Shown here piece by piece: positions 1 through 64,000 of a stretch of 64,000 nucleotides of DNA (positions within the stretch are counted from its first letter, which is position 1; every line of letters starts with the position of its first letter). Under the pieces are notes generated by a model. The model saw only the letters and a list, made by a program, of their open reading frames with translations. It did not search any database and was not told where the DNA came from. The DNA is from an uncultured archaeon (GTDB taxonomy: Archaea; Micrarchaeota; Micrarchaeia; Anstonellales; Bilamarchaeaceae). Made by a program: the position numbers and the translations under genes. The DNA is taken from assembly GCA_963734525.1 (NCBI GenBank), contig CAVTHI010000001.1, positions 25,637 through 89,636 on the forward strand. The letters run 5' to 3'.

Positions 1-69
1 GAACCGTATCAGGAGGAGAAGCACGAACAGCGCGGCGATGAGCGCACCGAGCTCGATGTAGATTGCCAT
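1..69 (-). CDS. N-terminal fragment of a small hydrophobic protein (gene continues beyond window start)
   Basis: rc ATG at 67-69; translation MAIYIELGALIAALFVLLLLIRF runs off the window edge; TM-like composition. Confidence 0.3.
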   Translation of the reverse strand, partial: MAIYIELGALIAALFVLLLLIRF

Positions 70-244
70 GATGGCATTAACGCCTGCAACCGTTTAATGC
101 CTTCCCATGCCGCGGAAACGCGGTGTGCCGGATTTTCTTTATAAAGAAGGCTTGGTTGGACATTTCCTCAAGTCGGGGACACTTCCCCGGTCCAAGAATC
201 TGGGGGCCCTTCCGGGCCTCATTATAATCAATCAAGGTGGTCGG

Positions 245-421
245 ATGGAAAGGATGGAAAGTTCGGTTGCGGAAAAAATCGAATCGCTGATGAGATACCG
301 TGAATCGCTCGACGAGAGCGAGAGGGAGTTGTTCGACGTCCTCATCCATTATGCGAACGAGGTCGCGCTGGCCGTCGGGCAGGGCATCTCCCCAGACCAA
401 TCATTCATGCTGAAGAGGTAA
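245..421 (+). CDS. small hypothetical protein (58 aa, MERMESSVAEKIESL...)
   Basis: ORF 107..421 frame; internal ATG at 245 preceded by TATA-like cattataatc about 20 nt upstream; helical acidic protein. Confidence 0.3.
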   Translation: MERMESSVAEKIESLMRYRESLDESERELFDVLIHYANEVALAVGQGISPDQSFMLKR

Positions 422-545
422 CAGCCTTCTTTATGGGAGCAACCGCCGGAGCGGGACGAGAGGCCTGCTCCGGCTGATATTTTTAGGGGCGTGGGAGGGC
501 TTTGCCCTTCCCGCCTCCCACTCTAGAACTTTTTTTATAATAAAA

Positions 546-839
546 TTACTGCTGGCCGAAAACGAACTGCAGGAGCACCGGATGCCTGGAGTCGATCACC
601 TTGTCCAGCTTTTCCTTCATCCCAGGCGCCTTCGCCTTCTCGTGGAGCAGCGTGAGGATGGCCTGCCGTGCCTTCAGCGCGCCGACGAGGTTGTCGTTCA
701 CCTGCTCGAACATCTTTGCCAGCTCCACGGCTTCGGGGCCGAGCGCCTTGACATCGATTTCCTCGGGGGCTCCGTGGTGGCCGTGGCATCCGCCGCAGCA
801 TTCATCCTCAGACTTGCCTTTCTTGCAGTGGCCTTCCAT
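546..839 (-). CDS. small Cys/His-rich putative metal-binding protein (N-terminal CCGGCHGHHG motif, helical C-terminus)
   Basis: 97-aa ORF; Cys/His cluster followed by a non-repetitive helical sequence; overlapping plus-strand ORFs look like shadows. Confidence 0.45.
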   Translation of the reverse strand: MEGHCKKGKSEDECCGGCHGHHGAPEEIDVKALGPEAVELAKMFEQVNDNLVGALKARQAILTLLHEKAKAPGMKEKLDKVIDSRHPVLLQFVFGQQ

Positions 840-1068
840 AAGAATCGGGCTGAATGGGTTGGAAACAATTTAAAAATAGCGAATCGGGCTTGAAGGGAGT
901 GCCGGGCTTGGTGGTGCGGACGCGTTCAGCGGCGGGATTTCGAAGGCGCTTGAGCTTCCGCACCTTGGACGCCTTCCCCTTCCTGCCGGGCAGGCGGCCG
1001 TGCTTGCGGACCTTTCTAGGCGCCTTGGCCGGCTTGCGCTTCGCTGCCTTTTTTCTTTTAACTGCCAT
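808..1068 (-). CDS. small highly basic (K/R-rich) protein, possible nucleic-acid-binding
   Basis: 86-aa ORF MAVKRKKAAKRKPAKAPRKVRK...; low complexity; 3' end overlaps 546..839 by ~30 nt in another frame. Confidence 0.3.
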   Translation of the reverse strand: MAVKRKKAAKRKPAKAPRKVRKHGRLPGRKGKASKVRKLKRLRNPAAERVRTTKPGTPFKPDSLFLNCFQPIQPDSYGRPLQERQV

Positions 1069-1491
1069 TCCGTATCACCAAAAACTGATGCCTTCGATAT
1101 CTGGACTCGGTGAGGAAGTTCCTCAAGCGCTATAGGATTACAATCTTAACCCATCCACGCACTTTAGAGGTTATCTTCATCGCGCCAAAGCGAGCTTAAC
1201 AAGCACGGGTTTCGTGCAGTGAGTTATAGTCCAGTCACCGCATTTATGGCCAATTGCTTGACAGAGGCTGCAAAGGACGCATCCTTTCCAGGACAACCGA
1301 AATGCCCGAACAAAGGCATCAGGTTATAGTCGTTGTAGCGAAAAAAGCTTAACGCTTTCTACAAAAAATTTATAATTTTTTCCTTTTTATGTTAGAAAAA
1401 GTCTATTTTTACGTAATATTGACATCTTATTAACTGGATATATGTGAAATATCTGTTTTTATACCTTCCTGCGGTCCCACGGGCCGGCTCA

Positions 1492-2703
1492 TCAGGAGAG
1501 GAGATTCGGGGCGAAAAGGAGCATCATGCCCAGGAGCAGCATCACGGCCCCGCCGATGATTTTGCAGTACCTTGCGTATTTCTCCCCGGTGTTGCTCATG
1601 ATGAGGAGGGCGGACCCGAAAACGAGCAAATCATCCAGCATGAAGAAGAAGTCGTATAGCGCGATATAGGCGTAATGCTCCAGCGGGGAAAGGCCGCTCA
1701 ATGCCAGGACCTGCGTGAACACGGCCGGGATGGCGGACGAGCAGACGAACTCGATTGAGTTTATCGTGAATGCCAGGAAAACGATGCCCGCGAAAGTCAT
1801 CCAGCTCAGGGGGGCCGCGACGAGCTCCTTCATCCGGGCCGAGAGCTTCTTCTTGTCATCGACGCCGGTCACCTTGCAGACCATGGCGCCCTTCGTCTCG
1901 AGGTATTCCCGTATGGACAGGATTCCGCCACCTAGCGCGATGAGCCCGATGATTATCGTGACGGCGCGCACGTAGCCCAGGAAGAGGAATGCGTTCAGCC
2001 ATGCGGTCATGAACAGGAAGTAAAGCACCCCCGAGGAGAACACGAACGTGCCGACAATCAGCGCGAGCCTGCGCTTGTCGTTCAGGTTCATGAGGAGGCT
2101 GATGAGGTAGACCAGGACCCACATCGCGCACGGGTTGAAGCCGTCGACGAGGCCGAGGACCACGGCAAGGAGAGGGAGGGACATCTTCGTGACATCCGTC
2201 CTTCCGAGGAAGGGGAGGTCCATCCCCTTGGTCAGGAAATCCGACGTCGTCGATGAAACGGGCGCCCCGCCGCACCCGTCTTCCAGGCATTTTCCGACCG
2301 CGTCGCGTATCTGCGCGCCGGTCGTGTTTTCGGACTGGAAGCCGACGAATATCCTGTTCCCGAATATTGTCGTGGGCGTGCCCAGGCTTTCAGGCCCCAT
2401 GCTGAAGTTCTGCGCCATGATGAGCAGGAGCCGCGATTCGGAGGGCACGGTGATGTCGTGCCTGACGATGACGATGTCCGGAAAATCGGATTGCAGCTTC
2501 CCGTTGAACGGCTCCTGGGCCGCGCAGTGCGGGCAGGTGGGGGAATAGAAGAAATGGACTATCATCTTTCCGGAATAATCCGCCTGCCGGGGGGCGGTGT
2601 AATCCAATGCGAGGAGCGCTACGCCGATGATGAGCAGGATGATGGCGAGGTTCCGGTTGAACGGAGCGGCTAGGAAACCCGAGACCTCGTCCGTGATTTT
2701 CAT
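1492..2703 (-). CDS. thioredoxin-domain fused to CcdA/DsbD-family thiol:disulfide interchange membrane protein
   Basis: N-terminal TM, CPHC thioredoxin motif, then multi-TM domain with conserved Cys (DGFNPCAMW, EFVCSS) as in CcdA/DsbD. Confidence 0.65.
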   Translation of the reverse strand: MKITDEVSGFLAAPFNRNLAIILLIIGVALLALDYTAPRQADYSGKMIVHFFYSPTCPHCAAQEPFNGKLQSDFPDIVIVRHDITVPSESRLLLIMAQNFSMGPESLGTPTTIFGNRIFVGFQSENTTGAQIRDAVGKCLEDGCGGAPVSSTTSDFLTKGMDLPFLGRTDVTKMSLPLLAVVLGLVDGFNPCAMWVLVYLISLLMNLNDKRRLALIVGTFVFSSGVLYFLFMTAWLNAFLFLGYVRAVTIIIGLIALGGGILSIREYLETKGAMVCKVTGVDDKKKLSARMKELVAAPLSWMTFAGIVFLAFTINSIEFVCSSAIPAVFTQVLALSGLSPLEHYAYIALYDFFFMLDDLLVFGSALLIMSNTGEKYARYCKIIGGAVMLLLGMMLLFAPNLLS

Positions 2704-3434
2704 ATAATCAGCCTTTTCCTTCCGGCCGATTCGTTAATGGCGCTCATGTTCTTAAGGGTATATTCGTCCAGGAGGCGCTCGTCTTTCCGCCCAAGCTTCT
2801 CGATTATCATCCCCCAGTGGACCGAAACGGCATCCCCATTCTTCAATCCGGAAACGAAGCGCATCCCGCCCCGCTCGAGCGATGCCTTCGATAATTTTTC
2901 CCGCATGGCGAACCCGCCGTCATAGGCAATCGAACGCCGGAGGAGCGTCGCCTTGCCCCCGTCCGCAGAAATGACCTTCCCGGAGGTAATGCAGCATGAA
3001 TCGAAGTTGCGCACAGAGCGCGGGACCGCGTTGCTGACGAAATTGACGTAAAGGACGTTGAAGCTGTGGTGGGGGAGGATTCCTTCGGGCAGATTGTCGC
3101 ACAGCCGCCTCGCCCTCGCGGGCTGTTTTCCCTTGAGGAGGTCTTTTTCGATGAACGAGCGCAATGCGCTTGCCCGCACGGATTCGAGAAGGCGGTTTCC
3201 GGTCCAGAACGCCCTGACCACATCGGTGTCGAACGGATCGAGGCCGTTTTCGCGGGCGATGAGGGAGAGATACGCGTAATGGGCGGAGAAGCCCGCCAGT
3301 TCAGCCCGGATTGCGCCTGGCCCGGTTTTCCCGGACTGGAATTTCCGGAGGGCTTGGCAGAAGCCCCGCGTGCCGCAGTATCCGCGCCTGTTAGGCGGGT
3401 ACGCGTAATAGGATGCGAGTTCGGCCCCTTCCAT
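2700..3434 (-). CDS. conserved hypothetical protein (start moved to internal Met MEGAEL...)
   Basis: 270-aa ORF; first 26 codons overlap the EamA transporter gene, so the internal ATG at ~3434 is preferred; no recognised domain. Confidence 0.45.
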   Translation of the reverse strand: MEGAELASYYAYPPNRRGYCGTRGFCQALRKFQSGKTGPGAIRAELAGFSAHYAYLSLIARENGLDPFDTDVVRAFWTGNRLLESVRASALRSFIEKDLLKGKQPARARRLCDNLPEGILPHHSFNVLYVNFVSNAVPRSVRNFDSCCITSGKVISADGGKATLLRRSIAYDGGFAMREKLSKASLERGGMRFVSGLKNGDAVSVHWGMIIEKLGRKDERLLDEYTLKNMSAINESAGRKRLII

Positions 3435-3438
3435 GCAA

Positions 3439-4353
3439 TCAGGACCCGATTTCCTGCAGGCCCGCCGCCCGGGGGCGGGATAATACGGCCATGTAGGCGA
3501 CTGACGCGGCACCGGCGAGAATCAGGAAAATGCCCGCCGCCCCTATGACCGTGACGGTTTTCCCAAGGAAAGCCGCTTCGAACGCGGACGTGACGATGCC
3601 GCCGAGGGTGAATATGCATGCCGCCTTGAAGAGGGGCACGTACCTGAGGGATGTGTACCACGCCATCATGAACGCGCCGAGGGCTGCCGACGTCAAAACC
3701 AGCCATGCAAGGGCTTCCGCGCTGATTTGCGCAAGCGACCCGATTGAGCCGCTCGCCCACATGAATGCGACCAGGATGGAAGAGCCCATGAGCATCCGCG
3801 CCGCCATGAGGGTCCTCGGATGGATGTCTGCAAGCGCTTTGCGGGAGAGCGCGTATTCAAGGGCCCACAGGACGGTCGCCCCGAGGACGAGCAACTGCCC
3901 GGCGCCGAATTGCATGTCGCCGGAAACCAGGAGCGCGTTGCCAATCAGGATTGCGAATCCTGCGGCCATGTCCTTCGGGGAGGGCGTCTCCTTCAGGACG
4001 AGATAGCCGAAGACGCCGGCGAACACGAACAGCGAGCGGTAGATGAACGAGCTGACCGCCGCGCCGCCGAGCTTGAGGCCCCAGAAGAACATGGCGAATG
4101 GGATGCTCCCGCCCACCACGCCTATGACCGCAAGCGCGGCCAGCTGCCTGCGCGAGAGGCTCCGGATGCGTGCTGCCTCCCCGAGGGCGAGTATTGCCGC
4201 GGCGACCAGGATGAACGCGCCCGCGTTCTTGAGGACCGTGTAGGCGACGGGGTCGGCGAGCTTCACGGCGACGCCGTTCATGAACACCGAGAAGCCGCTG
4301 ATGAGGGCGGCGAGCAGGGCCAGTGCGATGCCTTTGCGCATATTGTCTTCCAT
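3439..4353 (-). CDS. EamA-like (DMT superfamily) transporter, ~10 TM
   Basis: C-terminal 304 aa of the 504-aa ORF; hydrophobic repeat pattern of two EamA halves; upstream part of the ORF is antisense shadow of the hydrogenase small-subunit gene. Confidence 0.65.
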   Translation of the reverse strand: MEDNMRKGIALALLAALISGFSVFMNGVAVKLADPVAYTVLKNAGAFILVAAAILALGEAARIRSLSRRQLAALAVIGVVGGSIPFAMFFWGLKLGGAAVSSFIYRSLFVFAGVFGYLVLKETPSPKDMAAGFAILIGNALLVSGDMQFGAGQLLVLGATVLWALEYALSRKALADIHPRTLMAARMLMGSSILVAFMWASGSIGSLAQISAEALAWLVLTSAALGAFMMAWYTSLRYVPLFKAACIFTLGGIVTSAFEAAFLGKTVTVIGAAGIFLILAGAASVAYMAVLSRPRAAGLQEIGS

Positions 4354-4407
4354 GTTTGTGGGATTGGACGGGAAAATATTAAAGGATGCGGCAGGTAATG
4401 TTGGGTC

Positions 4408-4941
4408 ATGGGAAAGAAGCTCCGCATCGGCTGGTTCACCTTCACGTGCTGCGAGGACAGCTCGATAATATTCGTCGAGATGATGAACAAGCGCTTTTTC
4501 GAGTGGAAGAAGATTCTCGATTTCAGGCACTGCAAGATGATAAAGTCGAAAAACGTCCTGGACAGCCTCGACGTGGCGTTCGTGGAGGGCGCGATATCGA
4601 ACGACCGCGACAAGGCCAAGCTCCTGGAAATCCGGGGGAAGGCGAAATACCTGGTCGCAATCGGCTCGTGCGCATGCACCGGCGGCCCTTCCGCCCAGAG
4701 GAACACGTTCCCGGAGCATCTCAAGGTGAAAATCGAGCCGTTCCTGCGGAAATGGGACCTTTACAGGGATGTCCTGCCCCTGGACAAAATTGTGGCCGTG
4801 GATGACCGTGTCGACGGCTGCCCCATGGTGGAGCAGAAGTTCCTCGAGGTCCTCGGCAAGTACCTTGCCGAATTCGGGGTGATTAAGGAGAATGCCGGCC
4901 TGCCCGGGGCCAAGGGGGGAAAGGCCATAGCCAAAGGATAG
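4408..4941 (+). CDS. [NiFe]-hydrogenase small subunit, short HoxY/HydD-like form (proximal cluster only)
   Basis: KLRIGWFTFT..., GSCACTGG and DGCP motifs of NuoB-like hydrogenase small subunits; 177 aa, no C-terminal distal Fe-S cysteines; N-terminal motif reads TCC rather than canonical CxxC. Confidence 0.7.
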   Translation: MGKKLRIGWFTFTCCEDSSIIFVEMMNKRFFEWKKILDFRHCKMIKSKNVLDSLDVAFVEGAISNDRDKAKLLEIRGKAKYLVAIGSCACTGGPSAQRNTFPEHLKVKIEPFLRKWDLYRDVLPLDKIVAVDDRVDGCPMVEQKFLEVLGKYLAEFGVIKENAGLPGAKGGKAIAKG

Positions 4942-4952
4942 GGGGAAACACA

Positions 4953-6304
4953 ATGCACACGCAAAGCTTCGACATTACGATAAAGAACCTGAGCAAAATC
5001 GAGGGGCACACAGACCTGGACGTGGCCGTCAAGGACGGGAAGGTCGTCAGCGCGAAGCTGAGGATTGACGAGAACAAGAGGTTCTTCACGACCGGGGCCA
5101 TAGGAAAGCCGGCCCTCGGCATCCACCAGGTCGTGTCGAGGATATGCGGGACCTGCTCGATAGCCCACCTGCTCGCCTGCATCAACTGCGTCGAGGACGC
5201 GTTTTCCGTGGAGCCCTCGGAGCAGACGGTCAAGCTGAGGGACCTGCTCCTGTACGGGCTGAACATCAGGGACCATGCGCATGCACCTGTACCTGTTCTG
5301 CCTGCCGGACATCTTCGGGAAGGATTCGGTGCTCGATTTCGCGGACGAGGGATACGAGCACGACCTCGTGCACAAGGCGTTCGACGTGAAAAGCGCCGGG
5401 AACGACCTGTGCGTGCTGTCCGGGGGGAGGGCGGTCCATTCGCCGTTCCCGCAGGTAGGGGGCTTCATGAAGATTCCGAAGAAGGAGGACGCGAAAAAAA
5501 TCGCGGACGAGCTTCGGAGTATACGCAGCTCGGCAATCGAGTTCGTCGACATCTTCAAGAAGAGGGACTTCCGGTTCATTTCCGAGACGATGTACATCGC
5601 GCTCCGCAACGACAGGTTCAGCTACCAGGACGGGGACCTGATGACGTCCGACGGCGCGCGCGTCGCGCACGGCAATTTCCGGGACCACCTCCAGAAGTTC
5701 GTCGTGCCGTACTCGCAGGCGCCGGGATTCGAATTCAAGGGGAGGCCGTATGTCGTCGGCGCCCTGGCCAGGATGAACATGAACCGGGACACGCTCCACC
5801 GGGATACGCGCAGGGACCTTTCGTCCGCGCTTTCCGTGTTCCCCTCGGACAACATCTTCAACAATAACCTGGCCCAGGCCATCGAGATAGTCCACTGCAT
5901 CGATTCGTCCATCGAGCTCCTCGAGACCATGGAGTTCCGGAACGAGCCTAAAGTCGCGATAAAGCCCAAAAAATCCGAAGGAATCGGCGTGCTGGAGGCT
6001 CCGCGCGGGACGCTTGTACTATCATCTGCACATCGACGACGCCGGGAAGATAGAGTTCGCGGACCTCGTGATTCCGACGTCGCAGAACCAGATAAAGATG
6101 GACAAGGACATCGGGGCGCTCGTCCAGGACAGGATAGAGAAGGGCGTCCCCCGGGAGCAGATGCCCCTGGAAATCGAGAAGCTCATCCGCGCCTACGACC
6201 CCTGCATGAGCTGCGCGACGCACTTCCTGAAAGTAAACTGGAAAGGAGGCGCGAAACCGCGGAGAGCGCCTTCCCGGGCGGCATCGAAGACGGAACGGCG
6301 ATGA
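4953..6304 (+). CDS. [NiFe]-hydrogenase large subunit (group 3-like), interrupted by two apparent +1 frameshifts (~5276 and ~6014)
   Basis: N-terminal RICGTCSIAH and C-terminal DPCMSCATH nickel-binding motifs in three consecutive frames (ORFs 4953.., 5275.., 6014..); junctions restore to ...IRDHAMHLYLF... and ...EAPRGTLYYHLHIDD... by deleting one inserted base each. Confidence 0.75.
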
Positions 6305-6653
6305 TGCGGACCGAATCCAACGCGCCCATCTTCAGCAGGAGCTTGAGCGTCATCGCGAGGTCGAAATCGTGCATCGAGTATGCCTTGCCGCCGGAAAGCG
6401 AATCGATGCCCTCGAGGAGCACGACCTTGTCAAGGCCGACAGCCGAATCCAGGATGATGAGGTCGCGGCCTTCCTTCTCGAGGTTCTCGGCGGCGTCGAA
6501 TTCCTTGAATGAGACGAACGGGAACTTTTTCTGCAGCAGGGGCATCAGGCGCAGGGCTATGGAATCGGCATCCACGAGCGGGTTGCCGAAAACGAGGATT
6601 TTTTGGCGCGAACCGGCCCTTTTCGCATTTCCCCTTATGGTGTTCAGCCCCAT
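6183..6653 (-). CDS. hydrogenase maturation protease (HycI/HoxW family)
   Basis: KILVFGNPLVDADSIALRL..., LIILDSAVGL and HDFDLAMTL motifs typical of the endopeptidase family; adjacent to hydrogenase large subunit. Confidence 0.7.
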   Translation of the reverse strand: MGLNTIRGNAKRAGSRQKILVFGNPLVDADSIALRLMPLLQKKFPFVSFKEFDAAENLEKEGRDLIILDSAVGLDKVVLLEGIDSLSGGKAYSMHDFDLAMTLKLLLKMGALDSVRIIAVPSSMPPGKALSAVSRLLSSLLSGSASRSSCRGRRRG

Positions 6654-7348
6654 CCTTCCATCCGGAGTTTTTTAGGGTCCACGGAAAGCGCGACGAGGCA
6701 TTCGCGGACTGCCTTCACCATCCCCGGAGGCCCGCATACGAACCAGTCGAAATCTTTCGCGGTCTGGACGTGGCGGACAAGCATCTCGTGGTTCACCCGC
6801 CCGCATTCGCCCGCCCAGCCATCCGGCTTTTCGCGCGTGAGCGTGATTACGACTTTTATGCCAGGGTGTTTTTTCTGGAGCTCCGCAAGCTCGTCCGCGA
6901 ATAGCACGTGGTCGCGCGTCCTCGTGCTGTAGAATAGCACGAACCGGCCGGGCACGTTTTTTTCGGATATCTGCCGGAGCATGCTCATTATCGGCGAGAT
7001 GCCCGTCCCCCCTGCGATGAAGGCGGCCTTCTGCTCGTTCTTGTATGCCATGTGGCCTGCAGGGCCTTCGACGCCAAGGATGTCGCCTGATTTGAGCTTG
7101 GCGAGCTGGCTCGTCATCTGCCCTCCGACCATGTCTATGGCGAATTCGAGGTAATCCATCGAAGGGACCGAAGCGACGGAGTAAGGCCGCCGGAGGACGC
7201 TTGCGCCGCCATCATCCAGCCTGTGAAGGAAGAAGAACTGGCCCGGGACATACGGGGGAATCCGGCCTGAAACCGGCTGAAGGCGGAAAATCCTGACATC
7301 CGGCGCCGGGGAGCCGACCTTGATGACCTTATATCGTTCTATCGCCAA
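6644..7348 (-). CDS. FAD/NAD(P)-binding oxidoreductase, ferredoxin-NADP reductase-like (no Fe-S cysteine cluster)
   Basis: RPYSVAS FAD motif, GGTGISP NAD(P) motif, CGPPGM; 234 aa; resembles HydG/PyrK flavoprotein module without C-terminal 2Fe-2S cysteines. Confidence 0.65.
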   Translation of the reverse strand: MAIERYKVIKVGSPAPDVRIFRLQPVSGRIPPYVPGQFFFLHRLDDGGASVLRRPYSVASVPSMDYLEFAIDMVGGQMTSQLAKLKSGDILGVEGPAGHMAYKNEQKAAFIAGGTGISPIMSMLRQISEKNVPGRFVLFYSTRTRDHVLFADELAELQKKHPGIKVVITLTREKPDGWAGECGRVNHEMLVRHVQTAKDFDWFVCGPPGMVKAVRECLVALSVDPKKLRMEGWG

Positions 7349-7504
7349 ATAAACACCGGAAAAGAGCTGTCAATGCGCTGCTTACGCCTTGATATTAAGC
7401 TAAATATTTAAAGATGCACAGCAGAAAGACGTTGAACCGGGCCCGGCAGGGATGCGGGCCCCCAACAGGCGGGGAATAGCCCGAAGGGAGAAGGGAGAAT
7501 CTGA

Positions 7505-8452
7505 ATGGTCCTTTGCATAATCGCATTTTTCGTCTTCGCAGTGATGTCCGTGTTCTCGGCGAAATACAGGCCCCTGGCACGCGAGGGGCTGAGGTGCGTG
7601 TTCAGGACGGTCACATTCAAGCCGTGCGATACCGGGCTGGACGACCGCATCAAGGCCGAGATGGTCAGCGGGCTGCTGAAATTCTCGCCGGGCGGGGCGA
7701 AGCTCCTGAATAGGCATTTCACGCTGTTCTCGTGGATATTCGTCCTGCTGAGCGCCGGCAGCCTGATTTACAGCCTGTACGGCATATACAACTTCTATTA
7801 CTTCGGCAACTGCGACGGGCCGGCCAGCGTGAACGCCTGCGTCCTCAACCAGATTACCGGGGATTACGGGCGGTTCAGCGAGCCCAAGGACCTGGTGGCC
7901 CCCACGGCCCTGGACGGAATAACCGCCGGGATGGAGGGCGCGGACACCGTCATTGTGGAATTCGGATGCTTCACCTGCCCGTACACCGCGAAGGCCGAAC
8001 CCGCAGTCCAGCAGATACTGCGCAAGTACGACGATTCCGTTTATTACGTGTTCAAACCGTACCCGCTCCCGAACCACAACAACAGCTATGATGCCGCGCG
8101 CGCCGTGCTCTGCGCGAACAGGCAGGGCAAGCAATGGGAGCTGCGCGAGGAGATTTTCCGCCAGCAGGAGGTCTGCTCCACAGACGGCTCGATAGCCATC
8201 CGCCAGCTCGCGCAGGATTCGGGGCTTGACATGGCCGCGTTCGACTCGTGCTTCGACAACAACGAGACCGGGGCCGAGCTCGATAGGTACGTCCGGGAGG
8301 GCCAGGATGCGCGCATATACGCGACCCCGACGTTCTTCATAAACGGCAAGGCAATCGTAGGCCCGAAAACGCTCGAGCAGTTCGAATGCGCCATGAAGAA
8401 GGAGAAGGGCGTCTTCGAGGAGCTGGACTGCTGGCTGAAGGGGATGGGCTGA
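7505..8452 (+). CDS. membrane-anchored DsbA-like thiol:disulfide oxidoreductase
   Basis: N-terminal TM helices, thioredoxin-fold CFTCPYT (CxxC) after a beta-strand, ATPTFFINGK DsbA signature. Confidence 0.65.
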   Translation: MVLCIIAFFVFAVMSVFSAKYRPLAREGLRCVFRTVTFKPCDTGLDDRIKAEMVSGLLKFSPGGAKLLNRHFTLFSWIFVLLSAGSLIYSLYGIYNFYYFGNCDGPASVNACVLNQITGDYGRFSEPKDLVAPTALDGITAGMEGADTVIVEFGCFTCPYTAKAEPAVQQILRKYDDSVYYVFKPYPLPNHNNSYDAARAVLCANRQGKQWELREEIFRQQEVCSTDGSIAIRQLAQDSGLDMAAFDSCFDNNETGAELDRYVREGQDARIYATPTFFINGKAIVGPKTLEQFECAMKKEKGVFEELDCWLKGMG

Positions 8453-9639
8453 TGAAGGACGTGAGGAAGGATTTCCCGATACTTGCGAGGCACCCGCAGC
8501 TGACGTATCTCGACAGCGCGTGCACGTCGCTGAAGCCGCGCGAAGTGATTGATGCCGAATCCTCTTATTACGCCGAACTCGGCGCTTGCGCGGGGAGGAG
8601 CTCGCACAGGCTCGGCCGCGAGGCCAGCAGCGCGGTCGAAGGCGCGAGGGAGAAAATCGCGGCGTTCGTGGGCGCGAAGGCCGAGGAGGCCGTGTGGACG
8701 AGGAACGCGACCGAAGCGCTCAATATCGTCGCATACGGGCTCGATTACTCGAAAAGGAGGAAGGTCGTGACGAGCGCGCTCGAGCACCATGCGGTGCTCC
8801 TTCCATGGATGGACCTGCAGGAGCAGGGGAAAATCAGGCTGGAGATAGTCGGGTGCGACGAAAGCGGGCATGTCGGCGAGGAAAGGTGGGCAAATGCCAT
8901 AGACAGGGACACGGCGCTGGTCGTCACGAACAACGGGAACAACACCAGCGGCGTCAGCCAGTGCACGAAAAACCTCGCGAAGCTCGCCCACGACAACGGG
9001 GCGCTCCTGTGCATAGACGGGGCGCAGGGCATCCCGCACCGCAGGGTCGATTTCAGGAAGGAGAATTTCGATTTCCTGTGCTTTTCTGCCCACAAGATGC
9101 TCGGCCCGACCGGAATCGGGGCGCTCGTGATGAAAAAGGAGCACATGGCGAAGCTCCAGCCGCTCGTCCGGGGAGGGGGGACCGTGAAGACCGTGACCCT
9201 CGCCAAGGTCGAGCCGGTCAATGATTACACGAGATTCGAGGCTGGCGTCCAGCACTACAGCGGGATGCTGGGCTTTTCCGCGGCATGCGACTACCTGAGG
9301 GCCTACGGGATGGAAAACGTGGAGGCGCATGAGAAGGCGCTCGCATCGGCCATGCGCTCGGAGCTTGAAAACGCAGGCGTCCAGATTCATGGCCCGTTGG
9401 ATGAGCAAAGGAGCGCACTCTATTCGTTTAACATCAGGGGCGCCAAGGCGCACGACGTCGCGCTTATGCTGGACAAGGACGGCATCGCGGTCCGGAGCGG
9501 GTTCTTCTGCGCCCAGCCAGCCATGGAGGCCATGGGCGCAAAAGGCGGCGCGGTGAGGGCGAGCTGCTACATATACAATACTCCAGAGGACGTGAAAAGG
9601 CTCGGCGATGCCCTGAAAAAAATCGCGGCGCTCTACTGA
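8452..9639 (+). CDS. cysteine desulfurase / class V aminotransferase (SufS/CsdA-like)
   Basis: LTYLDSACTSLKP..., SAHKMLGPTGIG (PLP-Lys), C-terminal catalytic Cys; start ATG overlaps upstream stop (TGATG). Confidence 0.8.
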   Translation: MKDVRKDFPILARHPQLTYLDSACTSLKPREVIDAESSYYAELGACAGRSSHRLGREASSAVEGAREKIAAFVGAKAEEAVWTRNATEALNIVAYGLDYSKRRKVVTSALEHHAVLLPWMDLQEQGKIRLEIVGCDESGHVGEERWANAIDRDTALVVTNNGNNTSGVSQCTKNLAKLAHDNGALLCIDGAQGIPHRRVDFRKENFDFLCFSAHKMLGPTGIGALVMKKEHMAKLQPLVRGGGTVKTVTLAKVEPVNDYTRFEAGVQHYSGMLGFSAACDYLRAYGMENVEAHEKALASAMRSELENAGVQIHGPLDEQRSALYSFNIRGAKAHDVALMLDKDGIAVRSGFFCAQPAMEAMGAKGGAVRASCYIYNTPEDVKRLGDALKKIAALY

Positions 9640-9657
9640 ATGCGCATCCTGAAAAAA

Positions 9658-9975
9658 TCAGACGTCAATTTCGCAGAGGACGCGGACGCCCTTCAGGGCG
9701 GGGTCCAGCATCTCGTGCGCGGGCCCGAACTTCGCCCTGACCTGCACTTTCGACGCAACAGGGACGCCCCTTGCGCGCAAATCCTTCGCCAGCTGGGTGT
9801 AAAATTCCGGGATGACGGTGTCATCGGCGATTGCCCGGACGAGCTTGAGCGGGACCTTGGTGTCCAGCTTCAGCGGCTTCAGCAATTTCTTGCCGTCCCG
9901 CTCGACAACGAGGTAGAATACGAGGTCCACCTTCTCAAGCGCGAGGTTCCGGTCGAGATTTCTGCGCGAGACCAT
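9658..9975 (-). CDS. hypothetical protein (105 aa)
   Basis: ORF with protein-like composition, no recognised domain. Confidence 0.35.
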   Translation of the reverse strand: MVSRRNLDRNLALEKVDLVFYLVVERDGKKLLKPLKLDTKVPLKLVRAIADDTVIPEFYTQLAKDLRARGVPVASKVQVRAKFGPAHEMLDPALKGVRVLCEIDV

Positions 9976-10027
9976 ATGGTAGGGATGGAAGGAAAGGGTT
10001 TATGATAATTAGCCAACTAACAACTGC

Positions 10028-10456
10028 ATGCCAGAATGCATATTTTGCAGGATTGTCCGCGGGTCGCAGTTGAGCGTGAAACTGTTCGAAGACGAGAACA
10101 TGATAGCCTTCATGGACTTCAAGCCGATAACGAAGGGCCATGTCCTGATCATCCCGAAGAAACATGCCGAGCTGCTGACCGAACTCGACGACAACCTCGC
10201 AGCGGAAATGATAATCCTTGCGAAGAAGGTCGGCAAGGCCCTCCGGAAGTCGAAATTGAACTGCCACGCCGTCAATTACATCATGTCCGACGGCGCGGAA
10301 GCCGGGCAGAGGATTTTCCACGTGCATATGCACATCATCCCGAGATACCGCGGCGACGGATTCGGCCTCAGGATGCCGGAGCGGGACGAGGAAGAGGAAG
10401 ACGAGAAGAGGCTTGAGAGGACCGCTGTGAAAATCCGCAAGTTCTTCGAGAAGTAG
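10028..10456 (+). CDS. HIT-family (histidine triad) hydrolase
   Basis: HVHMHIIPR histidine triad motif; 142 aa. Confidence 0.85.
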   Translation: MPECIFCRIVRGSQLSVKLFEDENMIAFMDFKPITKGHVLIIPKKHAELLTELDDNLAAEMIILAKKVGKALRKSKLNCHAVNYIMSDGAEAGQRIFHVHMHIIPRYRGDGFGLRMPERDEEEEDEKRLERTAVKIRKFFEK

Positions 10457-10465
10457 GCGGTCGGC

Positions 10466-11185
10466 ATGGCAAAAAGAATCCCGAAGGAACGGTCCGGACG
10501 GGTGGTCATCGTAAAAGACGGGCCTTACCGCGTCTCCGGCAGCCTGCCTCTCGACAAGGCCATCATCATAACCGACCGCAGGGGGATACCGGCCCGGTGG
10601 GGCAAGGGCGAGAAATACCCCGCTCAGGAGAGCTATTCGCTCTGCCGCTGCGGCCACTCCGTAAGCAAGCCGTATTGCTCGGGGATGCATGCGGAAAAGA
10701 GATTCGACGGCACCGAAACTGCGAGCCGGAAAAAGTTCATGAAGCAGGCCGACAGGTACAGGGGGCCCGTTATAAACCTCTTGGATGCGGTCTCGTTCTG
10801 CGCCCTCGCCAGGTTCTGCGACAAGGCAGAAGGCGTCTGGGAGCTTTCCTCAAGGAAGGACAAGAAATCCGTGAAGCTGGCCATACGCGAGGCATGCGAC
10901 TGCCCGGCCGGGAGGCTCCTGGCGTGGGATAATAAGACCGGAAAGCCGATTGAGCCGAAACTGAAGAAGTCGATAAGCCTGATTGAGGACCCATCAGAAA
11001 GGGCGAGCGGGCCGATATGGGTCAAGGGCGGGGTCCCCATCCAGTCTTCGGACGGAACCGTTTACGAGGTGAGGAACCGCGTCACCCTGTGCCGATGCGG
11101 GAAATCCATCAACAAGCCGTTCTGCGACGGCACCCACCTCACGGTCGAATTCAACGACGGCGATAAAAGGCTGAAGAAGAAGTGA
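10466..11185 (+). CDS. CDGSH-type iron-sulfur domain protein (two CDGSH-like modules)
   Basis: CRCGHSVSKPYCSGMH and CRCGKSINKPFCDGTH motifs. Confidence 0.8.
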   Translation: MAKRIPKERSGRVVIVKDGPYRVSGSLPLDKAIIITDRRGIPARWGKGEKYPAQESYSLCRCGHSVSKPYCSGMHAEKRFDGTETASRKKFMKQADRYRGPVINLLDAVSFCALARFCDKAEGVWELSSRKDKKSVKLAIREACDCPAGRLLAWDNKTGKPIEPKLKKSISLIEDPSERASGPIWVKGGVPIQSSDGTVYEVRNRVTLCRCGKSINKPFCDGTHLTVEFNDGDKRLKKK

Positions 11186-11260
11186 AAGATGGGGGGAGTG
11201 GCGCGTCTCCAAAGCAGGGGCATACATCCATTTATATATACTTTTAGACACAAGTAATGC

Positions 11261-11926
11261 ATGAAAGAAGTGAGAGTCCGCCTCCTATACCCGGCCTCGG
11301 TGAAGCCCGAGGAAGTCGGGGCCGCCCTGCGCGGCATGGAGAGGTTCAGGACTTATGGCGTCCTTCATGACAGCGCCGGGTTGCGCGGGAATGACAAGGA
11401 GGCGCTCCGCGGCGTAAGCAACGGAAAGACGATGAAAAGGCTCGTGACTTCGCCGGAACTTGTGATGAGCCCCGTCGATTTGCATGTGGACGTCGTAGGG
11501 ATGCTATTCAAGAGGGACATAATCCCGGTCGGTTTGACGCCGGTCCGGATGAACGAATTGGTCGGGGAGGAGTTTTCCGTGAAGAAGGAACCGCGCCTCG
11601 GGCTTTCCAGGGGGGGCATAGGCGCGATAGTATCGCTTTTCAAGCCGAGGGAGATGGAAACGGCGAGCACGGATGCCTCCGTGCCTGTGTACAGGAACGG
11701 GATGGACTCGGGAATCGCGCTGAAATCGATTGAATTGGCGGTCATGCACGAGCTTGGCCACGTATTCGGGGTGCAGGGGCACTGCGAGAATAAGGGCTGC
11801 CTTATGCAGGCGAACGAGAACTTCGCGGATTTCATTGACAGGTTCGTGATACCGGGCGTAAATTTCTGCAGGAACTGCTCATCGACGATAAGCTGTGCTG
11901 TGAACAGGATGATAGCCCCCTTTTAA
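11261..11926 (+). CDS. amzA: archaemetzincin (zinc metallopeptidase)
   Basis: HELGHVFGVQGHCENKGCLM ... CRNC: HExxHxxGx3Cx4C plus CxxC signature of archaemetzincins. Confidence 0.85.
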   Translation: MKEVRVRLLYPASVKPEEVGAALRGMERFRTYGVLHDSAGLRGNDKEALRGVSNGKTMKRLVTSPELVMSPVDLHVDVVGMLFKRDIIPVGLTPVRMNELVGEEFSVKKEPRLGLSRGGIGAIVSLFKPREMETASTDASVPVYRNGMDSGIALKSIELAVMHELGHVFGVQGHCENKGCLMQANENFADFIDRFVIPGVNFCRNCSSTISCAVNRMIAPF

Positions 11927-11964
11927 CGACCCGTGGTCGGGTTGCGTCCGCCGCCACGAAGAAG

Positions 11965-12657
11965 TCAGTTCCGGATTTCGTTGAGGGACTGGATTAGCAG
12001 GTTCATGACGATTCTGTAGCCTTCGGGGTTCGGATGCATCCCGTCGGACGTCAGTTCCCGCCTCATGGCATTGCCTCTCGAGCCGTCGGGATTCCTGGCT
12101 GCCAGCTCCGAGAGGTCCATCACCCGGACGGTGCCGCTCTGCCTGCCGACCAGGAAACGGTTGAATTCCGACATCGCTGCCATGGAATCCGGGGAGTATT
12201 CGTTTCGAAGGTGGCGCAGCGGCTTGTGCTCCCTGCAAGGGGGCAGGGTGGCGAACACGACATTGAGGCCGTTGTCCTTGGCCCATTTCAGGAAGGAGTC
12301 AACCCGGCCCTCAAGGGCCGCCACTCCTTTCGCAATGCGCTCGGCCCGGGACTTGGCCGAGGATAATGCATCCCATACGGGCGATGTCAGGGCGGTCAAA
12401 TCGTTCATGCCCCCGAAAACTACGACCGTTCCTCCTCGGGGTATCTGGCCGTTCGCATAAGCGCCCTGTATCATTGCCGCGACATCCGCGAAGGGCTTGC
12501 CGACGGAGCTATGGACTTGCATGCTCTGGAGGCCGACCTCCGGAAGCCTTGACCGTGCTTCCCTGTACAACATGCCCTGGGCTAGCGAATCCCCGAAAAC
12601 CACGGGGTGGAGATGAATAAGCGATTGCGATTGTGTTGCAGCGACCGGTCCGGCCAT
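11965..12657 (-). CDS. SGNH/GDSL-family hydrolase
   Basis: VVFGDSLAQG GDSL motif near N-terminus, conserved G and DxxH-like C-terminal region. Confidence 0.7.
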   Translation of the reverse strand: MAGPVAATQSQSLIHLHPVVFGDSLAQGMLYREARSRLPEVGLQSMQVHSSVGKPFADVAAMIQGAYANGQIPRGGTVVVFGGMNDLTALTSPVWDALSSAKSRAERIAKGVAALEGRVDSFLKWAKDNGLNVVFATLPPCREHKPLRHLRNEYSPDSMAAMSEFNRFLVGRQSGTVRVMDLSELAARNPDGSRGNAMRRELTSDGMHPNPEGYRIVMNLLIQSLNEIRN

Positions 12658-12713
12658 GATAAATTTTCCAGTGCGAAGGTTATATATTATGGTTCAGGGG
12701 CGGATGAACAGGA

Positions 12714-13223
12714 TTAGATGGGTTCGCGGATTCTGGGCCGGGAGACTCTCGCGAGCATCTGCTCTAGGGCGGGGAGGTCCTTCTCATGGATGGACTGGAG
12801 GATGATTTCGAAGCCGCGTTCGGCCCGCCCGGTCTGGATGCCCACATCGGCGACGCCCAGGAGCTCCCCGACATAGGAACGGTTAACCTCGTAGTCCTGG
12901 ATCTTGCTGATTGGAACGTGATATTCGTCCTTGACCCATATTCCTGAGATGCGGATGATTTCCCCGTCGGATACCGAATAGAGGTTGGAGATGTGCGAGT
13001 AGAAATGAATGCCGAGCCAGCCGAGGGCCAGCAGTCCGGCCAGAACGGCCATGGATAGGACTGCGATGCCGGTATCGCCATCCAACGAAGCGGCTATAAA
13101 CACCGCCAATACCAGAATCACCGCAAGCGCGCCGAACGCCCGCATGTAGGGGCGGAGGGCAGGACGCAGATTCATGGACCCCATGCGAGGAACGGGAAGG
13201 CGAAATTTATATAATGCACACAC
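12714..13223 (-). CDS. membrane protein with bacterial PH (bPH_2/YdbS-like) domain
   Basis: two TM helices then ISGIWVKDEYHVPISKIQDYEV...GVADVGIQTG pattern; real start may be Met14 (MGSMNLR). Confidence 0.5.
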   Translation of the reverse strand: MCALYKFRLPVPRMGSMNLRPALRPYMRAFGALAVILVLAVFIAASLDGDTGIAVLSMAVLAGLLALGWLGIHFYSHISNLYSVSDGEIIRISGIWVKDEYHVPISKIQDYEVNRSYVGELLGVADVGIQTGRAERGFEIILQSIHEKDLPALEQMLARVSRPRIREPI

Positions 13224-13295
13224 GCGCCACGATGACGCGATGGCGGAAGGGCTGGCAAGGCGGCGATGCGGCGCTTCCCGGAGATGGCGCGGGGC

Positions 13296-15734
13296 TCACT
13301 GCCAGCCCGTCAGTTTCAGCGTAGCGTGCTTTATGTAGTCGTTGACAATCAGCGGGAATATGACGGAATACCCGATTACAAACGCGGTCATATCCAACGG
13401 TACTGCGCCCATCCCAAGCCAGCCGGCAGAGACTATGACGATCGCGATTGCCATATCGGCGACCACTGCTCCGAAGAAGACCTTGCTCGGGGCGGAATCC
13501 CAGAAATGCCCATGCTCCCTCAGCACGAAGACCGAGAACATGGCGAAGAAGAATAGTATCTCGAAGGAGAACGTGTGCAGCGCCGCGTCGTTCGCCATAA
13601 GGCCGAAAAAATGGTCGCCGAGGTAAAGGAGCCCGAACGCCTCCACGACCAGCACAAGGCCGAGCAGGATGGAGATGCGTGTCAGCCCCCGGATATCCCA
13701 GACGTCTGGCTTCCGGGACATCTTGACGTTATCGGTCGAGAGGGTGATTTTCACGAAATCGGTCATGAAAATCATGAGAAGGACCGCCGTGGACGAGACC
13801 ACGAACCGGCCTGTCAGCAGGAAAGCGAAAACGATGAAGCAGGTCTTTAGGATGGTCCGCGTGATCTTGTTCAGTATCCAGGTGTTTATCCGTTTGAACA
13901 TCAGCCGGCCGGATTTGATGGGTTCCACGACATGCGGCAACCCCGGCCCGGTCAAGACGATGCTGGCCGACCCCTTGGCGACATCCGTCGCATTGCTCAC
14001 CGCGATGCCGACCTCGGCCTGCCTCAGTGCGGGCGCGTCATTCACGCCGTCGCCGGTCATACCGATGATGTGTCCCCGGCTCTGGAGGCTTTTCACGATT
14101 GTGAATTTGTCGCCGGGGTAAATCTCCGCAAAACCGTCGCTTTTTTCGGCCAGCTCCCCGGCTTCGGCGGGGTTCTCGTCGAAATACTGCTTCAGGTTCG
14201 ATACCTTGATGACATTGCCTCCGATTCCGGCCTCTTTCGATATTTCCCGGCCTATCGGCAAGGCGTCACCGGTGAGCAGCTTGATGGAAACGCCCAGGTC
14301 CTTCAGTTCGCTCACCATCTGTAACGTATCGTCCCGCAGGGGGTCGTGTAGCGCGACCAGGCCAGCCAGCCTTATGCCGCCCTTGCCTTCGCCCGCTGCC
14401 ACCGCCAGCGTCCGGTAGCCGTTCCTTGCCAGATGGTCCATGGTGGCCTCAAGCCGGCGGACTGCCGCTTCGTCCTGCCCGCAGAGCCGTGCGATGACGT
14501 CGACCGCCCCCTTCATCACCCGGACATGCTTGCCCCCCAGCTTTACGACAGCCTCCGTCCTTCTTGCCGTGGTGTCGAAGGGTATGAACTTCAGGACAGG
14601 AGGCGGCGCATCGAGCAGCTTTCTCCCCTTCGCAGCGCTTATAAACGCGGCATCGATATTGTCCTGGTTCGCTTCCTGCGATGCCAGCGCCCCGTAGAGA
14701 AGGACATCGTCGGCGCGGAATCCGTTGTAGGGAAGGACCTCATTGACAGACAGCCTGCCGGATGTTATCGTCCCGGTCTTGTCAACGCATAGGATGTCCA
14801 TGCTGGCTGCGTCATCGGGGGCGCTTAGCCGAGTCACCAATACGCCCTTCCTTACCAGCTCCATCGAGCTGATGGCCATGCTGATGGTGAACATCGCGGG
14901 AAGCGCGACCGGAACCGCCCCAAGGAGGAGGATGAGCATCAGCGGGAGCGAATCGAGCAGGCTCAATCCGTTGATTAAGGAGAATACAACGGCCACCGCA
15001 AGAAGGGCCAGCACTATCAAGAGAAGCCATTTGGAAAGGTCGGATACCACGTCCTGGATGTGGAGCTTGGGCTTTGCAATCTGGACGAGCTGAACCGTCT
15101 TTCCGAAATACGTCTCCGCGCCGGTTGCGATGACAACGCCGCCCGCCTCGCCGCGGGTGATTATTGAGCCGGAATAAAGCGCGTCGTCCTTCGCCTTCTC
15201 AAGGGGCTCGGATTCACCGGTCAGCGCCGCCTGGTCCACCATCACGGAGCCCTCGGCCACCTTGACGTCCGCCGGGACGAAATCACCCATCCGGAGGCGG
15301 ATTATGTCCCCGCTGACTAGTTCCCTGGCCTGGACGACGTCCCATGCTCCACCCCTCAGCACCCGGGTATAAACCTGGAGCTTTTTCTTGAGGCTTTCGA
15401 CTGCGTTGATTGCGCGCTGCTCCTGCGCGAACCCGAGGATGGCGTTGAAAACGAGCAGGGCGCTGACAATATAGAAGTCCGAATCCTTCTGCAGCAGCCA
15501 TGACAGGAAGATGATTGCCTCCAGCATCCATTCGGCCGGACCCCAGAATTTCTTCAGGAAACGCAGGAAGGGATTCCGCCTCTTTTCCTGGACTTCGTTG
15601 TAACCGTTCCGGAGCAAGCGGGCCTTAGCCTCCTCCACCGTTAGGCCTTTCGAGAGGTCGGAGCCGAGCGATTCGGCCGCCTTCCTGGCGCTTCCGGCAA
15701 ATAGCGACGCTTCAGCTTTGTTTGCTGCTGCCAT
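13296..15734 (-). CDS. P-type cation-transporting ATPase, P3A (plasma-membrane H+-ATPase)-like
   Basis: 812 aa; ICVDKTGTIT phosphorylation site, TGDGVNDAPAL, 10 TM; N-terminal GLTVEEAKARLLRNGYNEVQE like PMA1-type pumps. Confidence 0.85.
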   Translation of the reverse strand: MAAANKAEASLFAGSARKAAESLGSDLSKGLTVEEAKARLLRNGYNEVQEKRRNPFLRFLKKFWGPAEWMLEAIIFLSWLLQKDSDFYIVSALLVFNAILGFAQEQRAINAVESLKKKLQVYTRVLRGGAWDVVQARELVSGDIIRLRMGDFVPADVKVAEGSVMVDQAALTGESEPLEKAKDDALYSGSIITRGEAGGVVIATGAETYFGKTVQLVQIAKPKLHIQDVVSDLSKWLLLIVLALLAVAVVFSLINGLSLLDSLPLMLILLLGAVPVALPAMFTISMAISSMELVRKGVLVTRLSAPDDAASMDILCVDKTGTITSGRLSVNEVLPYNGFRADDVLLYGALASQEANQDNIDAAFISAAKGRKLLDAPPPVLKFIPFDTTARRTEAVVKLGGKHVRVMKGAVDVIARLCGQDEAAVRRLEATMDHLARNGYRTLAVAAGEGKGGIRLAGLVALHDPLRDDTLQMVSELKDLGVSIKLLTGDALPIGREISKEAGIGGNVIKVSNLKQYFDENPAEAGELAEKSDGFAEIYPGDKFTIVKSLQSRGHIIGMTGDGVNDAPALRQAEVGIAVSNATDVAKGSASIVLTGPGLPHVVEPIKSGRLMFKRINTWILNKITRTILKTCFIVFAFLLTGRFVVSSTAVLLMIFMTDFVKITLSTDNVKMSRKPDVWDIRGLTRISILLGLVLVVEAFGLLYLGDHFFGLMANDAALHTFSFEILFFFAMFSVFVLREHGHFWDSAPSKVFFGAVVADMAIAIVIVSAGWLGMGAVPLDMTAFVIGYSVIFPLIVNDYIKHATLKLTGWQ

Positions 15735-15793
15735 TCAACCCCCTTAGGGCGTTGGAAATTAAAAAGAATGCAGGGCCGCGCGATTTTCAGCAG

Positions 15794-15802
15794 TTTTTTA
15801 TT
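15794..15802 (+). promoter_or_regulatory. TATA-box-like element (ttttttatt) ~25 nt upstream of ATG at 15825
   Basis: AT-rich octamer at the spacing expected for archaeal leaderless transcripts. Confidence 0.3.
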
Positions 15803-15824
15803 CGCTGGCTCGGTAGGCTGAACA

Positions 15825-16010
15825 ATGGTAGCTATGGAAGAAGCATTCCAAGCAGGCGACGTCTACTTAGATTTTCCATACGAGAGCTGCAAGTTCAGGT
15901 GGGAGAAGAAGACCAAGAAGGTGTTCGCACGGTTCTACGGACAGCCAGAGCATGAGATAGATCATACATCCGACTCTATCTTCCGTGATGCCATTTCCGC
16001 CGGAAACTGA
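15825..16010 (+). CDS. small hypothetical protein (61 aa)
   Basis: ORF with TATA-like element at -25; protein-like sequence; no homolog recognised. Confidence 0.35.
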   Translation: MVAMEEAFQAGDVYLDFPYESCKFRWEKKTKKVFARFYGQPEHEIDHTSDSIFRDAISAGN

Positions 16011-16075
16011 TTACGCGAGAAGAATACTATAAGGATTGAGCATACATATTTGGTTGACCCGGGGGATGGTAAATC

Positions 16076-16661
16076 ATGCCGCAGGCATCATCAAAAGCCA
16101 GGACAAAAAGGGAGTTGCCGCCGGAAAAGCGTGAAGAACTGCTCAAGGCGTTGAAAGCCCGTTTCGAGAAAAACATGAACCGCCATAAAGGTCTTGAATG
16201 GGCGAAAGTGCGGGCAAGGCTGGAAGCTGATACTGAAAAACTTTGGTCGCTTAGTGAGATGGAAAGAACAGGAGGCGAACCGGATGTCGTCGGCCTGGAT
16301 AAAAAGACGGGCGAATGCATTTTTTACGATTGTTCGGCGGAAAGCCCCAAAGGCCGCAGGAGCGTTTGCTACGACCATGATGCGTTAGAGGCAAGAAAGG
16401 AGCATAAGCCGGAAAATAACGCTTTGGACATGGCGGCTGCAATGGGCATCGAGCTGTTATCTGAAGAGCAATACCGGGAGCTGCAGAAACTCGGGGATTT
16501 CGATGCGAACACGTCGAGCTGGGTGAAAACGCCTCCCGGACATCAGGAAACTCGGCGGCGCCATCTTCTGCGACCGCCGCTACGGCCATGTCTTCGTGTA
16601 TCACAATGGTGCCGATTCCTACTATGCCGCCAGGGGGTTCCGCGGCTCGCTTAGGGTTTGA
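16076..16661 (+). CDS. DUF4256-family protein, C-terminus disrupted by one +1 frameshift (~16536, CCC run)
   Basis: highly conserved ...WSLSEMERTGGEPDVVG...CYDHDALEARKEHKPENNALDMAAAMGIELL... body; alternate frame after cctccc restores conserved PDIRKLGGAIFCDRRYGHVFVYHNGADSYYAARGFRGSLRV end. Confidence 0.7.
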
Positions 16662-16821
16662 ATTTATTGGACTACGGCCGGGACCATAAAAACAAGGTAA
16701 GGCCAAGCTCGAGAAATGCTGATAGGAATCTGACCTACAAATTTGTCATTAAGAACACGTTCACCCATATATTTTCACCTCGATAAGTTAGGCATCAAAC
16801 AATATAAAAAAAGGCAAAAAA

Positions 16822-16894
16822 GGGCCATGACCGTGAATCGAACACGGGCCTAGAGGGCCACAGCCTCTCACGCTACCATTACGCCATCATGGCC
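16822..16894 (-). tRNA. tRNA-His (anticodon GTG), with G-1
   Basis: cloverleaf folded by hand: 7-bp acceptor, extra 5' G-1 opposite C73, D-loop with GG, anticodon stem AGAGG/CCTCT, loop CTGTGGC, T-loop TTCGATT. Confidence 0.8.
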
Positions 16895-17050
16895 ATTCAT
16901 CAAAACTGATTGTTATCTCTGAAAACTCGCTTGTTAGCTGTGCCTAGCAAGTTTCTGGATACAAACGTGCGCTCTAGTATTTAAAATATCTCCATTTTGC
17001 GCCCTGAAAGCTCCGGAACGAGAAAAAAATGAGGAAAAAATGGGCTTGGC

Positions 17051-17368
17051 TTATTTGGCGAGCTTGTTCAGCTCCTCCTGGATGAGCCACTGCGCAATCG
17101 GCATGAAGACTATCCATGCAATCAGCAGGACGACCTTGTCGCGCGCCTTCTTCGAGACCGTCTCGATGTCCTCGCAGTACCTCCAGAGGACGTAGATGTT
17201 CAGGAAAGGCACGAAGAGCCCCAGCGTCCAGAGAAGCGGGCTGGTCTTCCCGTTCACGAGGCCGTTCAGCTCGTCCCTGGTCTTGTAGAACCAGTAGAGC
17301 CCGTATATGTACATCGTGATGAAGCTCACGACAACAACGAAAACAGGATCACGTTTCTTGACCGCCAT
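17051..17368 (-). CDS. small membrane protein, DUF4234-like
   Basis: 105 aa; two TM segments with YWFYK and WRYCEDIE motifs. Confidence 0.45.
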   Translation of the reverse strand: MAVKKRDPVFVVVVSFITMYIYGLYWFYKTRDELNGLVNGKTSPLLWTLGLFVPFLNIYVLWRYCEDIETVSKKARDKVVLLIAWIVFMPIAQWLIQEELNKLAK

Positions 17369-17395
17369 ATAATCAACCTTGTGGATGAGAATGAA

Positions 17396-18292
17396 TCAGA
17401 GGTTTAAAACAGCACCGGTCGAGGCGCGGGCGCGCCTGAGCACGTGCGAGCCGTCGCCGGTGAAGAATTCGACTTTCTTCGCCCCCGTTCCCCCCACGAA
17501 ATCCACGAGGTCGTTGAAGTCCGCATGGTCGCTGAGAGGGAACGCCGCGTCCGTGTTGAACCGGTAATGGAGCGCCCAGCCGGTCGCGACCGCGCAAAGC
17601 GTCTTCCTCTCGAAGGCCTGCGCGAGGCGGTGCGCGAAATACCGCTTCGCCTTCCCCATCGGGACCAGCGCCACGAAGCGACGGGACATCGCCTCCTCGG
17701 CCTCGTCCGTTCCGACCACGATGCGGTCGAGCTTCAGCCCGGACTTTTCGTATATGGAGCAGAACGATTCGGTTTTTTGCGTCACGACCGGGGCGACCGA
17801 GCAGCCGTTCAGTATCCTGATTACCTCCTGCGCCTTCCCGAGCTCGTAGCATCCGATAATCAGGTTCGCGTCATTGTTGCCGGACACCCAATGCCTGATT
17901 TGCTCGTGCACCTCTTCGTGAGGGGGGAAAACGTAGTCGGGGTCGCCGTATGTCGCTTCCATGATGAGCCTGTCGCATTGAGGAATCTGCGCCTTCATCC
18001 CGAAGATGTTAGGCTTCACGCAGAAATCGCCGGTATAGACCGTGCGCTCCCCGCCGCAATCCGCCGCGAGCATGCGCGCGCCGAGGATGTGCCCCGCGTC
18101 GAGAAGCTCGGCCCCTTCCAGCGATGCGGGCTCGGCATCGAGGCTTGCAAGCGCCAGCGTCTCCGCGCTTGCGATAATCCTTTCCTCGTTCTTTATCCCG
18201 CCGGTGTGGTCGGAATGCGCGTGAGAGAGGAACGGCAGGTCCCCTCCCGGGCCGTCCAGGCCGATGAGTGTGCCCCTGCATTTGATGCGCAT
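17396..18292 (-). CDS. MBL-fold metallo-hydrolase
   Basis: HAHSDHTGG metal-binding motif, further His/Asp ligands (TGDF, DHAD). Confidence 0.7.
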   Translation of the reverse strand: MRIKCRGTLIGLDGPGGDLPFLSHAHSDHTGGIKNEERIIASAETLALASLDAEPASLEGAELLDAGHILGARMLAADCGGERTVYTGDFCVKPNIFGMKAQIPQCDRLIMEATYGDPDYVFPPHEEVHEQIRHWVSGNNDANLIIGCYELGKAQEVIRILNGCSVAPVVTQKTESFCSIYEKSGLKLDRIVVGTDEAEEAMSRRFVALVPMGKAKRYFAHRLAQAFERKTLCAVATGWALHYRFNTDAAFPLSDHADFNDLVDFVGGTGAKKVEFFTGDGSHVLRRARASTGAVLNL

Positions 18293-18318
18293 GGATGGTA
18301 TTGGGCGGAAAAAAGATA

Positions 18319-19005
18319 TTAATACATCGACCGGTCGTCCTCTTCCTTGTAGGAGTAGGCCAGGATGGCCTTGATTACCTGCGCCCGCTTCTTCCCGACG
18401 CCGGGCACAGCGGCTATGTCGCGCTCGCTGGCGTGCGCGAGGGATTCGACGCTCCCGAAATGAAGCAGGAGGGCCTTTGCCAGTTTCGGCCCGATTGTTG
18501 GAAGCGACTCCACTATGGAGCGCGCGGTCTGCGACGGCGTGAAGGTGCGCTTCTTCGCATAGATCCGCATCGGCTGTTTCTTTGCGATTTGCTCGTGCTT
18601 CGCCAGATGGAAGACGAGCTCGGCCGTCCCGGCCTTATCCCGCGTGAATATGACCGATGCGCCGAAATCCGCGATGATTGAGGAATACGCGCCGAGCAGC
18701 GACTCGCGGCTTAGGCGCTCCTCGTCGCTCATGCCCTCTATGACCACGACGACGCGTTCGTAGTTCGAAACGAGGTTGGGGAGCTGGGAGAACAGGCGGC
18801 CGTCAATCACGGACTGCTCGAAATCCGAGCGCGTCTTGCGCTCCACGGCGACACGGGCCGAGCAGAGGAAATCGCCCACGGAAAGCACGCGCCGCTCGAC
18901 TTCCGCCCCGAGCGAGCGGAACGTGTCGTCGAAAAAGCGGTCCTCGCGTTCGTCGACAGCAATCGTTATTTTCGGGCTTTCGGGGCTGTCCAGGAACTGC
19001 TGCAT
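18319..19005 (-). CDS. XPF/ERCC4-family endonuclease, short archaeal form (nuclease domain + HhH2)
   Basis: ITIAVDEREDR...VERKTRSDF ERCC4 catalytic motif; C-terminal helix-hairpin-helix pair (LPTIGPKLAKALLLHFGSVESL...VPGVGKKRAQ). Confidence 0.75.
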   Translation of the reverse strand: MQQFLDSPESPKITIAVDEREDRFFDDTFRSLGAEVERRVLSVGDFLCSARVAVERKTRSDFEQSVIDGRLFSQLPNLVSNYERVVVVIEGMSDEERLSRESLLGAYSSIIADFGASVIFTRDKAGTAELVFHLAKHEQIAKKQPMRIYAKKRTFTPSQTARSIVESLPTIGPKLAKALLLHFGSVESLAHASERDIAAVPGVGKKRAQVIKAILAYSYKEEDDRSMY

Positions 19006-19018
19006 GCAAGCACCCCGT

Positions 19019-19699
19019 TCATCGTTCCATTTCTATGTATCCTTTTATCTCGTCGAAACTGATGGAGCAGCCGGAGTATTTCATCTTGTAGAGCGCGGCT
19101 TCGAGGGCCTCCCTCTGGAGGTTGGAGAAATTCTTGAAATAGCCGTTCTCGTACGCGAGGACCACGAGCTCGCTGCTGCGCAGGACGTTGAGCTTGGATA
19201 TCCGCGACGAGAGCTCGCGGAAGCTGTTCTTGTTGACCATCACGTTGACCTGGAACTCGCTTTCGAGGTGCGCTTTCAGCTGGAACGGCGCCTCGATGAG
19301 CATGCGCGTCGTCCGCTCGTCCACGATGATGTCCTCCACCCCGAGCGCGGAGGCGAGGGCGAGCATCTCGGACTCCCCGAACTGCAGGAGGCGGATGGGC
19401 TGGCCCTTCATGTAGAACATGTTGTTGGCCGCGTGCATCACCTTCCTCGCTTCGTCCTCGACCTTCGCATCGACGACTTCTATGACGCCGTCCGCTATCG
19501 CGTCCTTGATGCGTATGGCCGAGAAGAGGTGCTTTTTCAGGCCGTTGTAGAGCGGGCGGGTGACCGTCTCGTATTCCACGGACGGGGGAATCACGAAACG
19601 GACATTATGGTGCTCGGAAAAATGGTAGAGGATGTTGTCGAGGCAGCCGGCCGTCAGCGAGATGAGAACCCCGGAATCGCACAGGACGTCGCGTGTCAT
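19019..19699 (-). CDS. hypothetical protein with PIN-like N-terminal domain
   Basis: N-terminal DVLCDSGVLISL, FVIPPSV, and DIIVDERTT acidic motifs spaced like PIN nucleases; ~90-aa helical C-terminal extension. Confidence 0.4.
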   Translation of the reverse strand: MTRDVLCDSGVLISLTAGCLDNILYHFSEHHNVRFVIPPSVEYETVTRPLYNGLKKHLFSAIRIKDAIADGVIEVVDAKVEDEARKVMHAANNMFYMKGQPIRLLQFGESEMLALASALGVEDIIVDERTTRMLIEAPFQLKAHLESEFQVNVMVNKNSFRELSSRISKLNVLRSSELVVLAYENGYFKNFSNLQREALEAALYKMKYSGCSISFDEIKGYIEMER

Positions 19700-19763
19700 G
19701 GTGTGGGTTTACTCGGCCTTCAATTATAAAGATTCTCCCGTATCAATGCCGCCGTTCCCCGGC

Positions 19764-20312
19764 CTAGCCGCCAAGAATCTTGCGGGCGATTTTCATCCGC
19801 TCGTTTATCGTCTTTTCGGCCTGGAGGCGGTCGAACATCATCGTCTCGCCGGCGTAATCGAGGATTTCCTGCTTCTCCAGGCCGGTCATCTCGGCCGCCA
19901 CGCCGAGGCTCATCCCCTGCGCGTAGAATGTGGCGGCCATCTTGAGTTTCCCCTTCGTCACGAGGTCGACAACGAACCGCGCGTCCTTCTCCTCCAGATG
20001 CGCGATTGCCGCCTCGAGCTCGGAGAATATCTGTGTGAGCTCGGCCTCGCTCGCCGAATCCAGGCGCTCGGTCAGGCGCTCGAACACGCGCTCGATGCCG
20101 ATTAGGCCGGACTTGTATTCCGGGCGGAGGAACCTGGGCTTGGACACGATTTTCGAGAGCACGTACGAGAAGACGGCCAGGTTGAAGCATGCCAGGTTGC
20201 AGTGCATCGCCGTCGCCTTCAGGACGTCGTCGTTGAGCTTGCGTAGGAGGCGCTGGTTCCTCTTGCGGAACGCCGAAAGAATCTTGGCCGCCATCGAGGA
20301 TTGTGTTTCCAA
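19764..20312 (-). CDS. hypothetical protein (182 aa)
   Basis: ORF co-directional with XPF and PIN-like genes; no recognised domain. Confidence 0.4.
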   Translation of the reverse strand: METQSSMAAKILSAFRKRNQRLLRKLNDDVLKATAMHCNLACFNLAVFSYVLSKIVSKPRFLRPEYKSGLIGIERVFERLTERLDSASEAELTQIFSELEAAIAHLEEKDARFVVDLVTKGKLKMAATFYAQGMSLGVAAEMTGLEKQEILDYAGETMMFDRLQAEKTINERMKIARKILGG

Positions 20313-20396
20313 ATGGACACCTGAGGAGAATACGCGATAGGTTTATAAATGTATCATGATTATGTCATGACAGTTGCGTGATTTCATCGCAACCCG

Positions 20397-20843
20397 ATGG
20401 TGAAACCAATGAAAGAACACGACGACAAGGAATATAAACCTATTGACTCCGCGTTCACCAAAGAAGTACGAAGCGACCTAGAAACCCACATTGACAAGTT
20501 CAAGGACCCCGTGGTCCTGGGCGAGCTGGTGTACCGCCTCCTGGAGGAGCGCGAGAACACGAACCGGCTGCTCAAGACCCTGCTCCAGAAGCTGGAATCA
20601 CTCGAAATGAAGATGGGAGCGGCATCCGCGGCACCTACGGGCGTTGCGGAAACCCTCCTTCCAGAAATCGACGAACAGATTATGCGGTTCGTCAAGGACA
20701 CGGGGAAAGCGACGGCAGAGGAAGTTCGTGCGAAATTCAAGTACCGTGGAAAGAACGCGGCATCCGCGAGGCTCAACCGCCTCTGCGACATGGGCCTGCT
20801 GCAGAAACAGCAGGTAGGAAAGAAGGTTTTCTTCTTTCCGTAA
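20397..20843 (+). CDS. winged-helix DNA-binding protein (putative transcriptional regulator)
   Basis: C-terminal EVRAKFKYRGKNAASARLNRLCDMGLLQKQQVGKKVFFF wHTH-like segment. Confidence 0.5.
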   Translation: MVKPMKEHDDKEYKPIDSAFTKEVRSDLETHIDKFKDPVVLGELVYRLLEERENTNRLLKTLLQKLESLEMKMGAASAAPTGVAETLLPEIDEQIMRFVKDTGKATAEEVRAKFKYRGKNAASARLNRLCDMGLLQKQQVGKKVFFFP

Positions 20844-20900
20844 ATGAGAAAAAGAAGCAACACCGAGGGGGACCCCAAATGCGGCTCCCTTCGTAACACT

Positions 20901-21135
20901 GATGGCAAGGCGAGAACGGATCAACCTCCCGCCTCTCTCAATTTTTGGTCCGTTCTCACTTGTTATCCTCCCACAAAGAAAGAGAAAAAGAAGGCTAGAA
21001 GCTCCGACCAGGGTTTCTAGAATCCTCTTTTTTTATTTTCACTTGGGCATCGACAGAAAATCGGGAAGAAGGTCTCTTCTTCCGTCATACGCATGGCAAG
21101 GGGCGCAGGCCGAAACCTCCCGCCTCTCTCAAATT
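20901..21135 (+). repeat. pair of ~45-bp imperfect direct repeats (19-nt perfect core aacctcccgcctctctcaa at 20923-20941 and 21114-21132) flanking a 145-bp spacer with two hairpins
   Basis: atggcaagg...aacctcccgcctctctcaa...ttttgg(t/c)cc present twice; spacer has inverted repeats ctagaagc/gtttctag and ggaagaagGTCTcttcttcc. Confidence 0.6.
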
Positions 21136-21323
21136 ATTATTTTGGCCCATAACCCCTTGCCTTTAATACTCCTTTTTGCCGCGAAGCAGGAAATACATTA
21201 TCAGGATCAGCACGAATATCACTGCAGCGCCAGCCAGCACGAGCGGCAGGCTTTCCAGTATGGGCCCGAAGCCGAGCCGGGACGGGTCCGGAACCGGGTT
21301 CTGGTATTCTTCGAGGAAGCGTC

Positions 21324-22814
21324 ATGGCGGATAATGATACTGCCATTAATAAATACTGGTTGCAGCATATCCAACTCATGGCGAGCAGGGATTTCGAAAC
21401 CACCAAAGACATAGTCATACCGACGGACCCTTTCGAGAGGATAATAGGCCAGCCCGAGGCGGTGGCCATCGCCAAGATGGTCCCGTACCAGAGGAGGCAC
21501 CTGCTGCTCGTCGGCCCGCCCGGAACGGGCAAGAGCATGATAGCGCAGGCGATAGCGAGCGTGCTCCCGAAGCCCAAGTTCGAGGTCTCGGTGCTTGACA
21601 ACCCGGAGAATCCGGAAAGGCCCATCGTCCAGATACGCGACGAGAGCCAGATTAAGAGGGACAAGAAGGACGAGAAGCAGATAGGCACGGAAGTGTCCCC
21701 GATAGACGTCCCGACGTTCGTTTCCGAAAGGCTCGGCTTCCGCTGCCGCAGGTGCGCGACGCTGAGCCAGTTCACCGAGAGCATCTGCCCGCAGTGCGGC
21801 GCGGCGAAGAACCAGAAGAACCTGTTCGACAAGTTCGGCATGCCGCCGCAGGGGGCCGGAGCCCCTGAGCCGGACAAGGCCCGAGTCGCCACGACGAGAA
21901 GGTCGATGGACGGCAAGGAGGACGTCATAATCTACGAAAGGAGCCATGACGGCCGCATCATGATGCTTCGGCAGGAGGAAATCAAGAAGCTTGAGGAGCT
22001 GAGCAAGAAGGCGAAAAGGAAAATCCTGGTCCCCCTCAAGCGCTCGACGTTCGTGCAGGCCAGCGGCGGAAGCGAGACCGAGCTGCTCGGCGACATCAGG
22101 CACGACCCGTACGGCGGGCACCAGGCTCTCGGCACACCCACATACCAGCGCGTGCTCCCCGGAGCGGTCCACGAGGCGCACGAAGGCGTCCTTTTCATAG
22201 ACGAGCTCTCGACGCTCGGCAACATCCAGAGGTATATCCTTTCCGCGATGCAGGACAAGGCGTTCCACATCGTCGGGCGCAACCCGATGAGCAGCGGCGC
22301 GGCGGTCCGCGTAGAGGCTGTCCCGTGCGACTTCATATTCGTGGGCGCGTGCAACATCAACGACATCAAGCACATCCTGCCCCCGATGCGCTCGAGAATC
22401 CGCGGCGACGGCTATGAGTGCCTCATGAACGCGTACATGGACGACAACGACGTGAACGAGGAGAAGCTGGAGCAGTTCATCGCGCAGGAGATACTGAAGG
22501 ACGGGAAAATCCCGCACGCGGAGCGCAAGTCGGTCAAGCTCGCCATCGACGAGGCCAGGAACATCGCCCGCAGGATAGACAACGTGAAGGGATTCACGCT
22601 GCGCCTGCGCAACCTGAGCGGAATCATGAAGATGGCCGGCGATATGGCCGCGACACAGAAGAAGGAGTTCATCGAGCCAAAGGATGTCGAAATCGCAATC
22701 CGCGAGTCGAGGCCTATTGAGGACAAGCTCCGCGAGAAATACGGCAACTGGTGGAGCGCCGAAGTGGCGGACTACGGCGTCAGGAGCGAGAAGGCGGGCC
22801 CAGAGACTGCGTGA
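21324..22814 (+). CDS. LonB-type AAA+ ATPase homolog lacking TM helices and protease domain, with inserted C4 zinc ribbon
   Basis: Walker A LLLVGPPGTGKS, Walker B FIDELS, sensor motif PPMRSRIRGDGYE as in archaeal LonB; insertion CRRCATLSQFTESICPQCG between Walker A and B; ends at 496 aa with no Ser-Lys protease domain. Confidence 0.6.
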   Translation: MADNDTAINKYWLQHIQLMASRDFETTKDIVIPTDPFERIIGQPEAVAIAKMVPYQRRHLLLVGPPGTGKSMIAQAIASVLPKPKFEVSVLDNPENPERPIVQIRDESQIKRDKKDEKQIGTEVSPIDVPTFVSERLGFRCRRCATLSQFTESICPQCGAAKNQKNLFDKFGMPPQGAGAPEPDKARVATTRRSMDGKEDVIIYERSHDGRIMMLRQEEIKKLEELSKKAKRKILVPLKRSTFVQASGGSETELLGDIRHDPYGGHQALGTPTYQRVLPGAVHEAHEGVLFIDELSTLGNIQRYILSAMQDKAFHIVGRNPMSSGAAVRVEAVPCDFIFVGACNINDIKHILPPMRSRIRGDGYECLMNAYMDDNDVNEEKLEQFIAQEILKDGKIPHAERKSVKLAIDEARNIARRIDNVKGFTLRLRNLSGIMKMAGDMAATQKKEFIEPKDVEIAIRESRPIEDKLREKYGNWWSAEVADYGVRSEKAGPETA

Positions 22815-22857
22815 AGGGGCGGGCCGGTTCCGCCAAATGCTTTTTTTTCCGTGTTCA

Positions 22858-24153
22858 TCACTGTTTCTTCAGGAGGCTCCCCAGCAAGGGAGGCACGATG
22901 AAGGTCGTCAGGAGCGCCATCGCCGTGATGACCGAGTATTGGGCGGCGCTGAGCACGCCGGTCGTGAGGCCGATGGAGCCCACGATGAGGGCCACTTCCC
23001 CCCTCGGGACCATGCCTATGCCGACAGCAAGCGCTTCTCTTGATGGCAGCTTCGCAATCAGGCCGCCGATTCCGCACGCGATTATCTTCGTGGCGACCGC
23101 AACCAGCGTCAGGAGGCATATGGGGACAAAGAAAGCGCCGAGCGCGTTCACGTCTACCAGCGCCCCGAGGCTGATGAAGAAGATAGGCATGAAGAGCATC
23201 TCCAGGCCGTATGTCTTCTCCTCCAGCTCCTTCACGTGGCGGCTGCGATTGAGGATGACTCCGGCAAGGAACGCCCCGACGATGGCCGAGAGCTGGATGA
23301 ATTCGGCTATATAGGCGTAGAACAGCATGAGCGCGAGGACCATGAGGAAGCGCCTCGGGCTCATTTCCTTCCGGTCGAGGTATGTTATGAAATAGTTCCC
23401 CGTCACGACGCTTCCGACAAGGAACACGATTGCTGAGACGAACGTCATCGCAAGGGTTTCGGGGACGAAAACCCCGCCGGACACGTTTATCACGAAGGAA
23501 AGGACGAGAAGGCCGAGGACGTCGTCGATGACCGCTGCCCCGATGATTATCTGCGCGAAACGCTCGTGCAGGAGGCCGGCTTCCTTCAGCAGTGCGACCG
23601 TGACGCCCACGCTCGTCGCGGTCAGTGCGGCCCCCAGGAACATCGAGTATGCGAAATCGCCCCCGCCCATCGAGGCGAAAAGGTAGCCCGCGGCGAAGGG
23701 GAGCAGGACGCCGAGCGTGGCGACAACGAGGTTGTCCCCGGCGAAAACCTTCTCCATCTTGTTATGCAGGCCTACCTTGAACAGCAGGATTATCGCGCCA
23801 AGCTGGGCGAAGACGTGTATCATGGCCTCGTCCTTCAGGACGTTCGGCGCAGCTGCGGACAGGGGAAGGCCCAGGGCGGATATGGACGATGAGAGGGGCG
23901 GCCACAGCAGGCTGAGGGCGCTCGGGCTTATCAGCACGCCGAGAAACAGGAGTATCATGACCGAGGGCTGCTTGAGATAGATGACCGCCAGCTCTCCGAG
24001 GACGGCAAGGAGAAGCAGGAAGACGATTTCGAAATACACGTGCTTCTCGAGCGCGACGCTTTCGAAGACGCTTACGCGGATGACCGACAGCACAAGGACC
24101 ATGAACAGCGCGAGGATGACGAGCGGCGCCAGGCGGTCAATAAGGGCCTTCAT
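22858..24153 (-). CDS. cation:proton antiporter (CPA2/Kef-NapA type)
   Basis: 431 aa, 12-13 TM, glycine-rich antiporter motifs. Confidence 0.75.
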   Translation of the reverse strand: MKALIDRLAPLVILALFMVLVLSVIRVSVFESVALEKHVYFEIVFLLLLAVLGELAVIYLKQPSVMILLFLGVLISPSALSLLWPPLSSSISALGLPLSAAAPNVLKDEAMIHVFAQLGAIILLFKVGLHNKMEKVFAGDNLVVATLGVLLPFAAGYLFASMGGGDFAYSMFLGAALTATSVGVTVALLKEAGLLHERFAQIIIGAAVIDDVLGLLVLSFVINVSGGVFVPETLAMTFVSAIVFLVGSVVTGNYFITYLDRKEMSPRRFLMVLALMLFYAYIAEFIQLSAIVGAFLAGVILNRSRHVKELEEKTYGLEMLFMPIFFISLGALVDVNALGAFFVPICLLTLVAVATKIIACGIGGLIAKLPSREALAVGIGMVPRGEVALIVGSIGLTTGVLSAAQYSVITAMALLTTFIVPPLLGSLLKKQ

Positions 24154-24216
24154 GGTGCAGGATGGGCATAAGAAATATATATGGATAGCGAAACGCTTTC
24201 CGCCTTTGGCCGGAGG

Positions 24217-25509
24217 TCATCCGCCCTTCAGCGGTTTCGCAGGAGCCCGGCCCGCAGGGTTGCGGAAAAGGAACAGGACGCCCCCGGCAGCCAGTATGAT
24301 TAGTTCGAGCGCGAAAAGGAATGGCGGGAAGAAGAGGAGCATCAGCAGGGCGGTGATGGCCCCGATGTATGCGAATACCGGGATGCCGGCGAACCTCGGG
24401 CTTACGAACCCGCGCTTCATCTTCTCGCCCGCGAGGGCTATCAGGGACGCGTTCACGACGAAATACGCGGTGAATACGGCAAGATCGGTGAGCTGGGCGA
24501 CCGTCTTGATGTCCGAAAGCGATGCAATCAGCGCCGCCAGCAGGCCGACGACGGCGACTGAAAAGAACGGCGTCCCCCGGGAACCGACGGCGGAGAACGG
24601 CTTGGGCATCGAGCCGCCTGCGGACATGCCGTAGAAGATGCGGGAGGGGACGATGAGGAACATCAGCACGGTGTTGGCCGTCGCGAACAGGGCGATGTAG
24701 GACATCAGGGGCGCGTAGTCCCCGAGCATCCGCGAGACGACGAGCGTCAGCGGCGCCTTCGACTGCGAGAGCGCCTCCCACCCGACTTCGCGCACCGCGG
24801 CGATTGCGACGAGCATGTAGAGGATTGTGGATATCCCGAGCGCGAGGATGAGGGCCCGGGGAACAGTTTTCTTGCTGTCCTTGACCTCCTCCGAGAGGTT
24901 GGCGATGTTCTCGAACCCGATGTAAGCGAAGAATATGACCGAGATTGCGGCGATGATGCCCCCTAGTCCGCTTGATGGGGGTTCGAAAAGATTCACGTCC
25001 GCCTGGGACGGCGTGAGGAAGCCGGCGGCTATCACTATGAGCAGTCCGAGCATCTCCAGCGACGTGGCGACGTTGTTGAAGCTGGCGGATTCGGATATGC
25101 CCCAGAAGTTCAGGACCGTCATGGCCGCAATCAGCAGGAGGGCGGCAACTGTCGGGTCCACGCCGGCAAGCGAATGGAGATAGCCCCCGAAACCAAGCGC
25201 GACCGTGGATGCGGCAATCACCGTGCCGACGGCGAGCACCCAGCCGACCGCGTAAGACAGCCATTCCCTCCGGAATGCTTTGCGCGAATAGTTGTATTCC
25301 GCCGCTTCGCTCGGGAACATGCTCGAAAGCTCGGCGTAGCTGAGCGCGGTGAAGATGGCGATGAATGCGGATATCAGGAACGCGGCCCAGAGCATGTTTC
25401 CCGCAAGGCCCGCGCCCACGCTGATGAGGGCGTAGATGCCCGCCCCGAGGATGACCCCGATTCCGTATAGCGTGGTGCTGACAAGCCCCAGTCCGCGCTT
25501 AAGCCCCAT
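24217..25509 (-). CDS. amino acid permease (APC superfamily)
   Basis: 430 aa, 12 TM, N-terminal GxG..TTLYGIG motif. Confidence 0.75.
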   Translation of the reverse strand: MGLKRGLGLVSTTLYGIGVILGAGIYALISVGAGLAGNMLWAAFLISAFIAIFTALSYAELSSMFPSEAAEYNYSRKAFRREWLSYAVGWVLAVGTVIAASTVALGFGGYLHSLAGVDPTVAALLLIAAMTVLNFWGISESASFNNVATSLEMLGLLIVIAAGFLTPSQADVNLFEPPSSGLGGIIAAISVIFFAYIGFENIANLSEEVKDSKKTVPRALILALGISTILYMLVAIAAVREVGWEALSQSKAPLTLVVSRMLGDYAPLMSYIALFATANTVLMFLIVPSRIFYGMSAGGSMPKPFSAVGSRGTPFFSVAVVGLLAALIASLSDIKTVAQLTDLAVFTAYFVVNASLIALAGEKMKRGFVSPRFAGIPVFAYIGAITALLMLLFFPPFLFALELIILAAGGVLFLFRNPAGRAPAKPLKGG

Positions 25510-25534
25510 ATCATCAACCGGTCGGCCGGACCCT

Positions 25535-25816
25535 TCAGGATTCCGATTCTTCGATGATTTTCTTCTCGGCCTGGTTGATGGCGACGCGCGCCGTGTCTAT
25601 CAGCAGCTTGCTGAGGCCGTTCTTCCTGAGCGTCGGCCGCGCTATGTACATATAGTGGGCGGTGCCGCTGACGATGCCCTTCTCCCGGTCCTCGTCCGTA
25701 GCGAACATGACGTCGGCCTTCGACACGGCTATCATGAACGGCTTGTTTCCGCATTTCTCCTCGATAATCTTGGCGCAGGCCGCTACGGCCTCTTTCAGTT
25801 CCTTGTCTTCTTCCAT
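25535..25816 (-). CDS. small hypothetical protein (93 aa)
   Basis: ORF with protein-like composition; no confident domain. Confidence 0.35.
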   Translation of the reverse strand: MEEDKELKEAVAACAKIIEEKCGNKPFMIAVSKADVMFATDEDREKGIVSGTAHYMYIARPTLRKNGLSKLLIDTARVAINQAEKKIIEESES

Positions 25817-25925
25817 GGCGAGCCTTATTCGGGTTAAAAATTAAAAATGCATCCGGGCGGTTGCGCTGGACGCCCTGCCGTGGAAAAGGGCAGATATTTT
25901 AAAATTAACAGGATGAAGGGGGTTC

Positions 25926-27563
25926 ATGAGAACCTTCCTCGCGTTCGGACTTATCCTGATATTGGGATTGTACGGCTGTATCGGCCAGGCGTGCCCCAGC
26001 ACGGTCGAGCCGGTTTGCGGAAAAGACGGCGTTACTTACACCAACGCATGCCAGGCGGTGCAGGCCGGGACCACGGTCAAGGCCAACGGCACCTGCGAAG
26101 CGAACCTCTGCGAAGATTCGGACGGCGGCAAGGACCTGTTCAACCAGGGGACCGCCTCGGCCCGCGGAGGCAGTGTCCAGGACAAGTGCAAGGATGCGCT
26201 TACCGTGACCGAAGCGTACTGCTCGGCCAGTGCGGCGGTCTCGGAAGACTTCCCCTGCCCGGGCGGCTATGCGTGCATGGCAGGCGCATGCGTCAAGACG
26301 CCCTGCCAGGATACCGACAACGGGAAGGATGCGAATGTCAGGGGCACGGTTACATCGCCCGGGACAAGCGCCAGCGACGAGTGCACGGGCTCATATTCGG
26401 TCAAGGAATACTATTGCAGCGGCGATGCGGCCAAATCCGAGGATATCGCATGCGGCGACGGGATGCAGTGCGTCAGCGGCGCGTGCATCGAGGCGGCGTG
26501 CGTCGATTCGGACGGCGGCAAGGATGCCCTGAAAAGCGGCACCGTCACGAAGGGGCAGGATACGTTCCAGGATGCGTGCAGCGGCTCCACTGCGGTGAAG
26601 GAATACTACTGCAGCGCAAAGAATGTCCAATCCGAGGTGCTCCCGTGCGGGTCCGGGTTCGTCTGCCAGGACGATAAGTGCCTCAAGGAGGTCTGCACCG
26701 ACAGCGACAACGGCAAGGACACCTCGGTGAAAGGCACGGCGTCATACCAGAACAAGACCGGGACCGACAGCTGCTACAGCAGCACGGCAGTCCTGGAATA
26801 TTTCTGCTATTCCGAGACGTCGATGCAGTACGAGAAGATCAACTGCCCGAGCGGCAAGGAATGCTTCGACGGCAAGTGCAGGACTGTCGAGTGCACCGAG
26901 GTCGTGACGAATATCGACGAGGCCAACAAGAGGTATAACATAGCGAACTACGACGACACCGACGAGCTCTTCCTCCACGTCGGGGAGGTAGTCGAGATAA
27001 ACGACGAGTTCCTTGTGAAGCTGTATTCAATCAGCGGCAACACATCCACGTTCAGGATGTACGAGAACTACCAGGCCCTCAAGGACAACGACCACCTCTG
27101 CGCCTTCTCTCTCGACGATGGCGACAGCGACAATGATTTCTGCGGCGAGAACACCGAGACCATCGAGATACTTTCGGTGAACGACAGCGAGGACATGGTC
27201 GAGCTTTCAATCGGCGAGTACCACGCGGTCCAGTTCTACACCCAGGAGGGCAGCATCAGCGACTGGACTGACAACCCGATTTGCCCCGATGACGAGACCG
27301 TCTACGACCTGTACAAGTCGGAGTTCTACCCCTACCTCGACACGTCAGCCTCGCACCTCGACCTCGAAGGGAAGAGGTTCGACATATTCGACACGACTGC
27401 GAGGATAATCGACGTGTCGAGCGACACGGTGACAATCGAGCTTGACGGGGAGGAATTCGAGCTCGGGACCGGCGACAGGTTCGACTACCTCGGCCAGGGC
27501 TACAGGGCCACGCTGACGTTCAACGACGGCGGGCTCTTCAAGTTCGACGCCAGGCCGTCCTGA
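25926..27563 (+). CDS. secreted cysteine-rich protein: signal peptide, Kazal-like module, 4 tandem ~65-aa Cys repeats, acidic C-terminal domain
   Basis: hydrophobic N-terminus; PVCGKDGVTYTNAC Kazal signature with six Cys; repeats begin C-x-D-(S/T)-D-(G/N)-G-K-D and contain EYYCS and C-x-G-x-C motifs. Confidence 0.7.
   Translation: MRTFLAFGLILILGLYGCIGQACPSTVEPVCGKDGVTYTNACQAVQAGTTVKANGTCEANLCEDSDGGKDLFNQGTASARGGSVQDKCKDALTVTEAYCSASAAVSEDFPCPGGYACMAGACVKTPCQDTDNGKDANVRGTVTSPGTSASDECTGSYSVKEYYCSGDAAKSEDIACGDGMQCVSGACIEAACVDSDGGKDALKSGTVTKGQDTFQDACSGSTAVKEYYCSAKNVQSEVLPCGSGFVCQDDKCLKEVCTDSDNGKDTSVKGTASYQNKTGTDSCYSSTAVLEYFCYSETSMQYEKINCPSGKECFDGKCRTVECTEVVTNIDEANKRYNIANYDDTDELFLHVGEVVEINDEFLVKLYSISGNTSTFRMYENYQALKDNDHLCAFSLDDGDSDNDFCGENTETIEILSVNDSEDMVELSIGEYHAVQFYTQEGSISDWTDNPICPDDETVYDLYKSEFYPYLDTSASHLDLEGKRFDIFDTTARIIDVSSDTVTIELDGEEFELGTGDRFDYLGQGYRATLTFNDGGLFKFDARPS
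26106..26895 (+). repeat. four tandem ~195-bp intragenic repeats encoding the Cys-rich modules
   Basis: repeat starts tgcgaagattcggacggcggcaagga / tgccaggataccgacaacgggaagga / tgcgtcgattcggacggcggcaagga / tgcaccgacagcgacaacggcaagga. Confidence 0.7.
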
Positions 27564-27662
27564 TTCTTTTTATTTTTCTTATCCCTTATTTTTCCTTGAT
27601 TTTATTTTATAGGCCGTCCCGCCCGGCCTATTTTTAAGAATTGCATGCGACAAGCGGACTGA

Positions 27663-28570
27663 TGAAAATACTTATTACCGGCTCGAGCGGCACGATAGGG
27701 ACAAGGCTGTTCGAGATGCTGCTTGCACAGGGGCACGATGTCACGGGAGCCGACCGCAGGCCGAACAAATGGAAGCCGGAGCTGGATGCGTAAGACACGC
27801 CGGATAGACCTTCTCGACAAGGACGCGCTGATGGGGCTTGAAGGGCGGTATGACGCAATCGTTCATCTTGCAGCAAACGCGCTCGTGTACAAGCTGGTCG
27901 TCAACCCGGACATGGCCATGGAGAATGTGAACACCTGCTTCAACGTCCTGGAATACGCCAGGGCCAAAGATGTCGGCAGGGTGTTCTTCGCATCGTCCAG
28001 GGAAGTCTACGGCAACATCATGGGCGCAAAGCATGTAAGCGAAGGCGACATGCGGGTCGGGAACTGCGAAAGCCCGTATTCGGCGAGCAAGATGGCAGGT
28101 GAGGCGTACATGCACGCGTATTCAAACTGCTACGGCATCAGGCACGTGATAGCGCGGTTTTCCAACGTCTATGGGATGTACGACGACTCCGAGCGCGTCG
28201 TGCCCCTCTGGATACGGCAGATGAAGAAGGGCGAGGCCGTGACCATCTACGGCAGGGAGAAGACATTGGATTTCACCTACATCGACGACTGCGTCGACGG
28301 CATTACCCGCATCGTCGGCAGGTTCGATTCCGTAGCAGGCGAAACGTTCAACATCGCGTCCGGCAACGACGTCAAGCTGACCGACGTCGCGGAGATGCTG
28401 AAGGGCATCATCAAGTCGAAATCGGAAATACGCTGGGCGACATCCGTCCGGGCGAGGTCTGGAAATACAAGGCCGACAATTCCAAGGCGAAGAAACTGCT
28501 CGGATTTATGCCGAAAAGAGGATCGAGGACGGACTGAAAAGGACTGTCGGGTGGTATTCAGCGTATTAAA
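27663..28570 (+). CDS. NAD-dependent epimerase/dehydratase, interrupted by 2-3 apparent +1 frameshifts
   Basis: N-terminal MKILITGSSGTIGTRL Rossmann motif stops at ~27794; body in ORF 27723..28577 (YSASK catalytic motif); conserved C-terminus ...GLKRTVGWY found in a third frame near 28440-28560. Confidence 0.7.
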
Positions 28571-28779
28571 AAAATAGAAAATAGTGTTCCAGGTAAAATT
28601 AGTGGATTAGTAACTGGACTAGTGCTACTTAGGGGTGCAGAAAGGCCATTGAAGGGGGTATCTGACGAAATTCGGATTGACCTTCCACTGTGAACGGTTC
28701 CAGTAATAGAACTTTTTATGCACTGACGGGAGATATTAGAGGATTATTTGAAGCGTATTCTAATTCAAAGAAAATTTTA

Positions 28780-29238
28780 TTATGACCTAAACCCTTTTGG
28801 GCGGGATTTTTTACTTCTAATATCTTTCAAACTAATCCAACTTTCGGCTTCACAAAAAGTAATTTCAAATGCATCAAAGAAACCACTTCGTCCTAAAACT
28901 ATTTCATCGAGCTCGTTCAAAATACAACAATGGATATTTCGAAGTGTAACAGGATTGTGTATCAGAGGTATTTCCATCGTGATACTAGATTCAATACCGG
29001 ATACTAGTCCCCCGGCAGTATCAATCTTAGTTTCCTCACCTTGTTCGAGCTCAAGGATTTCTGCGATATCATTGTTGATATACATCCAAGTTGATCCTGA
29101 ATCGATTAACCCCATTGTTTCGAATTGGTTGCCTCCACTACCTTTCAAAATAACAGGTATACGAGGAGCTAGCGGTTTGGAATCGTCTTCGTGCTCTAAT
29201 GACAGTGATTTTCTATAATGAAACTTTTGCCCACTCAT
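28780..29238 (-). CDS. retropepsin-like aspartic peptidase (clan AA)
   Basis: LIDSGST D(S/T)G active-site motif and downstream EIVLGRSGFF hydrophobic-Gly motif; 152 aa; in low-GC islet. Confidence 0.6.
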   Translation of the reverse strand: MSGQKFHYRKSLSLEHEDDSKPLAPRIPVILKGSGGNQFETMGLIDSGSTWMYINNDIAEILELEQGEETKIDTAGGLVSGIESSITMEIPLIHNPVTLRNIHCCILNELDEIVLGRSGFFDAFEITFCEAESWISLKDIRSKKSRPKGFRS

Positions 29239-29242
29239 AGAA

Positions 29243-29449
29243 TCACAATATTTCCATGGAATTTTTTTTGGGGATTTTCGTTAACATGACACGTTTGTTT
29301 TTTGATTCCCCCAAAGCCTTTTTGTAGACGTCCGTGGCATTAGGCCCAGACGCTATAAGATTACCTTTGAAAATAGCTACCCACATACCCTGAAAATTAG
29401 ATAAATCCATTGATAGATAAGCATGATAATTCTTTGAGATGGACGTCAA
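29243..29449 (-). CDS. small hypothetical protein (68 aa) immediately upstream of retropepsin-like gene
   Basis: ORF 4 nt upstream of the protease gene, same strand, same low GC. Confidence 0.4.
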   Translation of the reverse strand: MTSISKNYHAYLSMDLSNFQGMWVAIFKGNLIASGPNATDVYKKALGESKNKRVMLTKIPKKNSMEIL

Positions 29450-29609
29450 AGCATATCACCTTAGTTGATAGTTTCCAGGTAGTATAATAAACTTATAGAC
29501 CTCGTTGTGGCGCATTATTGTGAATTATAGTTATAATTGGTGTCTACTAATATAAAAATCTGTCTTTTTTGGGTATACTTACCACCGAGGGATACTCAGG
29601 AAAAGAAAA

Positions 29610-29787
29610 TGCTCCTGCCGCGATTTGAACGCGGGTTCACAGAGTTCTTCCGCCTTTTAGGAAAAGGCGGCCCAAAACAGGTCTGTCTGCAAATCCTTCG
29701 AGGATTTGCATACAGATTGTTTTTGGGCGCTTTTTTCCAAAAAGCGCTGAGAGTCTGTTGTCCTTGACCGGGCTAGACTACAGAAGC
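29610..29787 (-). tRNA. tRNA-Glu (anticodon CTC) with 103-nt intron at canonical 37/38 position (exons ~29748-29787 and ~29610-29644)
   Basis: hand-folded: acceptor GCTTCTG/CAGGAGC, D-arm GTCT/GGAC, anticodon stem ACAGA/TCTGT split by intron, loop CTCTCA|C, T-arm CCGCG TTCAAAT CGCGG. Confidence 0.65.
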
Positions 29788-30134
29788 TAAGCTTAGCGAC
29801 TAATCATGACAACAAGGGTTTTAAAAGATTAAAGCAGGCCCCTTTTCCTCAGCTCCCCGGCGATTTTCGACGGCGCGGGCCTGCAGTTGCAGCTCCGCGC
29901 ATGCGCAAGGTGCCACTCGACCCTCTGCTCGAACGTCGCCCCCACCGGGATGCGGTTCCTATCGTGCCAAACTGAATTTATCTTTAACACCATTCCCCCA
30001 CCTTGGGAGAATTAGCAAAGGAAGATAGAAAAGGCTATCCGAGCCCCACAAGGCTCGCATGGATTATAACTTAGCCCCGATTTCTCCCCGGCTTCACGCC
30101 GAAGAGAGGGGCTAGGCGGGGATTGTCGCGCGTA

Positions 30135-30998
30135 TTACCTCTTCCTTCTTTTCTGGAGGCGAATCGAGGCTTTTGCGACCCTTGCGGCCCTTATTTTGCT
30201 TCGTGATTTGCGGACCGGCACGCGCGCCTTGCTCGCTTTCTTGATTGTTGAACGCGCGACGCGCTTTTTGGCGGGTTTCGCGGCTTTAGAGCGTTTTGAA
30301 ACGCGAACAGCCTTCTTCGGCGCTTTCCTGGCCGCCGGGACTGCCGGGGACAGGTGGGACATCTCGTCCCTGCCGTGCGAACGGACCGAGTGGATGAGGC
30401 TCCGGACTATGTGCTCGCCCTTCTGGGCGCTAAGCGGATGGCTGTCCGGGCTCTTGCGGGAATCGAAATGCCTTGATTGCTCCTGGAAACGCGGCGGCGG
30501 GAGCATTGCCGATTCCAGGCGCTCGCGGGCTCGCACCGGCATGTCGCGCATGTAGGCGAGGTCGTGGTTGGAAGAGACGGGCTCGATGACGCCGAGGCGC
30601 GGGGCCGCCCCGTCCCTTGACACCGGCCTGAAGTTCAATGCGAGCGCCGAGCGGTCCGACGGGTTCGGCATGAACGGCTTGGCTGAAACCTGCTTCGCGG
30701 GCGCGCGGATGTCCTGCACCGGGTTCCTGCGCATGGCAAGCCGCACAAGCTCGCCGCGCTCGCTTGGTGAAAATGACTGGGTTGCGTTCCGCATCAGTTC
30801 CGGCATGACGTATGCGGCCTCCGGCGTCCCGCCGTAGGTGCCGAGGAATTCAATCATCGCGCACTTGGCGGCCGCAGGCCCGCGCGTTCCGGCCCACTGC
30901 TTCAGTTCGGCCCAGACCTGCCTTGCGCCCTTGCCGCTTGAGGCGATTTCGCGCGCCTCGTTTCTCAAGTCTTCAGGAAAGAATCGCATGGATTGCAT
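30135..30998 (-). CDS. hypothetical protein with extremely basic K/R-rich C-terminal tail
   Basis: 287-aa ORF; last ~70 aa are KAPKKAVRVSKRSKAAKPAKKRVAR... low-complexity basic. Confidence 0.45.
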   Translation of the reverse strand: MQSMRFFPEDLRNEAREIASSGKGARQVWAELKQWAGTRGPAAAKCAMIEFLGTYGGTPEAAYVMPELMRNATQSFSPSERGELVRLAMRRNPVQDIRAPAKQVSAKPFMPNPSDRSALALNFRPVSRDGAAPRLGVIEPVSSNHDLAYMRDMPVRARERLESAMLPPPRFQEQSRHFDSRKSPDSHPLSAQKGEHIVRSLIHSVRSHGRDEMSHLSPAVPAARKAPKKAVRVSKRSKAAKPAKKRVARSTIKKASKARVPVRKSRSKIRAARVAKASIRLQKRRKR

Positions 30999-31061
30999 TC
31001 TCCGCTAAGCTTAATTTATGTATCTGTCCAAGGGACTATGCTTGTTTTGCATAATTGAGGT

Positions 31062-32541
31062 GTGACAATGGATTTCAACAGGGATGTCAAAAAGCCCAGT
31101 TTCAGGAAGATTGACGATTACGTCTGGGAGATAGGCACGGATTACAAGCCGGGCATGCTCGTCCCGGCGCGCATGTTCGCGAGCGAAGCGCTTCTCAACC
31201 ACATGGACAACACGGTCTTCGACCAGATAACCAACGTCGCGACGCTTCCGGGCATCGTGAAATACGCTTACTGCATGCCGGACGGGCACAGCGGCTACGG
31301 GTTCCCGATTGGCGGGGTCGCCGCGATGGACGTCAACGACAACGGCGTCATCTCGCCTGGCGGCATCGGGTTCGACATCAACTGCGGCATGAGGCTCGTC
31401 CGCACGGATTTGACAATCAAGGACGTCCAGCCGCGCCTGAAGGAGCTCGTGGATAAATTGTTCGGGAAGGTCCCGGCAGGCGTCGGCAGCAAGGGATTCG
31501 TCAGGCTGGATGCCGGCGCGTTCCGCAAGGTAATCGAGGAGGGCGCGCCTTGGTGCGTCGACAACGGCTACGGATGGAAGGACGACCTCGAAGCCACCGA
31601 GCTCGGGGGCAGGGACGATGGCGCGGACGAGAAGACAGTTAGCGACAAGGCGGTCGAAAGGGGGAAGGGCCAGATAGGCACGCTGGGGAGCGGCAACCAT
31701 TACCTTGAAATCCAGCATGTGAAGGAGGAGAACATATTCGACAAGGCGCTCGCAAAGAAATGGGGCATCTTCCCGGACCAGATAGTCATCATGTTCCATT
31801 GCGGCTCGCGCGGGTTCGGCCACCAGGTCGCGACGGACTACCTCAACCAGTTCCTCTCGGTCATGGAGAGCAAGTACAAGATCAAGATACTCGACAGGGA
31901 GCTTGCATGCGCCCCGTTCAATTCCCCTGAGGGGCAGGCGTATTTCAAGGCCATGAAGTGCGCGATGAACATGAGCTTCGCGAACAGGCAGACAATCGTC
32001 CACCGCGTGCGCGAGGTGTTCAGCGAAGTCTTCAAGACGGATGCGGAAAAGCTCGGGATGAAACAGGTTTACGACGTCTCGCACAACCGGGCCTCGGTGG
32101 AGAAGCACAGCGTGGACGGGACCATGAAGGAGCTGGTCGTCCACCGCAAGGGCGCGACCGCGGCATACGGCCCGGGCAGGGAAGAGCTTTCCCCAAGGTT
32201 CCGCGACGATGGCCAGCCGGTAATCATCGGCGGGAGCATGGAAACCGGCAGCTACCTGCTTTCAGGCGTCGCAAGCGGCGCGAGCACGTGGTTCACGACA
32301 GCCCACGGCTCAGGCAGGACGATGTCCAGGACGAGGGCCAAGCAGCTCTACCGCGGCGACCAACTGCAGAAGGACATGGAAAAGCGCGGGATTTACGTGA
32401 AGACGAGCTCGTATGCGCGGCCTTGCCGAAGAGGCAGGCGCGGCGTACAAGGACATCGACGAGGTCATCGAGACCACCCACCGGGCGGGGATATCGAACA
32501 AGGTGGCCAAGCTCGTGCCTATAGGGAATGTCAAGGGCTAG
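31062..32541 (+). CDS. rtcB: RNA-splicing ligase RtcB, with one +1 frameshift near 32417
   Basis: [39 protein letters not shown] motifs; alternate frame after tatgcgcgg restores canonical ...[42 protein letters not shown] end. Confidence 0.85.
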
Positions 32542-33502
32542 AGCTCGCGAAGTCGCCCCTCCCAGTGTTGATTGCGAGAGTGGTGGAGCGCTCCAAGACC
32601 GAGCCCCGGATTGCCGCGAATACCGTCGCGGCACTAGGCTCGCATGCGAGGCCGGCGCGATTCGCCACCTTGTAGGCCTCCAGGATTTCATCGTCGGTGA
32701 CATAGCACAGGCAAGCAGTCATTTTCCGGAAAAAGGAGAATGGTGTCACAAGTTTGTCCGCAACACGGCTTTTCTGGGAGACGCGAAAAAATGGGTTCCC
32801 GGCCACGGAGGCGCCCCGTATCCTGGCTATGGAATGCGGATGCTCCCACTGCTCATTTCCGAAAGGGTGGTGACACATGAAGTTGAAATAGAGCTCGCCG
32901 CTGCCGATGGGCATGAAAATCACATCCGCCGTCTCCCGGGCGACCTCTCCGACCAGCCGTACGTACAGGCCGGATTCGGGGGACTGGAAAGTGAGATATT
33001 CCGGGTTTATAAGCGAAACGTGGTCTTTTCCAAAGCGCCCGACCAAAAGCTCGACCTGCTTGCTCCGTGAGAGTATGATGTCAATCAGCTCAGACGGGGG
33101 AAAATAATGGGTTGAAAGATCGAGTTCAAGGACCTCGGACACCTCGGCAAGTTTCCCCTTGATTGCCGGTTCCAGCCCCCTATCCACGAAATTGACGACA
33201 CCGACAACCCGGTCGCCGGTATACCGGTTGTACATATCCGCGATTTTTCCAAGGCTATAGCCGGCGTTGCCATAGGTTATGGAATAGACGACCATGGCGT
33301 TGACAATAGCGCGCTCCGCGTGGAATAGCTCAAGCAGCCGCACGCTCCGGAAATCCTTCATGGTGCCCGTGACGGTGCGGCTACAATCCTTTACCCAGAG
33401 GTCCTCTGTTCTGCAGAAATCCGACAGCAGTGGCGGCGCCCGTATCAGCGGGGCCTTTGGCCTGAGCAGCCGGTGAGGGAATGACGACAACTGGGTAGGC
33501 AT
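32531..33502 (-). CDS. PLP-dependent enzyme, fold type II (threonine synthase / cysteine synthase / TrpB-like)
   Basis: TGTMKDFRS (PLP-Lys SFKDR-like), [22 protein letters not shown] glycine loop, GLACEPSAA. Confidence 0.6.
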
Positions 33503-33612
33503 ATGTAGATATGTGTTGATAAATGTTTAAAAATAAGTTTAATCGGCCGATTCCAGGAGTTGCACCGCCACCTGGGCGCCGGTTTATAACCAATTGGGCA
33601 GGTGTATCCACT

Positions 33613-34504
33613 ATGGACAGGGTTCCAGTCACAATTATCACAGGCTACCTTGGCGCCGGCAAAACGACGCTGCTCAGGCGGATAGCCGCCCAATCCAGCG
33701 AGTCCGGGATGAAGCTCGCCATCATCATGAACGAATTCGGCGAAATCGCCATAGACAGCAAGGTGGTCGAAGGCAAGGGCATCAGCATAGCCGAGCTTGC
33801 CGGCGGCTGCGTGTGCTGCTCGCTTTCCGGCGAATTCGGCCTAGCGGTGTCGGAACTGCTTGAAACGGCGAAACCGGAATGGATTGTGGTCGAGACGACC
33901 GGCGTCGCCGAGCCCGCCGCGCTCGCTTATGACATCCGGGAAAACATCCCCGAATATCCGGCTGGACTCGATTGTGACGGTAGTGGACGCAGATGCGATG
34001 GCGAGGTTCCCGAGCCTCGGGCACACCGGACGGGAGCAAATCGAGCTTGCGGACATCATAATCATCAACAAGGCGGACCTTGTCGCGGAGGACGCGCTCG
34101 ACCAAGTGAGGCAGGCGGTCAAGATAGCTGAATGGCCGCGCATCGATTGGAGGCTGAGCGGTGCAGGGTGGATACGCCTGCGCTTTTCGGAGTCATGCGC
34201 GATGCGCCCGCACCAAAGCACAAGACGCACAAGGTTTCTTTCGGGCATTTCGATTATTCATCCGACAAGACAGCTGGACCATGCTTCGCTCATCCGCGTC
34301 CTTGAAACGCTCCCGTCCGGGATTTACCGCGCCAAGGGGTTCGCCAGGACGGAAAAGGGCGGCTTCCTCGTGAATTACGTGGCGGGAAGGTTCGAGTTCG
34401 AGGAGCATGCGTGCAGCAGGACCGGGCTGGTTTTCATAGGCAAGGATGCAGGCAGGTTCGAGGAGGGCATCGTCAGGTCGCTCGAATCCGCATCCGCGAC
34501 ATGA
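33613..34504 (+). CDS. CobW/COG0523-family G3E GTPase (metallochaperone-like), with +1 frameshift at CCCC run ~33950
   Basis: GYLGAGKTTLL P-loop, GCVCC metal motif, NKADL; second half in ORF 33860..34504 with GISSF-like C-terminal motif. Confidence 0.75.
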
Positions 34505-34577
34505 TTCGGCCTGCACTGCCTGCACTATAAGGATATAATGATGGGCGAATAACAGGATAACGATGAATTGAAGTGGT

Positions 34578-35012
34578 ATGATGCCTTACAGATTCCTTGA
34601 GGGCCTGACGATGGCTGATATCGCATTCGAGGCGACAGGCGCGACGCTCGAGGAGATGTTCGCCAGCGCCGCCGATGCGGTCACCAACACACAGCTTCAG
34701 GACCTAAGCGAGATAAAGCCGGATATCAGCAAGAAATTCATGCTGAAGGCCGGCGAACCCGAAAGGCTGCTCCACGACTTCCTCCAGGAGCTCATTTTCC
34801 TCAAGGATGCCGAACTGCTCCTTTTCCGCGAATACGATTTGAAGATTTCCAGGGCTGAGGATGGCCTGGTCCTGGCGGCGAGCTTGAAAGGCCAGCAGAT
34901 AGACCAGAAAAAGCACCACCTGCTTGTCGATGTGAAGGCGGTCAGCTGGCACAAGTTCAAGGTCGAAAAAACCGCCCATGGATGGAAAGCGGTAGTCATC
35001 ATAGACGTGTGA
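34578..35012 (+). CDS. archease (RtcB cofactor)
   Basis: N-terminal TMADIAFEATGATLEEMFASAA matching archease HTADI..leelf motif; 144 aa. Confidence 0.7.
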   Translation: MMPYRFLEGLTMADIAFEATGATLEEMFASAADAVTNTQLQDLSEIKPDISKKFMLKAGEPERLLHDFLQELIFLKDAELLLFREYDLKISRAEDGLVLAASLKGQQIDQKKHHLLVDVKAVSWHKFKVEKTAHGWKAVVIIDV

Positions 35013-35053
35013 TTGCACGGGCGCATGATGGCATCCGCAAACTTTGGACCTGC

Positions 35054-35965
35054 TCAGGGAACGAAAACCGTGCCCTTTTTGCCTTCGAGGGCGTCGCGGA
35101 TATCCGTGATGGAGCAGATGATTGCCTTCCCCCCGCCATTTTCCAGGAACCGCAGCGCCGCCTCGACTTTCGGCTTCATGCTGCCCTCGGCGAAATGATT
35201 TTCCGCGAGGTGCTTCCGCGCATCCCGCGCATTTACCCGGCCGAGCGCCCTCTGGGACTTTTTGCCGAAATCCAGGTAGGCGGCATCGATTGATGTCACA
35301 AAAACGAGCAGGTCCGCCTTGATGTTCGATGCGAGGAGCGATGTCGCGGAATCCTTGTCTATCACGGCTTCGAGCCCCTCCCCGCCTTTCGTTATCGGTA
35401 TCCCCCCGCCCCCGACCCCTATCACGACGAACCCTTTTTCGAGCAAGGCGCTTATCGCGTCATGCTCGCGGATTTTGAGGGGCTCCGGCGATGCCACGAA
35501 AAGGCGGTATCCCCGCCCGGCATCCATCTTGTATGCGGTCCCGGGTTGCGGGTTCATGTTTTTTGGCGGCGCATCGAAGAAAGGGCCGATGGGCTTCGAT
35601 GGATTCACAAACGCCTTGTCTTCCTTGTCTACGACGACACGCGTAATCAGGGTGGCCGAATGCAGGCCGGTCATCGAGACCGCGGTCGAGAGGAAATAGC
35701 CTATCTGGCCCTGCGTCATGGCATCCAGCACGTCAAGCGGCATGGGCGCGACCTTGTCCGTCGCCTGCTGCTGGATGAGCAGGTTGCCGACCTGCGGCCC
35801 GTTCCCGTGCGTGAGCACCACCTGGTTCTGCCTGAGTATGGGCTCAAGGCTCGAGATTGCGGATTTGGCGGCAAGGAGCTGCTCTGCCGCGGTCCCCCTG
35901 TCCCCCTTCCTAAGCAGGGCGTTGCCCCCGAGCGCTATGACGATACGCATGAGGCGCTTTTGCAT
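35054..35965 (-). CDS. arcC: carbamate kinase
   Basis: MRIVIALGGNAL N-terminus, THGNGPQVG, VIGVGGGGIP motifs; 303 aa. Confidence 0.85.
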   Translation of the reverse strand: MQKRLMRIVIALGGNALLRKGDRGTAAEQLLAAKSAISSLEPILRQNQVVLTHGNGPQVGNLLIQQQATDKVAPMPLDVLDAMTQGQIGYFLSTAVSMTGLHSATLITRVVVDKEDKAFVNPSKPIGPFFDAPPKNMNPQPGTAYKMDAGRGYRLFVASPEPLKIREHDAISALLEKGFVVIGVGGGGIPITKGGEGLEAVIDKDSATSLLASNIKADLLVFVTSIDAAYLDFGKKSQRALGRVNARDARKHLAENHFAEGSMKPKVEAALRFLENGGGKAIICSITDIRDALEGKKGTVFVP

Positions 35966-36000
35966 GATAGAATAAAAATATCATAGGGTATAACCAACCC

Positions 36001-37315
36001 ATGAAAAGGAACGTGCTCATTCTCGGCGCCGCAGGCAGGGATTTCCATAATTTCAACATGTTTTTCCGGGACAACCCGGAATACAGCGTCGCGGGCTTCA
36101 CCGCCACCCAGATTCCGAATATAGCGGACCGCAGATATCCGCCGGAGCTATCGGGGAAGCTATATCCCAAGGGGATACCGATTTTCGACGAAAGCAGGAT
36201 GGAGGAGCTCATCGTGAAGCACGCAATCGACGAGGTGTATTTCTCGTATTCCGACGTCGCGCAACGAGTATGTCATGCACCTCGCTTCCAGGGCGCAGGC
36301 AAAGGGGGCGAGCTTCGTCCTTCTCGGCCCGCGCGAGACCATGCTGAAAAGCTCGAAGCGCGTCATCGCGGTCACCGCGGTGAGGACGGGGGCCGGCAAA
36401 AGCGCGCTTTCCCGCACGATTACGAAAATCCTCAAGGCGAAGGGCGTCAAATTCGTGGTTATCCGCCACCCGATGCCGTATGGCGACCTCGTGAAGCAGC
36501 GCGTCCAGCGGTTCGCCACCATGGAGGACATGGAAAAGCAGAACTGCACGTTCGAGGAGAGGGAGGAATACGAGCCGCATGTGCGGAACGGCGTCATCGT
36601 GTACGCAGGAATCGACTATGGCGAAATCCTGAGGCAGGCCGAAAAGGAGGCTGACGTAATCGTTTGGGACGGGGGCAACAACGACATGTCGTTCATCAAG
36701 CCGGACCTGCACATAACGATTGCGGATTCGCTGCGGCCCGGCCACGAGCTTTGGTATTACCCGGGCGAGACGAATTTCCGCATGGCGGACATCATAGTCA
36801 TAAACAAGGTGAGCGAGAACCCGATGGACGTCCGGCGCATCCTCAAGAACTGCGAGAAGGCGAACCCGAAGGCGAAAGTCATCGAGACCGACATGGAATT
36901 GACGCCGTCCAGGGAATTCGAGCTTTACGGGAAGAAAACGATAGTCATCGAGGACGGCCCGACTGTGACGCACGGAGGGATGAAATTCGGCGCCGGGTTC
37001 GAATACGCCGCGAGGAACGGGGCGGACATCATAGACCCGAGGCCTTTTGCGGTCGGGAGCATCAAGGAGATATATTCCAAATTCGACAGCATCGGGCTCG
37101 TCGTGCCCTCCATGGGGTATTACGAGAAGCAGATGAAGGACCTGGCCGAGACGATAAACCGGAGCAAGGCCGAAATCGTGGTTTCGGGAACCCCGATAAA
37201 CATCACCAAGCTGCTTAATGTCAACATACCGGTCCTGCACATCGATTTCAACATCAAGGAGCGCACCGGAAGCCTGGATTCGATAGTCGCGAAGTTCCTC
37301 AAGGGAAAGGACTGA
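36001..37315 (+). CDS. P-loop protein of the cyclic 2,3-diphosphoglycerate synthetase / DUF1611-like family, with +1 frameshift ~36261
   Basis: N-terminal VLILGAAGRDFHNFN Rossmann-like domain, then P-loop AVTAVRTGAGKSALS in ORF 36275..37315; junction restores to ...SDVANEYVMHLA... by removing one base after gcg. Confidence 0.55.
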
Positions 37316-37354
37316 AGGCGCAAACGCGAGGGAGCTGCGAGCTGGCTGGGAATA

Positions 37355-37852
37355 TCAGCGGTTCTCCCCCTTGTATTGCCCCTCGTACAGCGTGTTCGCA
37401 TCCTCGGCGAGCCGGATGAAAATCATCTGGCCTATTTTCGCGTTCTTCTTGAACACCGCCCCGTGCTCGTTTCGCACGACAAGCAAGGCCTCGCTCCTGC
37501 CCTCATATCCAGGGTCCCACACGGCGCATTCGAGGGTGACGCCGCAGCGCAGGAGCGACGAGCGCGGGAGGCAGAGCCCGGCGACGTTCTTCGGAATCCT
37601 CACGTATTCGTTGAATATCACCTTGTATGCGCCCATCTTGAGGTGCACGCGGTCGGCTTCCGCGCCGGAATCGAACTGAACGGGCTCGACCGGGCTGATT
37701 TTCCTCTCCTTGTTGTCGAAGTCAATCAGGCCGGCCTCCTTGAACCTGTAGACCTCCTTCAGGGTGATGTCTATCCCGCAGGGCTGGTACTGGCTGCTGT
37801 GCAGGCCCTCGAATATCTTCGCCGCCTCAAGATGCTGCTTCGGGAGAATCAT
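37355..37852 (-). CDS. dCTP deaminase / dUTPase-superfamily protein
   Basis: VWDPGYEGRSEALLV motif; start moved to MILPKQ... because the 38-aa upstream extension is proline-rich and abuts the converging gene. Confidence 0.65.
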   Translation of the reverse strand: MILPKQHLEAAKIFEGLHSSQYQPCGIDITLKEVYRFKEAGLIDFDNKERKISPVEPVQFDSGAEADRVHLKMGAYKVIFNEYVRIPKNVAGLCLPRSSLLRCGVTLECAVWDPGYEGRSEALLVVRNEHGAVFKKNAKIGQMIFIRLAEDANTLYEGQYKGENR

Positions 37853-37902
37853 GGGGCTAATACGCAAGGCAGGTTTATATTTTTGGGGGGAGAGACGAGG
37901 GT

Positions 37903-39357
37903 ATGGCCGCCTATAGGATGTATATCGGGGGGGAATGGGTGGGGGCTGACTCTTATTTCGATTCAATCGACCCCGCGACTGAAAAGGCCATAGCCAGGTT
38001 CCCGCTCGGGGACCAGAGGCACGTGGGGATGGCTGTCGATGCGGCGAAGGACGCGTTCGGGAAATGGTCCAGGATGCCGCCGCCGAAAAGGGGCCTGATT
38101 CTCCAGAGGGCGGCTGAAATCCTCAGGATTGAAAAGGAGAGGCTCGGAAAGCTCGTGGCGACCGAGATGGGGAAGGTGCTGCCGGAAGCCCTCGGCGACG
38201 TGCAGGAGGCAATCGACACATTCGAGTATTTCGCAGGGGAAGGGAGGCGGCTTTACGGCCACACGACGACGAGCGAGCTGAAGGACAAGTTCTGCATGAC
38301 AATCCGGAGGCCGGTCGGCGTCGTCGGGCTGATTACCCCGTGGAACTTCCCGACCGCGATACCTGCATGGAAGCTCGCCCCCGCGCTGGTCTGCGGGAAC
38401 ACCGTCGTGTTCAAGCCAAGCTCGGATACGCCGCTTTGCGCATATGAAATGGTGAAGGTGCTGGTGAAGGCGGGCGTGCCTCCAGGCGTCGTCAATTTCG
38501 TGACCGGGCCGGCATCAACCGTAGGCGAGGCGATTGTTAAGCATCCGGATATATCCGGCCTCTCATTCACAGGCTCGAAGGCAACGGGCGAATGGATAAC
38601 GCGGAACGCCGGCCTCAAGAAGGTCGGCCTGGAACTCGGCGGGAAGAATCCCATAATAGTGATGGACGACGCCAGGCTGGATTTGGCGGTGGACGGGATA
38701 CTCTGGGGCGCGTTCGGGACTACCGGGCAACGCTGCACCGCGACGAGCCGGGTCCTTGCGCACAGGAAAATCAAGCCGAAGATGCTGTCCGCGCTTGTCA
38801 CGCGGGCGAGGATGCTTCGGCTCGGCCCGGGCATCCAGAAGACGAGCGATGTCGGCCCCCTGATAAACAAGGCGGCGCAGGAGAAGGCGGGCAAGTACGT
38901 GGGTATCGGAATAAGCGAGGGCGCGAAACTGCTCTGCGGCGGAAACAAGCCCGCGGGCAGGGGATTCTTCTTCAAGCCGACCATTTTCGACGATGTTCGG
39001 CCGGACATGAGGATAGCGAATGAGGAGATTTTCGGCCCGGTCCTCTCGGTCATAGGCTTCGATACGCTGGATGAGGCGATTGGCATCGCGAATTCGGTCG
39101 AATACGGCCTCAGCTCGTCCATCTACACCGCGGACATCGGGCGCGCGTTCAGGGCGATAGAGGGGATTGAAGCCGGGATAACATATATCAATTCGAGCAC
39201 GATTGGCGCGGAGGTGCATCTCCCGTTCGGCGGCGTGAAGGGCACGGGGCACACGAGGGAGGCGGGCATCCTGGGCTTGGATGAGTTCTCGAACACGAAG
39301 ACGGTCTACATAGACTACTCCGGAAAGCTCCAGAAGGCGCAGATTGACGTTGATTGA
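37903..39357 (+). CDS. NAD(P)+-dependent aldehyde dehydrogenase
   Basis: 484 aa; catalytic Cys (GQRCTA), ELGGKNP Glu motif, FTGS. Confidence 0.85.
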   Translation: MAAYRMYIGGEWVGADSYFDSIDPATEKAIARFPLGDQRHVGMAVDAAKDAFGKWSRMPPPKRGLILQRAAEILRIEKERLGKLVATEMGKVLPEALGDVQEAIDTFEYFAGEGRRLYGHTTTSELKDKFCMTIRRPVGVVGLITPWNFPTAIPAWKLAPALVCGNTVVFKPSSDTPLCAYEMVKVLVKAGVPPGVVNFVTGPASTVGEAIVKHPDISGLSFTGSKATGEWITRNAGLKKVGLELGGKNPIIVMDDARLDLAVDGILWGAFGTTGQRCTATSRVLAHRKIKPKMLSALVTRARMLRLGPGIQKTSDVGPLINKAAQEKAGKYVGIGISEGAKLLCGGNKPAGRGFFFKPTIFDDVRPDMRIANEEIFGPVLSVIGFDTLDEAIGIANSVEYGLSSSIYTADIGRAFRAIEGIEAGITYINSSTIGAEVHLPFGGVKGTGHTREAGILGLDEFSNTKTVYIDYSGKLQKAQIDVD

Positions 39358-39366
39358 GGTGTCCAT

Positions 39367-39897
39367 ATGAAAGAAGCGGCCAAGCTTTTCGTCATGCAGC
39401 TCCAGTACGGGGGCATACCTGAAGGCATATACCATTACCTGCAGGAGCATGAAAAGAGGATGCTCATAGAGAAGGACGGCCGGTTCTTCCTGAGCGATGC
39501 GGAAAGGAAGCGGATAAAGGTCGTGCTGACTGGGGGCGTGTTCGACGTGCTCCACATAGGGCATATCGTGACGCTCACCGAGGCGAAAAAGCACGGCGAC
39601 GTGCTCATAGTGGCCATCGCGCGCAACGAGCACATCAGGAAGAAGGGCAGGGAGCCTATCCACGACGTGGAATACCGGAAAATCATGGTCGAATGCCTCA
39701 AGCCGGTGGACATGGCCATCGAGGGGTTCGAGGACCAGAAGAGGATGCTCGCGCTGGTGAAGCCGGACGTCATCGTCTACGGGTACGACCAGAAGGATTC
39801 CGTCCGGCCCGCGGGCGTCGAAATCGTGAAGCTCGAGCGCAGGATCGACGACTCGAAGTTCAAGACAGGGAAGATTCTCGAGCAGCTCGGCCTCTGA
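39367..39897 (+). CDS. cytidylyltransferase-like nucleotidyltransferase (RibL-type FAD synthase-like)
   Basis: VVLTGGVFDVLHIGH (T/H)xGH motif; 176 aa. Confidence 0.6.
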   Translation: MKEAAKLFVMQLQYGGIPEGIYHYLQEHEKRMLIEKDGRFFLSDAERKRIKVVLTGGVFDVLHIGHIVTLTEAKKHGDVLIVAIARNEHIRKKGREPIHDVEYRKIMVECLKPVDMAIEGFEDQKRMLALVKPDVIVYGYDQKDSVRPAGVEIVKLERRIDDSKFKTGKILEQLGL

Positions 39898-39939
39898 GGA
39901 AGGGATTAGGGTAAATTTATAAATTTGCCATGAGTTTTC

Positions 39940-40332
39940 ATGGGCATGATTCTGGGTCAGTTCAAACCCATGGCGATGAAGCCGCCGGGAGAGGAGGAGA
40001 AGGAGCCTGAGCAGACGCAGAAGGGCACTCAGGACCGCTCGAGCAATTCGGACGATTTCCTCAAGACTCCGGAGGCCAAAGAGTTCATCGGCAGGATGTC
40101 GGAAAAGCTGAAGCAGGGCAATTTCCCGGCAACCAGAAGGGGAATCACAGACATCATGGGGACATTGCACCGCAATTCCAACCTCACCGACAAGGAAGTC
40201 ATGAAAGAGACGGAGAGGATTTTGCTGCGCCTCGGCGGCCTGGACGGCTTCAGCGGGGTGCTTTCCGGCCTGAAAGCGAAGTCCGAAGGCCTGATCAAAG
40301 GGCTGAAAGCGGTCTTCGGCGGCGGGAAATAA
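39940..40332 (+). CDS. hypothetical protein (130 aa)
   Basis: ORF, acidic N-terminus; no domain recognised. Confidence 0.35.
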   Translation: MGMILGQFKPMAMKPPGEEEKEPEQTQKGTQDRSSNSDDFLKTPEAKEFIGRMSEKLKQGNFPATRRGITDIMGTLHRNSNLTDKEVMKETERILLRLGGLDGFSGVLSGLKAKSEGLIKGLKAVFGGGK

Positions 40333-40336
40333 CGCT

Positions 40337-40471
40337 CATGAACGTTGACGAAAGCAGGGCAAGGGAGCTCATACGCGAGGGCACGTGCCCGGTCTGCGGC
40401 ACCAAGCTGAAGCACATCGAAGGATGCGTGGAATGCATCATGTGCGGATGGAGCCAGTGCGGCGAGGCATG
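40337..40471 (+). CDS. small zinc-ribbon protein (44 aa, CPVCG...CVECIMCGWSQCG)
   Basis: short ORF below the 60-aa cutoff of the ORF track; two CxxC pairs. Confidence 0.35.
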
Positions 40472-40566
40472 ACGCCCGCCATCACGGATTTGCGCCTTGG
40501 ATAGAACCTGCGCCGCCGGCATCCGGCGAGGGGCGCCTTTGGCGGTTTTAACGCAAATATACTATT

Positions 40567-41649
40567 TTGGCAACTTTTAAAAACTCGATGACGCTAATCC
40601 GCATCATGCATGCCCGCAGCGACAGGTACCTGGGATACATGGCAAGCGCGGCAGACCGCGGCAGGTTCAGCAACGCCATGAAGGCGGCAGCGGCCCGCGG
40701 CGCCATCATCACGACCCACGACGTGCCTGACTGCGACGGCCTCGGCGCGGCATACGCACTGCAGAGGATACTGTTCAGGAAAGGCGCCATATCGGACATC
40801 GTCACAGGGCCGCATATCCACCTCACCGACCCGCTTGTCGATGCGCTCGGGATATGCACCAAACGCTGGGGCGAGATTCCCCCATCGGACCCGCGGCCGA
40901 TAATAGTCGTGGACACGAACACCCCGGCCCTCCTGAGCGGCATGAACTGCCGCGAGAACCAGCTCCTGATGGTGATAGACCACCACCAGAACGGCCATCT
41001 GGCACTGAAGCCCCTGAACATGATAGAGAACCAGTCTGCGATATCGGCGAGCGAGATAGTCGCGTCCCTCATCGACAGGAGGCTGATAGACCGCCAGAGC
41101 GCCCTCGCGCTGGCCGTCGGGATAGCGGGCGACAGCGAACGCCTGAGCGACGCGGAAATCGGGACGCTGCACATCTTCGAGTCCCTGCTCCGGATTTCCG
41201 GCGCGTCCAAGAAGGCCGTCGACGAGCTGGCCTACCCGGACCTGCCGCCTGGAATGGTCGCGGCCATCCTCGAGGAGATGAAGCACGTCGAAAGCGAGCT
41301 TTACGGAAACAGGGTCATCGCGGTCGCGGCGAGCACGCTCGAAAACCCGGCCATACTCGCGAACGAAATCCGCAACATGAACGCCGCGGTCGTCGCGGTG
41401 CTGAAAGAGCAGGAGGGCGGGTGGCACAAGGCCTCGTTCCGCGTAAGGTTCCGAGAAGCGAGGTCGGGCATACACGCCAATGACATCGCAAGGCGAACGA
41501 GCGAGGCCTGCGGCATGCCGGAGAATATGAGGGGCGGGGGGCACATAGACAAGGCCGGCGCCATGATACACGCCTGTTACCGCGAGATTTCTGACGCGGT
41601 GTTCGCAGCGGCCAGGGAGGCCATAGACGGGGCGGCGGGAAAGCAGTAG
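40567..41649 (+). CDS. DHH-family phosphoesterase (NrnA-like) with DHHA1 domain
   Basis: MVIDHHQ DHH motif, acidic D motifs (HDVPDCDG, VVDTN), C-terminal GGGH. Confidence 0.7.
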   Translation: MATFKNSMTLIRIMHARSDRYLGYMASAADRGRFSNAMKAAAARGAIITTHDVPDCDGLGAAYALQRILFRKGAISDIVTGPHIHLTDPLVDALGICTKRWGEIPPSDPRPIIVVDTNTPALLSGMNCRENQLLMVIDHHQNGHLALKPLNMIENQSAISASEIVASLIDRRLIDRQSALALAVGIAGDSERLSDAEIGTLHIFESLLRISGASKKAVDELAYPDLPPGMVAAILEEMKHVESELYGNRVIAVAASTLENPAILANEIRNMNAAVVAVLKEQEGGWHKASFRVRFREARSGIHANDIARRTSEACGMPENMRGGGHIDKAGAMIHACYREISDAVFAAAREAIDGAAGKQ

Positions 41650-41692
41650 AGTTTTTAAACACGATTCGCCAATCAAGGTTCTATCTTCAATT

Positions 41693-41846
41693 GCCTCGGT
41701 AGCTCAGCCGGTAGAGCGGCTGACTGTTAAGGCTTTTTGACTTCTGTCTTTCTCCGGGCAAAAACCCTGGAAAAAACCCTGAGGATAAAGGAGGTCAATT
41801 CGCCAAAGCAATCAGCAGGCCGGAGGTTCGAATCCTCCCCGGGGCG
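41693..41846 (+). tRNA. tRNA-Asn (anticodon GTT) with 81-nt intron at canonical 37/38 position (~41730-41810)
   Basis: hand-folded: acceptor GCCTCGG/CCGGGGC (one GU), D-arm GCTC AGCCGGTA GAGC, anticodon stem GCTGA/TCAGC interrupted, loop CTGTTA|A, T-arm GGAGG TTCGAAT CCTCC. Confidence 0.75.
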
Positions 41847-41953
41847 TGAAAACATAAGAGAAGCATTAGCCTCGGGGACACGAGAACGATTCGTCGTTCT
41901 CGGAAATCCCCAGGGCGTTTTTCTAATTATAAACACGTCCGGGCCAATAACCG

Positions 41954-42891
41954 ATGGACAAACGCATCTTTGAGGAAAAAATCATGATGAGGGAACTGTC
42001 GCTGGAAGAGGCCAAGCCAATCTGGGACAAATTCGTCCCGGATAAGGTCGTCTGGACCGACGACTGGGACATACGCGTCGCCATCTGCAGGCATTACGGG
42101 TACAAGACCCTGATTCTCTACGACGGGAAAAACTTCTTCCCCCTGATGTTCGACGCCGGACCGGGGGTTCTACGAGATTATCGGCGGGGACAGCGTGGAG
42201 AGGAACTATCTCACGTTCGACCCGGAGTTCATGAAAGAGACCGACGGGATTCCGAAGGACGTGTATTTCGATTTCCTTGTCGAGCGGTTCGACGGATGCC
42301 TGGAGGGGCTCTGCCCGCAGTTTTTCCTGGACCTGACCGGCATTGAGGGCATAGATGACTACCTCAAGCGGTTCTCGAAGAAGCACCGGAAGAATTTCAA
42401 GAATGATTACCGGAAATTCGGCGGATCACGAGTTCCGGAAAGAGGGCTCCCTGGAAGGCATCGCCGAATTCAGCAAGGTGATGTTCGGGGAGAAGTCGGA
42501 CTTCGCATCAGGCGACCGGGGCTGCTATGACATCCTCGACAGGGACCCCCGGACCGAGTATTGGTCGGTAATCAAGGACGGCACCCCCGTGCTCACGACG
42601 CAATACTTCTTCTATGGGAAAACCATGTCGGTCTGCATCTGGGGCGTGGATGAACGATACGGAGATACGCTCAAGGTCGCATTGGTCGAGGCGATAAAGC
42701 TCGCCAAAAGCCGGGGCTGCACCAGGATAGACTATGCCCCGACGTATTCGGGCTGGAAATTCTTCTATCGCCTGGACACCGCGCCGCTGTGGAGGTACAA
42801 GCGGGGCAACATCCCGGATTCGGTCGATGCGGCAGAATACGGGGTACCGGCGGATGAAAAGGAAAGGCTGAAAGCGGAGGGCAGGCTGTAG
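41954..42891 (+). CDS. GNAT-family acetyltransferase, FemAB/CelD-like (BioF2-like), with two +1 frameshifts (~42166, ~42422)
   Basis: three consecutive ORFs (41954.., 42195.., 42355..) join into one ~310-aa protein when one G is removed from ggggg and one from ggcgga. Confidence 0.55.
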
Positions 42892-42931
42892 CCGGGAAAC
42901 GGGATTGCGACGTTTATACCCCAATTTACAG

Positions 42932-43609
42932 TCACCAGACGAACGGAATCAGGCGGTATCGCGTTTTTTTGCAGTAATCCGAATACCCCGGCAGGCCGCG
43001 CCTGAGGACATCCTCTTCGTTCCGGATGCGAAGGGCGAGTATGGGGATGACAAGCAGGAACACCGGCAATGCCAAGTAGGAGCCGAGCGCCAGCGGCGTG
43101 GCGGAATACATGAAGATGACGCCGAGATACATAGGATGCCTGATGACGGAATACGGTCCCGTGGAAATTACTTTCTGCTCCTTCACCACCTCGATTGTGC
43201 GCCCGGCGAAGCTGTTCTCCCGGAAGACAAGGAAGATGAAGAGGTAGCTGAGGAAAACGACCGCGTCCGCTGCCAGAACCAGTTCCGCGGGGACGCTCGA
43301 CCATCCGAAGCGGCGGTCGATGCCCGGAAGCAAAAAGCCGACGATGAAAACGATGCTCGAAAGCTTGATGACCAGCTGCTGTTTCGCCTGTTTCTCCCTG
43401 AATTTTAACCGCCTCACCAAAAACTCCGGGTCGTTCTTCAGGAAATACGCGACCACGAAAGCCGCGGGGATGAAGACCACTGCAAGGTATGCCCACGCCT
43501 GCCAGTAATCCAGGGTGCCCGCGGGCACGAAAAACATGAGGCCGAGCATAAGGAACGCTGCCGGAAACAGCAGCAGCGCCCTTTTCTTGACAGCTTCAGC
43601 GTCCATCAT
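42932..43609 (-). CDS. isoprenylcysteine carboxyl methyltransferase / phospholipid methyltransferase-family membrane protein
   Basis: VISTGPYSVIRHPMYLG motif; multi-TM; start moved to MMDAEAV... to avoid overlap with upstream small gene. Confidence 0.65.
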   Translation of the reverse strand: MMDAEAVKKRALLLFPAAFLMLGLMFFVPAGTLDYWQAWAYLAVVFIPAAFVVAYFLKNDPEFLVRRLKFREKQAKQQLVIKLSSIVFIVGFLLPGIDRRFGWSSVPAELVLAADAVVFLSYLFIFLVFRENSFAGRTIEVVKEQKVISTGPYSVIRHPMYLGVIFMYSATPLALGSYLALPVFLLVIPILALRIRNEEDVLRRGLPGYSDYCKKTRYRLIPFVW

Positions 43610-43643
43610 GCGGATAACCCGTCCGGATAATAAAATATATGCG

Positions 43644-43769
43644 TTAGGAGGATTTCTGCTTTTTCGAGTAATATCCGGGCCAGCAGATTGGGCAGACGGG
43701 GATTTCGCTGCTCTTGTAAAATTCATGGCCTCGGCTGCAAACCGTCGCTTTTCCTTTCCCTTTTTTCAT
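43644..43769 (-). CDS. small zinc-finger protein (41 aa: MKKGKGKATVCSRGHEFYKSSEIPVCPICWPGYYSKKQKSS)
   Basis: short ORF with C-x3-H...C-x2-C arrangement, basic termini; not in the >=60-aa ORF track. Confidence 0.35.
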   Translation of the reverse strand: MKKGKGKATVCSRGHEFYKSSEIPVCPICWPGYYSKKQKSS

Positions 43770-43787
43770 GGAAATCGCATGCAGTCG

Positions 43788-44159
43788 CTATTTCTTCGCC
43801 TTCCGCGCGTTTTTTTTCGCCCGGGCCCTGACCAGCTTTTGGATAAGCGCGGCGGGAAGCTTGTTTTCCAGGGGAAAACGGACAGTCGAAACCGAAGTCC
43901 CGTAGGCTTTCAAAGCACCCTTGTTCTCCGCGATGATTGGGGGAGGGATGTAAAGCCCGATGTGGGTTTTTGCAAGCCTGAAATACGCGAGCCGCCCGTA
44001 AAATCCGTAATAGGGCATCCCGTAGCTGATGCGCTCGTCGGCCCCGGGCGCTGCGGCCTTGATGATTTTCCTAAGCCGGATGAGCTTGGGCCGGGCCTCT
44101 TTTGGGGCTGCGGCAATATATGCGCCCACGGCATCCGAAGTTTTTCCTTTGGTTTTCAT
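43788..44159 (-). CDS. DUF1801-domain protein (YdhG-like)
   Basis: MKTKGKTSDAVGAYIAAAPKEARPKLIRLRKIIKAAAPGADERISYGMPYY pattern typical of DUF1801. Confidence 0.55.
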   Translation of the reverse strand: MKTKGKTSDAVGAYIAAAPKEARPKLIRLRKIIKAAAPGADERISYGMPYYGFYGRLAYFRLAKTHIGLYIPPPIIAENKGALKAYGTSVSTVRFPLENKLPAALIQKLVRARAKKNARKAKK

Positions 44160-44297
44160 GATATCCCAGGGACAACAAATCTCTGAAATTTTATAAATGT
44201 TCAAATGCGCCGGGAAAAACCGCCATGCCAGCCCCTGCCCCGGATTAATTGTGGTAAAAATGTAATAATTAAGAACATTATTGGGCTTAATCAGGGC

Positions 44298-44885
44298 ATG
44301 CGCACAAGCTTATCGAAAAGCGAATTCCTCGCCACAAGGCCCACGGGGGCTAAGGATGTCATACAAAGCCGGCTCGAGGGATGGGACTGCATCGGCTGCG
44401 GCAGGTGCTGCCTGGAGGTGGAAGGAAAATTCTCCATCCGGCTGATGCGGAGCGAAGGTTGCTTCATCGCCTTTTTCAAGGACGCCACCAGGAGGCCGGG
44501 GACGATGCGCGCCATCGCCCAGGACTTCGGGGATTCGACACTGTTCTCCTTCAGGGCTGGGAAGTGCATGTATTTCGACGGGGGGGAGAAGCGCTGCCGG
44601 GCGTACGACGAGAGGCCGGTGGTCTGCCGCGCGTTCCCGTTCGTATTCTCGCTCCAGCACGACATAGCCCTTAGCGCCGCATGCCCGGCGCTCGATGATT
44701 TGCGGCAACGCGGCATCCTGTTCATCTATGCTTCGGATTTCGACCGGCCCGAGATACCGATGCTCGCCCGCGCCGTGCCCCACCTTCAGCAACTCCGGGC
44801 CGGATTCAACAGGGCGTTCCCCCAATTCTCGGTCGAAACGCTTTTCGACGAAGCGAGGGGCGAGCCGTTCTACCCCATACGATAA
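44298..44885 (+). CDS. YkgJ/UPF0153-family putative Fe-S/zinc cluster protein (CxxCxxCC)
   Basis: WDCIGCGRCC motif plus downstream Cys (GKCMYF, RCRAYDERP); start at internal ATG 44298. Confidence 0.55.
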   Translation: MRTSLSKSEFLATRPTGAKDVIQSRLEGWDCIGCGRCCLEVEGKFSIRLMRSEGCFIAFFKDATRRPGTMRAIAQDFGDSTLFSFRAGKCMYFDGGEKRCRAYDERPVVCRAFPFVFSLQHDIALSAACPALDDLRQRGILFIYASDFDRPEIPMLARAVPHLQQLRAGFNRAFPQFSVETLFDEARGEPFYPIR

Positions 44886-44925
44886 GAAACGGGAAACAAG
44901 GGCGGGAGCTTGCCCGGCTGGGGGG

Positions 44926-46188
44926 TCACTCGTATCTCAGGGATTCGATGGGCGAGATTGAGGCCGCGTTCCTCGCAGGGACTATCCCCGCTATGATGCC
45001 CACGATGACCGAGAAAAACAGTCCCATGGCGACCAGCTCCAGCGTGATTGACGAGGGCAGGTCGAACATCGACAGCACTATGGATGCGAAGAAGCTCAGG
45101 CCCACGCCCGCAGCGCCCCCTATGAAGCCGAGCGTCGCCGCCTCGATGAGGAACAAACGCACGATATCTTTGTCTTTCGCCCCGAGCGCCTTGAAGACGC
45201 CGATGGTCTTGGTCTGCTCGAGCACGCTCATGAACATCGTGTTGAGGACTCCAATGCCGCCTACGATGAGCGATATCGAGGCTATGCCGCCAAGGAACAG
45301 CGTCAGCGTGCTTGTAATCGATGACACGGCGGATTGCATGGTTGTCGCCGTCACCACCGAAAAGTCGGCCTCCTCGTCATCGGAAAGCCCGTGGAGGGAC
45401 TTGAGTTCGGATTCCACATCAGCCGCCACCGAGTCGGGGTCATAGCCGTCCTTTGCCACGATGATGAGCTCGCCCGCATCCTCGTCCTCGTCGAAGAGGT
45501 CCTGCGCGGTCTCGATTGGGATGTAGACGCTGCTGTCCTCCCCGCCCATGCCGCCGGATTCGCCCAGGATGCCCACTACCTTGAATGCGACGCCGTTTAT
45601 CTCTATCTGGTTGTTGAGCATTTCTTCTTCCCCGTCCCCGTCGCCATTGAATACGGTATGCGCGACATTGTAGCCGATGACCGCCACGTAGTTGTCGCTG
45701 ACGCCAAGCAGGCGGCCGCTCTCGAGCTCCGTTGTCAATGTCTCCGGGAACGCGTCGGGGTCGGTGCCTATGACGCTAAGCGTGGTGTTCTTGGCCTTGT
45801 AAACGATTATCGCGCGCTCCTCAAGCCGGGCGTCTATGGCGGATATCCCGGAAATCGAACGGAGCTCGTCGGCTTCGTCGAAGGTTATGGACGCGTCATC
45901 GGGCTCTTCCTCCCCGAACGCCCCGCCCGGCGGCGGCCCCCCGCCCCCGCCTGCCAGCCCCATGCCCATCATGCGCCCTGCCCGCGTCGAACCGGCGGTG
46001 ACGGTTATCTGGTCGGCCCCAAGCGAGCTGGTCTGCCTGGTCACGTTCTCCTGCATCCCCATGCTTATCGATATGAGGGTTATTATCGCCGCTACGCCGA
46101 CGACAATGCCCAGAATGGTGAGCCAGCTGCGCAGCTTCTGGTGCATTATGTTCGTAAGGGCGATTTCGATGCTATCTTCGAGTTTCAT
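44926..46188 (-). CDS. ABC transporter permease, MacB/FtsX-like
   Basis: N-terminal TM, large extracytoplasmic domain, C-terminal FtsX 3-TM bundle. Confidence 0.8.
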   Translation of the reverse strand: MKLEDSIEIALTNIMHQKLRSWLTILGIVVGVAAIITLISISMGMQENVTRQTSSLGADQITVTAGSTRAGRMMGMGLAGGGGGPPPGGAFGEEEPDDASITFDEADELRSISGISAIDARLEERAIIVYKAKNTTLSVIGTDPDAFPETLTTELESGRLLGVSDNYVAVIGYNVAHTVFNGDGDGEEEMLNNQIEINGVAFKVVGILGESGGMGGEDSSVYIPIETAQDLFDEDEDAGELIIVAKDGYDPDSVAADVESELKSLHGLSDDEEADFSVVTATTMQSAVSSITSTLTLFLGGIASISLIVGGIGVLNTMFMSVLEQTKTIGVFKALGAKDKDIVRLFLIEAATLGFIGGAAGVGLSFFASIVLSMFDLPSSITLELVAMGLFFSVIVGIIAGIVPARNAASISPIESLRYE

Positions 46189-47809
46189 CCGAGCCCTCCG
46201 GGCCTTTCTTCTTGCCTTTCAGCTTCCTGTACCCGATGTACAGCCCGCCGAGAATGACGAGGCCCATGCCGGCATACAACGGGATGTTTTCCGTGGAACC
46301 GCCGCCCATGGGGCTGCCCGGGCGGCCGTTGAAAGTGCGGTTCCCGGACAACGTTGCGGCGGCTCCGGATGCGCCCCCTGCGTCCGCTGCCGCCGAATCC
46401 CCAATCAGCGCGATGGTTTTCTTCACGGTATGCTCGACATTGTCGTTGTCCTTGAAGACGACCGTCAGCGGGATGCCTGCCGAAGCGCCGGCGGGGACCT
46501 GGCCAAGCGGAGTAACCGTCACCGAATAGCTCGCGTAATCATCGACGCTGAGGGTCCCGATGAATTTCTCTCCCGAGCCGCTTACCCGGTAGTACTGCGT
46601 CGAGTCCGCCCGGACATACAGGGAGCGGACCGCGGTGTTTCCGATGTTGGATATCTTGGCAGTTATCTGGGTGCCATCATCGGCTGGCTCCGTCTCGGAT
46701 GTCAGGAGGATTTCCGGCGTGGCCTGGACCACTATGCCGACCTCGTATGTTTTCTCATCTCCATTGGTCTGCATGGAAATCGGGAGGGTGTAATAGCCCG
46801 ATGTGGACCCGGCATCCACGCCCAGGGTAAGTATTTCCGAGCGGCTTTCGCCCGGGGCGATATTGTCCAGATAGAACGTGTTGACGCCTATCGGGGTGAA
46901 CACGTCGGTTCCGTTGGCCGTGATGACTGCGGACTGCACGCTGCTGCCCCGGTTCTCGATAGTCAGGTTGTAGAGCAATTCCGACCCGATTTCGCTCTTT
47001 GAGACAGGGCTGCAGGTGATGCGGAGCGCAGATGAGGAGCCGGACACCATCACCGGGCCCAGGTATATCGTCTGGGATATCTCGTTCTGGAGGGCATCCT
47101 CGTATGTCAATGTGAGGGGAATGGCATATTTGCCCTCCGCCGCATCCGATGACGAGATCATCTGGACGGTGACATTCCTGCTCGAGTTCGCGTCGATGTC
47201 GCCCACCCTTTTCTGCGTCGTGCCGTCCAGGCTAAACGATGAGTTGTCGGCATTCTTGATGATGACATTCTTCATGATGCCGCCCGTGTTCTCGAGTTCC
47301 AGCGTTGCGGTGAGCGTCTCGCCCTTGCCGATGCTGTTGCTGCTCAATGAGAGCGTCCTGACTTCCAGCACCCCGTGCTGGTTGATTATGATGGGGATTG
47401 TTGACATCGTATGCTTGGAACCGGTCTCGTCCTCGTCCATGTAATAGATGTCGACGTTCACCAGCAATATTCCGCTGTCCACCTTTTCCGGCGCTTCGAA
47501 CGGTATTGTAGTAGTCATTTTGGAATCCGGCCCGATGTCCCCGAGGTAAAGGTTCCAGTTCTGGTCCGAACCGTACGTGTAATATACCACGGTGCCCTTG
47601 GCGGCCTCCGTCCCGGTGTTCGATACCGTGATTTGGAGCTGGCCAGAGGTTCCGGGGTATACGGAGGAAGGGACGATCGTGTAATCAGTCACCTGAAGGA
47701 CCGGGGCGGTCGAATCGACACTGAATGCCGCGGTCGAAAAAACCAATAGTACTGCAACGAATATGTTCAAGTTCTTCATTTCACCACATCCCGAGCGTTG
47801 ATTTTTCAT
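46172..47809 (-). CDS. cell-surface beta-sandwich repeat protein (CARDB/COG1470-like) with C-terminal TM anchor
   Basis: signal peptide, several ~100-aa Ig-like segments rich in T/S/N/G, C-terminal TM plus KGKKKG; co-directional with MacB-like ABC genes. Confidence 0.55.
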   Translation of the reverse strand: MKNQRSGCGEMKNLNIFVAVLLVFSTAAFSVDSTAPVLQVTDYTIVPSSVYPGTSGQLQITVSNTGTEAAKGTVVYYTYGSDQNWNLYLGDIGPDSKMTTTIPFEAPEKVDSGILLVNVDIYYMDEDETGSKHTMSTIPIIINQHGVLEVRTLSLSSNSIGKGETLTATLELENTGGIMKNVIIKNADNSSFSLDGTTQKRVGDIDANSSRNVTVQMISSSDAAEGKYAIPLTLTYEDALQNEISQTIYLGPVMVSGSSSALRITCSPVSKSEIGSELLYNLTIENRGSSVQSAVITANGTDVFTPIGVNTFYLDNIAPGESRSEILTLGVDAGSTSGYYTLPISMQTNGDEKTYEVGIVVQATPEILLTSETEPADDGTQITAKISNIGNTAVRSLYVRADSTQYYRVSGSGEKFIGTLSVDDYASYSVTVTPLGQVPAGASAGIPLTVVFKDNDNVEHTVKKTIALIGDSAAADAGGASGAAATLSGNRTFNGRPGSPMGGGSTENIPLYAGMGLVILGGLYIGYRKLKGKKKGPEGSDETRR

Positions 47810-47818
47810 CGATTTTTT

Positions 47819-48544
47819 TCACTTCTTGAGCTTCAGCTCATGCGCTTCGGCTTTCCTGCCGCTTTGGGCCACGTCCCGCTCGATATTCCCGTCGCGGATG
47901 TGTATCGTCCGTTTCGCGTATTCCGCGACGAGCGGCTCGTGCGTGACTATCACCACCGTTTTCCCGTTGTCTTTCCAGAGGGAATATATGAAGTCCATGA
48001 CGTCCTTGCCGCTCGATGAATCGAGGTTTCCGGTGGGTTCGTCCGCAAGTATGATGTCCGGGTCGGTGGATAGGGCGCGCGCTATCGCTACGCGCTGCTT
48101 CTCGCCGCCGCTGAGCTGGGAAGGGAGGTTGTCCCATTTTGGCAGGAGGTGGACAAGGGACAGCATCTCCCGAACCTTCGATTCCCGCTTCGGGCGGTCC
48201 ATCTCCCGAAGAATCAGGGGAAGCTCCACGTTCTTGGCGACGCTCAGCGTCGGGGCCAGGTTGAATGACTGGAAGACGAAGCCGATTTTCTCGTTCCGGA
48301 TTATGGCGAGCCCGTCCCGGTCCATCCCGGACATCGCCTTGCCTGCGATAAGGACTTCGCCGCTCGTCGGCTTGTCCAGGAAGCCGAGGAAGTGGAGCAT
48401 TGTGCTCTTGCCCGAACCGGACGGGCCCATGATTGAGACGAATTCCCCTTCCTCGATGCTGAGGCTGACCCCCCGGAGGGCCTTGAAGCTGGTCTTTCCG
48501 GTCCTGTATTCCTTGACCACATCGCGCAGTTCGAGCATTGCCAT
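47819..48544 (-). CDS. ABC transporter ATP-binding protein (MacB/LolD-like)
   Basis: Walker A GPSGSGKST, signature LSGGEKQR, Walker B ILADEPTGNLD. Confidence 0.85.
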   Translation of the reverse strand: MAMLELRDVVKEYRTGKTSFKALRGVSLSIEEGEFVSIMGPSGSGKSTMLHFLGFLDKPTSGEVLIAGKAMSGMDRDGLAIIRNEKIGFVFQSFNLAPTLSVAKNVELPLILREMDRPKRESKVREMLSLVHLLPKWDNLPSQLSGGEKQRVAIARALSTDPDIILADEPTGNLDSSSGKDVMDFIYSLWKDNGKTVVIVTHEPLVAEYAKRTIHIRDGNIERDVAQSGRKAEAHELKLKK

Positions 48545-48771
48545 GCGTCAGACCTGTTTTCTCGCTGGAAGGGCCCCAGCACAAGCCCCCCGCACCGCTA
48601 TTGCCGGCACGGCGGGCCCCGGAACGGCTGCGGCGCGGCGAGGGTGAGCGGGGGCTGGCCTATGAGACTGGTCCCGATTGAATCGGGCGAAAGGCCGCCC
48701 CCACTCTGTCCTGGCCGGGGATTGCGCGTCCGATGCCATAACGGATGCGCGGCATCCCCGCGGACAAGCCA

Positions 48772-49392
48772 TCAGGAAACCACCGAAGAGTTCGTCATCC
48801 ACCCCCCGGGCCCAGGAATCGGAGGCCTGCCGAAGCGCCGCGGGCCGAACGCATGGCCGGAATCCTTGAAGGATTCGAAGGCGCTGCGCAGGTCTTCGAG
48901 CGAGGACAGCGCCGTCGCGTAATCCCCGGAGGATATCGAGTCCCGTATTTCGTCCATGAAGGTGATGATGCCTCCCGCACGGCCCGCCGCTCCCCTGCCG
49001 GTTCCATCCTCCGGTTTCTCTGGGAGGGAGCAGTATTCTTCCCTCAGCGACTTCACGGTCTCGAAGTCCTTGTCAGCCAGAGCCTGTGCGAACTGCCCGC
49101 GGACGTCGTCCGTGATATTCTCATTGGGACAAAGGACGCCAGCCCTTCCGAAGCGGGCATTGGCCCCGAACCCGCACGGGGGCATGCGTTCACGGAGAGG
49201 GCAGTATTCGCCCATAAGCGCCTTCAGGGCGGCCGTGTCATTATCGGCCCTCGCCTGGGCAATCTGTTCCCGGACATCGTCCGTCAGGTTAGCGCCGGGG
49301 CATGCCGGGAATCCCTGGGCGAACACCGTTCCGGAGAACAGCAAAACGAGTGCAATTCCGAACAACGATTTTGTTCCATCCAATCCAATCAC
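48772..49392 (-). CDS. secreted protein with three ~40-aa internal repeats
   Basis: signal peptide; repeats CPGANLTDDVREQIAQARADNDTAALKALMGEYCPL / CPNENITDDVRGQFAQALADKDFETVKSLREEYCSL / third degenerate copy. Confidence 0.5.
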   Translation of the reverse strand: MIGLDGTKSLFGIALVLLFSGTVFAQGFPACPGANLTDDVREQIAQARADNDTAALKALMGEYCPLRERMPPCGFGANARFGRAGVLCPNENITDDVRGQFAQALADKDFETVKSLREEYCSLPEKPEDGTGRGAAGRAGGIITFMDEIRDSISSGDYATALSSLEDLRSAFESFKDSGHAFGPRRFGRPPIPGPGGWMTNSSVVS

Positions 49393-49466
49393 CGGATTGG
49401 ACCGGGAACGGTTTTTTTATTTATAGATTTACCGAAATAACCCCCAAATTACGCCGCAATATGCCC

Positions 49467-49880
49467 TCATTTGGAGCTCACCCAGACAAGGATGCCGAGC
49501 GAAATCGTCGCAAACAGGTACGGCACGCTCTGGAACAGGCCGTCCCTCCCGTAAACGCCGAAGAAGACGTGCAGCAGGGGATTGGCAGCCACGGCAAAGA
49601 GCATGAACGAGAAGACGGCGAGAAGGAGCCCGAGGGTGAACCCGCTTTTGAGCTGGAGGTAGTCCTTCAGGTAGATGAAGAACAGGTAGAACGAGAGGAT
49701 GAGCATCGCGACGGACAGGACGGTGTGCGTGAGGAACACGGCCTGGAACATGTTGGGCGGCGCTTCGCGCGGGGGGATGTCGCCGGGCTCGAACTGCCGG
49801 AACGGCAGCGCCGCATTGGCGGCGAGCAGGAAGCCCGCTGAAATCAGCAAGGCCAGCACCGCCCCGAAAAACGCCTTCAT
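49467..49880 (-). CDS. hypothetical 4-TM membrane protein
   Basis: hydrophobic ORF; start moved to MKAFFGAV to avoid overlap with upstream regulator gene. Confidence 0.4.
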   Translation of the reverse strand: MKAFFGAVLALLISAGFLLAANAALPFRQFEPGDIPPREAPPNMFQAVFLTHTVLSVAMLILSFYLFFIYLKDYLQLKSGFTLGLLLAVFSFMLFAVAANPLLHVFFGVYGRDGLFQSVPYLFATISLGILVWVSSK

Positions 49881-49887
49881 TGTGAGG

Positions 49888-50190
49888 TTATTTTCTTCTC
49901 TTTTTTCCATCCATATCACCCACGAGCAAATCCTTCAGATAAGCGTTATCATCCCATTCCGGGCTCAGGAAATACACCGAACCGTATTTCTTCTTCGGCG
50001 TCTCCAGAATCCCGTTTTCGACAAGCAGCTCCACATGGCCCTGGACCGTCTTGTAGTCCATGGCGAGCGCAATCGAGAGCTGGCGGATATTCTCCGGCTT
50101 TTCCGATACGGCCCTGAGGATGCGTAGCCTCGTCGGTCCGCCTCTCGAAGCGTTGAGGAGCCAATAAAGCAGGCGTGTCTTTGAATCCAT
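49888..50190 (-). CDS. winged-helix transcriptional regulator (ArsR/PadR-like)
   Basis: 100 aa; ...TRLRILRAVSEKPENIRQLSIALAMDYKTVQGHVELLVENGILE... wHTH. Confidence 0.55.
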   Translation of the reverse strand: MDSKTRLLYWLLNASRGGPTRLRILRAVSEKPENIRQLSIALAMDYKTVQGHVELLVENGILETPKKKYGSVYFLSPEWDDNAYLKDLLVGDMDGKKRRK

Positions 50191-50353
50191 CCCGTATCAG
50201 CGCGAAAAAAGATTAGTCCGCCAGGAGAGCATGGATTTTCCGGATTTATATATTTTCCCCCAAATCGGGGGGCCGGAGGATGGCGGCGGGGGGAATGCGG
50301 CGGCGCATGCCGGAATCAAGAAGCATTAAAATGCCCATCGGGCAAGCGGTATC

Positions 50354-50857
50354 ATGAAAGCCGTCTTAGCGCTCATCCTCATCGCCGCCCTCGCGGCGGC
50401 AGCGCCGTCGCCCCCGGAAGTCATCGTCAACAACAGGACGATGGAATGCTCGCCATACAATGCGGGCGACGAATGCACGCGTTGCGCCATCCCTGACGGC
50501 TGGACGAGCCTCGGATACGGCACGGTGGAATGCCCGCAGGGATACGCTGAAACCAGGGCACCAATAGTATGCACGCCCGCGGTGAACGAAAGATGCTGCA
50601 GCGAGGGCCACAGCGGGGCCAATGGGGATTGCGGGAAGATGATTATCAACCGGCGGACGAAACAGTGCGTTTTCGCGAACGGAACGGCGCCCTCTGGATG
50701 GGAGGGGGAAGCGAATGGCACGGAATCATGGCAATGCCCCGAAGGGTACACGTGGGCGGAAAACACCGGCCCCTGCCCAGTTCCTTTCATCGTGGCATCC
50801 GGCGCCCTCGTCATCTTGCTCGTAAGGAGCACGGGATGCCCTTGTCCTAAAAAATGA
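50354..50857 (+). CDS. secreted cysteine-rich protein (14 Cys) with C-terminal TM anchor
   Basis: N-terminal signal (MKAVLALILIAALAAAAPSPP), Cys-rich ectodomain, C-terminal PVPFIVASGALVILLV hydrophobic segment. Confidence 0.5.
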   Translation: MKAVLALILIAALAAAAPSPPEVIVNNRTMECSPYNAGDECTRCAIPDGWTSLGYGTVECPQGYAETRAPIVCTPAVNERCCSEGHSGANGDCGKMIINRRTKQCVFANGTAPSGWEGEANGTESWQCPEGYTWAENTGPCPVPFIVASGALVILLVRSTGCPCPKK

Positions 50858-50917
50858 ATACCAGCCGGACGCATTCCGGGAACCGCATGAAGATACGGAA
50901 TTTCGTGCTCTGCCTTT

Positions 50918-51784
50918 TTAGAGGACGGAATCCACCGCATCGCGGCATTCCCGGACCATATCCTCGATATATGCATCGGAACGCGACTGGACCAAAGGCA
51001 GGAACAGCCTGTGGAATGCGATTTCCTTCCGCATCAATTCGGTGAGAGACGGCTCGTCGGGCGGGGAAGGGCTGAGAAGGCGTATCAAAGCCTCGTCATA
51101 GAAAGGAAGCGGGTCGTCCGGCTGGATATGCACGTTGATGTCCAGCCCGGGCCATTGGACGCCTGCCAGGTTCCTGTGATTGGAGCCCTGAAGAACGACG
51201 ACTTCGTCTACGGAATCTGAAAGGGCCGCCGTTTGCCCTATCAGCAGCATATCCCTGGCGACCACTGCACGGGCCATGAAACGTATGCTGTCGGCCAGGC
51301 ATCTTATTCCGGTTGATTCGTCACCGTCTTGGAATGCCGCCAGATAACCCCGGTTCTTCCAGTAGAACGATTCCAGCGTGAGGAGCTGCGCTTCCTCGCA
51401 GGTGGCTGAGAACCCGAGGACTATTCTCCCGGGAGTTTCCCTGTTTTCGTCGATTATCCTTTCCGTGACGGCAAATGGCGACATAATGCCCCGTGAATCA
51501 TCCATACCATGCTTGACCCGGCCGGCCAGGAAAAGGAGGTACTTCCGGTATTCCCGCGTCTGGCCGGCAAGGGATGACCTCAGGGCGTTATCCGCGCGGA
51601 TGGAATCGCCTTGCAGGGCCAGGTCGTTCCCTGTGAAATTATCCTCCAGTATGACGCCGAATCTCCCGGACGGATTCCCCGATAGGATTTGGGAAAGAGC
51701 CCCGGACGAGAACGCCTCCCCGAGGGTTCGCCCGCGAGCCCGTGAATCGGGGTGCTTGGCCAAAATGAGATGGACTGGTTTCAT
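50918..51784 (-). CDS. hypothetical protein (288 aa)
   Basis: ORF with protein-like composition; no domain recognised. Confidence 0.4.
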   Translation of the reverse strand: MKPVHLILAKHPDSRARGRTLGEAFSSGALSQILSGNPSGRFGVILEDNFTGNDLALQGDSIRADNALRSSLAGQTREYRKYLLFLAGRVKHGMDDSRGIMSPFAVTERIIDENRETPGRIVLGFSATCEEAQLLTLESFYWKNRGYLAAFQDGDESTGIRCLADSIRFMARAVVARDMLLIGQTAALSDSVDEVVVLQGSNHRNLAGVQWPGLDINVHIQPDDPLPFYDEALIRLLSPSPPDEPSLTELMRKEIAFHRLFLPLVQSRSDAYIEDMVRECRDAVDSVL

Positions 51785-51879
51785 CGATTATTCATTTGAT
51801 GTTATATTTTATTAATATATCTGGATGAGTGGCATGCCCAATAATAAACCCGTCGGAGAAGGGGGTATAGGTCTTTATT

Positions 51880-52037
51880 ATGGGAATGAGCAAAAAAGAC
51901 TTGTCACGGAAGAAGGCTAATATCAAGGCGAGAATCGAGGACCTCGAGAAAAAGGCCAAGATGGACCCACTTAAGAAGAACAAGTCGCTCCACGGCGAAC
52001 TCGACGACTTGAGGAAGAAGCTCGCCGAAGATGATTG
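51880..52037 (+). CDS. small coiled-coil protein (~52 aa, K/E-rich)
   Basis: short ORF MGMSKKDLSRKKANIKARIEDLEKKAKMDPLKK...; heptad-like charge pattern. Confidence 0.3.
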
Positions 52038-52114
52038 AAGCGCACCGCGGGACGGGAGCGCCCCTGCGGGGGCATCCGGCAGGGATAAAAGAGCGTCCCT
52101 GCATAGATACCCTC

Positions 52115-52240
52115 ATGGGGGAGTGTTTCCTCTGCCAGGGGCAGAATGAGACCAGAAAGGTCTACATGGGAAGCGCGAGAGGTTTTGCCGACCTTTGCAT
52201 CGACTGCGTAATCAAATTCTATAAGATCAAGACGGAGTAG
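52115..52240 (+). CDS. small ClpX-type zinc-finger (C4) protein
   Basis: CFLCQGQNETRKVYMGSARGFADLCIDCV resembles the ClpX N-terminal zinc-binding domain (CSFCGK...RKLIAGPSVYICDECV). Confidence 0.35.
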   Translation: MGECFLCQGQNETRKVYMGSARGFADLCIDCVIKFYKIKTE

Positions 52241-52328
52241 TCGGAAGGCGGGCGGACAATCCTGCGCGAATGCCACGATGCGTGCTGGGCATAAGAAGGC
52301 ATTTTAACGTTCCCTGCACAATCCCCGC

Positions 52329-52913
52329 ATGGCCGGTTTCATCGAAGCGTTCGTCCTACTTCTGGGAATCATCGACCCGCTGGCCAGCCTCGGCGCGTTC
52401 CTCTCCCTTACGAAGGGGATGGCGGACAAGGAGAAGCTCAGGATTGCGCACAAGGCAGTCCTCGTGGCTGCGGCGGTGTTCTTCATCTTCGCGATAGGCG
52501 GCCAGCCGATACTCGACATCCTCGGGGTGAACATCCATGCGTTTCGGGCCGCGGGCGGGATAATACTCGTGCTGCTCGGCATCCAGATGGGCCTCGGGAT
52601 TTCCTTCCCGAAGGGGAAGGAGGAGATAAGCGAGGTCGCGGTAGTCATCGGCACCCCGATGATTTGCGGGCCTGCGACAATCACGACCACAATCATCCTT
52701 ACAAGCGAAACCGGGACGACGCTCACGATGATGGCCGGGGCTATGGTCCTGATTATCACGCTCGGCGTGCTCGTGCTCTCATCGCGCCTGACGAAGATTG
52801 TCGGGAGGAGCGGGCTCCAAATCATGTCCACGATGATGGGGATAATCACGATGGCCTGGGGCATCCAGTACCTGCTGAGCGGGATAGCCGCGTTCGGCGC
52901 GGTCACGGGATGA
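52329..52913 (+). CDS. MarC-family (UPF0056) integral membrane protein
   Basis: 194 aa, 6 TM, conserved N-terminal FxLLxIIDPLAS-like motif. Confidence 0.7.
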   Translation: MAGFIEAFVLLLGIIDPLASLGAFLSLTKGMADKEKLRIAHKAVLVAAAVFFIFAIGGQPILDILGVNIHAFRAAGGIILVLLGIQMGLGISFPKGKEEISEVAVVIGTPMICGPATITTTIILTSETGTTLTMMAGAMVLIITLGVLVLSSRLTKIVGRSGLQIMSTMMGIITMAWGIQYLLSGIAAFGAVTG

Positions 52914-53231
52914 GCGGAAAAAACGAGAGGATAAAAAAAGGAAGAGAAGTCAAGGATGAGACGTTAAATGATGAAAGAGAGATGGAGTATATCTTAGTAA
53001 TACCGGGCCATCTGCCTTCTCGCCCTTCTTCCGCGCCGCGCCCTCCGGAACGCGCGCATCATGTAATTGTCTATCTCCCCCAGCAGTTCAAGGTCTTCAT
53101 AGCTCAGGCCAATCATGCAAACACCGCAAATGCGGGCTGATTCGCGCATAAAGAGCGTTTCGCTGCATAGCGCATTTCCGCGGAATGCGCGGGATTTTAT
53201 CCTTTCAAGCGGAAGGGTGGTGGGGATACGC

Positions 53232-53654
53232 ATGGATACGGAAACAATCATACGGAACGCGAAGACCGTCGCGGTCGTCGGGCTGTCTGACAGGCCCGAG
53301 AGGCCGAGCTACGATGTCGCAAGCTACCTGCTCGGAAAGGGCTACCGGATAATACCGGTGAACCCGAACCTGAAGGAGTGGAAGGGCATCAGGGCGTACG
53401 GCTCGCTAAGCGAAATCCCGAAAAACGTCCATGTGGATGTCGTCGACATTTTCAGGAAAAGCGAGGACGTGCCCCCGGTCGTCGACGATGCGATTGCCAT
53501 ACGCGCCAAAGCCGTGTGGATGCAGCTTGGAATCGTGAATGAGGCGGCGGCGCAGAAGGCGAGGAGCGCCGGGCTTGAAGTCGTCATGGACAGGTGCATG
53601 AAAATCGAGCATATGAAAATGTCCGGAAAGGGCCCGGATGATGCGAATCGCTAG
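53232..53654 (+). CDS. CoA-binding domain protein (YccU-like)
   Basis: KTVAVVGLSDRPERPSYDVASYLLGKGYRIIPVNP Rossmann-like CoA-binding signature; start at internal Met. Confidence 0.65.
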   Translation: MDTETIIRNAKTVAVVGLSDRPERPSYDVASYLLGKGYRIIPVNPNLKEWKGIRAYGSLSEIPKNVHVDVVDIFRKSEDVPPVVDDAIAIRAKAVWMQLGIVNEAAAQKARSAGLEVVMDRCMKIEHMKMSGKGPDDANR

Positions 53655-54676
53655 CCGTCGATGAGGCCCCAGAACACCCAGTCGAACAGTTTCCGCCTTA
53701 CCCTGCCATTCGGGTTCTTCAGCACCCAATCCAGCATCCAGCAGAACGGGAGGAGGGGGTTGGTGAACAGGTGGAACAGCCGGACCTGCCAGATGTGCGC
53801 GTCCGCCATCCGCTTCATCATCGCCCGGCCTTCCGGCTTCCCGAGTATGTGCTTGGCGACTCCTTCGCCGCTCATCATCGCGTAAGCCATGCCTTCGGTG
53901 GTCAGCGGGTTCAGGAACCCGCCTGCATCGCCCACCAGGTAAATGTTGCCGAACTCCCAGCCCCTGTAATCCGCATTGCCCCGCATCGCCTCGGTCTTGA
54001 GGCGCGATGTGTCGATGCCGAACGTCTTCCCGGCCCAGGCCTTCGCCTTCGCCGCGAGCTTATGGTCGAACTCGCCGCGCCAGGCCATGCCGGCCATGGT
54101 CTTGTCGCGGTTCTTCGACATCATGTAGCCGTACGAGCCGGGCAGCGTCTTCGGGAGCCAGTACATCTGGAATTCCGTGCACGGCCTGTCGATGATGCAG
54201 TGGAACGCCCAGCCGGAGATGTTTTTCGAGGGGAGGCCAAGGTGCGCGCGGACGGATGAGAACGAGCCGTCGGCCCCTACAAGGTGGCGGTATCCGTAGC
54301 GCCCTTTCGGAGTCTCGACGAACTCCGGGGTGATTCGTGTCACGGGCTCGGAGAATTTGACACTCGCGTCGCACAATGATTTGAGGTGGTTCTCGATTTC
54401 AGGGCGCCCCACGGTATGGAGGTAGGGCCTGCCGAGCCTTACGACCGTTTTCGTCGTGTCCGTGCCCACGTGGATTTCAGTCCACGGGCGGCCGCGGTCG
54501 AAGCCGGGGGGCGTCCTGACCTTGGACGAGATTTCGCCAGAGCAGATTTTCCTCCCGAGCCGGTCGTTCTTTTCGAGGACGAGGACGCGCAGCCCGGAAC
54601 CGGCGAGATGCCTTGCGCATGAGAGCCCGCCCGGGCCCGCACCCACAATCACTACGTCATATGGCTCGGAGTCCAT
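53651..54676 (-). CDS. geranylgeranyl reductase-family FAD-dependent oxidoreductase
   Basis: YDVVIVGAGPGG dinucleotide motif, GDAGG, 341 aa. Confidence 0.7.
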   Translation of the reverse strand: MDSEPYDVVIVGAGPGGLSCARHLAGSGLRVLVLEKNDRLGRKICSGEISSKVRTPPGFDRGRPWTEIHVGTDTTKTVVRLGRPYLHTVGRPEIENHLKSLCDASVKFSEPVTRITPEFVETPKGRYGYRHLVGADGSFSSVRAHLGLPSKNISGWAFHCIIDRPCTEFQMYWLPKTLPGSYGYMMSKNRDKTMAGMAWRGEFDHKLAAKAKAWAGKTFGIDTSRLKTEAMRGNADYRGWEFGNIYLVGDAGGFLNPLTTEGMAYAMMSGEGVAKHILGKPEGRAMMKRMADAHIWQVRLFHLFTNPLLPFCWMLDWVLKNPNGRVRRKLFDWVFWGLIDG

Positions 54677-54768
54677 GGACTAAATGGATATTCGGAAGTG
54701 ATTTTAAGGCATTTTACACAATATGGATGTTGACGCCCCAGCCTGGAGAAGGTGGATTGGGCGGGGAA

Positions 54769-55569
54769 ATGGTTGAAATGCCAAAGGAAGCATTCGGCGG
54801 AGGCGACGACAGCTCAGGCCCAGCCCCGGATAAGAAGAAAATCGGCCTCAGCAAGTACGGCCTGTCCCCGGACGCCAACATCCGAGACGTGTTCTGGAGG
54901 ATAATGGGCGCATACGCGGCGACGAAGAAGCCCGGTCAGGAGCTCTCGTCGCTTGAAAACGACAGGTTCGCGCTCATGAGGGTGGCGATATCCGCCCTTT
55001 CGAGCCAGCATGGCGAGCGATACGGCCTTTCCCCGAAATTCATCGCGATTTATTCCCTCATGATGATTATCGACGGGGGATGGAACGACGTATTTTCCGA
55101 ATACCTGGAGACTTCATGCGAGAAGAAGCTCGGCATCAAGAAGGACGTCTCCTCGGCATTGAAGAAGCTGCTCCCCCAGGAGAGGTACGGGAAGGCGGTC
55201 AGCGAGAGCCTCGGCGCGATGGTGCGCGGGCGTGAGACCAGCGCGGCCGCCCTCGAATTCATCGCGGACATGGAAAGCGATGACATCGTGCTGGCCCTGA
55301 AGAAGGAGCTCATGATAATAGCCCGCGGGGACATCGGGCAGAACCAGCTCAACGCTATTAAAGCGATAGCGCTCATAAAAGATGACGAGGAGATACGGAA
55401 GTCCATAATCATCCTGCTTTCGCACTGGGATGCGCAGGCGAGGCTCGCAGCCGCGGAGGCCTTGCTGGGGATGTGCGACAATCCGGAAGTGAAGGCCGCG
55501 GCCGCAAAGAGGCTCGAGGCCGAAAGGGACGAGGAGATAATTAAACTGCTCAGGAGGATTGCATCATGA
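54769..55569 (+). CDS. HEAT/PBS-lyase-like repeat protein (hypothetical)
   Basis: repeated helical ~30-aa units, C-terminal ...ARLAAAEALLGMCDNPEVKAAAAKRLEAE...; start at internal Met. Confidence 0.45.
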   Translation: MVEMPKEAFGGGDDSSGPAPDKKKIGLSKYGLSPDANIRDVFWRIMGAYAATKKPGQELSSLENDRFALMRVAISALSSQHGERYGLSPKFIAIYSLMMIIDGGWNDVFSEYLETSCEKKLGIKKDVSSALKKLLPQERYGKAVSESLGAMVRGRETSAAALEFIADMESDDIVLALKKELMIIARGDIGQNQLNAIKAIALIKDDEEIRKSIIILLSHWDAQARLAAAEALLGMCDNPEVKAAAAKRLEAERDEEIIKLLRRIAS

Positions 55570-56093
55570 CGGATTTTGTTAGGATACCCTCCGAGAGGGT
55601 CAAGGTGCTGGTCGGGAAGGACGAGGCGACCAAGAAGAGGATAGAGAAGAAATGCAATGTCGAGCTCATCGTGGATTCCGAAGGGGAAGTCGAGATAATC
55701 GGCGACCCGGCCGACGTCTTCTTCGTCCATGACATCGTGAAGGCCATAGGGAGGGGCTTTCCGCCCGAAACCGCCCTGAAGCTCCTCGGGAACGATTACG
55801 GGCTGTACGTCATCCCCCTCAAGGAGATCGTGCACTCCGAGAACGCGCTGACCAGGCTCAAGGGGAGGGTCATCGGTGAAAATGGGAAGATTAAATACGC
55901 CATCGAGGACGCCACCGACTCGTACGTGAGCATATACGGGAATACGATAGCGATAATCGCGAAAATCGACACGATGGAATACGCCAAGGAGGCCATCGGC
56001 CTGCTTATTGACGGCGCGCGCCATACCAGCGTCCTCGGCTACCTCGCCAAGGCGAAGCGGGAGATACTCGAATCGCGCCTCAAAGGGCGCTGA
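55566..56093 (+). CDS. KH-domain RNA-binding protein (archaeal Dim2/Pno1-like)
   Basis: two KH-like GxxG-type segments (IGRGFPPE, VIGENGKIKY); 175 aa; start overlaps upstream stop. Confidence 0.6.
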   Translation: MTDFVRIPSERVKVLVGKDEATKKRIEKKCNVELIVDSEGEVEIIGDPADVFFVHDIVKAIGRGFPPETALKLLGNDYGLYVIPLKEIVHSENALTRLKGRVIGENGKIKYAIEDATDSYVSIYGNTIAIIAKIDTMEYAKEAIGLLIDGARHTSVLGYLAKAKREILESRLKGR

Positions 56094-56144
56094 ACGCGCC
56101 GCAAGCTATTAATAGCTGCATTCCGATTAGTCGAAATAATACCC

Positions 56145-57785
56145 ATGCCAGGTGATAGAATGGCTGACGACGACATTTTCAAGCAGTTCAAGGAGCATTC
56201 AATCGCCGAATTCTTCAAGAAGAACAGGCAGATGCTCGGGTTTTCCGGGAAAGTCCGCTCGATGACGATAATCGTCCACGAGATAGTCACGAACTCGCTC
56301 GACGCGTGCGAGGAAGCGGGCATACTGCCCGAGCTTTTCGTGCAGGTCGAGGAGCTGGACAAGGAGAAGGAGCATTACCGGCTCACGATAAGGGACAACG
56401 GCCCGGGCATCCCGAAGACGCACCTCGGCAAGGCGCTCGGCCAGATGCTCGCGGGCACGAAGTTCCACCGCTACATCCAGCAGAGGGGCCAGCAGGGAAT
56501 CGGCGCGGCCGCGTGCACCATGTTCTCGTATCTCACGACCGGCCAGCCCACCAAGGCCATATCGTGCCACAAGGGAAGGAAAATCACCGCCTCGATAGGC
56601 ATCGACTTCAAGCAGAACAAGCCCGTGCTGGACGTCGTCGAGGATGCGGACGCGATGGACGAGACGGGCCTCAGCTTCATATCGGAATTCAAGGACGTCC
56701 GCTATGAAAGGAGCAATTACGGCGTTTACGAATACCTCAGGAGGACCGCGCTCGCGAACCCGCACTGCGCCATCACGCTCATCGAGCCCAACAACGAGAG
56801 GACGGTGTTCCCCCGCTCGGTCCTGGTGAACCCGGCAAGGCCCAGCGAGATTAAGCCGCATCCGCTCGGCATCGGGACGCACGACCTTTTGGAATTCGCC
56901 AGGCATAACAAGGAGAACCGCAGGCTCTCGTCGTTCCTCCAGGAGACGTTCTCCAGGGTGAGCGCGGGCAAAATCGACGAGCTGAGGGCGCTCCTCCCGG
57001 ACATGGACCTCAACAAGAACCCGCAGGACATGACCTGGGAGGAGGCCGAGGCGATGGTCAAGGCATTCGCGTCGGTGAAGTGGATAGCCCCGGCAACGGA
57101 TTCGCTCGTCCCGATAGGCAGGGAGCAGGTCGAGGTCTCGTTCCGGAACATATTCAACCCCGAAGTCCTCGTGGTCACCGAAAGGAGCCCCAAGGTGTAC
57201 CGGGGCGGAATCCCGTTCATGGTCGAGGTGGGGATAGCCTACGGAGGCGGCGTGGCCGCGGCCGGGAAGAAGGGCGAGGTCATGAGGTTCGCGAACCGCG
57301 TCCCCCTGCTTTTCGACTCGGGCGGATGCGCCATCACCGAGACCATCAAGACCATGGACTGGAAGAGGTACGACGTGAAGGATTTCGAGGATGAGCCGAT
57401 AGCTGTCCTCGTGAACCTCATCAGCGTCCATGTCCCGTACACGAGCGCGGGCAAGCAGGCCGTCTCGCCCGAGGAGGACGTGATGGACGAAATCAAGTTC
57501 GCCATAATGGAGGCCTCGCGCGGCGTCCAGAAATACCTTTCAGGGAAAAGGAAGGCGCACGAAATCGCCAACAAGAAGAAGGTCGTGAGCAGGTACATCC
57601 AGCAGCTTTCAGGGGACATGGCCAGCTTGACCGGCGAGAAGAAGGCCGAAATCGAAAAAGCGCTCACGAAAATCATCGAGGACAAATACGCCCAGGACGA
57701 GATGGAGGCCGAGGAGACGACGGAAAAGGACCCGGAGCCGGACACCGGAATCGGGAAAACGGATGAAGGAGGCGAGGAAGAATGA
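56145..57785 (+). CDS. top6B: DNA topoisomerase VI subunit B
   Basis: GHKL ATPase Bergerat fold motifs (EIVTNSLDA, RDNGPGIP, GQQGIGAAA), transducer domain; 546 aa. Confidence 0.9.
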   Translation: MPGDRMADDDIFKQFKEHSIAEFFKKNRQMLGFSGKVRSMTIIVHEIVTNSLDACEEAGILPELFVQVEELDKEKEHYRLTIRDNGPGIPKTHLGKALGQMLAGTKFHRYIQQRGQQGIGAAACTMFSYLTTGQPTKAISCHKGRKITASIGIDFKQNKPVLDVVEDADAMDETGLSFISEFKDVRYERSNYGVYEYLRRTALANPHCAITLIEPNNERTVFPRSVLVNPARPSEIKPHPLGIGTHDLLEFARHNKENRRLSSFLQETFSRVSAGKIDELRALLPDMDLNKNPQDMTWEEAEAMVKAFASVKWIAPATDSLVPIGREQVEVSFRNIFNPEVLVVTERSPKVYRGGIPFMVEVGIAYGGGVAAAGKKGEVMRFANRVPLLFDSGGCAITETIKTMDWKRYDVKDFEDEPIAVLVNLISVHVPYTSAGKQAVSPEEDVMDEIKFAIMEASRGVQKYLSGKRKAHEIANKKKVVSRYIQQLSGDMASLTGEKKAEIEKALTKIIEDKYAQDEMEAEETTEKDPEPDTGIGKTDEGGEEE

Positions 57786-58876
57786 GCGACGCTGCCAACA
57801 CGAAGCTCCAGGCCATGGGGAAACAGATGGTCGAGCAGGTCAAGAAAGGCGAGGGGCCGACATTCGAGACGGTCCTCCGCACGAGAAGCAACACCATTTT
57901 CGACGAGGGGCTTGGATGCCTCAGGACCGGCGACAAGAAGGAACTCAGGAAGTTCCTGAGCGTCGCCCAGGCCCGCACGTTCATGCAGACCGTCGCCATC
58001 GCCGCCAAGAGCAGGCAGTTCCTGAAAGAGAACCTGCATACCTCGATCAGGGGCCTTTTCTACCAGCTGAAATTCACGCTCGGCGAGGACATCGACGAGG
58101 ACCTGTTCACCGAGCAGTCGGAATCCAACGCCCTCATCGAGGATTTGGAGGTCGCCCTTAAAATCAAGCGCGAGGACCTGAACCTGACAACGGACAGGAA
58201 GGGGTTCGTCGCCGGGCCGATGACCATCCTCGACCGCTTCGGCGGCGATGATACGCTGATTGATTTGGAGAAGCAGGGCCGCAGCGGCTGGAGCATACCG
58301 TCCGACGTGGATAATGGCATGGAGATAAAGAAGCTCGACGCCGATTACGTGCTGGTCGTCGAGAAGGACGCGCTCTGGCAGAGGCTGAACGAGGACAAGT
58401 TCTGGAAGAAGGAGAACTGCCTGCTGATCACGCCGAAAGGGCAGTCGACGCGCGGCACGCGCAGGCTGCTCCGCAAGCTCGCGGACAAGAAGCTCCCGAT
58501 TTACTGCCTCATGGACTGCGATGCCTGGGGATGGTACATATACTGGACCATCAAGACCGGGAGCATGAACCTGGCATATCTCGGACGCGATTTCGCGGTC
58601 CCTGAAGCGAAGTTCCTCGGCGTCACGATGAGCGACATCAAGGAGTTCGATTTCCTCGACAAGCTCACCATCAAGGCCAAGGACGTCGACGTGAAGCGCG
58701 CCGAGGAGATGCTCGGATACCCCTGGATAAACCGCTATGCTGACTGGGTGCGCGAGCTGAAGATGGTCCTGAAGACGAGGAAGAAAATCGAGCAGGACGC
58801 CCTGCAGGGGCAGAGGCTCACCTTCGTCGGCGAGTACATAAACAAGAAAATCAAGAACAAGGAATGGCTGTCATAG
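57782..58876 (+). CDS. top6A: DNA topoisomerase VI subunit A (Spo11-like)
   Basis: winged-helix with catalytic Tyr region, Toprim motif (VVEKDALW, CLMDCDAWGW); start overlaps top6B stop. Confidence 0.9.
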   Translation: MSDAANTKLQAMGKQMVEQVKKGEGPTFETVLRTRSNTIFDEGLGCLRTGDKKELRKFLSVAQARTFMQTVAIAAKSRQFLKENLHTSIRGLFYQLKFTLGEDIDEDLFTEQSESNALIEDLEVALKIKREDLNLTTDRKGFVAGPMTILDRFGGDDTLIDLEKQGRSGWSIPSDVDNGMEIKKLDADYVLVVEKDALWQRLNEDKFWKKENCLLITPKGQSTRGTRRLLRKLADKKLPIYCLMDCDAWGWYIYWTIKTGSMNLAYLGRDFAVPEAKFLGVTMSDIKEFDFLDKLTIKAKDVDVKRAEEMLGYPWINRYADWVRELKMVLKTRKKIEQDALQGQRLTFVGEYINKKIKNKEWLS

Positions 58877-59045
58877 GCGCATTTAGCCACATGCGGATTC
58901 GGCCGGCTATGCGGGCATTCGAACGTTCTAATTTTTCATTTTTCCAGTTGCTTATAAGCGGCGCCGCGTGCCCGGATGATTGGGAAACTCAGCCCGTCGA
59001 ATTGAATCCGCCGCTGAACTGCCTGTGCCGCGGCCCCCACCCCGT

Positions 59046-61586
59046 TCAGCTGCCGCTAGGGATGCTCGGCGCGCTCGCGTTCGAGCTGTTGTTGGGGATG
59101 TACGGCGTCCCGCTTAAGGGGAGCGGGCGCTCCATGAGCTGGAAAAGCCGCTTCCCGTCGGGGCAGAAGTTGTTGTCGCACCCGTTGCTCAGGTAGATGA
59201 AGGCCTCGACCTTCTTCTTGCCAGGGTCGGCCTGCCGCGCGAGGAAAGGCACTTCGCATTCCTGCACGTACTGGATGAAATCCGTGTAGCCGTAGCATTC
59301 GTAGGGCGGGTTCTTCTTCGGGTGCCCGTCCTGGCACCGGCTGTCGCTCTGGCCGTCGGACGAGGCGCAATAGGTCTCGTTGATGGCCCAGCTCTGCGAG
59401 AAGCCGTACGCCCAGCAGTCGCCGTTCGACACGCTGCTTGAGCAGCGCGGGTGGTCCGCGGCCCTGGCCTTCGAGCCCCAGAAGCCGGAGTACATGTTGC
59501 CTGCGATGTATAATGCGAAAAGGTTGTCCTTGTCGAGGTCACCTGCGCCCCAGTTCAGCTTGCCCCTGTTCGTGTTTATCCAGCCCCTGGCGTTCCTCAT
59601 CATCGCCTCTATCTTGAGGGTGCCGATGCAGATGGAATCGGTAGGGACGAATGGGTTGAAATTTGGATTGCATCCTTTTGCGCCGCTAAGGTCGAGATTG
59701 CGCATGCCCGAGCGGGTGAATATGTCTTCATACGGGCCGTCGCCGCCGCCTGGGAAGTTCGGGGCCGGCCAGAACGTGAACGGCGGCTCGAGGCTCTGCA
59801 TTATGCCGACGGCGCACCAGCGCCAGTCCGGCTGCGCGGCCGGAGGCGCGTTCGTGAGGTTCGCGTTGCAGTTGCCGTCCGGGTCGTACATCTCGTCGTA
59901 TGCTATGTCGTAGCACTCGTCCTTGCCCGGCCCGGGCTCGAAGCATCCCGGCCCGTCATAGCCCTGCTTGCAGACCTTCGCCGCCGAGCAGGGGTTGAAG
60001 TCGCTTTCGGTAAGTATGAATGCGCGGACTATCATCGGGTCGAGGTTGCGCGCACTCGCCCACTGGTTGATTTCCGGGAAGCTGTTGCAGTACCGGTCGG
60101 GCGGAACGCCGCCGCCGGGCGAGAGGCTCGTGAAGATGCTTGCAAGCGGCCTGCTGGCATTCGATATCAGGCACGCGTCGCACGTGAAGAGGAGCGGCGC
60201 CGGGGCGCGGAGCTGGTTGGTCTGCTGCTGCATGATGTCGCGCCCTGCGAAAGCGAAACCGCGCATGTAGTCCTGGTTCTCGTTCGCATTGCACGCCGTG
60301 CCCGATTCGTTGCCGAAAAGGATCAGGCGGTTGCCGGAGTTCTGGCCGGAAACGTTGGAGAACGCCTGGCAGCCCCCGTACCATGCCTGGAGGCGCTGCG
60401 CCGTCCTGCCCACGCCGCAGTTCGTGCAGTTGAGGGGGTTCGTGACGCCGATTCCGCCGCTCGTGTTGAATGAATATGGCGCTATGCCTATCACGCCGCG
60501 CTTCTGCAGCGTGGACACCCCGAAGGGGAAGAACGACCCGTATGCGGCGACCACGTCGCTTTCGGTCCAGTTGCACGAGTTGTCGATATCGCTCGTCCCG
60601 GGGTCGAAAAGGACGTACGGGATGATGGAGGGCTTGCTCCAGTTGTAAAGGGAATACATCGAGAAGTTCGTGGCCTGCGAACGGACGCGCGCGGCGTCGC
60701 ATGAATGGACGTACTTGCCGTTGATGCCGTACGCCACGTAGTCGACCTTGTCCGCATCGGCGCCGAGGGCCATCATCACGTCGTTAAGCGCATTGAAGTC
60801 GTTGATTTTCGGGGCGACCGCGATGAAGCAGTATATTTTTCCTGCGGCACGGTCGTTCCTGCACTCCTGGTCGATTGCGCGGACCTGGTTGGCGATTTCC
60901 GGCGCCCTGCTCCGGTCGAAGTCCATCTCCGTGACGACTATCACCGGGCCGACGGGGCCGCTGGAGAGCCTCCCGAGGTAGACATCGTCGCCTTCGGTTC
61001 CTAGTATCCTCGCGATGTCCTGCGTGCGGCTGATGTTGATGTTGGTGCCGTTGCTGTACAGGATGTAGACCGGTATGATGTCCTTGCTGAGGAAGCACAT
61101 CGTGCGCATCGAATCGGGGCGCAGGTACGGAGATTCGTTGTTCCCCACCAGCCACTGGACGGCCATGTTCAGGCGGTCCGAGCAGAACGTGTTCGCCGTG
61201 CCGAAATCGCCGAACGTCGGACCCTGCCCTATCATGAACGGGCGCACCGAAAGGCTCTGGTCCATGGAGGTATTGTTGTAGTTGGCATAGCGCGCCATCT
61301 GCTGGGGCGTGCAGTTCTTGTCGAAATAGCAGTAGCCGCCTATCAGGCTTTGCATGGGGCCGAAGATGTTCGTGCCGTTCCGGCAGACCATGCACCAGCA
61401 GCTTCCGGGCTTGCAGTACTCGACCATGGAGGCGTTGTTGATCGCCACGCGGTTGAGGCCGTCGCGGTAATCCTGTTCGAAGAGCGAGGAGCCGCCGTTC
61501 AGCCTCTGCAGGCATCCCGTGAGCACGATAGCCCCGCCCAGCACGACCGCTATGGCCAGTATGAATGCCGCTCGCCTCGAATCCAT
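59046..61586 (-). CDS. large secreted cysteine-rich protein (846 aa) with many N-x-S/T sequons and an embedded SLT-like lytic transglycosylase motif set
   Basis: N-terminal TM/signal with LTGC; >40 Cys; >20 sequons; ILTESDFNPCSAA ... CAVGIMQ ... ALYIAGNMY resembles ES / GLMQ / AYNAG motifs of family-1 lytic transglycosylases with an insertion. Confidence 0.6.
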   Translation of the reverse strand: MDSRRAAFILAIAVVLGGAIVLTGCLQRLNGGSSLFEQDYRDGLNRVAINNASMVEYCKPGSCWCMVCRNGTNIFGPMQSLIGGYCYFDKNCTPQQMARYANYNNTSMDQSLSVRPFMIGQGPTFGDFGTANTFCSDRLNMAVQWLVGNNESPYLRPDSMRTMCFLSKDIIPVYILYSNGTNINISRTQDIARILGTEGDDVYLGRLSSGPVGPVIVVTEMDFDRSRAPEIANQVRAIDQECRNDRAAGKIYCFIAVAPKINDFNALNDVMMALGADADKVDYVAYGINGKYVHSCDAARVRSQATNFSMYSLYNWSKPSIIPYVLFDPGTSDIDNSCNWTESDVVAAYGSFFPFGVSTLQKRGVIGIAPYSFNTSGGIGVTNPLNCTNCGVGRTAQRLQAWYGGCQAFSNVSGQNSGNRLILFGNESGTACNANENQDYMRGFAFAGRDIMQQQTNQLRAPAPLLFTCDACLISNASRPLASIFTSLSPGGGVPPDRYCNSFPEINQWASARNLDPMIVRAFILTESDFNPCSAAKVCKQGYDGPGCFEPGPGKDECYDIAYDEMYDPDGNCNANLTNAPPAAQPDWRWCAVGIMQSLEPPFTFWPAPNFPGGGDGPYEDIFTRSGMRNLDLSGAKGCNPNFNPFVPTDSICIGTLKIEAMMRNARGWINTNRGKLNWGAGDLDKDNLFALYIAGNMYSGFWGSKARAADHPRCSSSVSNGDCWAYGFSQSWAINETYCASSDGQSDSRCQDGHPKKNPPYECYGYTDFIQYVQECEVPFLARQADPGKKKVEAFIYLSNGCDNNFCPDGKRLFQLMERPLPLSGTPYIPNNSSNASAPSIPSGS

Positions 61587-61609
61587 GAGGGTATATTTCC
61601 CGTTTCAGG

Positions 61610-61619
61610 ATTAAAATAC
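61610..61619 (-). promoter_or_regulatory. TATA-box-like element (rc agtattttaa) ~25-30 nt upstream of the 59046..61586 start codon
   Basis: AT-rich element at archaeal leaderless-promoter spacing. Confidence 0.3.
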
Positions 61620-61768
61620 TAGCGATTCCGGGCAGTTTCGGGCCAGGGGGGCGGATTTTGGGCAGGAATCGCCGGACTGGCCGGTTGTATGGGAAAAAAG
61701 AAATAGAAAAAAGGCCAAGAATGAAATGAATCCATTAGGAAAAGGAAGAAAAAATGAAAAAATAAGGC

Positions 61769-64000
61769 CTAGTACATGGCCTGCTTGCATGCCGAGTTCT
61801 TGCACATGCTCCCGCGGTAGTTGGACATGCCGCACTTCGGGCAGTACACCACCATCGAGAGCTTCTGGGGCTGGACCAGCTTCGAGAGGCCCTGTCCCAT
61901 GCCTTCCGCCATGCCGCGCAGGTTCGAACCGAACCCGCCGCCGCCGTAGCCGTGCTTCGAGCGCGCGACGTATTTCGCGGCAATCTCCTTCGGAGTCGCC
62001 GACTGCGGGAACAGCGGAACCGGCATGTGCCATATGAAGGCAAGCGGGTTGGCCCACCCGAAGAGCGAGTTCTGCAGCACGCCGAAGCCTCTCAGCTCCT
62101 GGTCCCTGCGTATTGCGAGGGACTCGGCTGAAACCGTCCTTCTCGTGGTGTTGTCCATCGCGGCCGAGTAGAGGTCCTTGTCATAGAGGTAGGTTGCCTC
62201 CTTGCTCCTGAAGAGGTACTCCGCCATCGGCGCGTCGGCCTTCATCGTCATCCTATAGTCGTAGAAGGTTTCGCCGGGGTTGACGTCCTCCGTTCTCGCA
62301 TTCGCATAGACACCCTTCTTCTGCAGGAATATGTCCTGCGGCGCCTGCCTCAGGCCGGTCATGTAGTCGTGCCCGGCAAGCTGGTGCCTCTCGAGGCTGC
62401 CTCCGAAGACGTTCATCTTCGCCATCGTGTCGGAGCTCTTGCCGCCGAACCACTTGAATGACATCGGGTTCAGGGACTGCATTGCTTCAAGCACCCTGGG
62501 CTCGGTGTAGTTCCACTGGCGCAGCGCATCCCCGGTGGAGTCCCACTTGGACGCGTAGCCCTGCATGGACATCTGCATGCCCCTCATCATGCTCACGTAC
62601 GGGCGGAGCATCTTGCCTGCCATGTCCATCGGGAATCCGTAGGGCCCCAGGGTGAAGTTCATATACTCGCCCTTGCCCATGAACGCCCTCAGGTTGTCCT
62701 TCACGTTGAAGGGGACGGCAGGGCCGTAGTGGAACGACGCGGCCCACGCCTGGTGGGTTCCGAAGGAGGACGATATCCTCCACGGGTTCCTGTCTATGGC
62801 GTACTGCCATACCTGGACGTATGCGCCGTGCTGGGCCGCGACCGCCCTGTATGCAATCTTCTCCTCGTCGGAGAGGCCGTTCAGTATCTGGCCGGACTGT
62901 ATCTTGTTCGCCAGCTGGAACGAGTGCATCCTCAGCTGGGATGACGTCGGCGTTATGTCGTATGACGTGTTCAGCAGGTTCCCGCCAGCCGCCATCGCTA
63001 CCTTGGAGATGTAGTCCCCGCCGTGCATGCCTATGTCCCTGAAGGGCTTTATCATCGGGCCCATGCTGGGGCCGTCCACGCCGAAGAAGCGCAGCGACGA
63101 GGGCGCGACAGGAGTGACCTGGCGCTTGGCCTCGACCGTGATTGCGCTCTCGTTCCAGAAGCGCCCGTAGTCGTAGGTCCTCTGGGCTCCTTCCCAGAGC
63201 ACGGACGCGAGCACGCGCTCCTTCTCGTAGTTGTACCCGCCCTCCTTGGCCCACTTGACCGCGGAGTCGAGGAATCCGGTCCATTCGGCCGGGTCCTTGG
63301 ACGAGCGCACCTTCTGGAACTGCATCTGGAGGTCGTCCCGGCTGCCGAAGCTGACGACGACGTCCTCCGGTATGAATTTCCGGAGCACGCCCTTCTCGTC
63401 GCGCAGGGCCGTTTCGCCGGCCATGATGCGGTCCGCATCGCTGAGCATCATGCCCTTCTTGTAGTAGGCATAGCCTCCTTCGCCGAGCATGACTACGGCC
63501 TTGTTGGCCTTGGCCACGTCATCGTAGCTCATGTCCCTCGTTATGACCTTCTGGTAGGACTCCTTGTGCGTGTTCATGAGGTCTTTCAGCTTCGCAAGGT
63601 CCTTGGGGCTCGTGAGGTCCATCTTCGAGAGGAACATCAGGTCGGGGTGGTTGTTCTCCATGCCCTTCTCCTGGAGCGCCTTCTCCATGAAGCCGGCCAT
63701 CACGCCCGCGTAGAACCTCGTGGTCTCGCGGGTGGTGCCGTAGGTGTTTTGCCCGAAGTGGGAGTTGAACCTCGACTCGAAGTCCTGCATGAGCGTCTCG
63801 GTTATCGCGAGCTTCTTCACCACCTGGGTCCTCTGCTCCACGGTCCAGCTTGCCGAGCCGGCCATCCGGTTGGCCTGCGCCTCTACCGAGGCGTTGTAGT
63901 AGGGCGTGTAGCTCCTCGTGAACCTGGACTCGGTGGACTGAGCTATCGCGATGTTCTCCCGCGCGCTCAGTTCCGGGATCCAGTGCCTCTTGACATCCAC
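61769..64000 (-). CDS. large hypothetical protein (>743 aa, 5' end outside window) with C-terminal C4 zinc ribbon
   Basis: uninterrupted 743-codon ORF to window edge; Met/Gly/Tyr-rich; ends CPKCGMSNYRGSMCKNSACKQAMY; no recognised domain. Confidence 0.55.
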   Translation of the reverse strand: MDVKRHWIPELSARENIAIAQSTESRFTRSYTPYYNASVEAQANRMAGSASWTVEQRTQVVKKLAITETLMQDFESRFNSHFGQNTYGTTRETTRFYAGVMAGFMEKALQEKGMENNHPDLMFLSKMDLTSPKDLAKLKDLMNTHKESYQKVITRDMSYDDVAKANKAVVMLGEGGYAYYKKGMMLSDADRIMAGETALRDEKGVLRKFIPEDVVVSFGSRDDLQMQFQKVRSSKDPAEWTGFLDSAVKWAKEGGYNYEKERVLASVLWEGAQRTYDYGRFWNESAITVEAKRQVTPVAPSSLRFFGVDGPSMGPMIKPFRDIGMHGGDYISKVAMAAGGNLLNTSYDITPTSSQLRMHSFQLANKIQSGQILNGLSDEEKIAYRAVAAQHGAYVQVWQYAIDRNPWRISSSFGTHQAWAASFHYGPAVPFNVKDNLRAFMGKGEYMNFTLGPYGFPMDMAGKMLRPYVSMMRGMQMSMQGYASKWDSTGDALRQWNYTEPRVLEAMQSLNPMSFKWFGGKSSDTMAKMNVFGGSLERHQLAGHDYMTGLRQAPQDIFLQKKGVYANARTEDVNPGETFYDYRMTMKADAPMAEYLFRSKEATYLYDKDLYSAAMDNTTRRTVSAESLAIRRDQELRGFGVLQNSLFGWANPLAFIWHMPVPLFPQSATPKEIAAKYVARSKHGYGGGGFGSNLRGMAEGMGQGLSKLVQPQKLSMVVYCPKCGMSNYRGSMCKNSACKQAMY

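What the first reader, a model, noticed from the sequence alone, without database searches (positions are those of the whole stretch)
4953..42891. At least ten single-base insertions (+1 frameshifts) in conserved genes, all extra C/G, several directly after GCG or in C/G runs
All seven genes are well conserved: the hydrogenase large subunit (~5276, ~6014), DUF4256 (~16536), epimerase (~27792, ~28440, ~28530), RtcB (~32417), CobW (~33950), the cDPGS-like gene (~36261) and GNAT (~42166, ~42422). Each regains a canonical protein sequence when one inserted base is removed. Examples are gcg(c)atg, gcg(c)ggc, gcg(c)aac, cc(c)gga, ccc(c)gaa and gggg(g)tt. Every event is an insertion, never a deletion, in a window with intact 800-aa ORFs. 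This pattern fits systematic base-calling or polishing error, possibly triggered by a modified-base motif, better than pseudogenisation. It also means other genes here may be mis-called.
Basis: seen in the sequence. Interest (0 to 1): 0.55.

Follow-up and report, generated by a model that had tools for sequence, protein, structure and literature searches.

The report
Assembly indel errors breaking seven genes
Seven conserved genes in this Micrarchaeota (DPANN archaeon) contig are broken by 14 tiny insertions or deletions that look like consensus errors in the deposited assembly rather than real gene decay, so the finding is a data-quality warning and not new biology.

Summary
The frameshifts are real in the sequence and in the public record, a 104,226-bp NCBI/ENA contig that carries the same broken products. 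I count 14 frame-breaking events in the same seven + strand genes. Eleven are 1-base insertions: 5280, 6013, 16537, 27788, 32418, 33952, 34126, 34272, 36262, 42166 and 42421. Two are 1-base deletions (28429, 28517) and one is a 2-base deletion (34145). So "all insertions" and "all C/G" are wrong, and CobW has four events, not one.

Relatives at about 88-92% nucleotide identity have uninterrupted genes at all 11 sites I could align. After correction every gene gives a full-length, single-stretch family or homologue match.

Genuine decay is unlikely:
- dN/dS downstream of the shifts is as low as in intact neighbours.
- The RtcB tail has 8 synonymous and 0 non-synonymous differences.
- The window lineage has no excess amino-acid changes (17 against 26 in the sisters).
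- There are no nonsense codons.
- RtcB is needed for an intron-containing tRNA-Asn in this same window.

The best explanation is indel-only consensus or polishing errors; the platform is unknown. A simple random-error model does not explain three things: strong clustering, all hits in + strand genes, and C inserted after CG at about half the insertion sites. No shared methylation-type motif was found. Interest is low.

The parts
4953..6304 (+). NiFe hydrogenase large subunit (sulfhydrogenase-alpha-like). It reads in frames 0, then 1, then 2. The corrected product is 449 aa.
   Evidence: The corrected protein matches NF040828 at 3-414/415 in one stretch. An intact 449-aa relative, P0121, is 98% identical.
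5280..5280 (+). Extra C after GCG: catgcg[C]atgcac.
   Evidence: Relative L083 has identical 15-nt flanks without the C. The only JGI contig with these flanks also lacks it.
6012..6013 (+). One extra base, gggacg[C]ttg (or gggac[G]ctt).
   Evidence: L083 reads gggac-tttgtac.
16076..16661 (+). DUF4256 gene. It reads in frame 2, then 0. The corrected product is 194 aa.
   Evidence: The corrected protein matches PF14066 at 1-173/173 in one stretch, E=2e-93. No close DNA relative was found.
16535..16539 (+). One extra C or G in cctCCCGGac.
   Evidence: The junction was inferred from the frames and the Pfam match.
27662..28569 (+). NAD-dependent epimerase/dehydratase. It reads in frames 2, 0, 2, then 1. 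The corrected product is 302 aa.
   Evidence: Matches GDP_Man_Dehyd at 1-332/332 in one stretch. An intact 304-aa orthologue is in L086.
27788..27788 (+). Extra G before CG: ctggat[G]cgtaag.
   Evidence: L086 and L085 read ctggac-cggaaa.
28429..28430 (+). One base missing: ggaaat[-]acgctg.
   Evidence: L086 reads ggaaat[A]aagatg.
28517..28518 (+). One base missing after an A4 run: ccgaaaa[-]gagg.
   Evidence: L086 reads ccgaaaa[C]gagc.
31068..32541 (+). RtcB RNA ligase. It reads in frame 0, then 1 for the last 40 codons. The corrected product is 490 aa; the deposited product is an aberrant 535 aa.
   Evidence: all six cluster relatives are 490 aa. The tail shows 8 synonymous and 0 non-synonymous differences against L084.
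32418..32418 (+). Extra C after GCG: tatgcg[C]ggcctt.
   Evidence: L001 and L084 lack it.
33613..34504 (+). CobW/HypB-family GTPase. It reads in frames 1, 2, 0, 1, then 2. The corrected product is 296 aa.
   Evidence: Matches cobW at 1-179/180 and CobW_C at 2-91/94. Intact orthologues of 290-295 aa are in L082 and L084.
33952..33952 (+). Extra G: atcccc[G]aatatc.
   Evidence: L084 has identical flanks without it.
34126..34126 (+). Extra A: caagat[A]gctgaa.
   Evidence: L084 reads caagat-gctgaa. L001 also lacks one base here.
34145..34146 (+). Two bases missing: gcatcg[--]attgga.
   Evidence: L084 has GT here, and L001 has TTTT against TT.
34272..34273 (+). One extra base: aagac[A]gctgga (or aca[G]ctg).
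   Evidence: L084 and L081 both lack one base here.
36001..37315 (+). 437-aa P-loop protein (COG2403 / cDPGS-like; the name is weakly supported). It reads in frame 1, then 2.
   Evidence: An intact 437-aa orthologue is in L081. The PDB hit 9sxb has E=4e-6. dN/dS is 0 upstream and 0.067 downstream of the shift.
36262..36262 (+). Extra C after GCG: gtcgcg[C]aacgag.
   Evidence: L081 has near-identical flanks without it, and L001 also lacks it.
41954..42891 (+). It reads in frames 2, 0, then 1.
   Evidence: Colinear with 300-304-aa homologues across both junctions. No Pfam or NCBIfam family matched.
42162..42166 (+). One extra G in a G5 run: ccGGGGGttc.
   Evidence: Frames and a gapless alignment at the junction.
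42420..42422 (+). One extra base in ttcGGCggat (G before CG, or the C).
   Evidence: Frames and a gapless alignment at the junction.
41693..41846 (+). tRNA-Asn (GUU) with an 82-nt intron. This is context only: it makes the RtcB ligase functionally necessary.
   Evidence: Rfam tRNA model 1-71/71, 56.5 bits, with 82 nt inserted after the anticodon.

Best explanation
The 14 events are indel-type consensus errors in the deposited metagenome-assembled contig. That is the kind of error left by error-prone long reads at modest coverage, or by imperfect polishing. They are not mutations carried by the organism.

The mechanism is inferred, not shown. At these positions the consensus caller emitted one base too many (11 times) or too few (3 times). 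About half of the insertions are a C called directly after CG. The errors probably concentrate where the read pile-up was poor, for example in strain-variable segments next to accessory islands. Gene callers then split or mis-extended the seven genes. In the cell the genes are most likely intact and functional.
For: 1. The lesions are indel-only. After removing or adding 1-2 bases, all seven genes give full-length proteins with no internal stop and end-to-end family or homologue matches.
2. Purifying selection holds in the corrected frames, upstream and downstream of the shifts, against relatives at about 88-92% identity. Hydrogenase dN/dS is 0.07-0.11, against 0.13-0.40 in its neighbours. The cDPGS-like gene gives 0 and 0.067. 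The RtcB tail has 8 synonymous and 0 non-synonymous differences, and the main epimerase segments give 0.11-0.12.
3. A relative-rate test with outgroups shows no acceleration in the window lineage. Window-specific against sister-specific amino-acid changes are 3/3 for the hydrogenase, 3/7 for RtcB, 5-7/8-9 for CobW and 6/7 for the cDPGS-like gene. Intact control genes give the same pattern. Eight indels in these four genes accompanied by no extra substitutions does not fit neutral decay. From general knowledge of mutation-accumulation studies, point substitutions outnumber indels several-fold to about ten-fold.
4. Insertions outnumber deletions 11 to 3. Natural prokaryotic indel spectra are deletion-biased (established knowledge).
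5. RtcB is hit although an intron-containing tRNA-Asn and an intact archease lie in the same window.
6. The hydrogenase small subunit, gamma subunit and maturation protease are intact and under constraint, while only the large subunit is 'broken'.
7. All relatives have uninterrupted ORFs at 11 of 11 testable sites.
8. Non-random local context: 6 of 11 insertions are C after CG or G before CG, against 8% background. Two more share aaga[y]Agctg. This looks like a context-dependent caller error.
9. About 22 indels per 100 kb is the density at which long-read-only assemblies are known to fragment genes (PMC9262707, PMC12007338).
Against: - No reads, and no independent assembly of the same strain, could be found. 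The window's proteins occur on one contig only, and the JGI scan found only a relative. The sequencing platform is unknown.
- The events are far from uniformly distributed: 14 events fall in 7 of 64 genes (P=7.5e-5), and none falls in 42.4-64 kb.
- All seven broken genes are on the + strand, 0 of 33 on the minus strand (Fisher P=0.003). K-mer asymmetry does not explain this.
- Only 3-4 of the 14 events are in homopolymers of 3 or more, whereas typical long-read consensus errors are homopolymer-associated and, for nanopore, deletion-rich.
- Multiple hits per gene is also what real pseudogenes show.
Confidence: 0.75

Rival explanations
1. These are genuine frameshift mutations. Seven dispensable genes have very recently become pseudogenes in this DPANN lineage and have collected several indels each.
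For: Several lesions per gene and strong gene-level clustering. Most affected genes are plausibly accessory: the epimerase lies next to a variable low-GC island, the 'GNAT' lies beyond a synteny break, and DUF4256 is another. Most events are outside homopolymers. The broken products are in the public record.
Against: There is no relaxation of selection and no lineage-specific excess of substitutions in the corrected frames. There are no nonsense codons or larger deletions. Insertions outnumber deletions 11 to 3, against the usual deletional bias. RtcB is needed for the intron-containing tRNA-Asn. The hydrogenase partner subunits are intact and constrained. All relatives are intact at every testable site.
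Confidence: 0.17
2. The errors are systematic base-calling errors triggered by one DNA-modification motif. This is the first reader's suggested cause, and is a special case of the artefact explanation.
For: C after CG (or G before CG) at 6 of 11 insertions, P about 1e-4 to 5e-3. Three sites are exactly GCG[C].
Against: No 3-5-mer lies within 8 nt of more than chance numbers of the 14 sites. The bases around the CG differ from site to site. There are about 100 CpG per kb in the coding sequence, yet only six of them carry such an insertion. The A insertions, the homopolymer events and the deletions do not fit. No methyltransferase or methylation data were examined.
Confidence: 0.1
3. The frameshifts are decoded in vivo, by programmed +1 ribosomal frameshifting, quadruplet decoding or a generally frameshift-tolerant translation system, so the genes work as written.
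For: Eleven of the 14 events need a +1 shift, and the 2-base deletion is also equivalent to +1. Four sites have an in-frame NCG codon followed by an extra C (P=0.013 from the CpG phase distribution). All events lie on the sense strand of + genes. GCG is a known +1-prone P-site codon in yeast Ty3 (from memory, not tested here).
Against: Relatives at about 88-92% identity have plain ORFs at 11 of 11 sites, so no site is conserved. The sites share no motif, stop codon or slippery sequence. 129 in-frame GCG-C occurrences lie in 30 intact genes without any shift. Two events need a -1 shift. The implied 'quadruplets' would be at least eight different sequences.
Confidence: 0.02

Closest known systems
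Gene-fragmenting indel errors in long-read or poorly polished (meta)genome assemblies (the IDEEL-type problem; PMC9262707, PMC12007338)
   Same: One- or two-base indels split conserved genes that become full length after correction. The lesions are indel-only. The density is about 22 per 100 kb. Some insertions depend on the local k-mer.
   Different: Only 3-4 of 14 events are in homopolymers. Insertions dominate. The events are clustered in 7 genes and all lie in + strand genes. The platform and the reads are unknown.
Pseudogenes of reduced or symbiotic prokaryotic genomes
   Same: Frameshifts in otherwise recognisable genes, often several per gene, in an organism with a symbiotic lifestyle (DPANN).
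   Different: No relaxed selection, no nonsense codons, no deletional bias, and an apparently essential gene (RtcB) is affected.
Methylation-motif-associated nanopore consensus errors
   Same: Part of the events share a non-random sequence context, at or next to CpG.
   Different: Those errors are reported mainly as substitutions at a defined motif (general knowledge). Here the events are indels and no defined motif was found.
Programmed +1 ribosomal frameshifting (prfB, Ty3 GCG-AGU-U, Euplotes)
   Same: Most events would need a +1 shift, and several follow a GCG codon.
   Different: No conservation in relatives, no stop or hungry-codon context, heterogeneous sites, and -1 events are present as well.

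Membership tests
Sequencing/assembly indel artefact | The indels are absent from independent accurate reads of the same DNA. | not testable with these tools
   No reads are available. No second assembly of the same strain exists in the collections: the window proteins occur on 1 contig only, and the JGI scan returned only a relative.
Sequencing/assembly indel artefact | Indel-only lesions; the corrected genes are full length with no other damage. | tested here: met
   No internal stops in any corrected gene.
Sequencing/assembly indel artefact | Sequence downstream of the shift is still under purifying selection in the corrected frame. | tested here: met
   dN/dS is 0-0.12 for the hydrogenase, cDPGS-like gene, RtcB tail and main epimerase segments. 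The relative-rate test shows no excess.
Sequencing/assembly indel artefact | Errors are scattered irrespective of gene identity and strand. | tested here: not met
   The events are clustered in 7 of 64 genes (P=7.5e-5). All lie on the + strand (P=0.003).
Sequencing/assembly indel artefact | Association with homopolymers, as is typical of long-read consensus errors. | tested here: not met
   Run length is 3 or more at only 3-4 of 14 events: 16537, 42166, 28517 and perhaps 34145.
True pseudogenes | Relaxed selection or a lineage-specific excess of substitutions. | tested here: not met
True pseudogenes | Nonsense codons, larger deletions and a deletional bias accompany the frameshifts. | tested here: not met
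   No stops after correction. Eleven insertions against three deletions.
True pseudogenes | Several lesions in the same gene. | tested here: met
   Hydrogenase 2, epimerase 3, CobW 4 and 'GNAT' 2.
Programmed +1 ribosomal frameshifting | The shift site is conserved in orthologues. | tested here: not met
   Orthologues have uninterrupted ORFs at 11 of 11 sites.
Programmed +1 ribosomal frameshifting | A shared slippery, stop-codon or hungry-codon signal at the site. | tested here: not met
   The contexts are heterogeneous. 129 in-frame GCG-C occurrences lie in intact genes.
Methylation-motif-triggered base-calling error | One defined motif lies at or near all error sites. | tested here: not met
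   No 3-5-mer is enriched (best P=0.03 among about 670 tested). Only CpG adjacency is seen, at 6 of 11 insertions.
Methylation-motif-triggered base-calling error | A cognate methyltransferase or modification signal is present in the organism. | not tested
   The genome outside the window and the raw signal are not available.

The most novel reading that the evidence does not exclude
The indels are really in the DNA and the genes still function, because this Micrarchaeota lineage tolerates or decodes +1 shifts. This could be a frameshift-permissive translation system like that of Euplotes. Insertions after NCG, CCC or GGG codons on the sense strand would then accumulate neutrally. That would account for the sense-strand and codon-phase bias and for the preserved downstream frames.
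Probability: 0.03. Interest if true: 0.85.

Novelty: not a real feature. Interest (0 to 1): 0.15.

Why it matters
As a data-quality flag, it means gene calls, completeness estimates and pseudogene counts for this MAG are unreliable. At least 7 of about 64 genes in this window are mis-called. The deposited proteins include a 535-aa RtcB with a spurious C-terminal tail and fragments of a hydrogenase, so metabolic inferences such as 'no functional hydrogenase or RtcB' would be wrong. If accurate reads confirmed the indels, the case would become interesting: indel-only, insertion-biased, sense-strand-specific inactivation or recoding in a DPANN archaeon.

Tried and rejected
- Exact look-ups of window proteins to fetch the source record failed, although the proteins are in the collection. 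The accession and sequencing method stayed unknown.
- A fused three-protein query, meant to save protein searches, returned only long fusion epimerases and wasted the last search.
- A shared methylation-type motif was looked for and not found.
- K-mer asymmetry between sense and antisense strands was tested as the cause of the + strand bias and rejected.
- More frameshifts were looked for in the other roughly 55 genes on both strands, using the Viterbi frame path, Pfam coverage and gene lengths in relatives. None was found. The overlapping pair 49470-49934 / 49891-50196 looks like two separate genes.
- An apparent +1/-1 pair at 8221/8228 is a BLAST alignment artefact of four substitutions.
- The literature search for '3300029288' showed only that the closest relatives come from a landfill metagenome.
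Full report
WHAT THE WINDOW IS. The window has about 59% G+C with strong GC3 periodicity. The corrected RtcB protein finds Micrarchaeota (DPANN archaea) MAGs as its best relatives; the best is 94% identical at the amino-acid level. The window's own proteins, including the broken ones, are in the public protein collection. They sit on a single 104,226-bp contig with sources NCBI and ENA. Examples are a 535-aa RtcB, a 304-aa hydrogenase fragment, a 346-aa cDPGS-like fragment and a 192-aa DUF4256 fragment. The frameshifts are therefore part of the deposited assembly. Look-ups that would have named the record returned nothing.

CHECKING THE OBSERVATION. Three-frame translation shows each of the seven genes continuing in another frame. 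A codon-usage Viterbi segmentation, which uses no homology, switches frame at eight of the listed positions.

I fetched DNA from close relatives:
- L083 (ENA, 91.6% nucleotide identity, window 1-9569).
- L085 and L086 (ENA and JGI landfill metagenome, about 90%, window 17-28.6 kb and 29.7-31.7 kb).
- L084 (JGI, 89-92%, window 29.7-35.4 kb).
- L081 (JGI, 91.8%, window 34.0-41.9 kb).
- L001 and L082 (81-84%).

In these alignments the window has one extra base at 5280, 6012/6013, 27788, 32418, 33952, 34126, 34272 and 36262. It has one base too few at 28429 and 28517, and two too few at 34145. The relatives carry intact genes throughout: hydrogenase 449 aa, epimerase 304 aa, RtcB 490 aa, CobW 290-295 aa and cDPGS-like 437 aa.

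The remaining three events (16537, 42166, 42421) have no close DNA relative. They are confirmed because the corrected proteins match full length in one stretch. DUF4256 matches 1-173/173. The 311-aa 'GNAT' is colinear and gap-free at both junctions with 300-304-aa homologues. The corrected hydrogenase, epimerase and CobW also match their family models end to end.

The tally is 14 events in seven genes: 11 single-base insertions, two single-base deletions and one two-base deletion. CobW has four events. The extra base is C at 5280, 32418 and 36262 and probably at 6013. It is G at 27788, 33952 and 42166, A at 34126, and ambiguous at 16537, 34272 and 42421.

ARE OTHER GENES AFFECTED? I found no further frameshift in the other roughly 55 genes on either strand. 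The checks were the Viterbi path, Pfam coverage, and gene lengths identical to those called in relatives. One possible fifteenth event is an extra G in a G6 run at about 4914. It changes only the last few codons of the hydrogenase small subunit.

REAL DECAY OR ERROR? I used the relatives for evolutionary tests.
- dN/dS in the corrected frames. The three hydrogenase segments give 0.07, 0.11 and 0.07, lower than every neighbouring intact gene (0.13-0.40).
- The cDPGS-like gene gives 0 before and 0.067 after its frameshift, like its intact neighbours (0.04-0.18).
- The 40 codons of RtcB after the shift have 8 synonymous and 0 non-synonymous differences. The main epimerase segments give 0.11-0.12.
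- Short C-terminal segments of CobW and the epimerase are noisier (0.39 to above 1 on 28-76 codons).
- A relative-rate test with outgroups shows no acceleration in the window lineage. Window-specific against sister-specific amino-acid changes are 3/3 for the hydrogenase, 3/7 for RtcB, 5-7/8-9 for CobW and 6/7 for the cDPGS-like gene, the same pattern as in intact control genes.

So eight indels in those four genes came with no extra substitutions, no stop codons and no larger deletions. Spontaneous mutation gives several to about ten point substitutions per indel, and is deletion-biased in prokaryotes (established knowledge). A neutral-decay history would therefore have left tens of extra amino-acid changes.

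Functional context points the same way. An intron-containing tRNA-Asn (82-nt intron) lies at 41693-41846 and an intact archease lies next to CobW, so RtcB should be needed. The hydrogenase small subunit, gamma subunit and maturation protease are intact and constrained. Long-read-only or under-polished assemblies are known to fragment genes through indels at comparable densities (PMC9262707, PMC12007338). I conclude that consensus error is the best explanation, with confidence about 0.75.

WHAT DOES NOT FIT A SIMPLE ERROR MODEL.
1. Clustering. Fourteen events in 7 of 64 genes has P=7.5e-5 under uniform placement. There is nothing at all in 42.4-64 kb.
2. Strand. All seven genes are on the + strand, 0 of 33 on the minus strand (Fisher P=0.003). 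The obvious k-mers are equally common on the + strand of minus-strand genes. This is a post-hoc observation among several tests.
3. Context. Six of 11 insertions are a C directly after CG or a G directly before CG, against 8.2% of positions (P about 1e-4, or 5e-3 with positional slack). The four + oriented cases all follow an in-frame NCG codon (P=0.013). Two CobW insertions share aaga[y]-A-gctg.
4. Only 3-4 events lie in homopolymers of 3 or more.
5. No 3-5-mer motif is shared by the sites, so a single methylation motif is not supported.

One partial, inferred explanation for the clustering is that several affected genes border strain-variable segments. The epimerase abuts a low-GC island that differs from relatives. 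RtcB and CobW flank a 1.08-kb segment absent from relatives. The 'GNAT' lies just past a synteny break. Metagenomic pile-ups are poorest in such places. The hydrogenase and the cDPGS-like gene, however, sit in conserved blocks.

RIVALS. Genuine recent pseudogenes (0.17) would explain multiple hits per gene, but not the absence of any other decay, the insertion bias or the RtcB hit. Programmed or tolerated +1 decoding (about 0.02-0.03) is excluded as a conserved mechanism. Relatives have plain ORFs at 11 of 11 sites, the sites are heterogeneous, two events need -1, and 129 in-frame GCG-C occurrences in intact genes need no shift. It remains the most novel reading not strictly excluded.

NAMES. 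The hydrogenase is sulfhydrogenase-alpha-like, in group 3. 'cDPGS-like' rests on one weak partial PDB hit. 'GNAT' is unsupported.

VERDICT. Interest is low. The clustering, strand bias and CG-C context deserve a genome-wide check against the reads.

Noticed in passing
window 32540-33621: A roughly 1.08-kb segment sits between RtcB and CobW in the window and is absent from relatives L001, L082 and L084, where the two genes are adjacent. It carries a minus-strand 323-aa ORF (32531-33502) with a PLP-dependent-enzyme (PALP) match. It lies in the middle of the densest cluster of frameshifts.
   Followed up: partly
window 41693-41846: A tRNA-Asn (GUU) gene with an 82-nt intron after the anticodon. 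Rfam found it, but ARAGORN in its default mode missed it.
   Followed up: yes
window 24141-24269 versus L085 7290-8342 / L086 1818-2882: Relatives carry an extra roughly 1-kb Na+/Ca2+ exchanger gene (329 aa) between the Na+/H+ exchanger and the amino-acid permease. The window lacks it.
   Followed up: no
window 28572-29730: A low-GC (about 45%) stretch after the epimerase whose content differs from the about 3 kb found at the same place in relative L086. It holds a minus-strand ORF (28780-29238) with a weak retroviral-type aspartyl-protease match. It looks like a variable island.
   Followed up: partly
window 4909-4914: A G6 run at the 3' end of the hydrogenase small-subunit gene has one more base than relative L083 and changes the last codons (…AKGGKAIAKG* against …AKGARQ*). 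This may be a fifteenth indel error or natural variation at the C terminus.
   Followed up: partly
window 20841: A 50-bp segment containing an inverted repeat (…CATTGGAACACTGTTCCAATG) is present in relative L085 and missing from the window, just after the stop of the 20397-20843 gene.
   Followed up: no
window 1-64000 (all 14 events): All seven broken genes are on the + strand (0 of 33 minus-strand genes, Fisher P=0.003). No event lies in the last 21.6 kb. Random sequencing error does not explain this.
   Followed up: partly
window 15691-17051: The DUF4256 gene and its surroundings score as non-coding under the window's own codon-usage model, which suggests atypical composition and possibly recent acquisition. 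A tRNA-His lies at 16822-16893.
   Followed up: no

What the first reader, a model, noticed from the sequence alone, without database searches (positions are those of the whole stretch)
21324..22814. LonB-like AAA+ ATPase without membrane anchor or protease domain, with a zinc ribbon inserted between Walker A and B
The ATPase core matches archaeal LonB, including the diagnostic PPMRSRIRGDGYE sensor segment. In LonB the ~200-aa insertion between Walker A and B carries two TM helices. Here it instead carries a C4 zinc ribbon (CRRCATLSQFTESICPQCG) and a K/E-rich stretch. The protein ends at 496 aa with no Ser-Lys proteolytic domain. This would be a soluble, protease-less Lon relative. It could be a standalone unfoldase or remodeler, possibly nucleic-acid associated.
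Basis: partly seen in the sequence, partly recalled or inferred. Interest (0 to 1): 0.6.

Follow-up and report, generated by a model that had tools for sequence, protein, structure and literature searches.

The report
Soluble zinc-ribbon LonB paralog without protease
This gene encodes a soluble relative of the archaeal membrane protease LonB that keeps the ATP-driven motor, carries a zinc-binding module instead of the membrane anchor and a short conserved tail instead of the protease, and belongs to a widespread but uncharacterised archaeal family that in most lineages sits in an operon with dnaG and ends in a proteasome-docking-like motif.

Summary
ORF 21324-22814 (+) is real, though its likely start is 21378, giving 478 aa. 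Its ATPase core is LonB-type by a wide margin: TIGR00764 at E 1e-99, PDB 3K1J at E 8e-80, and fold TM-score 0.88. It has no Lon_C domain and no hydrophobic segment. An invariant C4 zinc ribbon sits between Walker A and Walker B. All catalytic motifs and both pore loops are intact.

It is not an orphan. It belongs to a monophyletic family (100/100 bootstraps) found in Micrarchaeota, Thermoplasmatota, Methanobacteriota, Altiarchaeota and Asgard archaea. Databases list members only under generic names, for example T. acidophilum Q9HLX6, "Putative lon protease homolog". Canonical LonB co-occurs in the same phyla, so this is a paralog.

Two features were not in the finding. Outside Micrarchaeota, dnaG lies directly upstream on the same strand in 47 of 59 loci. 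Also outside Micrarchaeota, 57 of 59 proteins end in an HbYX-like motif with a penultimate Tyr or Phe. The window's Micrarchaeota branch has lost both and ends in a conserved ...ADYG-x8-GPETA.

Best reading: a ring-shaped unfoldase that works with a separate partner through its tail. That partner is probably the 20S proteasome ancestrally and is unknown here. Function is inferred, not shown.

The parts
21324..22814 (+).
   Evidence: The N-terminal 18 residues are absent from nearly all homologs.
21378..22814 (+). Most likely coding sequence (478 aa plus stop) of the zinc-ribbon LonB-like AAA+ ATPase
   Evidence: Homologs are 470-485 aa and begin at the position of Met19. AlphaFold model pLDDT 85.9.
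21513..21536 (+). Walker A, GPPGTGKS
   Evidence: G, K and S are 100% conserved in 76 family members and in LonB.
21597..22043 (+). Soluble insert of about 150 aa between Walker A and Walker B that replaces the LonB transmembrane hairpin. It comprises a beta-hairpin, a helix, the zinc ribbon, a disordered linker, a three-stranded beta unit and a K/E-rich helix.
   Evidence: The alignment with canonical LonB shows the insert in place of the hydrophobic segment. KD maximum 0.33. Secondary structure and pLDDT.
21744..21797 (+). C4 zinc ribbon, CRRC-x10-CPQC
   Evidence: The four Cys are invariant or 98-100% conserved. Pfam Zn_ribbon_3, DZR and DUF7130 hits, and a PDB DUF35 zinc-ribbon profile hit at E 2.6e-4.
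22083..22133 (+). Pore loop 1, LLGDIRHDPYGGHQALG, with the aromatic Tyr
   Evidence: H, D and P are 100% and Y is 98% conserved. The family signature is HDPYGGH, against HDP[F/Y]QSGG in LonB. It aligns to TonLonB ...RHDPFQSGG.
22188..22205 (+). Walker B, VLFIDE
   Evidence: D and E are 100% conserved.
22269..22313 (+). Pore loop 2 region, IVGRNPMSSGAAVRV
   Evidence: Conserved with LonB ITGRS..SSGAMVRT.
22335..22367 (+). Sensor-1 strand with invariant Asn (GACNIND)
   Evidence: N is 100% conserved.
22380..22418 (+). PPMRSRIRGDGYE, the arginine-finger segment shared with LonB
   Evidence: R, S, R, G, G, Y and E are 97-100% conserved in the family and in LonB.
22596..22616 (+). Sensor-2 segment, TLRLRNL, in the lid domain
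   Evidence: The Arg residues are 98-100% conserved.
22737..22811 (+). Conserved flexible C-terminal tail, KYGNWWSAEVADYGVRSEKAGPETA-COOH, in place of the protease domain
   Evidence: Y, W, D, G, G, E and A are invariant in 15 Micrarchaeota-type members. The last 8 residues have pLDDT below 50. Other clades end in an HbYX-like motif.

Best explanation
The gene encodes a soluble paralog of the archaeal membrane protease LonB. It most likely assembles into a ring and uses ATP to pull polypeptides through its central pore, that is, it acts as an unfoldase or translocase. It has no proteolytic activity of its own.

Shown here:
- The motor is LonB-type, with Walker A/B, sensor 1/2, the arginine-finger segment and both pore loops intact.
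- The LonB two-helix membrane anchor between Walker A and B is replaced by a soluble module of about 150 aa built around an invariant C4 zinc ribbon.
- The protease domain is replaced by a flexible tail of about 25 aa with an invariant end.
- The protein belongs to an old monophyletic family that coexists with canonical LonB.

Inferred:
- The insert occupies the position of the LonB anchor, which is on the substrate-entry face. It therefore probably acts as a substrate or adaptor receptor, comparable in role to the zinc-binding domain of ClpX. It may recognise proteins bound to nucleic acid.
- The tail probably docks the ring onto a separate partner. In the ancestral and most widespread form, the gene is co-transcribed with dnaG and the tail ends in an HbYX-like motif (small or hydrophobic residue, then Tyr/Phe, then any residue, then the C-terminus). 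The likely partner there is the 20S proteasome alpha-ring, in a process linked to DnaG and the exosome.
- The window's Micrarchaeota branch is derived. It has lost the dnaG linkage and the terminal aromatic, and instead ends in an equally conserved ...ADYG-x8-GPETA. Here the partner is either different or the protein acts as a free remodeller.
For: LonB-type motor:
- TIGR00764 at E 1.4e-99, against 6.5e-11 for the next family.
- 3k1j at E 8.4e-80.
- Foldseek 3k1j at E 1e-36 and 4zpx TM 0.88.

Catalytic and pore-loop residues are 97-100% conserved in 76 members.

No Lon_C, no transmembrane segment.

Zinc ribbon.

Family monophyly in 100 of 100 bootstraps against canonical and TM-bearing LonB.

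Canonical LonB occurs in Micrarchaeota, Methanomicrobiales and Altiarchaeota genomes (L091-L094).

dnaG linkage:
- The upstream gene is confirmed as DnaG by NF003108, 465-530 bits against a cutoff of 300.
- It lies directly upstream on the same strand in 47 of 59 non-Micrarchaeota loci. Three more have partial hits at a contig edge.
- It overlaps the ATPase start by 4 bp in the Aciduliprofundum-type locus and by 19 bp in the T. acidophilum type strain.

C-terminal tail:
- A penultimate Tyr or Phe is present in 57 of 59 non-Micrarchaeota members and in 1 of 20 Micrarchaeota members.
- The published criterion and its background rate of about 4% come from PMC3493965.
- The tail is predicted to be disordered.
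- The GPETA end is invariant in the window's clade. That clade has 100/100 bootstrap support and is nested inside the family.
Against: - No experiment exists for any member. Ring formation, ATPase activity, unfolding and any partner are all inferred.
- The window protein itself lacks both the HbYX-like end and the dnaG neighbour. The partner model transfers to it only by homology.
- In many members, including Thermoplasma and Methanobacteriaceae, the residue before Tyr is Ser. Ser fits the paper's wording ('small') but not its strict pattern, which only 42 of 59 members meet.
- The sequences are phylogenetically related, so the counts are not independent events.
- I could not show that Micrarchaeota have a 20S proteasome. 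There was no hit in the loci held, and the only hint is a PAC2-family gene in L005.
- I could not read the position of the insert relative to the pore from the model coordinates. That placement rests on analogy with LonB.
Confidence: 0.6

Rival explanations
1. It is a nucleic-acid motor that partners DnaG. In this reading the ring ATPase translocates on or unwinds DNA or RNA, and its zinc ribbon supplies in trans the zinc-binding domain that archaeal DnaG lacks relative to bacterial DnaG and T7 gp4. Together they would form a primase-helicase-like or exosome-feeding RNA-translocase pair.
For: - The dnaG-ATPase operon is conserved across four phyla, often with overlapping stop and start codons.
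- The zinc ribbon is flanked by conserved basic residues, [RK]-C-x-[RK]-C ... C-x-x-C-G-x-x-K.
- Weaker structural matches to MCM, ComM and RuvBL ring helicases at about 1e-7.
- Lon-related modules occur in the DNA helicases RadA/Sms and ComM (general knowledge). There is a weak profile hit to the RadA zinc finger at E about 1.
- In the window, the gene neighbours an XPF/PIN/MBL nuclease block.
Against: - Both pore loops are nearly identical to those of the protease LonB, with an aromatic Tyr in HDPYGG, rather than remodelled into basic nucleic-acid-contacting loops.
- LonB scores about 30 orders of magnitude better than any helicase.
- The conserved HbYX-like end is the hallmark of docking onto a peptidase ring and not of a helicase.
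- The window's lineage has lost the dnaG linkage yet keeps the protein highly conserved.
Confidence: 0.15
2. It is a free-standing chaperone, remodeller or disaggregase with no peptidase partner. It would unfold or disassemble specific complexes and release them, as ClpB, or ClpX without ClpP, can do.
For: - The motor and pore loops are intact.
- No protease gene is adjacent in about 90 loci.
- The Micrarchaeota tail lacks the aromatic docking residue.
- LonC, the next closest structure, has reported chaperone-like activity (general knowledge; structural match).
Against: The extreme C-terminus is under strong constraint in every clade: GPETA in this one and HbYX-like elsewhere. That is hard to explain without a binding partner for the free end. 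This reading also does not explain the dnaG operon.
Confidence: 0.2
3. It is a split Lon, in which the Ser-Lys protease domain is encoded by a separate gene and assembles with this ATPase in trans.
For: - ATPase-less Lon_C proteins exist in Micrarchaeota. One lies 2.3 kb downstream of the family member in L028.
- TM-bearing LonB ATPases without a protease domain also exist, for example P0147.
Against: - Only 1 of about 92 family loci has any Lon_C hit nearby.
- That protein has a signal peptide and a C-terminal membrane anchor, so it is extracytoplasmic. It is rare, at 26 clusters.
- No Lon_C is present in the 64 kb window.
- Full-length LonB coexists in the same phyla.
Confidence: 0.04
4. It is a decaying remnant or an assembly or gene-call artefact of a canonical LonB gene.
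For: It scores below the curated TIGR00764 cutoff, 334 against 516.6 bits.
Against: - There are hundreds of homologs of constant length with 60-99% identity.
- The family is monophyletic in 100 of 100 bootstraps.
- All catalytic residues are conserved.
- The insert and the tail are themselves conserved.
- The gene is present in complete genomes of cultured species.
Confidence: 0.01

Closest known systems
Archaeal LonB protease (T. onnurineus LonB, PDB 3K1J/4ZPX; TIGR00764)
   Same: The AAA+ motor. There is 44-47% identity over the core. The Walker, sensor and Arg-finger motifs are the same, as are both pore loops and the lid domain. An insert lies at the same site between Walker A and B.
   Different: No transmembrane hairpin: a zinc-ribbon module sits in its place. 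No Ser-Lys protease domain: a 25-aa tail sits in its place. Pore loop 1 reads HDPYGGH instead of HDP[F/Y]QSGG. It forms a separate clade with 100/100 support and coexists with LonB.
Uncharacterised 'Putative lon protease homolog' / 'Lon protease family protein' entries (T. acidophilum Q9HLX6, T. volcanium P58275, A. boonei ADD09201.1, Methanobacterium lacus ADZ10542.1)
   Same: Same family and same architecture: zinc ribbon, no TM segment, no protease, about 480-500 aa.
   Different: Those orthologs lie downstream of dnaG and end in ...SYE...GYQ or ...SYM. The window protein has no dnaG neighbour and ends in ...GPETA. I found no functional study of any of them in the library searched.
HbYX-bearing archaeal proteasomal ATPases (PAN, CDC48/VAT, AMA)
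   Same: For the family as a whole, these are ring unfoldases with a flexible C-terminal tail carrying a penultimate Tyr or Phe. This matches the criterion in PMC3493965.
   Different: They belong to a different AAA+ clade (classical AAA, not Lon-type) and have different N-terminal or insert domains. The window protein itself lacks the motif. No interaction with the 20S proteasome has been tested.
ClpX
   Same: A protease-less unfoldase of the same broad HCLR group as Lon. It carries a C4 zinc-binding domain used for substrate and adaptor recognition, and it docks onto a separately encoded peptidase (general knowledge).
   Different: In ClpX the zinc domain is N-terminal, not inserted between Walker A and B. 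ClpX docks through IGF loops, not a C-terminal tail. There is no specific sequence similarity (ClpX E 2e-3 over the P-loop only).
LonC (Meiothermus taiwanensis, PDB 4FW9 and others)
   Same: It is the second-best structural match, at E about 1e-13. It is a Lon-type AAA-like module with a non-membrane insert between the Walker A and B positions.
   Different: LonC keeps the protease domain. It has a degenerate, ATP-independent AAA-like module and a helical insert (general knowledge). Here the ATPase motifs are intact and the protease is absent.
RadA/Sms and ComM
   Same: Both are ring ATPases that combine a zinc finger and/or Lon-derived modules with nucleic-acid work. They are weak structural or profile matches.
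   Different: Their motors are RecA-type (RadA) or MCM-type (ComM), and the Lon-like part is the protease-fold domain, not the ATPase. This is the opposite arrangement to the one seen here.

Membership tests
Archaeal LonB protease (TIGR00764 / MEROPS S16, LonB type) | LonB-type AAA+ module (best profile and best structural match) | tested here: met
   TIGR00764 E 1.4e-99. 3k1j E 8.4e-80. Foldseek 1e-36, TM 0.88 to 4zpx.
Archaeal LonB protease (TIGR00764 / MEROPS S16, LonB type) | Score at or above the curated whole-protein cutoff | tested here: not met
   334.4 bits against a cutoff of 516.6.
Archaeal LonB protease (TIGR00764 / MEROPS S16, LonB type) | Two transmembrane helices inserted between Walker A and Walker B | tested here: not met
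   Maximum KD19 of 0.33 in the insert, against 2.0-2.9 in canonical LonBs. The alignment shows a zinc ribbon in their place.
Archaeal LonB protease (TIGR00764 / MEROPS S16, LonB type) | C-terminal Ser-Lys proteolytic domain (Lon_C, PF05362) | tested here: not met
   No Lon_C hit. The profile match ends at about 402/608. None is present elsewhere in the window.
Zinc-ribbon LonB-like ATPase family (Q9HLX6-type 'putative lon protease homolog') | C4 zinc ribbon in the Walker A-B insert, with no TM segment and no protease domain, about 470-520 aa | tested here: met
Zinc-ribbon LonB-like ATPase family (Q9HLX6-type 'putative lon protease homolog') | Groups inside the family clade, apart from canonical LonB | tested here: met
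   NJ tree of 91 sequences and 469 columns. Family monophyly is 100/100, and the window falls in the Micrarchaeota core clade, also 100/100.
Zinc-ribbon LonB-like ATPase family (Q9HLX6-type 'putative lon protease homolog') | Pore-loop-1 signature HDPYGGH | tested here: met
   Window sequence is IRHDPYGGHQ. Family conservation: Y 98%, G 100%, H 90%.
Zinc-ribbon LonB-like ATPase family (Q9HLX6-type 'putative lon protease homolog') | dnaG immediately upstream on the same strand (typical of the family but not universal) | tested here: not met
   No DnaG anywhere in the window. Present in 47 of 59 non-Micrarchaeota loci and 1 of 17 Micrarchaeota loci in the genome scan.
HbYX-type proteasome-activating ATPases (functional class: PAN, CDC48/VAT, AMA) | C-terminal motif: small or hydrophobic residue, then Tyr/Phe, then any residue, then the C-terminus | tested here: not met
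   The window protein ends in ...GPETA. 57 of 59 non-Micrarchaeota family members meet the relaxed criterion and 42 of 59 meet the strict one. The criterion is from PMC3493965.
HbYX-type proteasome-activating ATPases (functional class: PAN, CDC48/VAT, AMA) | Physical binding to, and gate opening of, the 20S proteasome | not testable with these tools
   Needs peptide-activation or binding assays, or complex structure prediction.
LonC (ATP-independent Lon-like protease) | Degenerate ATPase motifs together with a retained protease domain | tested here: not met
   Walker A/B, sensors and Arg finger are intact. No Lon_C. The structural match is much weaker than to LonB.
   YifB E 4e-9 and RuvB E 9e-7, against LonB 1e-99. 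Foldseek for these clades is about 1e-7, against 1e-36 for LonB.
Known anti-phage defence ATPases (e.g. BrxL and other PADLOC models) | A specific match to a defence-system model | tested here: not met
   Only generic P-loop or sigma-54-type matches, with E no better than 1.7e-9 over about 40 residues.

The most novel reading that the evidence does not exclude
The family could be a fourth, Lon-derived class of archaeal proteasome-activating unfoldase, alongside PAN, CDC48/VAT and AMA. It would be co-expressed with DnaG and so would couple protein unfolding and degradation to DnaG- and exosome-dependent nucleic-acid metabolism. In that picture the zinc-ribbon crown recognises DnaG-associated or nucleic-acid-bound clients. 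The Micrarchaeota branch in this window would be a rewired version whose GPETA tail docks onto a different, still unknown partner.
Probability: 0.25. Interest if true: 0.8.

Novelty: new variant of a known kind. Interest (0 to 1): 0.55.

Why it matters
Lon proteases are defined by a motor fused to its own protease. A conserved, widespread paralog has given up both the membrane anchor and the protease while keeping a fully competent motor. It shows how a fused AAA+ protease can turn into a free unfoldase that must find its peptidase, or its client, in trans.

The family-level signals found here make a concrete hypothesis testable in cultured organisms: T. acidophilum, A. boonei, Methanobacterium and Methanothermobacter. 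Those signals are an operon with dnaG across four phyla and an HbYX-like C-terminus. Thermoplasmata lack PAN, and CDC48/VAT is so far their only proposed proteasomal ATPase (PMC3493965).

The role of archaeal DnaG outside the exosome is a long-standing open question (PMC2643942, PMC7667871). A conserved operon partner gives a new way to approach it.

For the window itself, the result is more modest. It is a derived Micrarchaeota member of a family that is already catalogued but has not been studied.

Tried and rejected
- The first AlphaFold run, with 15 close homologs, gave a poor model (pLDDT 60, core below 50). It was replaced by a 38-sequence alignment that included distant members and LonBs (pLDDT 86).
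- I asked whether the small gene upstream is a universal partner. It is not. The 148-aa winged-helix gene is shared only with closer Micrarchaeota relatives, and the 130-aa gene upstream in L005/L006 is unrelated and hydrophobic.
- I asked whether 'ADYG' in the Micrarchaeota tail is an internalised ancestral HbYX. The alignment is ambiguous. It lines up with the Asgard terminal D-Y-F-F, but not with the longer euryarchaeal tails. I left this open.
- Split Lon with the protease in trans: rejected. The single nearby Lon_C protein is secreted or membrane-anchored and rare.
- Defence-system membership: rejected.
- A search for a proteasome subunit in the loci held, using a probe sequence recalled from memory, gave no hit and is uninformative.
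- Ten literature searches found no description of this family, its zinc ribbon, its tail or its dnaG linkage. The T. onnurineus LonB structure paper was not held, so naming the pore-loop residues as F216 and M275 in that protein rests on my memory.
Full report
**1. What is in the sequence**

The ORF 21324..22814 (+), 496 aa, is present exactly as described. Its third-position GC of 0.85 matches that of the confident genes in the window. More than 120 homolog clusters at 60-99% identity are all about 470-485 aa and cover 96% of the query. In the alignment they begin at the query's Met19. The real start is therefore most likely 21378, giving 478 aa.

**2. Is it LonB-like?**

Yes, by a wide margin.
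- The NCBIfam model for archaeal LonB (TIGR00764) scores E 1.4e-99. The next family (RtcR) scores 6.5e-11, YifB 4e-9 and RuvB 9e-7.
- Among solved structures, T. onnurineus LonB (3k1j, 4zpx) scores E 1e-77 to 1e-80, in two stretches that flank the insert. Everything else scores E 1e-4 or worse over the P-loop only.
- A second AlphaFold model built on a 38-sequence alignment (pLDDT 85.9, pTM 0.75) matches 3k1j at Foldseek E 1e-36. It matches the isolated LonB ATPase domain 4zpx with TM-score 0.88.
- LonC follows at about 1e-13, and MCM, ComM, BchI and RuvBL at about 1e-7.

**3. What is missing and what is inserted**

Pfam finds no Lon_C domain. The LonB profile match stops at about position 402 of 608, and only about 25 residues follow the AAA+ lid. 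tblastn with four canonical LonBs finds no protease-domain coding sequence anywhere in the 64 kb window. Pfam annotation of about 40 further genes in the window finds none either.

The insert has no hydrophobic segment. Its maximum 19-residue Kyte-Doolittle mean is 0.33, against 2.0-2.9 at the equivalent place in canonical LonBs.

The four cysteines (C141, C144, C155, C158) are invariant in 15 close and 18 diverse members. They are 98-100% conserved across 76 family members. Pfam zinc-ribbon families (Zn_ribbon_3, DZR, DUF7130, zf-ChsH2) hit up to 17 of 23 inserts. A profile of the insert hits the zinc ribbons of DUF35-type proteins in the PDB at E about 3e-4.

In the model, the insert runs in this order:
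- a beta-hairpin and a helix that LonB also has;
- the zinc ribbon;
- a disordered linker;
- a three-stranded beta unit;
- the K/E-rich helix.

**4. Is the motor functional?**

Every catalytic element is conserved at 97-100% in the family and shared with LonB:
- Walker A (GPPGTGKS);
- Walker B (VLFIDE);
- the sensor-1 Asn;
- the PPMRSRIRGDGYE arginine segment;
- the sensor-2 TLRLR segment.

Both pore loops are kept. Loop 1 reads RHDPYGGH, where T. onnurineus LonB has RHDPFQSGG. From memory, that Phe is the pore aromatic F216 of the LonB structure paper, which I could not retrieve. Loop 2 reads GRNPMSSGA, against GQSEMSSGA. The family has its own loop-1 signature, HDPYGGH. An intact arginine finger implies catalysis between subunits, and therefore a ring. 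This is an inference, not a measurement.

**5. It is a family, not a one-off**

The window comes from a Micrarchaeota (DPANN) genome, judging by the names attached to the closest homologs.

An exhaustive profile-free search of 1.8 billion cluster representatives found more distant single-stretch relatives of 440-520 aa at 36-49% identity. Canonical LonBs of 585-1100 aa ranked below them. The distant relatives all keep the CxxC...CxxC motif in place of the LonB hydrophobic hairpin.

Named members come from these groups:
- Aciduliprofundum boonei T469;
- Thermoplasma acidophilum (Swiss-Prot Q9HLX6, 'Putative lon protease homolog') and T. volcanium (P58275);
- Methanobacterium lacus and Methanothermobacter;
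- Methanomassiliicoccales;
- Altiarchaeota and Korarchaeota;
- Thor-, Heimdall- and Promethearchaeota;
- several Micrarchaeota orders.

A neighbour-joining tree of 91 sequences and 469 columns separates the family from canonical LonB, and from TM-bearing protease-less LonB-like proteins, in 100 of 100 bootstraps. The window sits in a Micrarchaeota core clade that also has 100/100 support.

The same genome scan returned canonical LonBs, each with a 210-aa protease tail. Two were from Micrarchaeota genomes, one from a Methanomicrobiales genome and one from an Altiarchaeota genome (L091-L094). The family is therefore a paralog of LonB and not its replacement.

**6. First new feature: an operon with dnaG**

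In the Aciduliprofundum-type locus, a 407-aa Toprim gene overlaps the ATPase start by 4 bp. Similar genes lie upstream in an unclassified lineage, in Thorarchaeota and in two more loci. These are bona fide archaeal DnaG, matching NF003108 at 465-530 bits against a cutoff of 300.

Of the 80 loci from GTDB species representatives, 76 are of the zinc-ribbon type. The results across those 76:
- dnaG lies directly upstream on the same strand in 47 of the 59 non-Micrarchaeota loci.
- Three more have partial hits at the contig edge.
- Five of the remaining nine are cut off, or nearly so, upstream of the gene.
- Only 1 of 17 Micrarchaeota loci (L028) has it.

In the T. acidophilum type-strain genome, dnaG overlaps the ATPase gene by 19 bp. 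The window has no dnaG.

A 2008 genomic-context study of archaeal replication genes discussed other DnaG neighbours but not this one (PMC2643942). Archaeal DnaG is known as an RNA-binding subunit of the exosome (PMC7667871).

**7. Second new feature: the C-terminal tail**

In the window's clade, the tail KYGNWW..ADYG-x8-GPETA-COOH is almost invariant. Its last residues are predicted to be disordered.

In other clades the tail differs in length, but it ends with a penultimate aromatic in 57 of 59 complete sequences:
- ...G/S-Y-x in Thermoplasmatota (27 of 27);
- RSYM or RSYL in Methanobacteriaceae (6 of 6);
- ...MF[NHS] in most Methanomassiliicoccales (11 of 11 have a penultimate aromatic);
- ...DYFF or DYYL in Asgard (4 of 5);
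- 3 of 3 in Altiarchaeota.

In Micrarchaeota the count is 1 of 20. Those proteins end in [E/G]-[T/I/V]-[A/G/S].

Forouzan et al. assign an HbYX proteasome-docking motif when the third-last residue is small or hydrophobic and the penultimate residue is Phe or Tyr. They find their strict pattern in about 4% of T. acidophilum proteins. They surveyed only classical AAA proteins (PAN, CDC48, AMA), and the word 'Lon' does not occur in the paper (PMC3493965). Here 42 of 59 non-Micrarchaeota members meet the strict pattern, and 57 of 59 meet it if Ser is allowed. The nominal binomial P of 2e-44 overstates the case, because the sequences are related to one another.

The motif is kept across Asgard, Altiarchaeota, Methanobacteriota and Thermoplasmatota. 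The Asgard clade branches first when the tree is rooted on LonB. The aromatic end and the dnaG linkage are therefore most simply read as ancestral, and the Micrarchaeota state as derived. The inner branches of the tree are short, so this polarity is an inference.

**8. How it most likely works**

Shown:
- a LonB-type, catalytically complete AAA+ motor;
- a soluble zinc-ribbon module in place of the membrane anchor;
- a conserved flexible tail in place of the protease;
- paralogy with LonB.

Inferred:
- It forms a ring and threads polypeptides through the Tyr-bearing pore.
- The insert sits at the site of the LonB anchor, which faces the membrane on the substrate-entry side. It would therefore form a crown that selects substrates or adaptors.
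- The tail docks the exit face onto a partner.

For most of the family, the HbYX-like end makes the 20S proteasome the obvious candidate. The dnaG operon suggests that the clients or the process are tied to DnaG and the exosome, or to nucleic-acid-bound proteins.

For the window protein the partner is unknown. The end is conserved but not aromatic, and dnaG is not linked.

The main rivals are:
- a nucleic-acid motor working with DnaG, which the zinc ribbon and operon favour and the LonB-like pore loops and docking-type tail disfavour;
- a free remodeller with no partner;
- a split Lon.

The split-Lon rival was tested. Only one family locus has a Lon_C gene nearby. That protein carries a signal peptide and a C-terminal membrane anchor, and it is confined to 26 Micrarchaeota clusters.

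**9. Neighbourhood in the window**

- Upstream on the same strand lies a 148-aa protein with a C-terminal winged-helix domain (20397-20843).
- Upstream of that, on the minus strand, is a block of a 181-aa protein, a PIN-like protein, an XPF/ERCC4 nuclease and a metallo-beta-lactamase-fold protein (17396-20312).
- Downstream on the minus strand are a CPA2 antiporter and an amino-acid permease.

The winged-helix gene is near the ATPase in 9 of the 20 Micrarchaeota loci compared (19 relatives plus the window), in more than one arrangement. The nuclease block is near it in 7-8. This may reflect shared ancestry rather than function.

The 535-bp spacer in front of the ATPase gene contains a conserved structured element, described in the side notes.

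**10. Novelty and score**

The protein is a new, derived member of a family that databases already hold under generic names. I found no functional or comparative description of that family in ten full-text searches. Relative to characterised systems (LonA, LonB, LonC) it is a distinct architectural variant.

The dnaG operon and the HbYX-like tail are, as far as I could check, unreported. They make a specific hypothesis testable in cultured archaea. The window's own protein lacks both features, which lowers the interest of this particular locus.

Interest 0.55.

Noticed in passing
window 20898-20972 (+) and 21089-21160 (+), in the spacer between the winged-helix gene and the ATPase gene: There are two copies of a conserved non-coding hairpin element, a 60-nt direct repeat at 73% identity with 191-nt spacing. 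The consensus is uGAUGGCAAGG-[stem]-aCCUCCCGCCUCUCuc-[stem']-aCUUG-UUAUCCUCCCA. It is also found in L001, L016, L017 (twice), L021, L026 and L089 (twice), always just 3' of the winged-helix gene. RNAalifold on 9 copies gives 16 pairs, 7 of them with compensatory double changes, around an invariant 12-nt loop (CUCCCGCCUCUC). The G-U pairs fit the + strand. There is no Rfam match. Its 1-nt indels show that the 170-aa ORF 20902-21414 is spurious.
   Followed up: partly
window 20397-20843 (+): A 148-aa protein with a C-terminal winged-helix domain (weak Penicillinase_R match). It lies near the ATPase gene in 9 of the 20 Micrarchaeota loci compared (19 relatives plus the window), both upstream on the same strand and downstream on the opposite strand. 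It is always followed by the hairpin element above.
   Followed up: partly
window 17396-20312 (-): A syntenic block of MBL-fold protein, XPF/ERCC4-HhH nuclease, a PIN-like (DUF3368-type) protein and a 181-aa protein of unknown function. It is conserved next to the winged-helix gene in 7-8 Micrarchaeota loci, including an inverted arrangement in L021.
   Followed up: partly
L007-L009 6001-7224 (protein P0147, Micrarchaeota GCA_018304295.1); also P0159, P0162, P0163: A second kind of protease-less LonB-like ATPase. It keeps the hydrophobic transmembrane hairpin but ends right after the AAA+ lid (407-469 aa). No Lon_C gene is adjacent, and it is followed by cbiMNQO.
   Followed up: partly
L028 11645-13372 (+) (protein P0376): A Micrarchaeota-specific, ATPase-less S16 (Lon_C) protease of about 575-585 aa. 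It has a signal peptide, an unknown region of about 375 aa and a C-terminal membrane anchor, so it is presumably a surface protease. There are only 26 clusters in the 5.8-billion-protein database.
   Followed up: partly
window 41693-41846 (+): An Rfam tRNA match spanning 154 nt (56.5 bits) that ARAGORN did not report. It is probably an intron-containing archaeal tRNA gene.
   Followed up: no
window about 28000-30000: A low-GC island (GC 0.455 against about 0.59 elsewhere). It contains an ORF at 28748-29218 with GC3 of only 0.29, which may be foreign DNA.
   Followed up: no
window 25926-27563 (+): A 545-aa Cys-rich, apparently secreted protein. It has an N-terminal Kazal-type protease-inhibitor-like motif followed by repeated C-x-D-S/T-D-x-G-K-D modules.
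   Followed up: no
window 59046-61586 (-) and 61769-64000 (-): Two very large ORFs (846 aa and more than 743 aa) with high GC3 (0.86-0.89) and no Pfam match at E 1e-4 or better.
   Followed up: no

What the first reader, a model, noticed from the sequence alone, without database searches (positions are those of the whole stretch)
28571..29787. Low-GC two-gene islet (retropepsin-like aspartic protease + 68-aa partner) inserted at the 3' end of an intron-containing tRNA-Glu
GC drops from ~60% to ~38% over ~1.1 kb. Immediately 3' of tRNA-Glu (the classic integration target) lie two co-directional genes. One is a 152-aa protein with the D-S-G-S-T active-site signature and the hydrophobic-Gly flap of retroviral-type (clan AA) aspartic proteases. 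The other is a 68-aa protein whose stop is 4 nt from the protease start. No integrase is present, so this may be a decayed integrated element. Alternatively it may be a mobile protease plus small-partner cassette, analogous to a toxin-antitoxin or protease-adaptor pair.
Basis: seen in the sequence. Interest (0 to 1): 0.65.

Follow-up and report, generated by a model that had tools for sequence, protein, structure and literature searches.

The report
Foreign protease-plus-partner cassette beside tRNA-Glu
A 1-kb stretch of foreign, AT-rich DNA in a Micrarchaeota (DPANN archaeon) genome carries a self-contained two-gene operon, a 68-aa DUF5678 protein followed by an HIV-protease-like aspartic protease, and this pair recurs as a sporadic cassette in other archaea, where its behaviour resembles a toxin-antitoxin or inhibitor-protease module whose function has not been tested.

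Summary
Window 28578-29609 has GC 0.37, against 0.58 for the whole window. It is the only 1-kb stretch below 0.47 (z = -5.8). Its genes have GC3 of 0.31-0.42, against 0.74-0.84 in neighbouring genes.

The islet lies between an epimerase pseudogene and the 3' end of a native tRNA-Glu(CUC) with a 103-nt intron. It encodes, on the minus strand, a DUF5678 protein (68 aa) and, 4 nt later, a 152-aa stand-alone retropepsin-like protease. The protease has the DSG catalytic motif, a Gly-rich flap and the LGR motif. Its AF2 model (pLDDT 92.6) best matches FIV protease, Rickettsia APRc, HTLV protease and DDI1.

Related Micrarchaeota keep the tRNA and its neighbours but lack both genes, so the islet was acquired horizontally.

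The DUF5678-then-protease pair recurs in eight other distinct loci in unrelated contexts. Some neighbours are integrase, ParE, HicB, MNT/HEPN or restriction-modification genes. DNA similarity to the nearest relative covers only the two genes.

There is no att repeat, no integrase, and no tRNA near any other copy, so classical tRNA-targeted integration is not supported.

Best mechanism, inferred only: the small protein binds and restrains the protease dimer, in a toxin-antitoxin-like way. Novelty: a new variant of a known kind. Interest: moderate.

The parts
29610..29787 (-). Native tRNA-Glu(CUC). The 5' exon is 29787-29748, the 103-nt intron is 29747-29645 and the 3' exon is 29644-29610. It marks the right-hand border of the islet and is not part of the foreign DNA.
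   Evidence: ARAGORN with introns allowed finds it. Orthologues in L006, L007, L008, L014 and L081 are called Glu(CTC), and their exons are nearly identical. It folds as a cloverleaf, z = -7.6.
29450..29609 (-). AT-rich leader of the cassette (GC about 0.33). It carries a TATA-like TTTATTATA about 45 nt upstream of the start codon, and a GGTGA Shine-Dalgarno-like motif 6 nt upstream of the TTG start.
   Evidence: Sequence read directly and GC profile. The promoter assignment is an inference.
29243..29449 (-). DUF5678 small protein, 68 aa, TTG start, pI 9.9. The predicted fold is helix, beta-hairpin, helix, strand, followed by a disordered C-terminal tail ending in ...EIL.
   Evidence: Pfam PF18929 at E = 3.9e-7, 30.2 bits against a cut-off of 23.2. 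74 homologues were found. AF2 pLDDT is 80.3. The TTG start matches the N-terminus MTSI(M/S)KNY of homologues.
28780..29238 (-). Stand-alone retropepsin-like (clan AA) aspartic protease, 152 aa, pI 5.1. It has catalytic D46-S-G, flap T74-A-G-G77 and the V114-L-G-R117 motif.
   Evidence: Pfam PF13975 scores 26.9 bits (cut-off 28.2) and PF13650 scores 23.9 bits (cut-off 24.3). The family has 626 representative clusters. D46, G48 and R117 are invariant in 60 sequences. The family profile hits FIV protease at E = 2.7e-6. AF2 pLDDT is 92.6. Foldseek top hits are FIV protease, APRc, HTLV protease and DDI1.
28578..28779 (-). Low-GC 3' tail of the islet. A T-run (TTTTCTTT) lies just after the protease stop and is a likely archaeal terminator. 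About 190 nt follow with no recognisable feature.
   Evidence: Sequence. No Rfam match. No conserved ORF.
27662..28569 (+). NAD-dependent epimerase/dehydratase pseudogene with host-like GC and three frameshifts. It forms the left-hand border of the islet and is absent from the orthologous spot in relatives.
   Evidence: Pfam PF01370. A three-frame reading shows the frame changes. No tblastn hit in 80 related loci.

Best explanation
A roughly 1.03-kb piece of foreign, AT-rich DNA lies in a variable spot of a Micrarchaeota genome. It sits between a decaying epimerase gene and the terminator of the native tRNA-Glu(CUC).

It carries one self-contained operon: a promoter-like leader, a 68-aa DUF5678 protein, a 152-aa single-domain retropepsin-like aspartic protease 4 nt later, and a T-run.

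The two genes form a unit that moves between archaeal genomes by itself, as toxin-antitoxin cassettes do, rather than as cargo of a tRNA-targeting integrative element.

Proposed mechanism (inferred, not shown). The protease forms the usual retropepsin homodimer, with one catalytic Asp from each subunit. The co-translated DUF5678 protein binds it directly and holds it in check. This may work through its flexible tail, which almost always ends in a hydrophobic residue followed by Leu, lying in the substrate cleft like a cleavage product. Loss or displacement of the small protein would release proteolysis.

Confidence is about 0.9 that this is a horizontally acquired DUF5678-retropepsin operon, and about 0.35-0.4 that it works as an inhibitor/protease (toxin-antitoxin-like) pair.
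For: Shown:
- Compositional outlier.
- Absent from all related genomes that conserve the tRNA-Glu, 287-aa gene and RtcB synteny, and absent from 1.3 Mb of such loci.
- The interval between the Kazal-domain gene and the tRNA varies from 0.28 to 3 kb among relatives.
- DUF5678 lies directly upstream of the protease, on the same strand, from abutting ORFs to about 40 nt apart (stop codon included), in nine distinct loci: the window, L001, L002/L003, L084, L085/L089, L086, L088, L095 and L097. L086 has a C-terminally cut protease.
- The genomic contexts are unrelated. They range from ribosomal and SRP genes to neighbourhoods with integrase, ParE, HicB, MNT/HEPN, restriction-modification and RadC genes, or an IS3-like element.
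- The cassette also has lower GC than its host in L084 and L086.
- DNA similarity to the nearest cassette spans exactly the two genes, 29449-28810.
- The protease has all retropepsin hallmarks and the retropepsin fold.

Indirect support for a physical, inhibitor-like partnership:
- All five loci found through the protease have an intact DUF5678. Of nine loci found through DUF5678, only four have an intact protease, two have a truncated or frameshifted one (L092, L102), and three have none (L087, L094, L100). This is the asymmetry expected when the effector cannot exist without its neutraliser.
- The isoelectric points of the two proteins are anticorrelated across nine pairs (Spearman rho = -0.87, not corrected for phylogeny).
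- 42 of 48 DUF5678 proteins end at the same alignment position with a hydrophobic residue followed by Leu. Six carry 2-5 extra residues.
Against: - There is no functional data of any kind.
- DUF5678 has no recognisable DNA-binding fold. Most type II antitoxins have one.
- Neither protein matches any PADLOC defence model or any informative PHROG.
- No copy was found on plasmids, phages or viral contigs.
- Some cassettes sit among housekeeping genes (L089, L092).
- The orphan asymmetry rests on 14 loci with ascertainment caveats. The pI correlation is not corrected for relatedness.
- The C-terminal-tail idea is conjecture, because no complex could be modelled with the tools.
- How the DNA arrived is unknown.
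Confidence: 0.55

Rival explanations
1. Remnant of a tRNA-targeting integrative element (provirus, integrative plasmid or genomic island) that inserted at the 3' end of tRNA-Glu and later lost its integrase and most of its cargo. Only the two-gene cassette survives.
For: The islet abuts the 3' end of a tRNA gene. This interval is variable among relatives. Two cassette loci elsewhere lie next to tyrosine-recombinase genes: L097, and L087 which holds an orphan DUF5678.
Against: There is no integrase here. The tRNA 3' part is not duplicated, and no att-like repeat exists in 27500-31000 or anywhere in the 64-kb window; the best matches are 11-15 nt chance hits. The 7-mer AGAAAAT at both borders occurs three times in 1.2 kb. 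None of 16 other cassette loci scanned (several of them duplicate contexts) has a tRNA within 4-5 kb. Similarity to the nearest relative stops at the gene ends.
Confidence: 0.15
2. A non-toxic regulatory protease with its dedicated substrate, adaptor or chaperone. DUF5678 would be cleaved by the protease, or would target or fold it, as in ImmA/ImmR, SpoIIGA/pro-sigma-E or RimB/RimK. The pair would provide a conditional benefit rather than addiction or defence.
For: The operon coupling is tight. Characterised bacterial retropepsin-like enzymes such as APRc, RimB and the Pseudomonas Rlo proteases are processing or regulatory enzymes, not toxins (papers listed: PMC4140852, PMC11957791, PMC12239564). 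Six DUF5678 variants carry short extensions after the conserved hydrophobic-Leu end, which could be cleavage substrates. Some cassettes sit among housekeeping genes.
Against: The distribution is sporadic and horizontally transferred, and the pair is absent from close relatives. Neighbours are frequently toxin-antitoxin, defence or mobile genes. Orphan DUF5678 genes and decayed proteases suggest the small protein is kept for its own sake. The data do not exclude this explanation.
Confidence: 0.25
3. Ordinary vertically inherited host genes whose low GC reflects local constraint, or an assembly chimera that joins DNA of two organisms.
For: The window comes from an uncultured lineage, since all relatives are metagenome-assembled genomes. 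The adjacent epimerase carries frameshifts.
Against: The relatives lack both genes. GC3 differs by about 0.4 from the host genes. Host-like sequence with conserved synteny continues on both sides of the 1-kb insert, which a chimeric join would not give. An independent read set (Logan ERR12037368) assembles the same protease and a DUF5678 gene together on a 1.2-kb contig. The same kind of low-GC cassette lies inside a 151-kb contig (L084).
Confidence: 0.04

Closest known systems
Prokaryotic single-domain clan AA peptidases (COG5550 / TIGR03698 'clan_AA_DTGF', Pfam Asp_protease_2 and gag-asp_proteas) and retroviral retropepsins
   Same: The protein is one domain of about 140 aa with D(S/T)G, a Gly-rich flap hairpin and a hydrophobic-Gly-Arg motif. 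It has the predicted retropepsin fold, so it presumably acts as a homodimer.
   Different: It scores just below both Pfam cut-offs, and only 16.6 bits against TIGR03698, whose cut-off is 57. It has an extra N-terminal F-(K/R)-Y strand and a C-terminal extension. In the window's subfamily the Asp that follows DSGA in most members is Thr (DSGST). It is archaeal and is coupled to DUF5678. The literature says 'little is known' about these prokaryotic families (PMC2642776).
Characterised bacterial retropepsin-like proteases: Rickettsia APRc, Pseudomonas RimB, P. aeruginosa Rlo enzymes
   Same: Same fold: the APRc structures 5c9f and 5c9b are among the top structural matches. All are stand-alone or single-domain aspartic proteases outside retroelements.
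   Different: Going by the titles and abstracts listed, APRc acts at the Rickettsia surface, the Rlo enzymes are secreted, and RimB works within the RimABK ribosome-modification complex. The window protein has no known functional link of this kind; from its sequence I saw no obvious signal or membrane segment, but no predictor was run. None of those enzymes has a DUF5678 partner or a mobile two-gene organisation.
Type II toxin-antitoxin cassettes, and protease/small-partner modules such as ImmA-ImmR (COG2856-Xre)
   Same: Two small co-directional genes with a tiny intergenic gap and the small partner first. The pair has a patchy, horizontally transferred distribution, including neighbourhoods rich in ParE, HicB, MNT/HEPN and restriction-modification genes. 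Orphan small partners and decayed effectors occur.
   Different: The effector is an aspartic protease, which does not appear in the Makarova 2009 and 2013 surveys. The partner has no known DNA-binding fold. Toxicity, neutralisation and autoregulation are untested.
tRNA-linked genomic islands and integrative elements of archaea
   Same: A compositionally foreign insert directly downstream of a tRNA gene, at a site that varies among relatives.
   Different: It has no integrase, no att duplication of the tRNA 3' end, only 1 kb of DNA, and no tRNA association of the cassette elsewhere.

Membership tests
Retropepsin-like (clan AA, A2-type fold) aspartic protease | Catalytic Asp-Thr/Ser-Gly triplet | tested here: met
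   D46-S47-G48 is present. D46 and G48 are invariant, and S/T47 is conserved in at least 90% of a 60-sequence family alignment.
Retropepsin-like (clan AA, A2-type fold) aspartic protease | Flap beta-hairpin with conserved Gly, and the C-terminal hydrophobic-Gly-Arg/Met (ILG-type) motif | tested here: met
   The flap is T74-A-G-G77 (family consensus GIGG). V114-L-G-R117 is present, with R117 invariant. The family profile aligns to FIV protease across both motifs, E = 2.7e-6.
Retropepsin-like (clan AA, A2-type fold) aspartic protease | Retropepsin fold | tested here: met
   The AF2 model has pLDDT 92.6 and pTM 0.84. Foldseek top hits are FIV protease (E = 8.8e-6, target TM 0.71), APRc, HTLV-1 protease, HIV-1 protease and DDI1.
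Retropepsin-like (clan AA, A2-type fold) aspartic protease | Curated family score cut-offs (Pfam PF13975 and PF13650; NCBIfam TIGR03698) | tested here: not met
   Scores are 26.9 against 28.2 bits, 23.9 against 24.3 bits, and 16.6 against 57.35 bits. These are near misses for Pfam. Relatives P0001 and P0002 carry precomputed Pfam hits. I treat the protein as a divergent subfamily of the clan, not a member of TIGR03698.
Retropepsin-like (clan AA, A2-type fold) aspartic protease | Homodimer with proteolytic activity at acidic pH, sensitive to pepstatin or retroviral protease inhibitors | not testable with these tools
   This needs biochemistry, or at least multimer modelling.
DUF5678 (Pfam PF18929) | Match above the curated cut-off | tested here: met
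   30.2 bits against 23.2, E = 3.9e-7, covering profile positions 4-49 of 49. All 74 homologues carry PF18929.
Type II toxin-antitoxin module | Two-gene operon, small partner upstream, minimal intergenic distance, conserved pairing | tested here: met
   The gap is 4 nt here. Elsewhere the two ORFs abut or lie up to about 40 nt apart, stop codon included. The pairing holds in nine distinct loci.
Type II toxin-antitoxin module | Sporadic, horizontally mobile distribution, often in toxin-antitoxin, defence or mobile neighbourhoods | tested here: met
   The pair is absent from relatives. It forms a low-GC islet in three hosts. Neighbours include ParE, HicB, MNT/HEPN, integrase, restriction-modification and IS elements.
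Type II toxin-antitoxin module | Antitoxin with a DNA-binding domain that autoregulates the operon | tested here: inconclusive
   The DUF5678 model (helix, hairpin, helix, strand) has no significant PDB match by sequence or fold. No RHH, HTH, AbrB or Phd signature was seen.
Type II toxin-antitoxin module | Effector toxic when alone; neutralised by direct binding of the partner | not testable with these tools
   Only indirect hints exist: the orphan and decay asymmetry and the pI anticorrelation, rho = -0.87.
tRNA-targeted integrative element / genomic island | Site-specific recombinase (integrase) within the element | tested here: not met
   The 1.03-kb islet holds only the two ORFs. The flanking genes are an epimerase pseudogene, a conserved 54-aa ORF, a 287-aa protein and RtcB.
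tRNA-targeted integrative element / genomic island | Direct repeat (att) that duplicates the 3' part of the tRNA at the far border | tested here: not met
   There is no repeat family linking the tRNA to 28500-28800. Short-word blastn of the tRNA and its flanks against the whole window gives only 11-15-nt chance matches, none near the islet border.
tRNA-targeted integrative element / genomic island | Foreign composition and position next to the tRNA 3' end | tested here: met

The most novel reading that the evidence does not exclude
DUF5678 plus retropepsin is a previously undescribed class of archaeal toxin-antitoxin or abortive-infection module. Its toxin would be a homodimeric aspartic protease of the HIV-protease fold. 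Its antitoxin would be a small protein that plugs the active-site cleft with its conserved C-terminal hydrophobic-Leu carboxylate, acting as a product mimic in the way the HIV transframe peptide restrains the viral protease. Such free-standing, mobile retropepsins in archaea would also be candidates for the prokaryotic stock from which Ddi1-type and retroelement proteases arose.
Probability: 0.25. Interest if true: 0.75.

Novelty: new variant of a known kind. Interest (0 to 1): 0.5.

Why it matters
Retropepsin-type proteases are well studied in retroviruses and eukaryotes. In prokaryotes only a few bacterial examples have a known role, and none is archaeal.

This work shows that one subfamily travels between archaeal genomes as a fixed pair with a DUF5678 protein. 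That gives the domain of unknown function its first functional context, as a protease partner. It also gives a concrete, cheap experiment: test whether the protease alone is toxic and whether the partner rescues it.

If the pair is a toxin-antitoxin or defence module, it would add a new effector chemistry to those systems. It would also provide a natural protein inhibitor of an HIV-protease-like enzyme.

The locus also documents recent gene acquisition in a small DPANN genome, at a hot spot beside a tRNA gene and without the usual integrase signature.

Tried and rejected
Searches that found nothing:
1. An att or partial tRNA copy: repeat finder on 27500-31000, and short-word blastn of the tRNA with its flanks against the whole window. 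Only chance matches came up. The AGAAAAT 7-mer at both islet borders was rejected as chance, because it occurs three times in 1.2 kb.
2. Virus or plasmid origin: the viral-contig scan with alignment A3 found nothing. tblastn of the protease against the plasmid and phage collections found nothing. PHROGs gave nothing informative.
3. Known defence systems: no PADLOC hit for either protein.
4. Natural DUF5678-protease fusions as evidence of interaction: longer family members (P0133, P0076 and others) show only the protease domain in Pfam. The N-terminal extension of P0133 is not DUF5678-like by hhalign (probability 0.2).
5. DUF5678 fold assignment: there are no significant PDB sequence or Foldseek hits. 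The BLIP-II and deaminase matches are noise. BFVD gives only weak hits to Pandoravirus 'DUF5678 domain' proteins.
6. Non-coding RNA in the islet: no Rfam match.
7. Literature: no functional paper on DUF5678. Aspartic proteases are not mentioned in the Makarova 2009 and 2013 toxin-antitoxin and defence surveys. Nothing was found for TIGR03698 or PF18929, and nothing for the combined search terms.

Readings considered and rejected:
8. An amber-suppressor or Pyl tRNA (ARAGORN's CTA call) was rejected on orthology and on the predicted junction structure.
9. The + strand 156-aa ORF at 28748-29218 was rejected as a shadow of the protease gene. This rests on inference only: it lies antisense across the protease gene, and it was not separately searched.

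Tools that could not be used:
11. Alignment A2 was too diverse for the search for related loci.
12. The metagenome scan with A3 returned only three loci.
Full report
OBSERVATION

The compositional drop is real and sharp. In 300-nt windows GC falls from 0.55-0.65 to 0.35-0.41 between about 28500 and 29700. The stretch 28578-29609 has GC 0.371. The window mean for 1-kb stretches is 0.582 (sd 0.037), so this is z = -5.8. It is the only 1-kb stretch in the 64 kb below 0.47. Third-codon-position GC is 0.31 for the protease gene and 0.42 for the DUF5678 gene, against 0.74-0.84 for six neighbouring genes.

On the minus strand lie a 68-aa ORF (29449..29243, TTG start) and a 152-aa ORF (29238..28780, ATG start). 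They are separated by 4 nt. A GGTGA motif lies 6 nt upstream of the TTG. A TATA-like TTTATTATA lies about 45 nt upstream. A T-run follows the protease stop. The islet therefore looks like a complete small operon.

THE tRNA

Default ARAGORN and the Rfam tRNA model miss the gene. ARAGORN with introns allowed finds it at 29787..29610 with a 103-nt intron, but calls the anticodon CTA ('Pyl').

That call comes from an ambiguous splice position. Five related genomes have a gene at the orthologous place that ARAGORN calls tRNA-Glu(CTC), with introns of 28-135 nt. Their exons are almost identical to the window's. The pre-tRNA folds as a cloverleaf with a bulge-helix-bulge-like junction that places C36-A37 in the 5' bulge (z = -7.6).

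The gene is therefore a native tRNA-Glu(CUC). It is intact and is followed by its own T-rich trailer.

HOST AND ORTHOLOGOUS LOCI

The RtcB gene at 31062-32675 is 80-94% identical to RtcB of Micrarchaeota metagenome-assembled genomes. In these relatives three features are syntenic: the 287-aa gene next to RtcB, the tRNA-Glu, and further out a 545-aa Kazal-domain gene.

None of the 80 fetched loci contains a relative of the protease or of DUF5678. This holds by tblastn and by profile search of all six-frame ORFs in 1.3 Mb.

The interval between the Kazal-domain gene and the tRNA 3' end is variable. It is 0.28 kb in L014, about 0.95 kb in L007, about 3 kb in L006 and about 2.5 kb in L008, with different genes in each. 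In the window it holds two things. One is an epimerase gene of host-like composition that is absent from the relatives and carries three frameshifts, while its neighbours are intact, so it is a pseudogene. The other is the low-GC islet.

The islet is an acquisition.

THE PROTEASE

Pfam gives near-threshold hits to gag-asp_proteas (26.9 bits against 28.2) and Asp_protease_2 (23.9 against 24.3). A profile of the protein and two relatives found 626 representative clusters at E <= 1e-3. Nearly all of the best 150 are stand-alone proteins of about 130-150 aa.

In a 60-sequence alignment P25, D46, G48 and R117 are invariant. The motifs are D-S/T-G-(A/S)-(D/T), a flap GIGG (TAGG in the window) and LLGR-GFF. 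This profile matches FIV, EIAV, RSV, HIV, HTLV and DDI1 proteases in the PDB, with a best E of 2.7e-6 and an alignment running from the N-terminal strand through DTG to LLGRD.

The AF2 model is confident (pLDDT 92.6). Its best structural matches are FIV protease, Rickettsia APRc, HTLV-1 and HIV-1 proteases and DDI1. The second refutation condition, missing fold elements, is also not met.

The protein is a divergent member of the prokaryotic single-domain clan AA peptidases. The literature I could search says little is known about them (PMC2642776).

THE PARTNER

The 68-aa protein matches DUF5678 above threshold. A profile of seven cassette-encoded copies retrieved 74 homologues, all carrying PF18929.

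Its predicted structure is helix, beta-hairpin, helix, strand, followed by a disordered tail (pLDDT 80). It has no significant solved relative. Only weak matches appear, to Pandoravirus 'DUF5678' proteins. I found no functional literature on it.

THE PAIR IS A UNIT

Every locus found through the protease has DUF5678 directly upstream on the same strand: L001, L002/L003, L084, L085 and L086.

Loci found through DUF5678 fall into three groups:
- An intact protease downstream in L088, L089, L095/L096 and L097-L099.
- A truncated protease in L092/L093 (64 aa, still carrying DSGAD) and a frameshifted one in L102.
- No protease in L087 (Aciduliprofundum boonei; a 66-aa coiled-coil-like gene follows), L094, and L100/L101 (a 75-aa Cys-rich gene follows).

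The contexts are unrelated. L089 has ribosomal and SRP genes, and L092 has a hydrogenase operon. L097 has an integrase. L087 has ParE, an integrase and an AAA ATPase. L088 has HicB. L102 has MNT/HEPN pairs. L100 has a type I restriction-modification methylase and RadC. L086 has an IS3-like element that cuts the protease C-terminus.

The cassette has lower GC than its host in L084 (0.42-0.48 against 0.55) and in L086 (0.33-0.37 against 0.57), and it matches low-GC hosts elsewhere. Nucleotide similarity between the window and its nearest relative (L002/L003, 68% identity) runs exactly from the DUF5678 start to near the protease end, 29449-28810. The conserved and transferred unit is therefore the two genes themselves.

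HOW IT ARRIVED

The classical signature of tRNA-targeted integration is missing:
- There is no integrase.
- The tRNA 3' part is not duplicated near 28570-28800 or anywhere in the window.
- The 7-mer AGAAAAT at both borders occurs three times in 1.2 kb and is best read as chance.
- No other cassette locus has a tRNA within 4-5 kb.

I conclude that the position beside the tRNA reflects a locally permissive, variable intergenic spot, not tRNA-directed integration. A fully decayed element cannot be excluded.

HOW IT PROBABLY WORKS (INFERENCE)

A retropepsin monomer contributes one catalytic Asp, so the enzyme should act as a homodimer. This follows from established knowledge of the family.

Four observations suggest that DUF5678 binds and restrains it.
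1. The genes are tightly coupled in one operon.
2. There is an asymmetry. The protease is never seen without DUF5678 (six of six loci, counting the window). DUF5678 often outlives the protease: five of nine DUF-ascertained loci have a decayed or absent protease. This is the pattern of toxin-antitoxin pairs.
3. The isoelectric points of the two proteins are anticorrelated across nine pairs. Examples are 9.9 and 5.1 in the window, and 4.4 and 9.4 in L088. Spearman rho is -0.87, uncorrected for relatedness. This suggests co-adapted electrostatics of a complex.
4. 42 of 48 DUF5678 proteins end at the same alignment position with a hydrophobic residue followed by Leu, on a tail predicted to be disordered. 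Six carry 2-5 extra residues beginning with K or R.

The last point prompts a specific, untested idea. The free C-terminus may occupy the cleft like a P-side cleavage product, and the longer forms may be trimmed to that state.

Several things count against a canonical type II toxin-antitoxin reading. No DNA-binding fold is recognisable. There is no PADLOC match. Aspartic proteases do not appear in the toxin-antitoxin surveys I checked.

The main rival is a non-toxic processing protease with a dedicated substrate or adaptor. This is what the characterised bacterial retropepsin-like enzymes resemble (APRc, RimB and Rlo). It remains plausible.

NOVELTY AND SCORE

Both protein families exist in databases, and islets of foreign DNA are commonplace. 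What I did not find described is the fixed DUF5678-retropepsin pairing and its behaviour as a mobile two-gene module in archaea.

I rate it a new variant of a known kind, namely small-partner/effector cassettes, and give it moderate interest (0.5). A specialist would be mildly surprised, and the hypothesis can be tested directly with simple genetics and biochemistry.

The most novel reading not excluded is an aspartic-protease toxin with a product-mimic protein inhibitor. I give it a probability of about 0.25.

Noticed in passing
window 27662-28569 (+): An NAD-dependent epimerase/dehydratase gene of host-like GC carries three frameshifts, two of them at short G or A runs near the 3' end. Neighbouring genes are intact, so it is a pseudogene rather than an assembly error. 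It is absent from the orthologous interval in all related genomes.
   Followed up: partly
window 29610-29787 (-); L006 8651-8776, L007 8631-8781, L008 6531-6740, L014 8901-9026, L081 109-211: The tRNA-Glu(CUC) intron varies from 28 to 135 nt among Micrarchaeota, while the exons stay nearly identical. The intron's 5' hairpin is kept through compensatory changes (GAAAC...GTTTC in relatives, GCGC...GCGC in the window). Default ARAGORN and Rfam miss the gene. ARAGORN with introns allowed miscalls the anticodon as CTA/'Pyl'.
   Followed up: partly
window 41692-41847 (+): A second intron-containing tRNA, Asn(GTT) with an 81-nt intron. Rfam finds it (56.5 bits), and so does ARAGORN with introns allowed.
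   Followed up: no
window 31062-32675 (+) relative to 29610-29787: The tRNA-splicing ligase gene RtcB lies 1.3 kb from the long-intron tRNA-Glu. This neighbourhood (tRNA-Glu, 54-aa ORF, 287-aa gene, RtcB) is conserved in several Micrarchaeota genomes.
   Followed up: partly
window 29829-29993 (-); L006 8824-8985, L007 8835-8996: A small 54-aa ORF (..WHDRNRIPVGATFEQRVEWHLAHARSCNCRP..) lies between the tRNA and the 287-aa gene. It is 76-83% identical in two relatives and has no Pfam or NCBIfam match. It is probably a real conserved small protein with a His/Cys motif.
   Followed up: partly
window 30135-30998 (-): A 287-aa protein is conserved next to RtcB across Micrarchaeota (30-70% identity) but has no Pfam or NCBIfam family.
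   Followed up: no
window 25926-27563 (+): A 545-aa protein with an N-terminal Kazal-type serine-protease-inhibitor motif. It is conserved in relatives at 48-58% identity, and paralogue-like copies occur in several loci.
   Followed up: no
P0173 (70 aa, MCD6369928.1, Thermoplasmata archaeon); P0161; P0181: Source databases name some DUF5678 proteins 'succinyl-CoA synthetase subunit alpha', 'DNA repair protein RadC' or 'ABC-type hemin transport ATPase'. For 70-aa proteins these look like propagated misannotations.
   Followed up: no
L092/L093 4233-4427; L102 1328-1713; L086 497-895: Decayed protease genes lie beside intact DUF5678 genes. One is truncated after DSGAD (64 aa), one is frameshifted into two fragments, and one is cut at its C-terminus where a high-GC segment carrying a large, unannotated transposase-like ORF (read by eye as IS3-like) begins.
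   Followed up: yes
L087 4270-4470 (Aciduliprofundum boonei T469) and L100 4186-4413: Here DUF5678 is followed not by a protease but by a 66-aa acidic coiled-coil-like protein, or by a 75-aa Cys-rich (zinc-ribbon-like) protein that overlaps it by 4 nt. DUF5678 may therefore pair with alternative partners.
   Followed up: partly
BFVD hits A0A2U7UG46, A0A2U7UD66, S4VV29: The only fold matches to the DUF5678 model are weak (E about 0.02, TM 0.6-0.7). They are Pandoravirus proteins, two of which are annotated as DUF5678 domain-containing.
   Followed up: no
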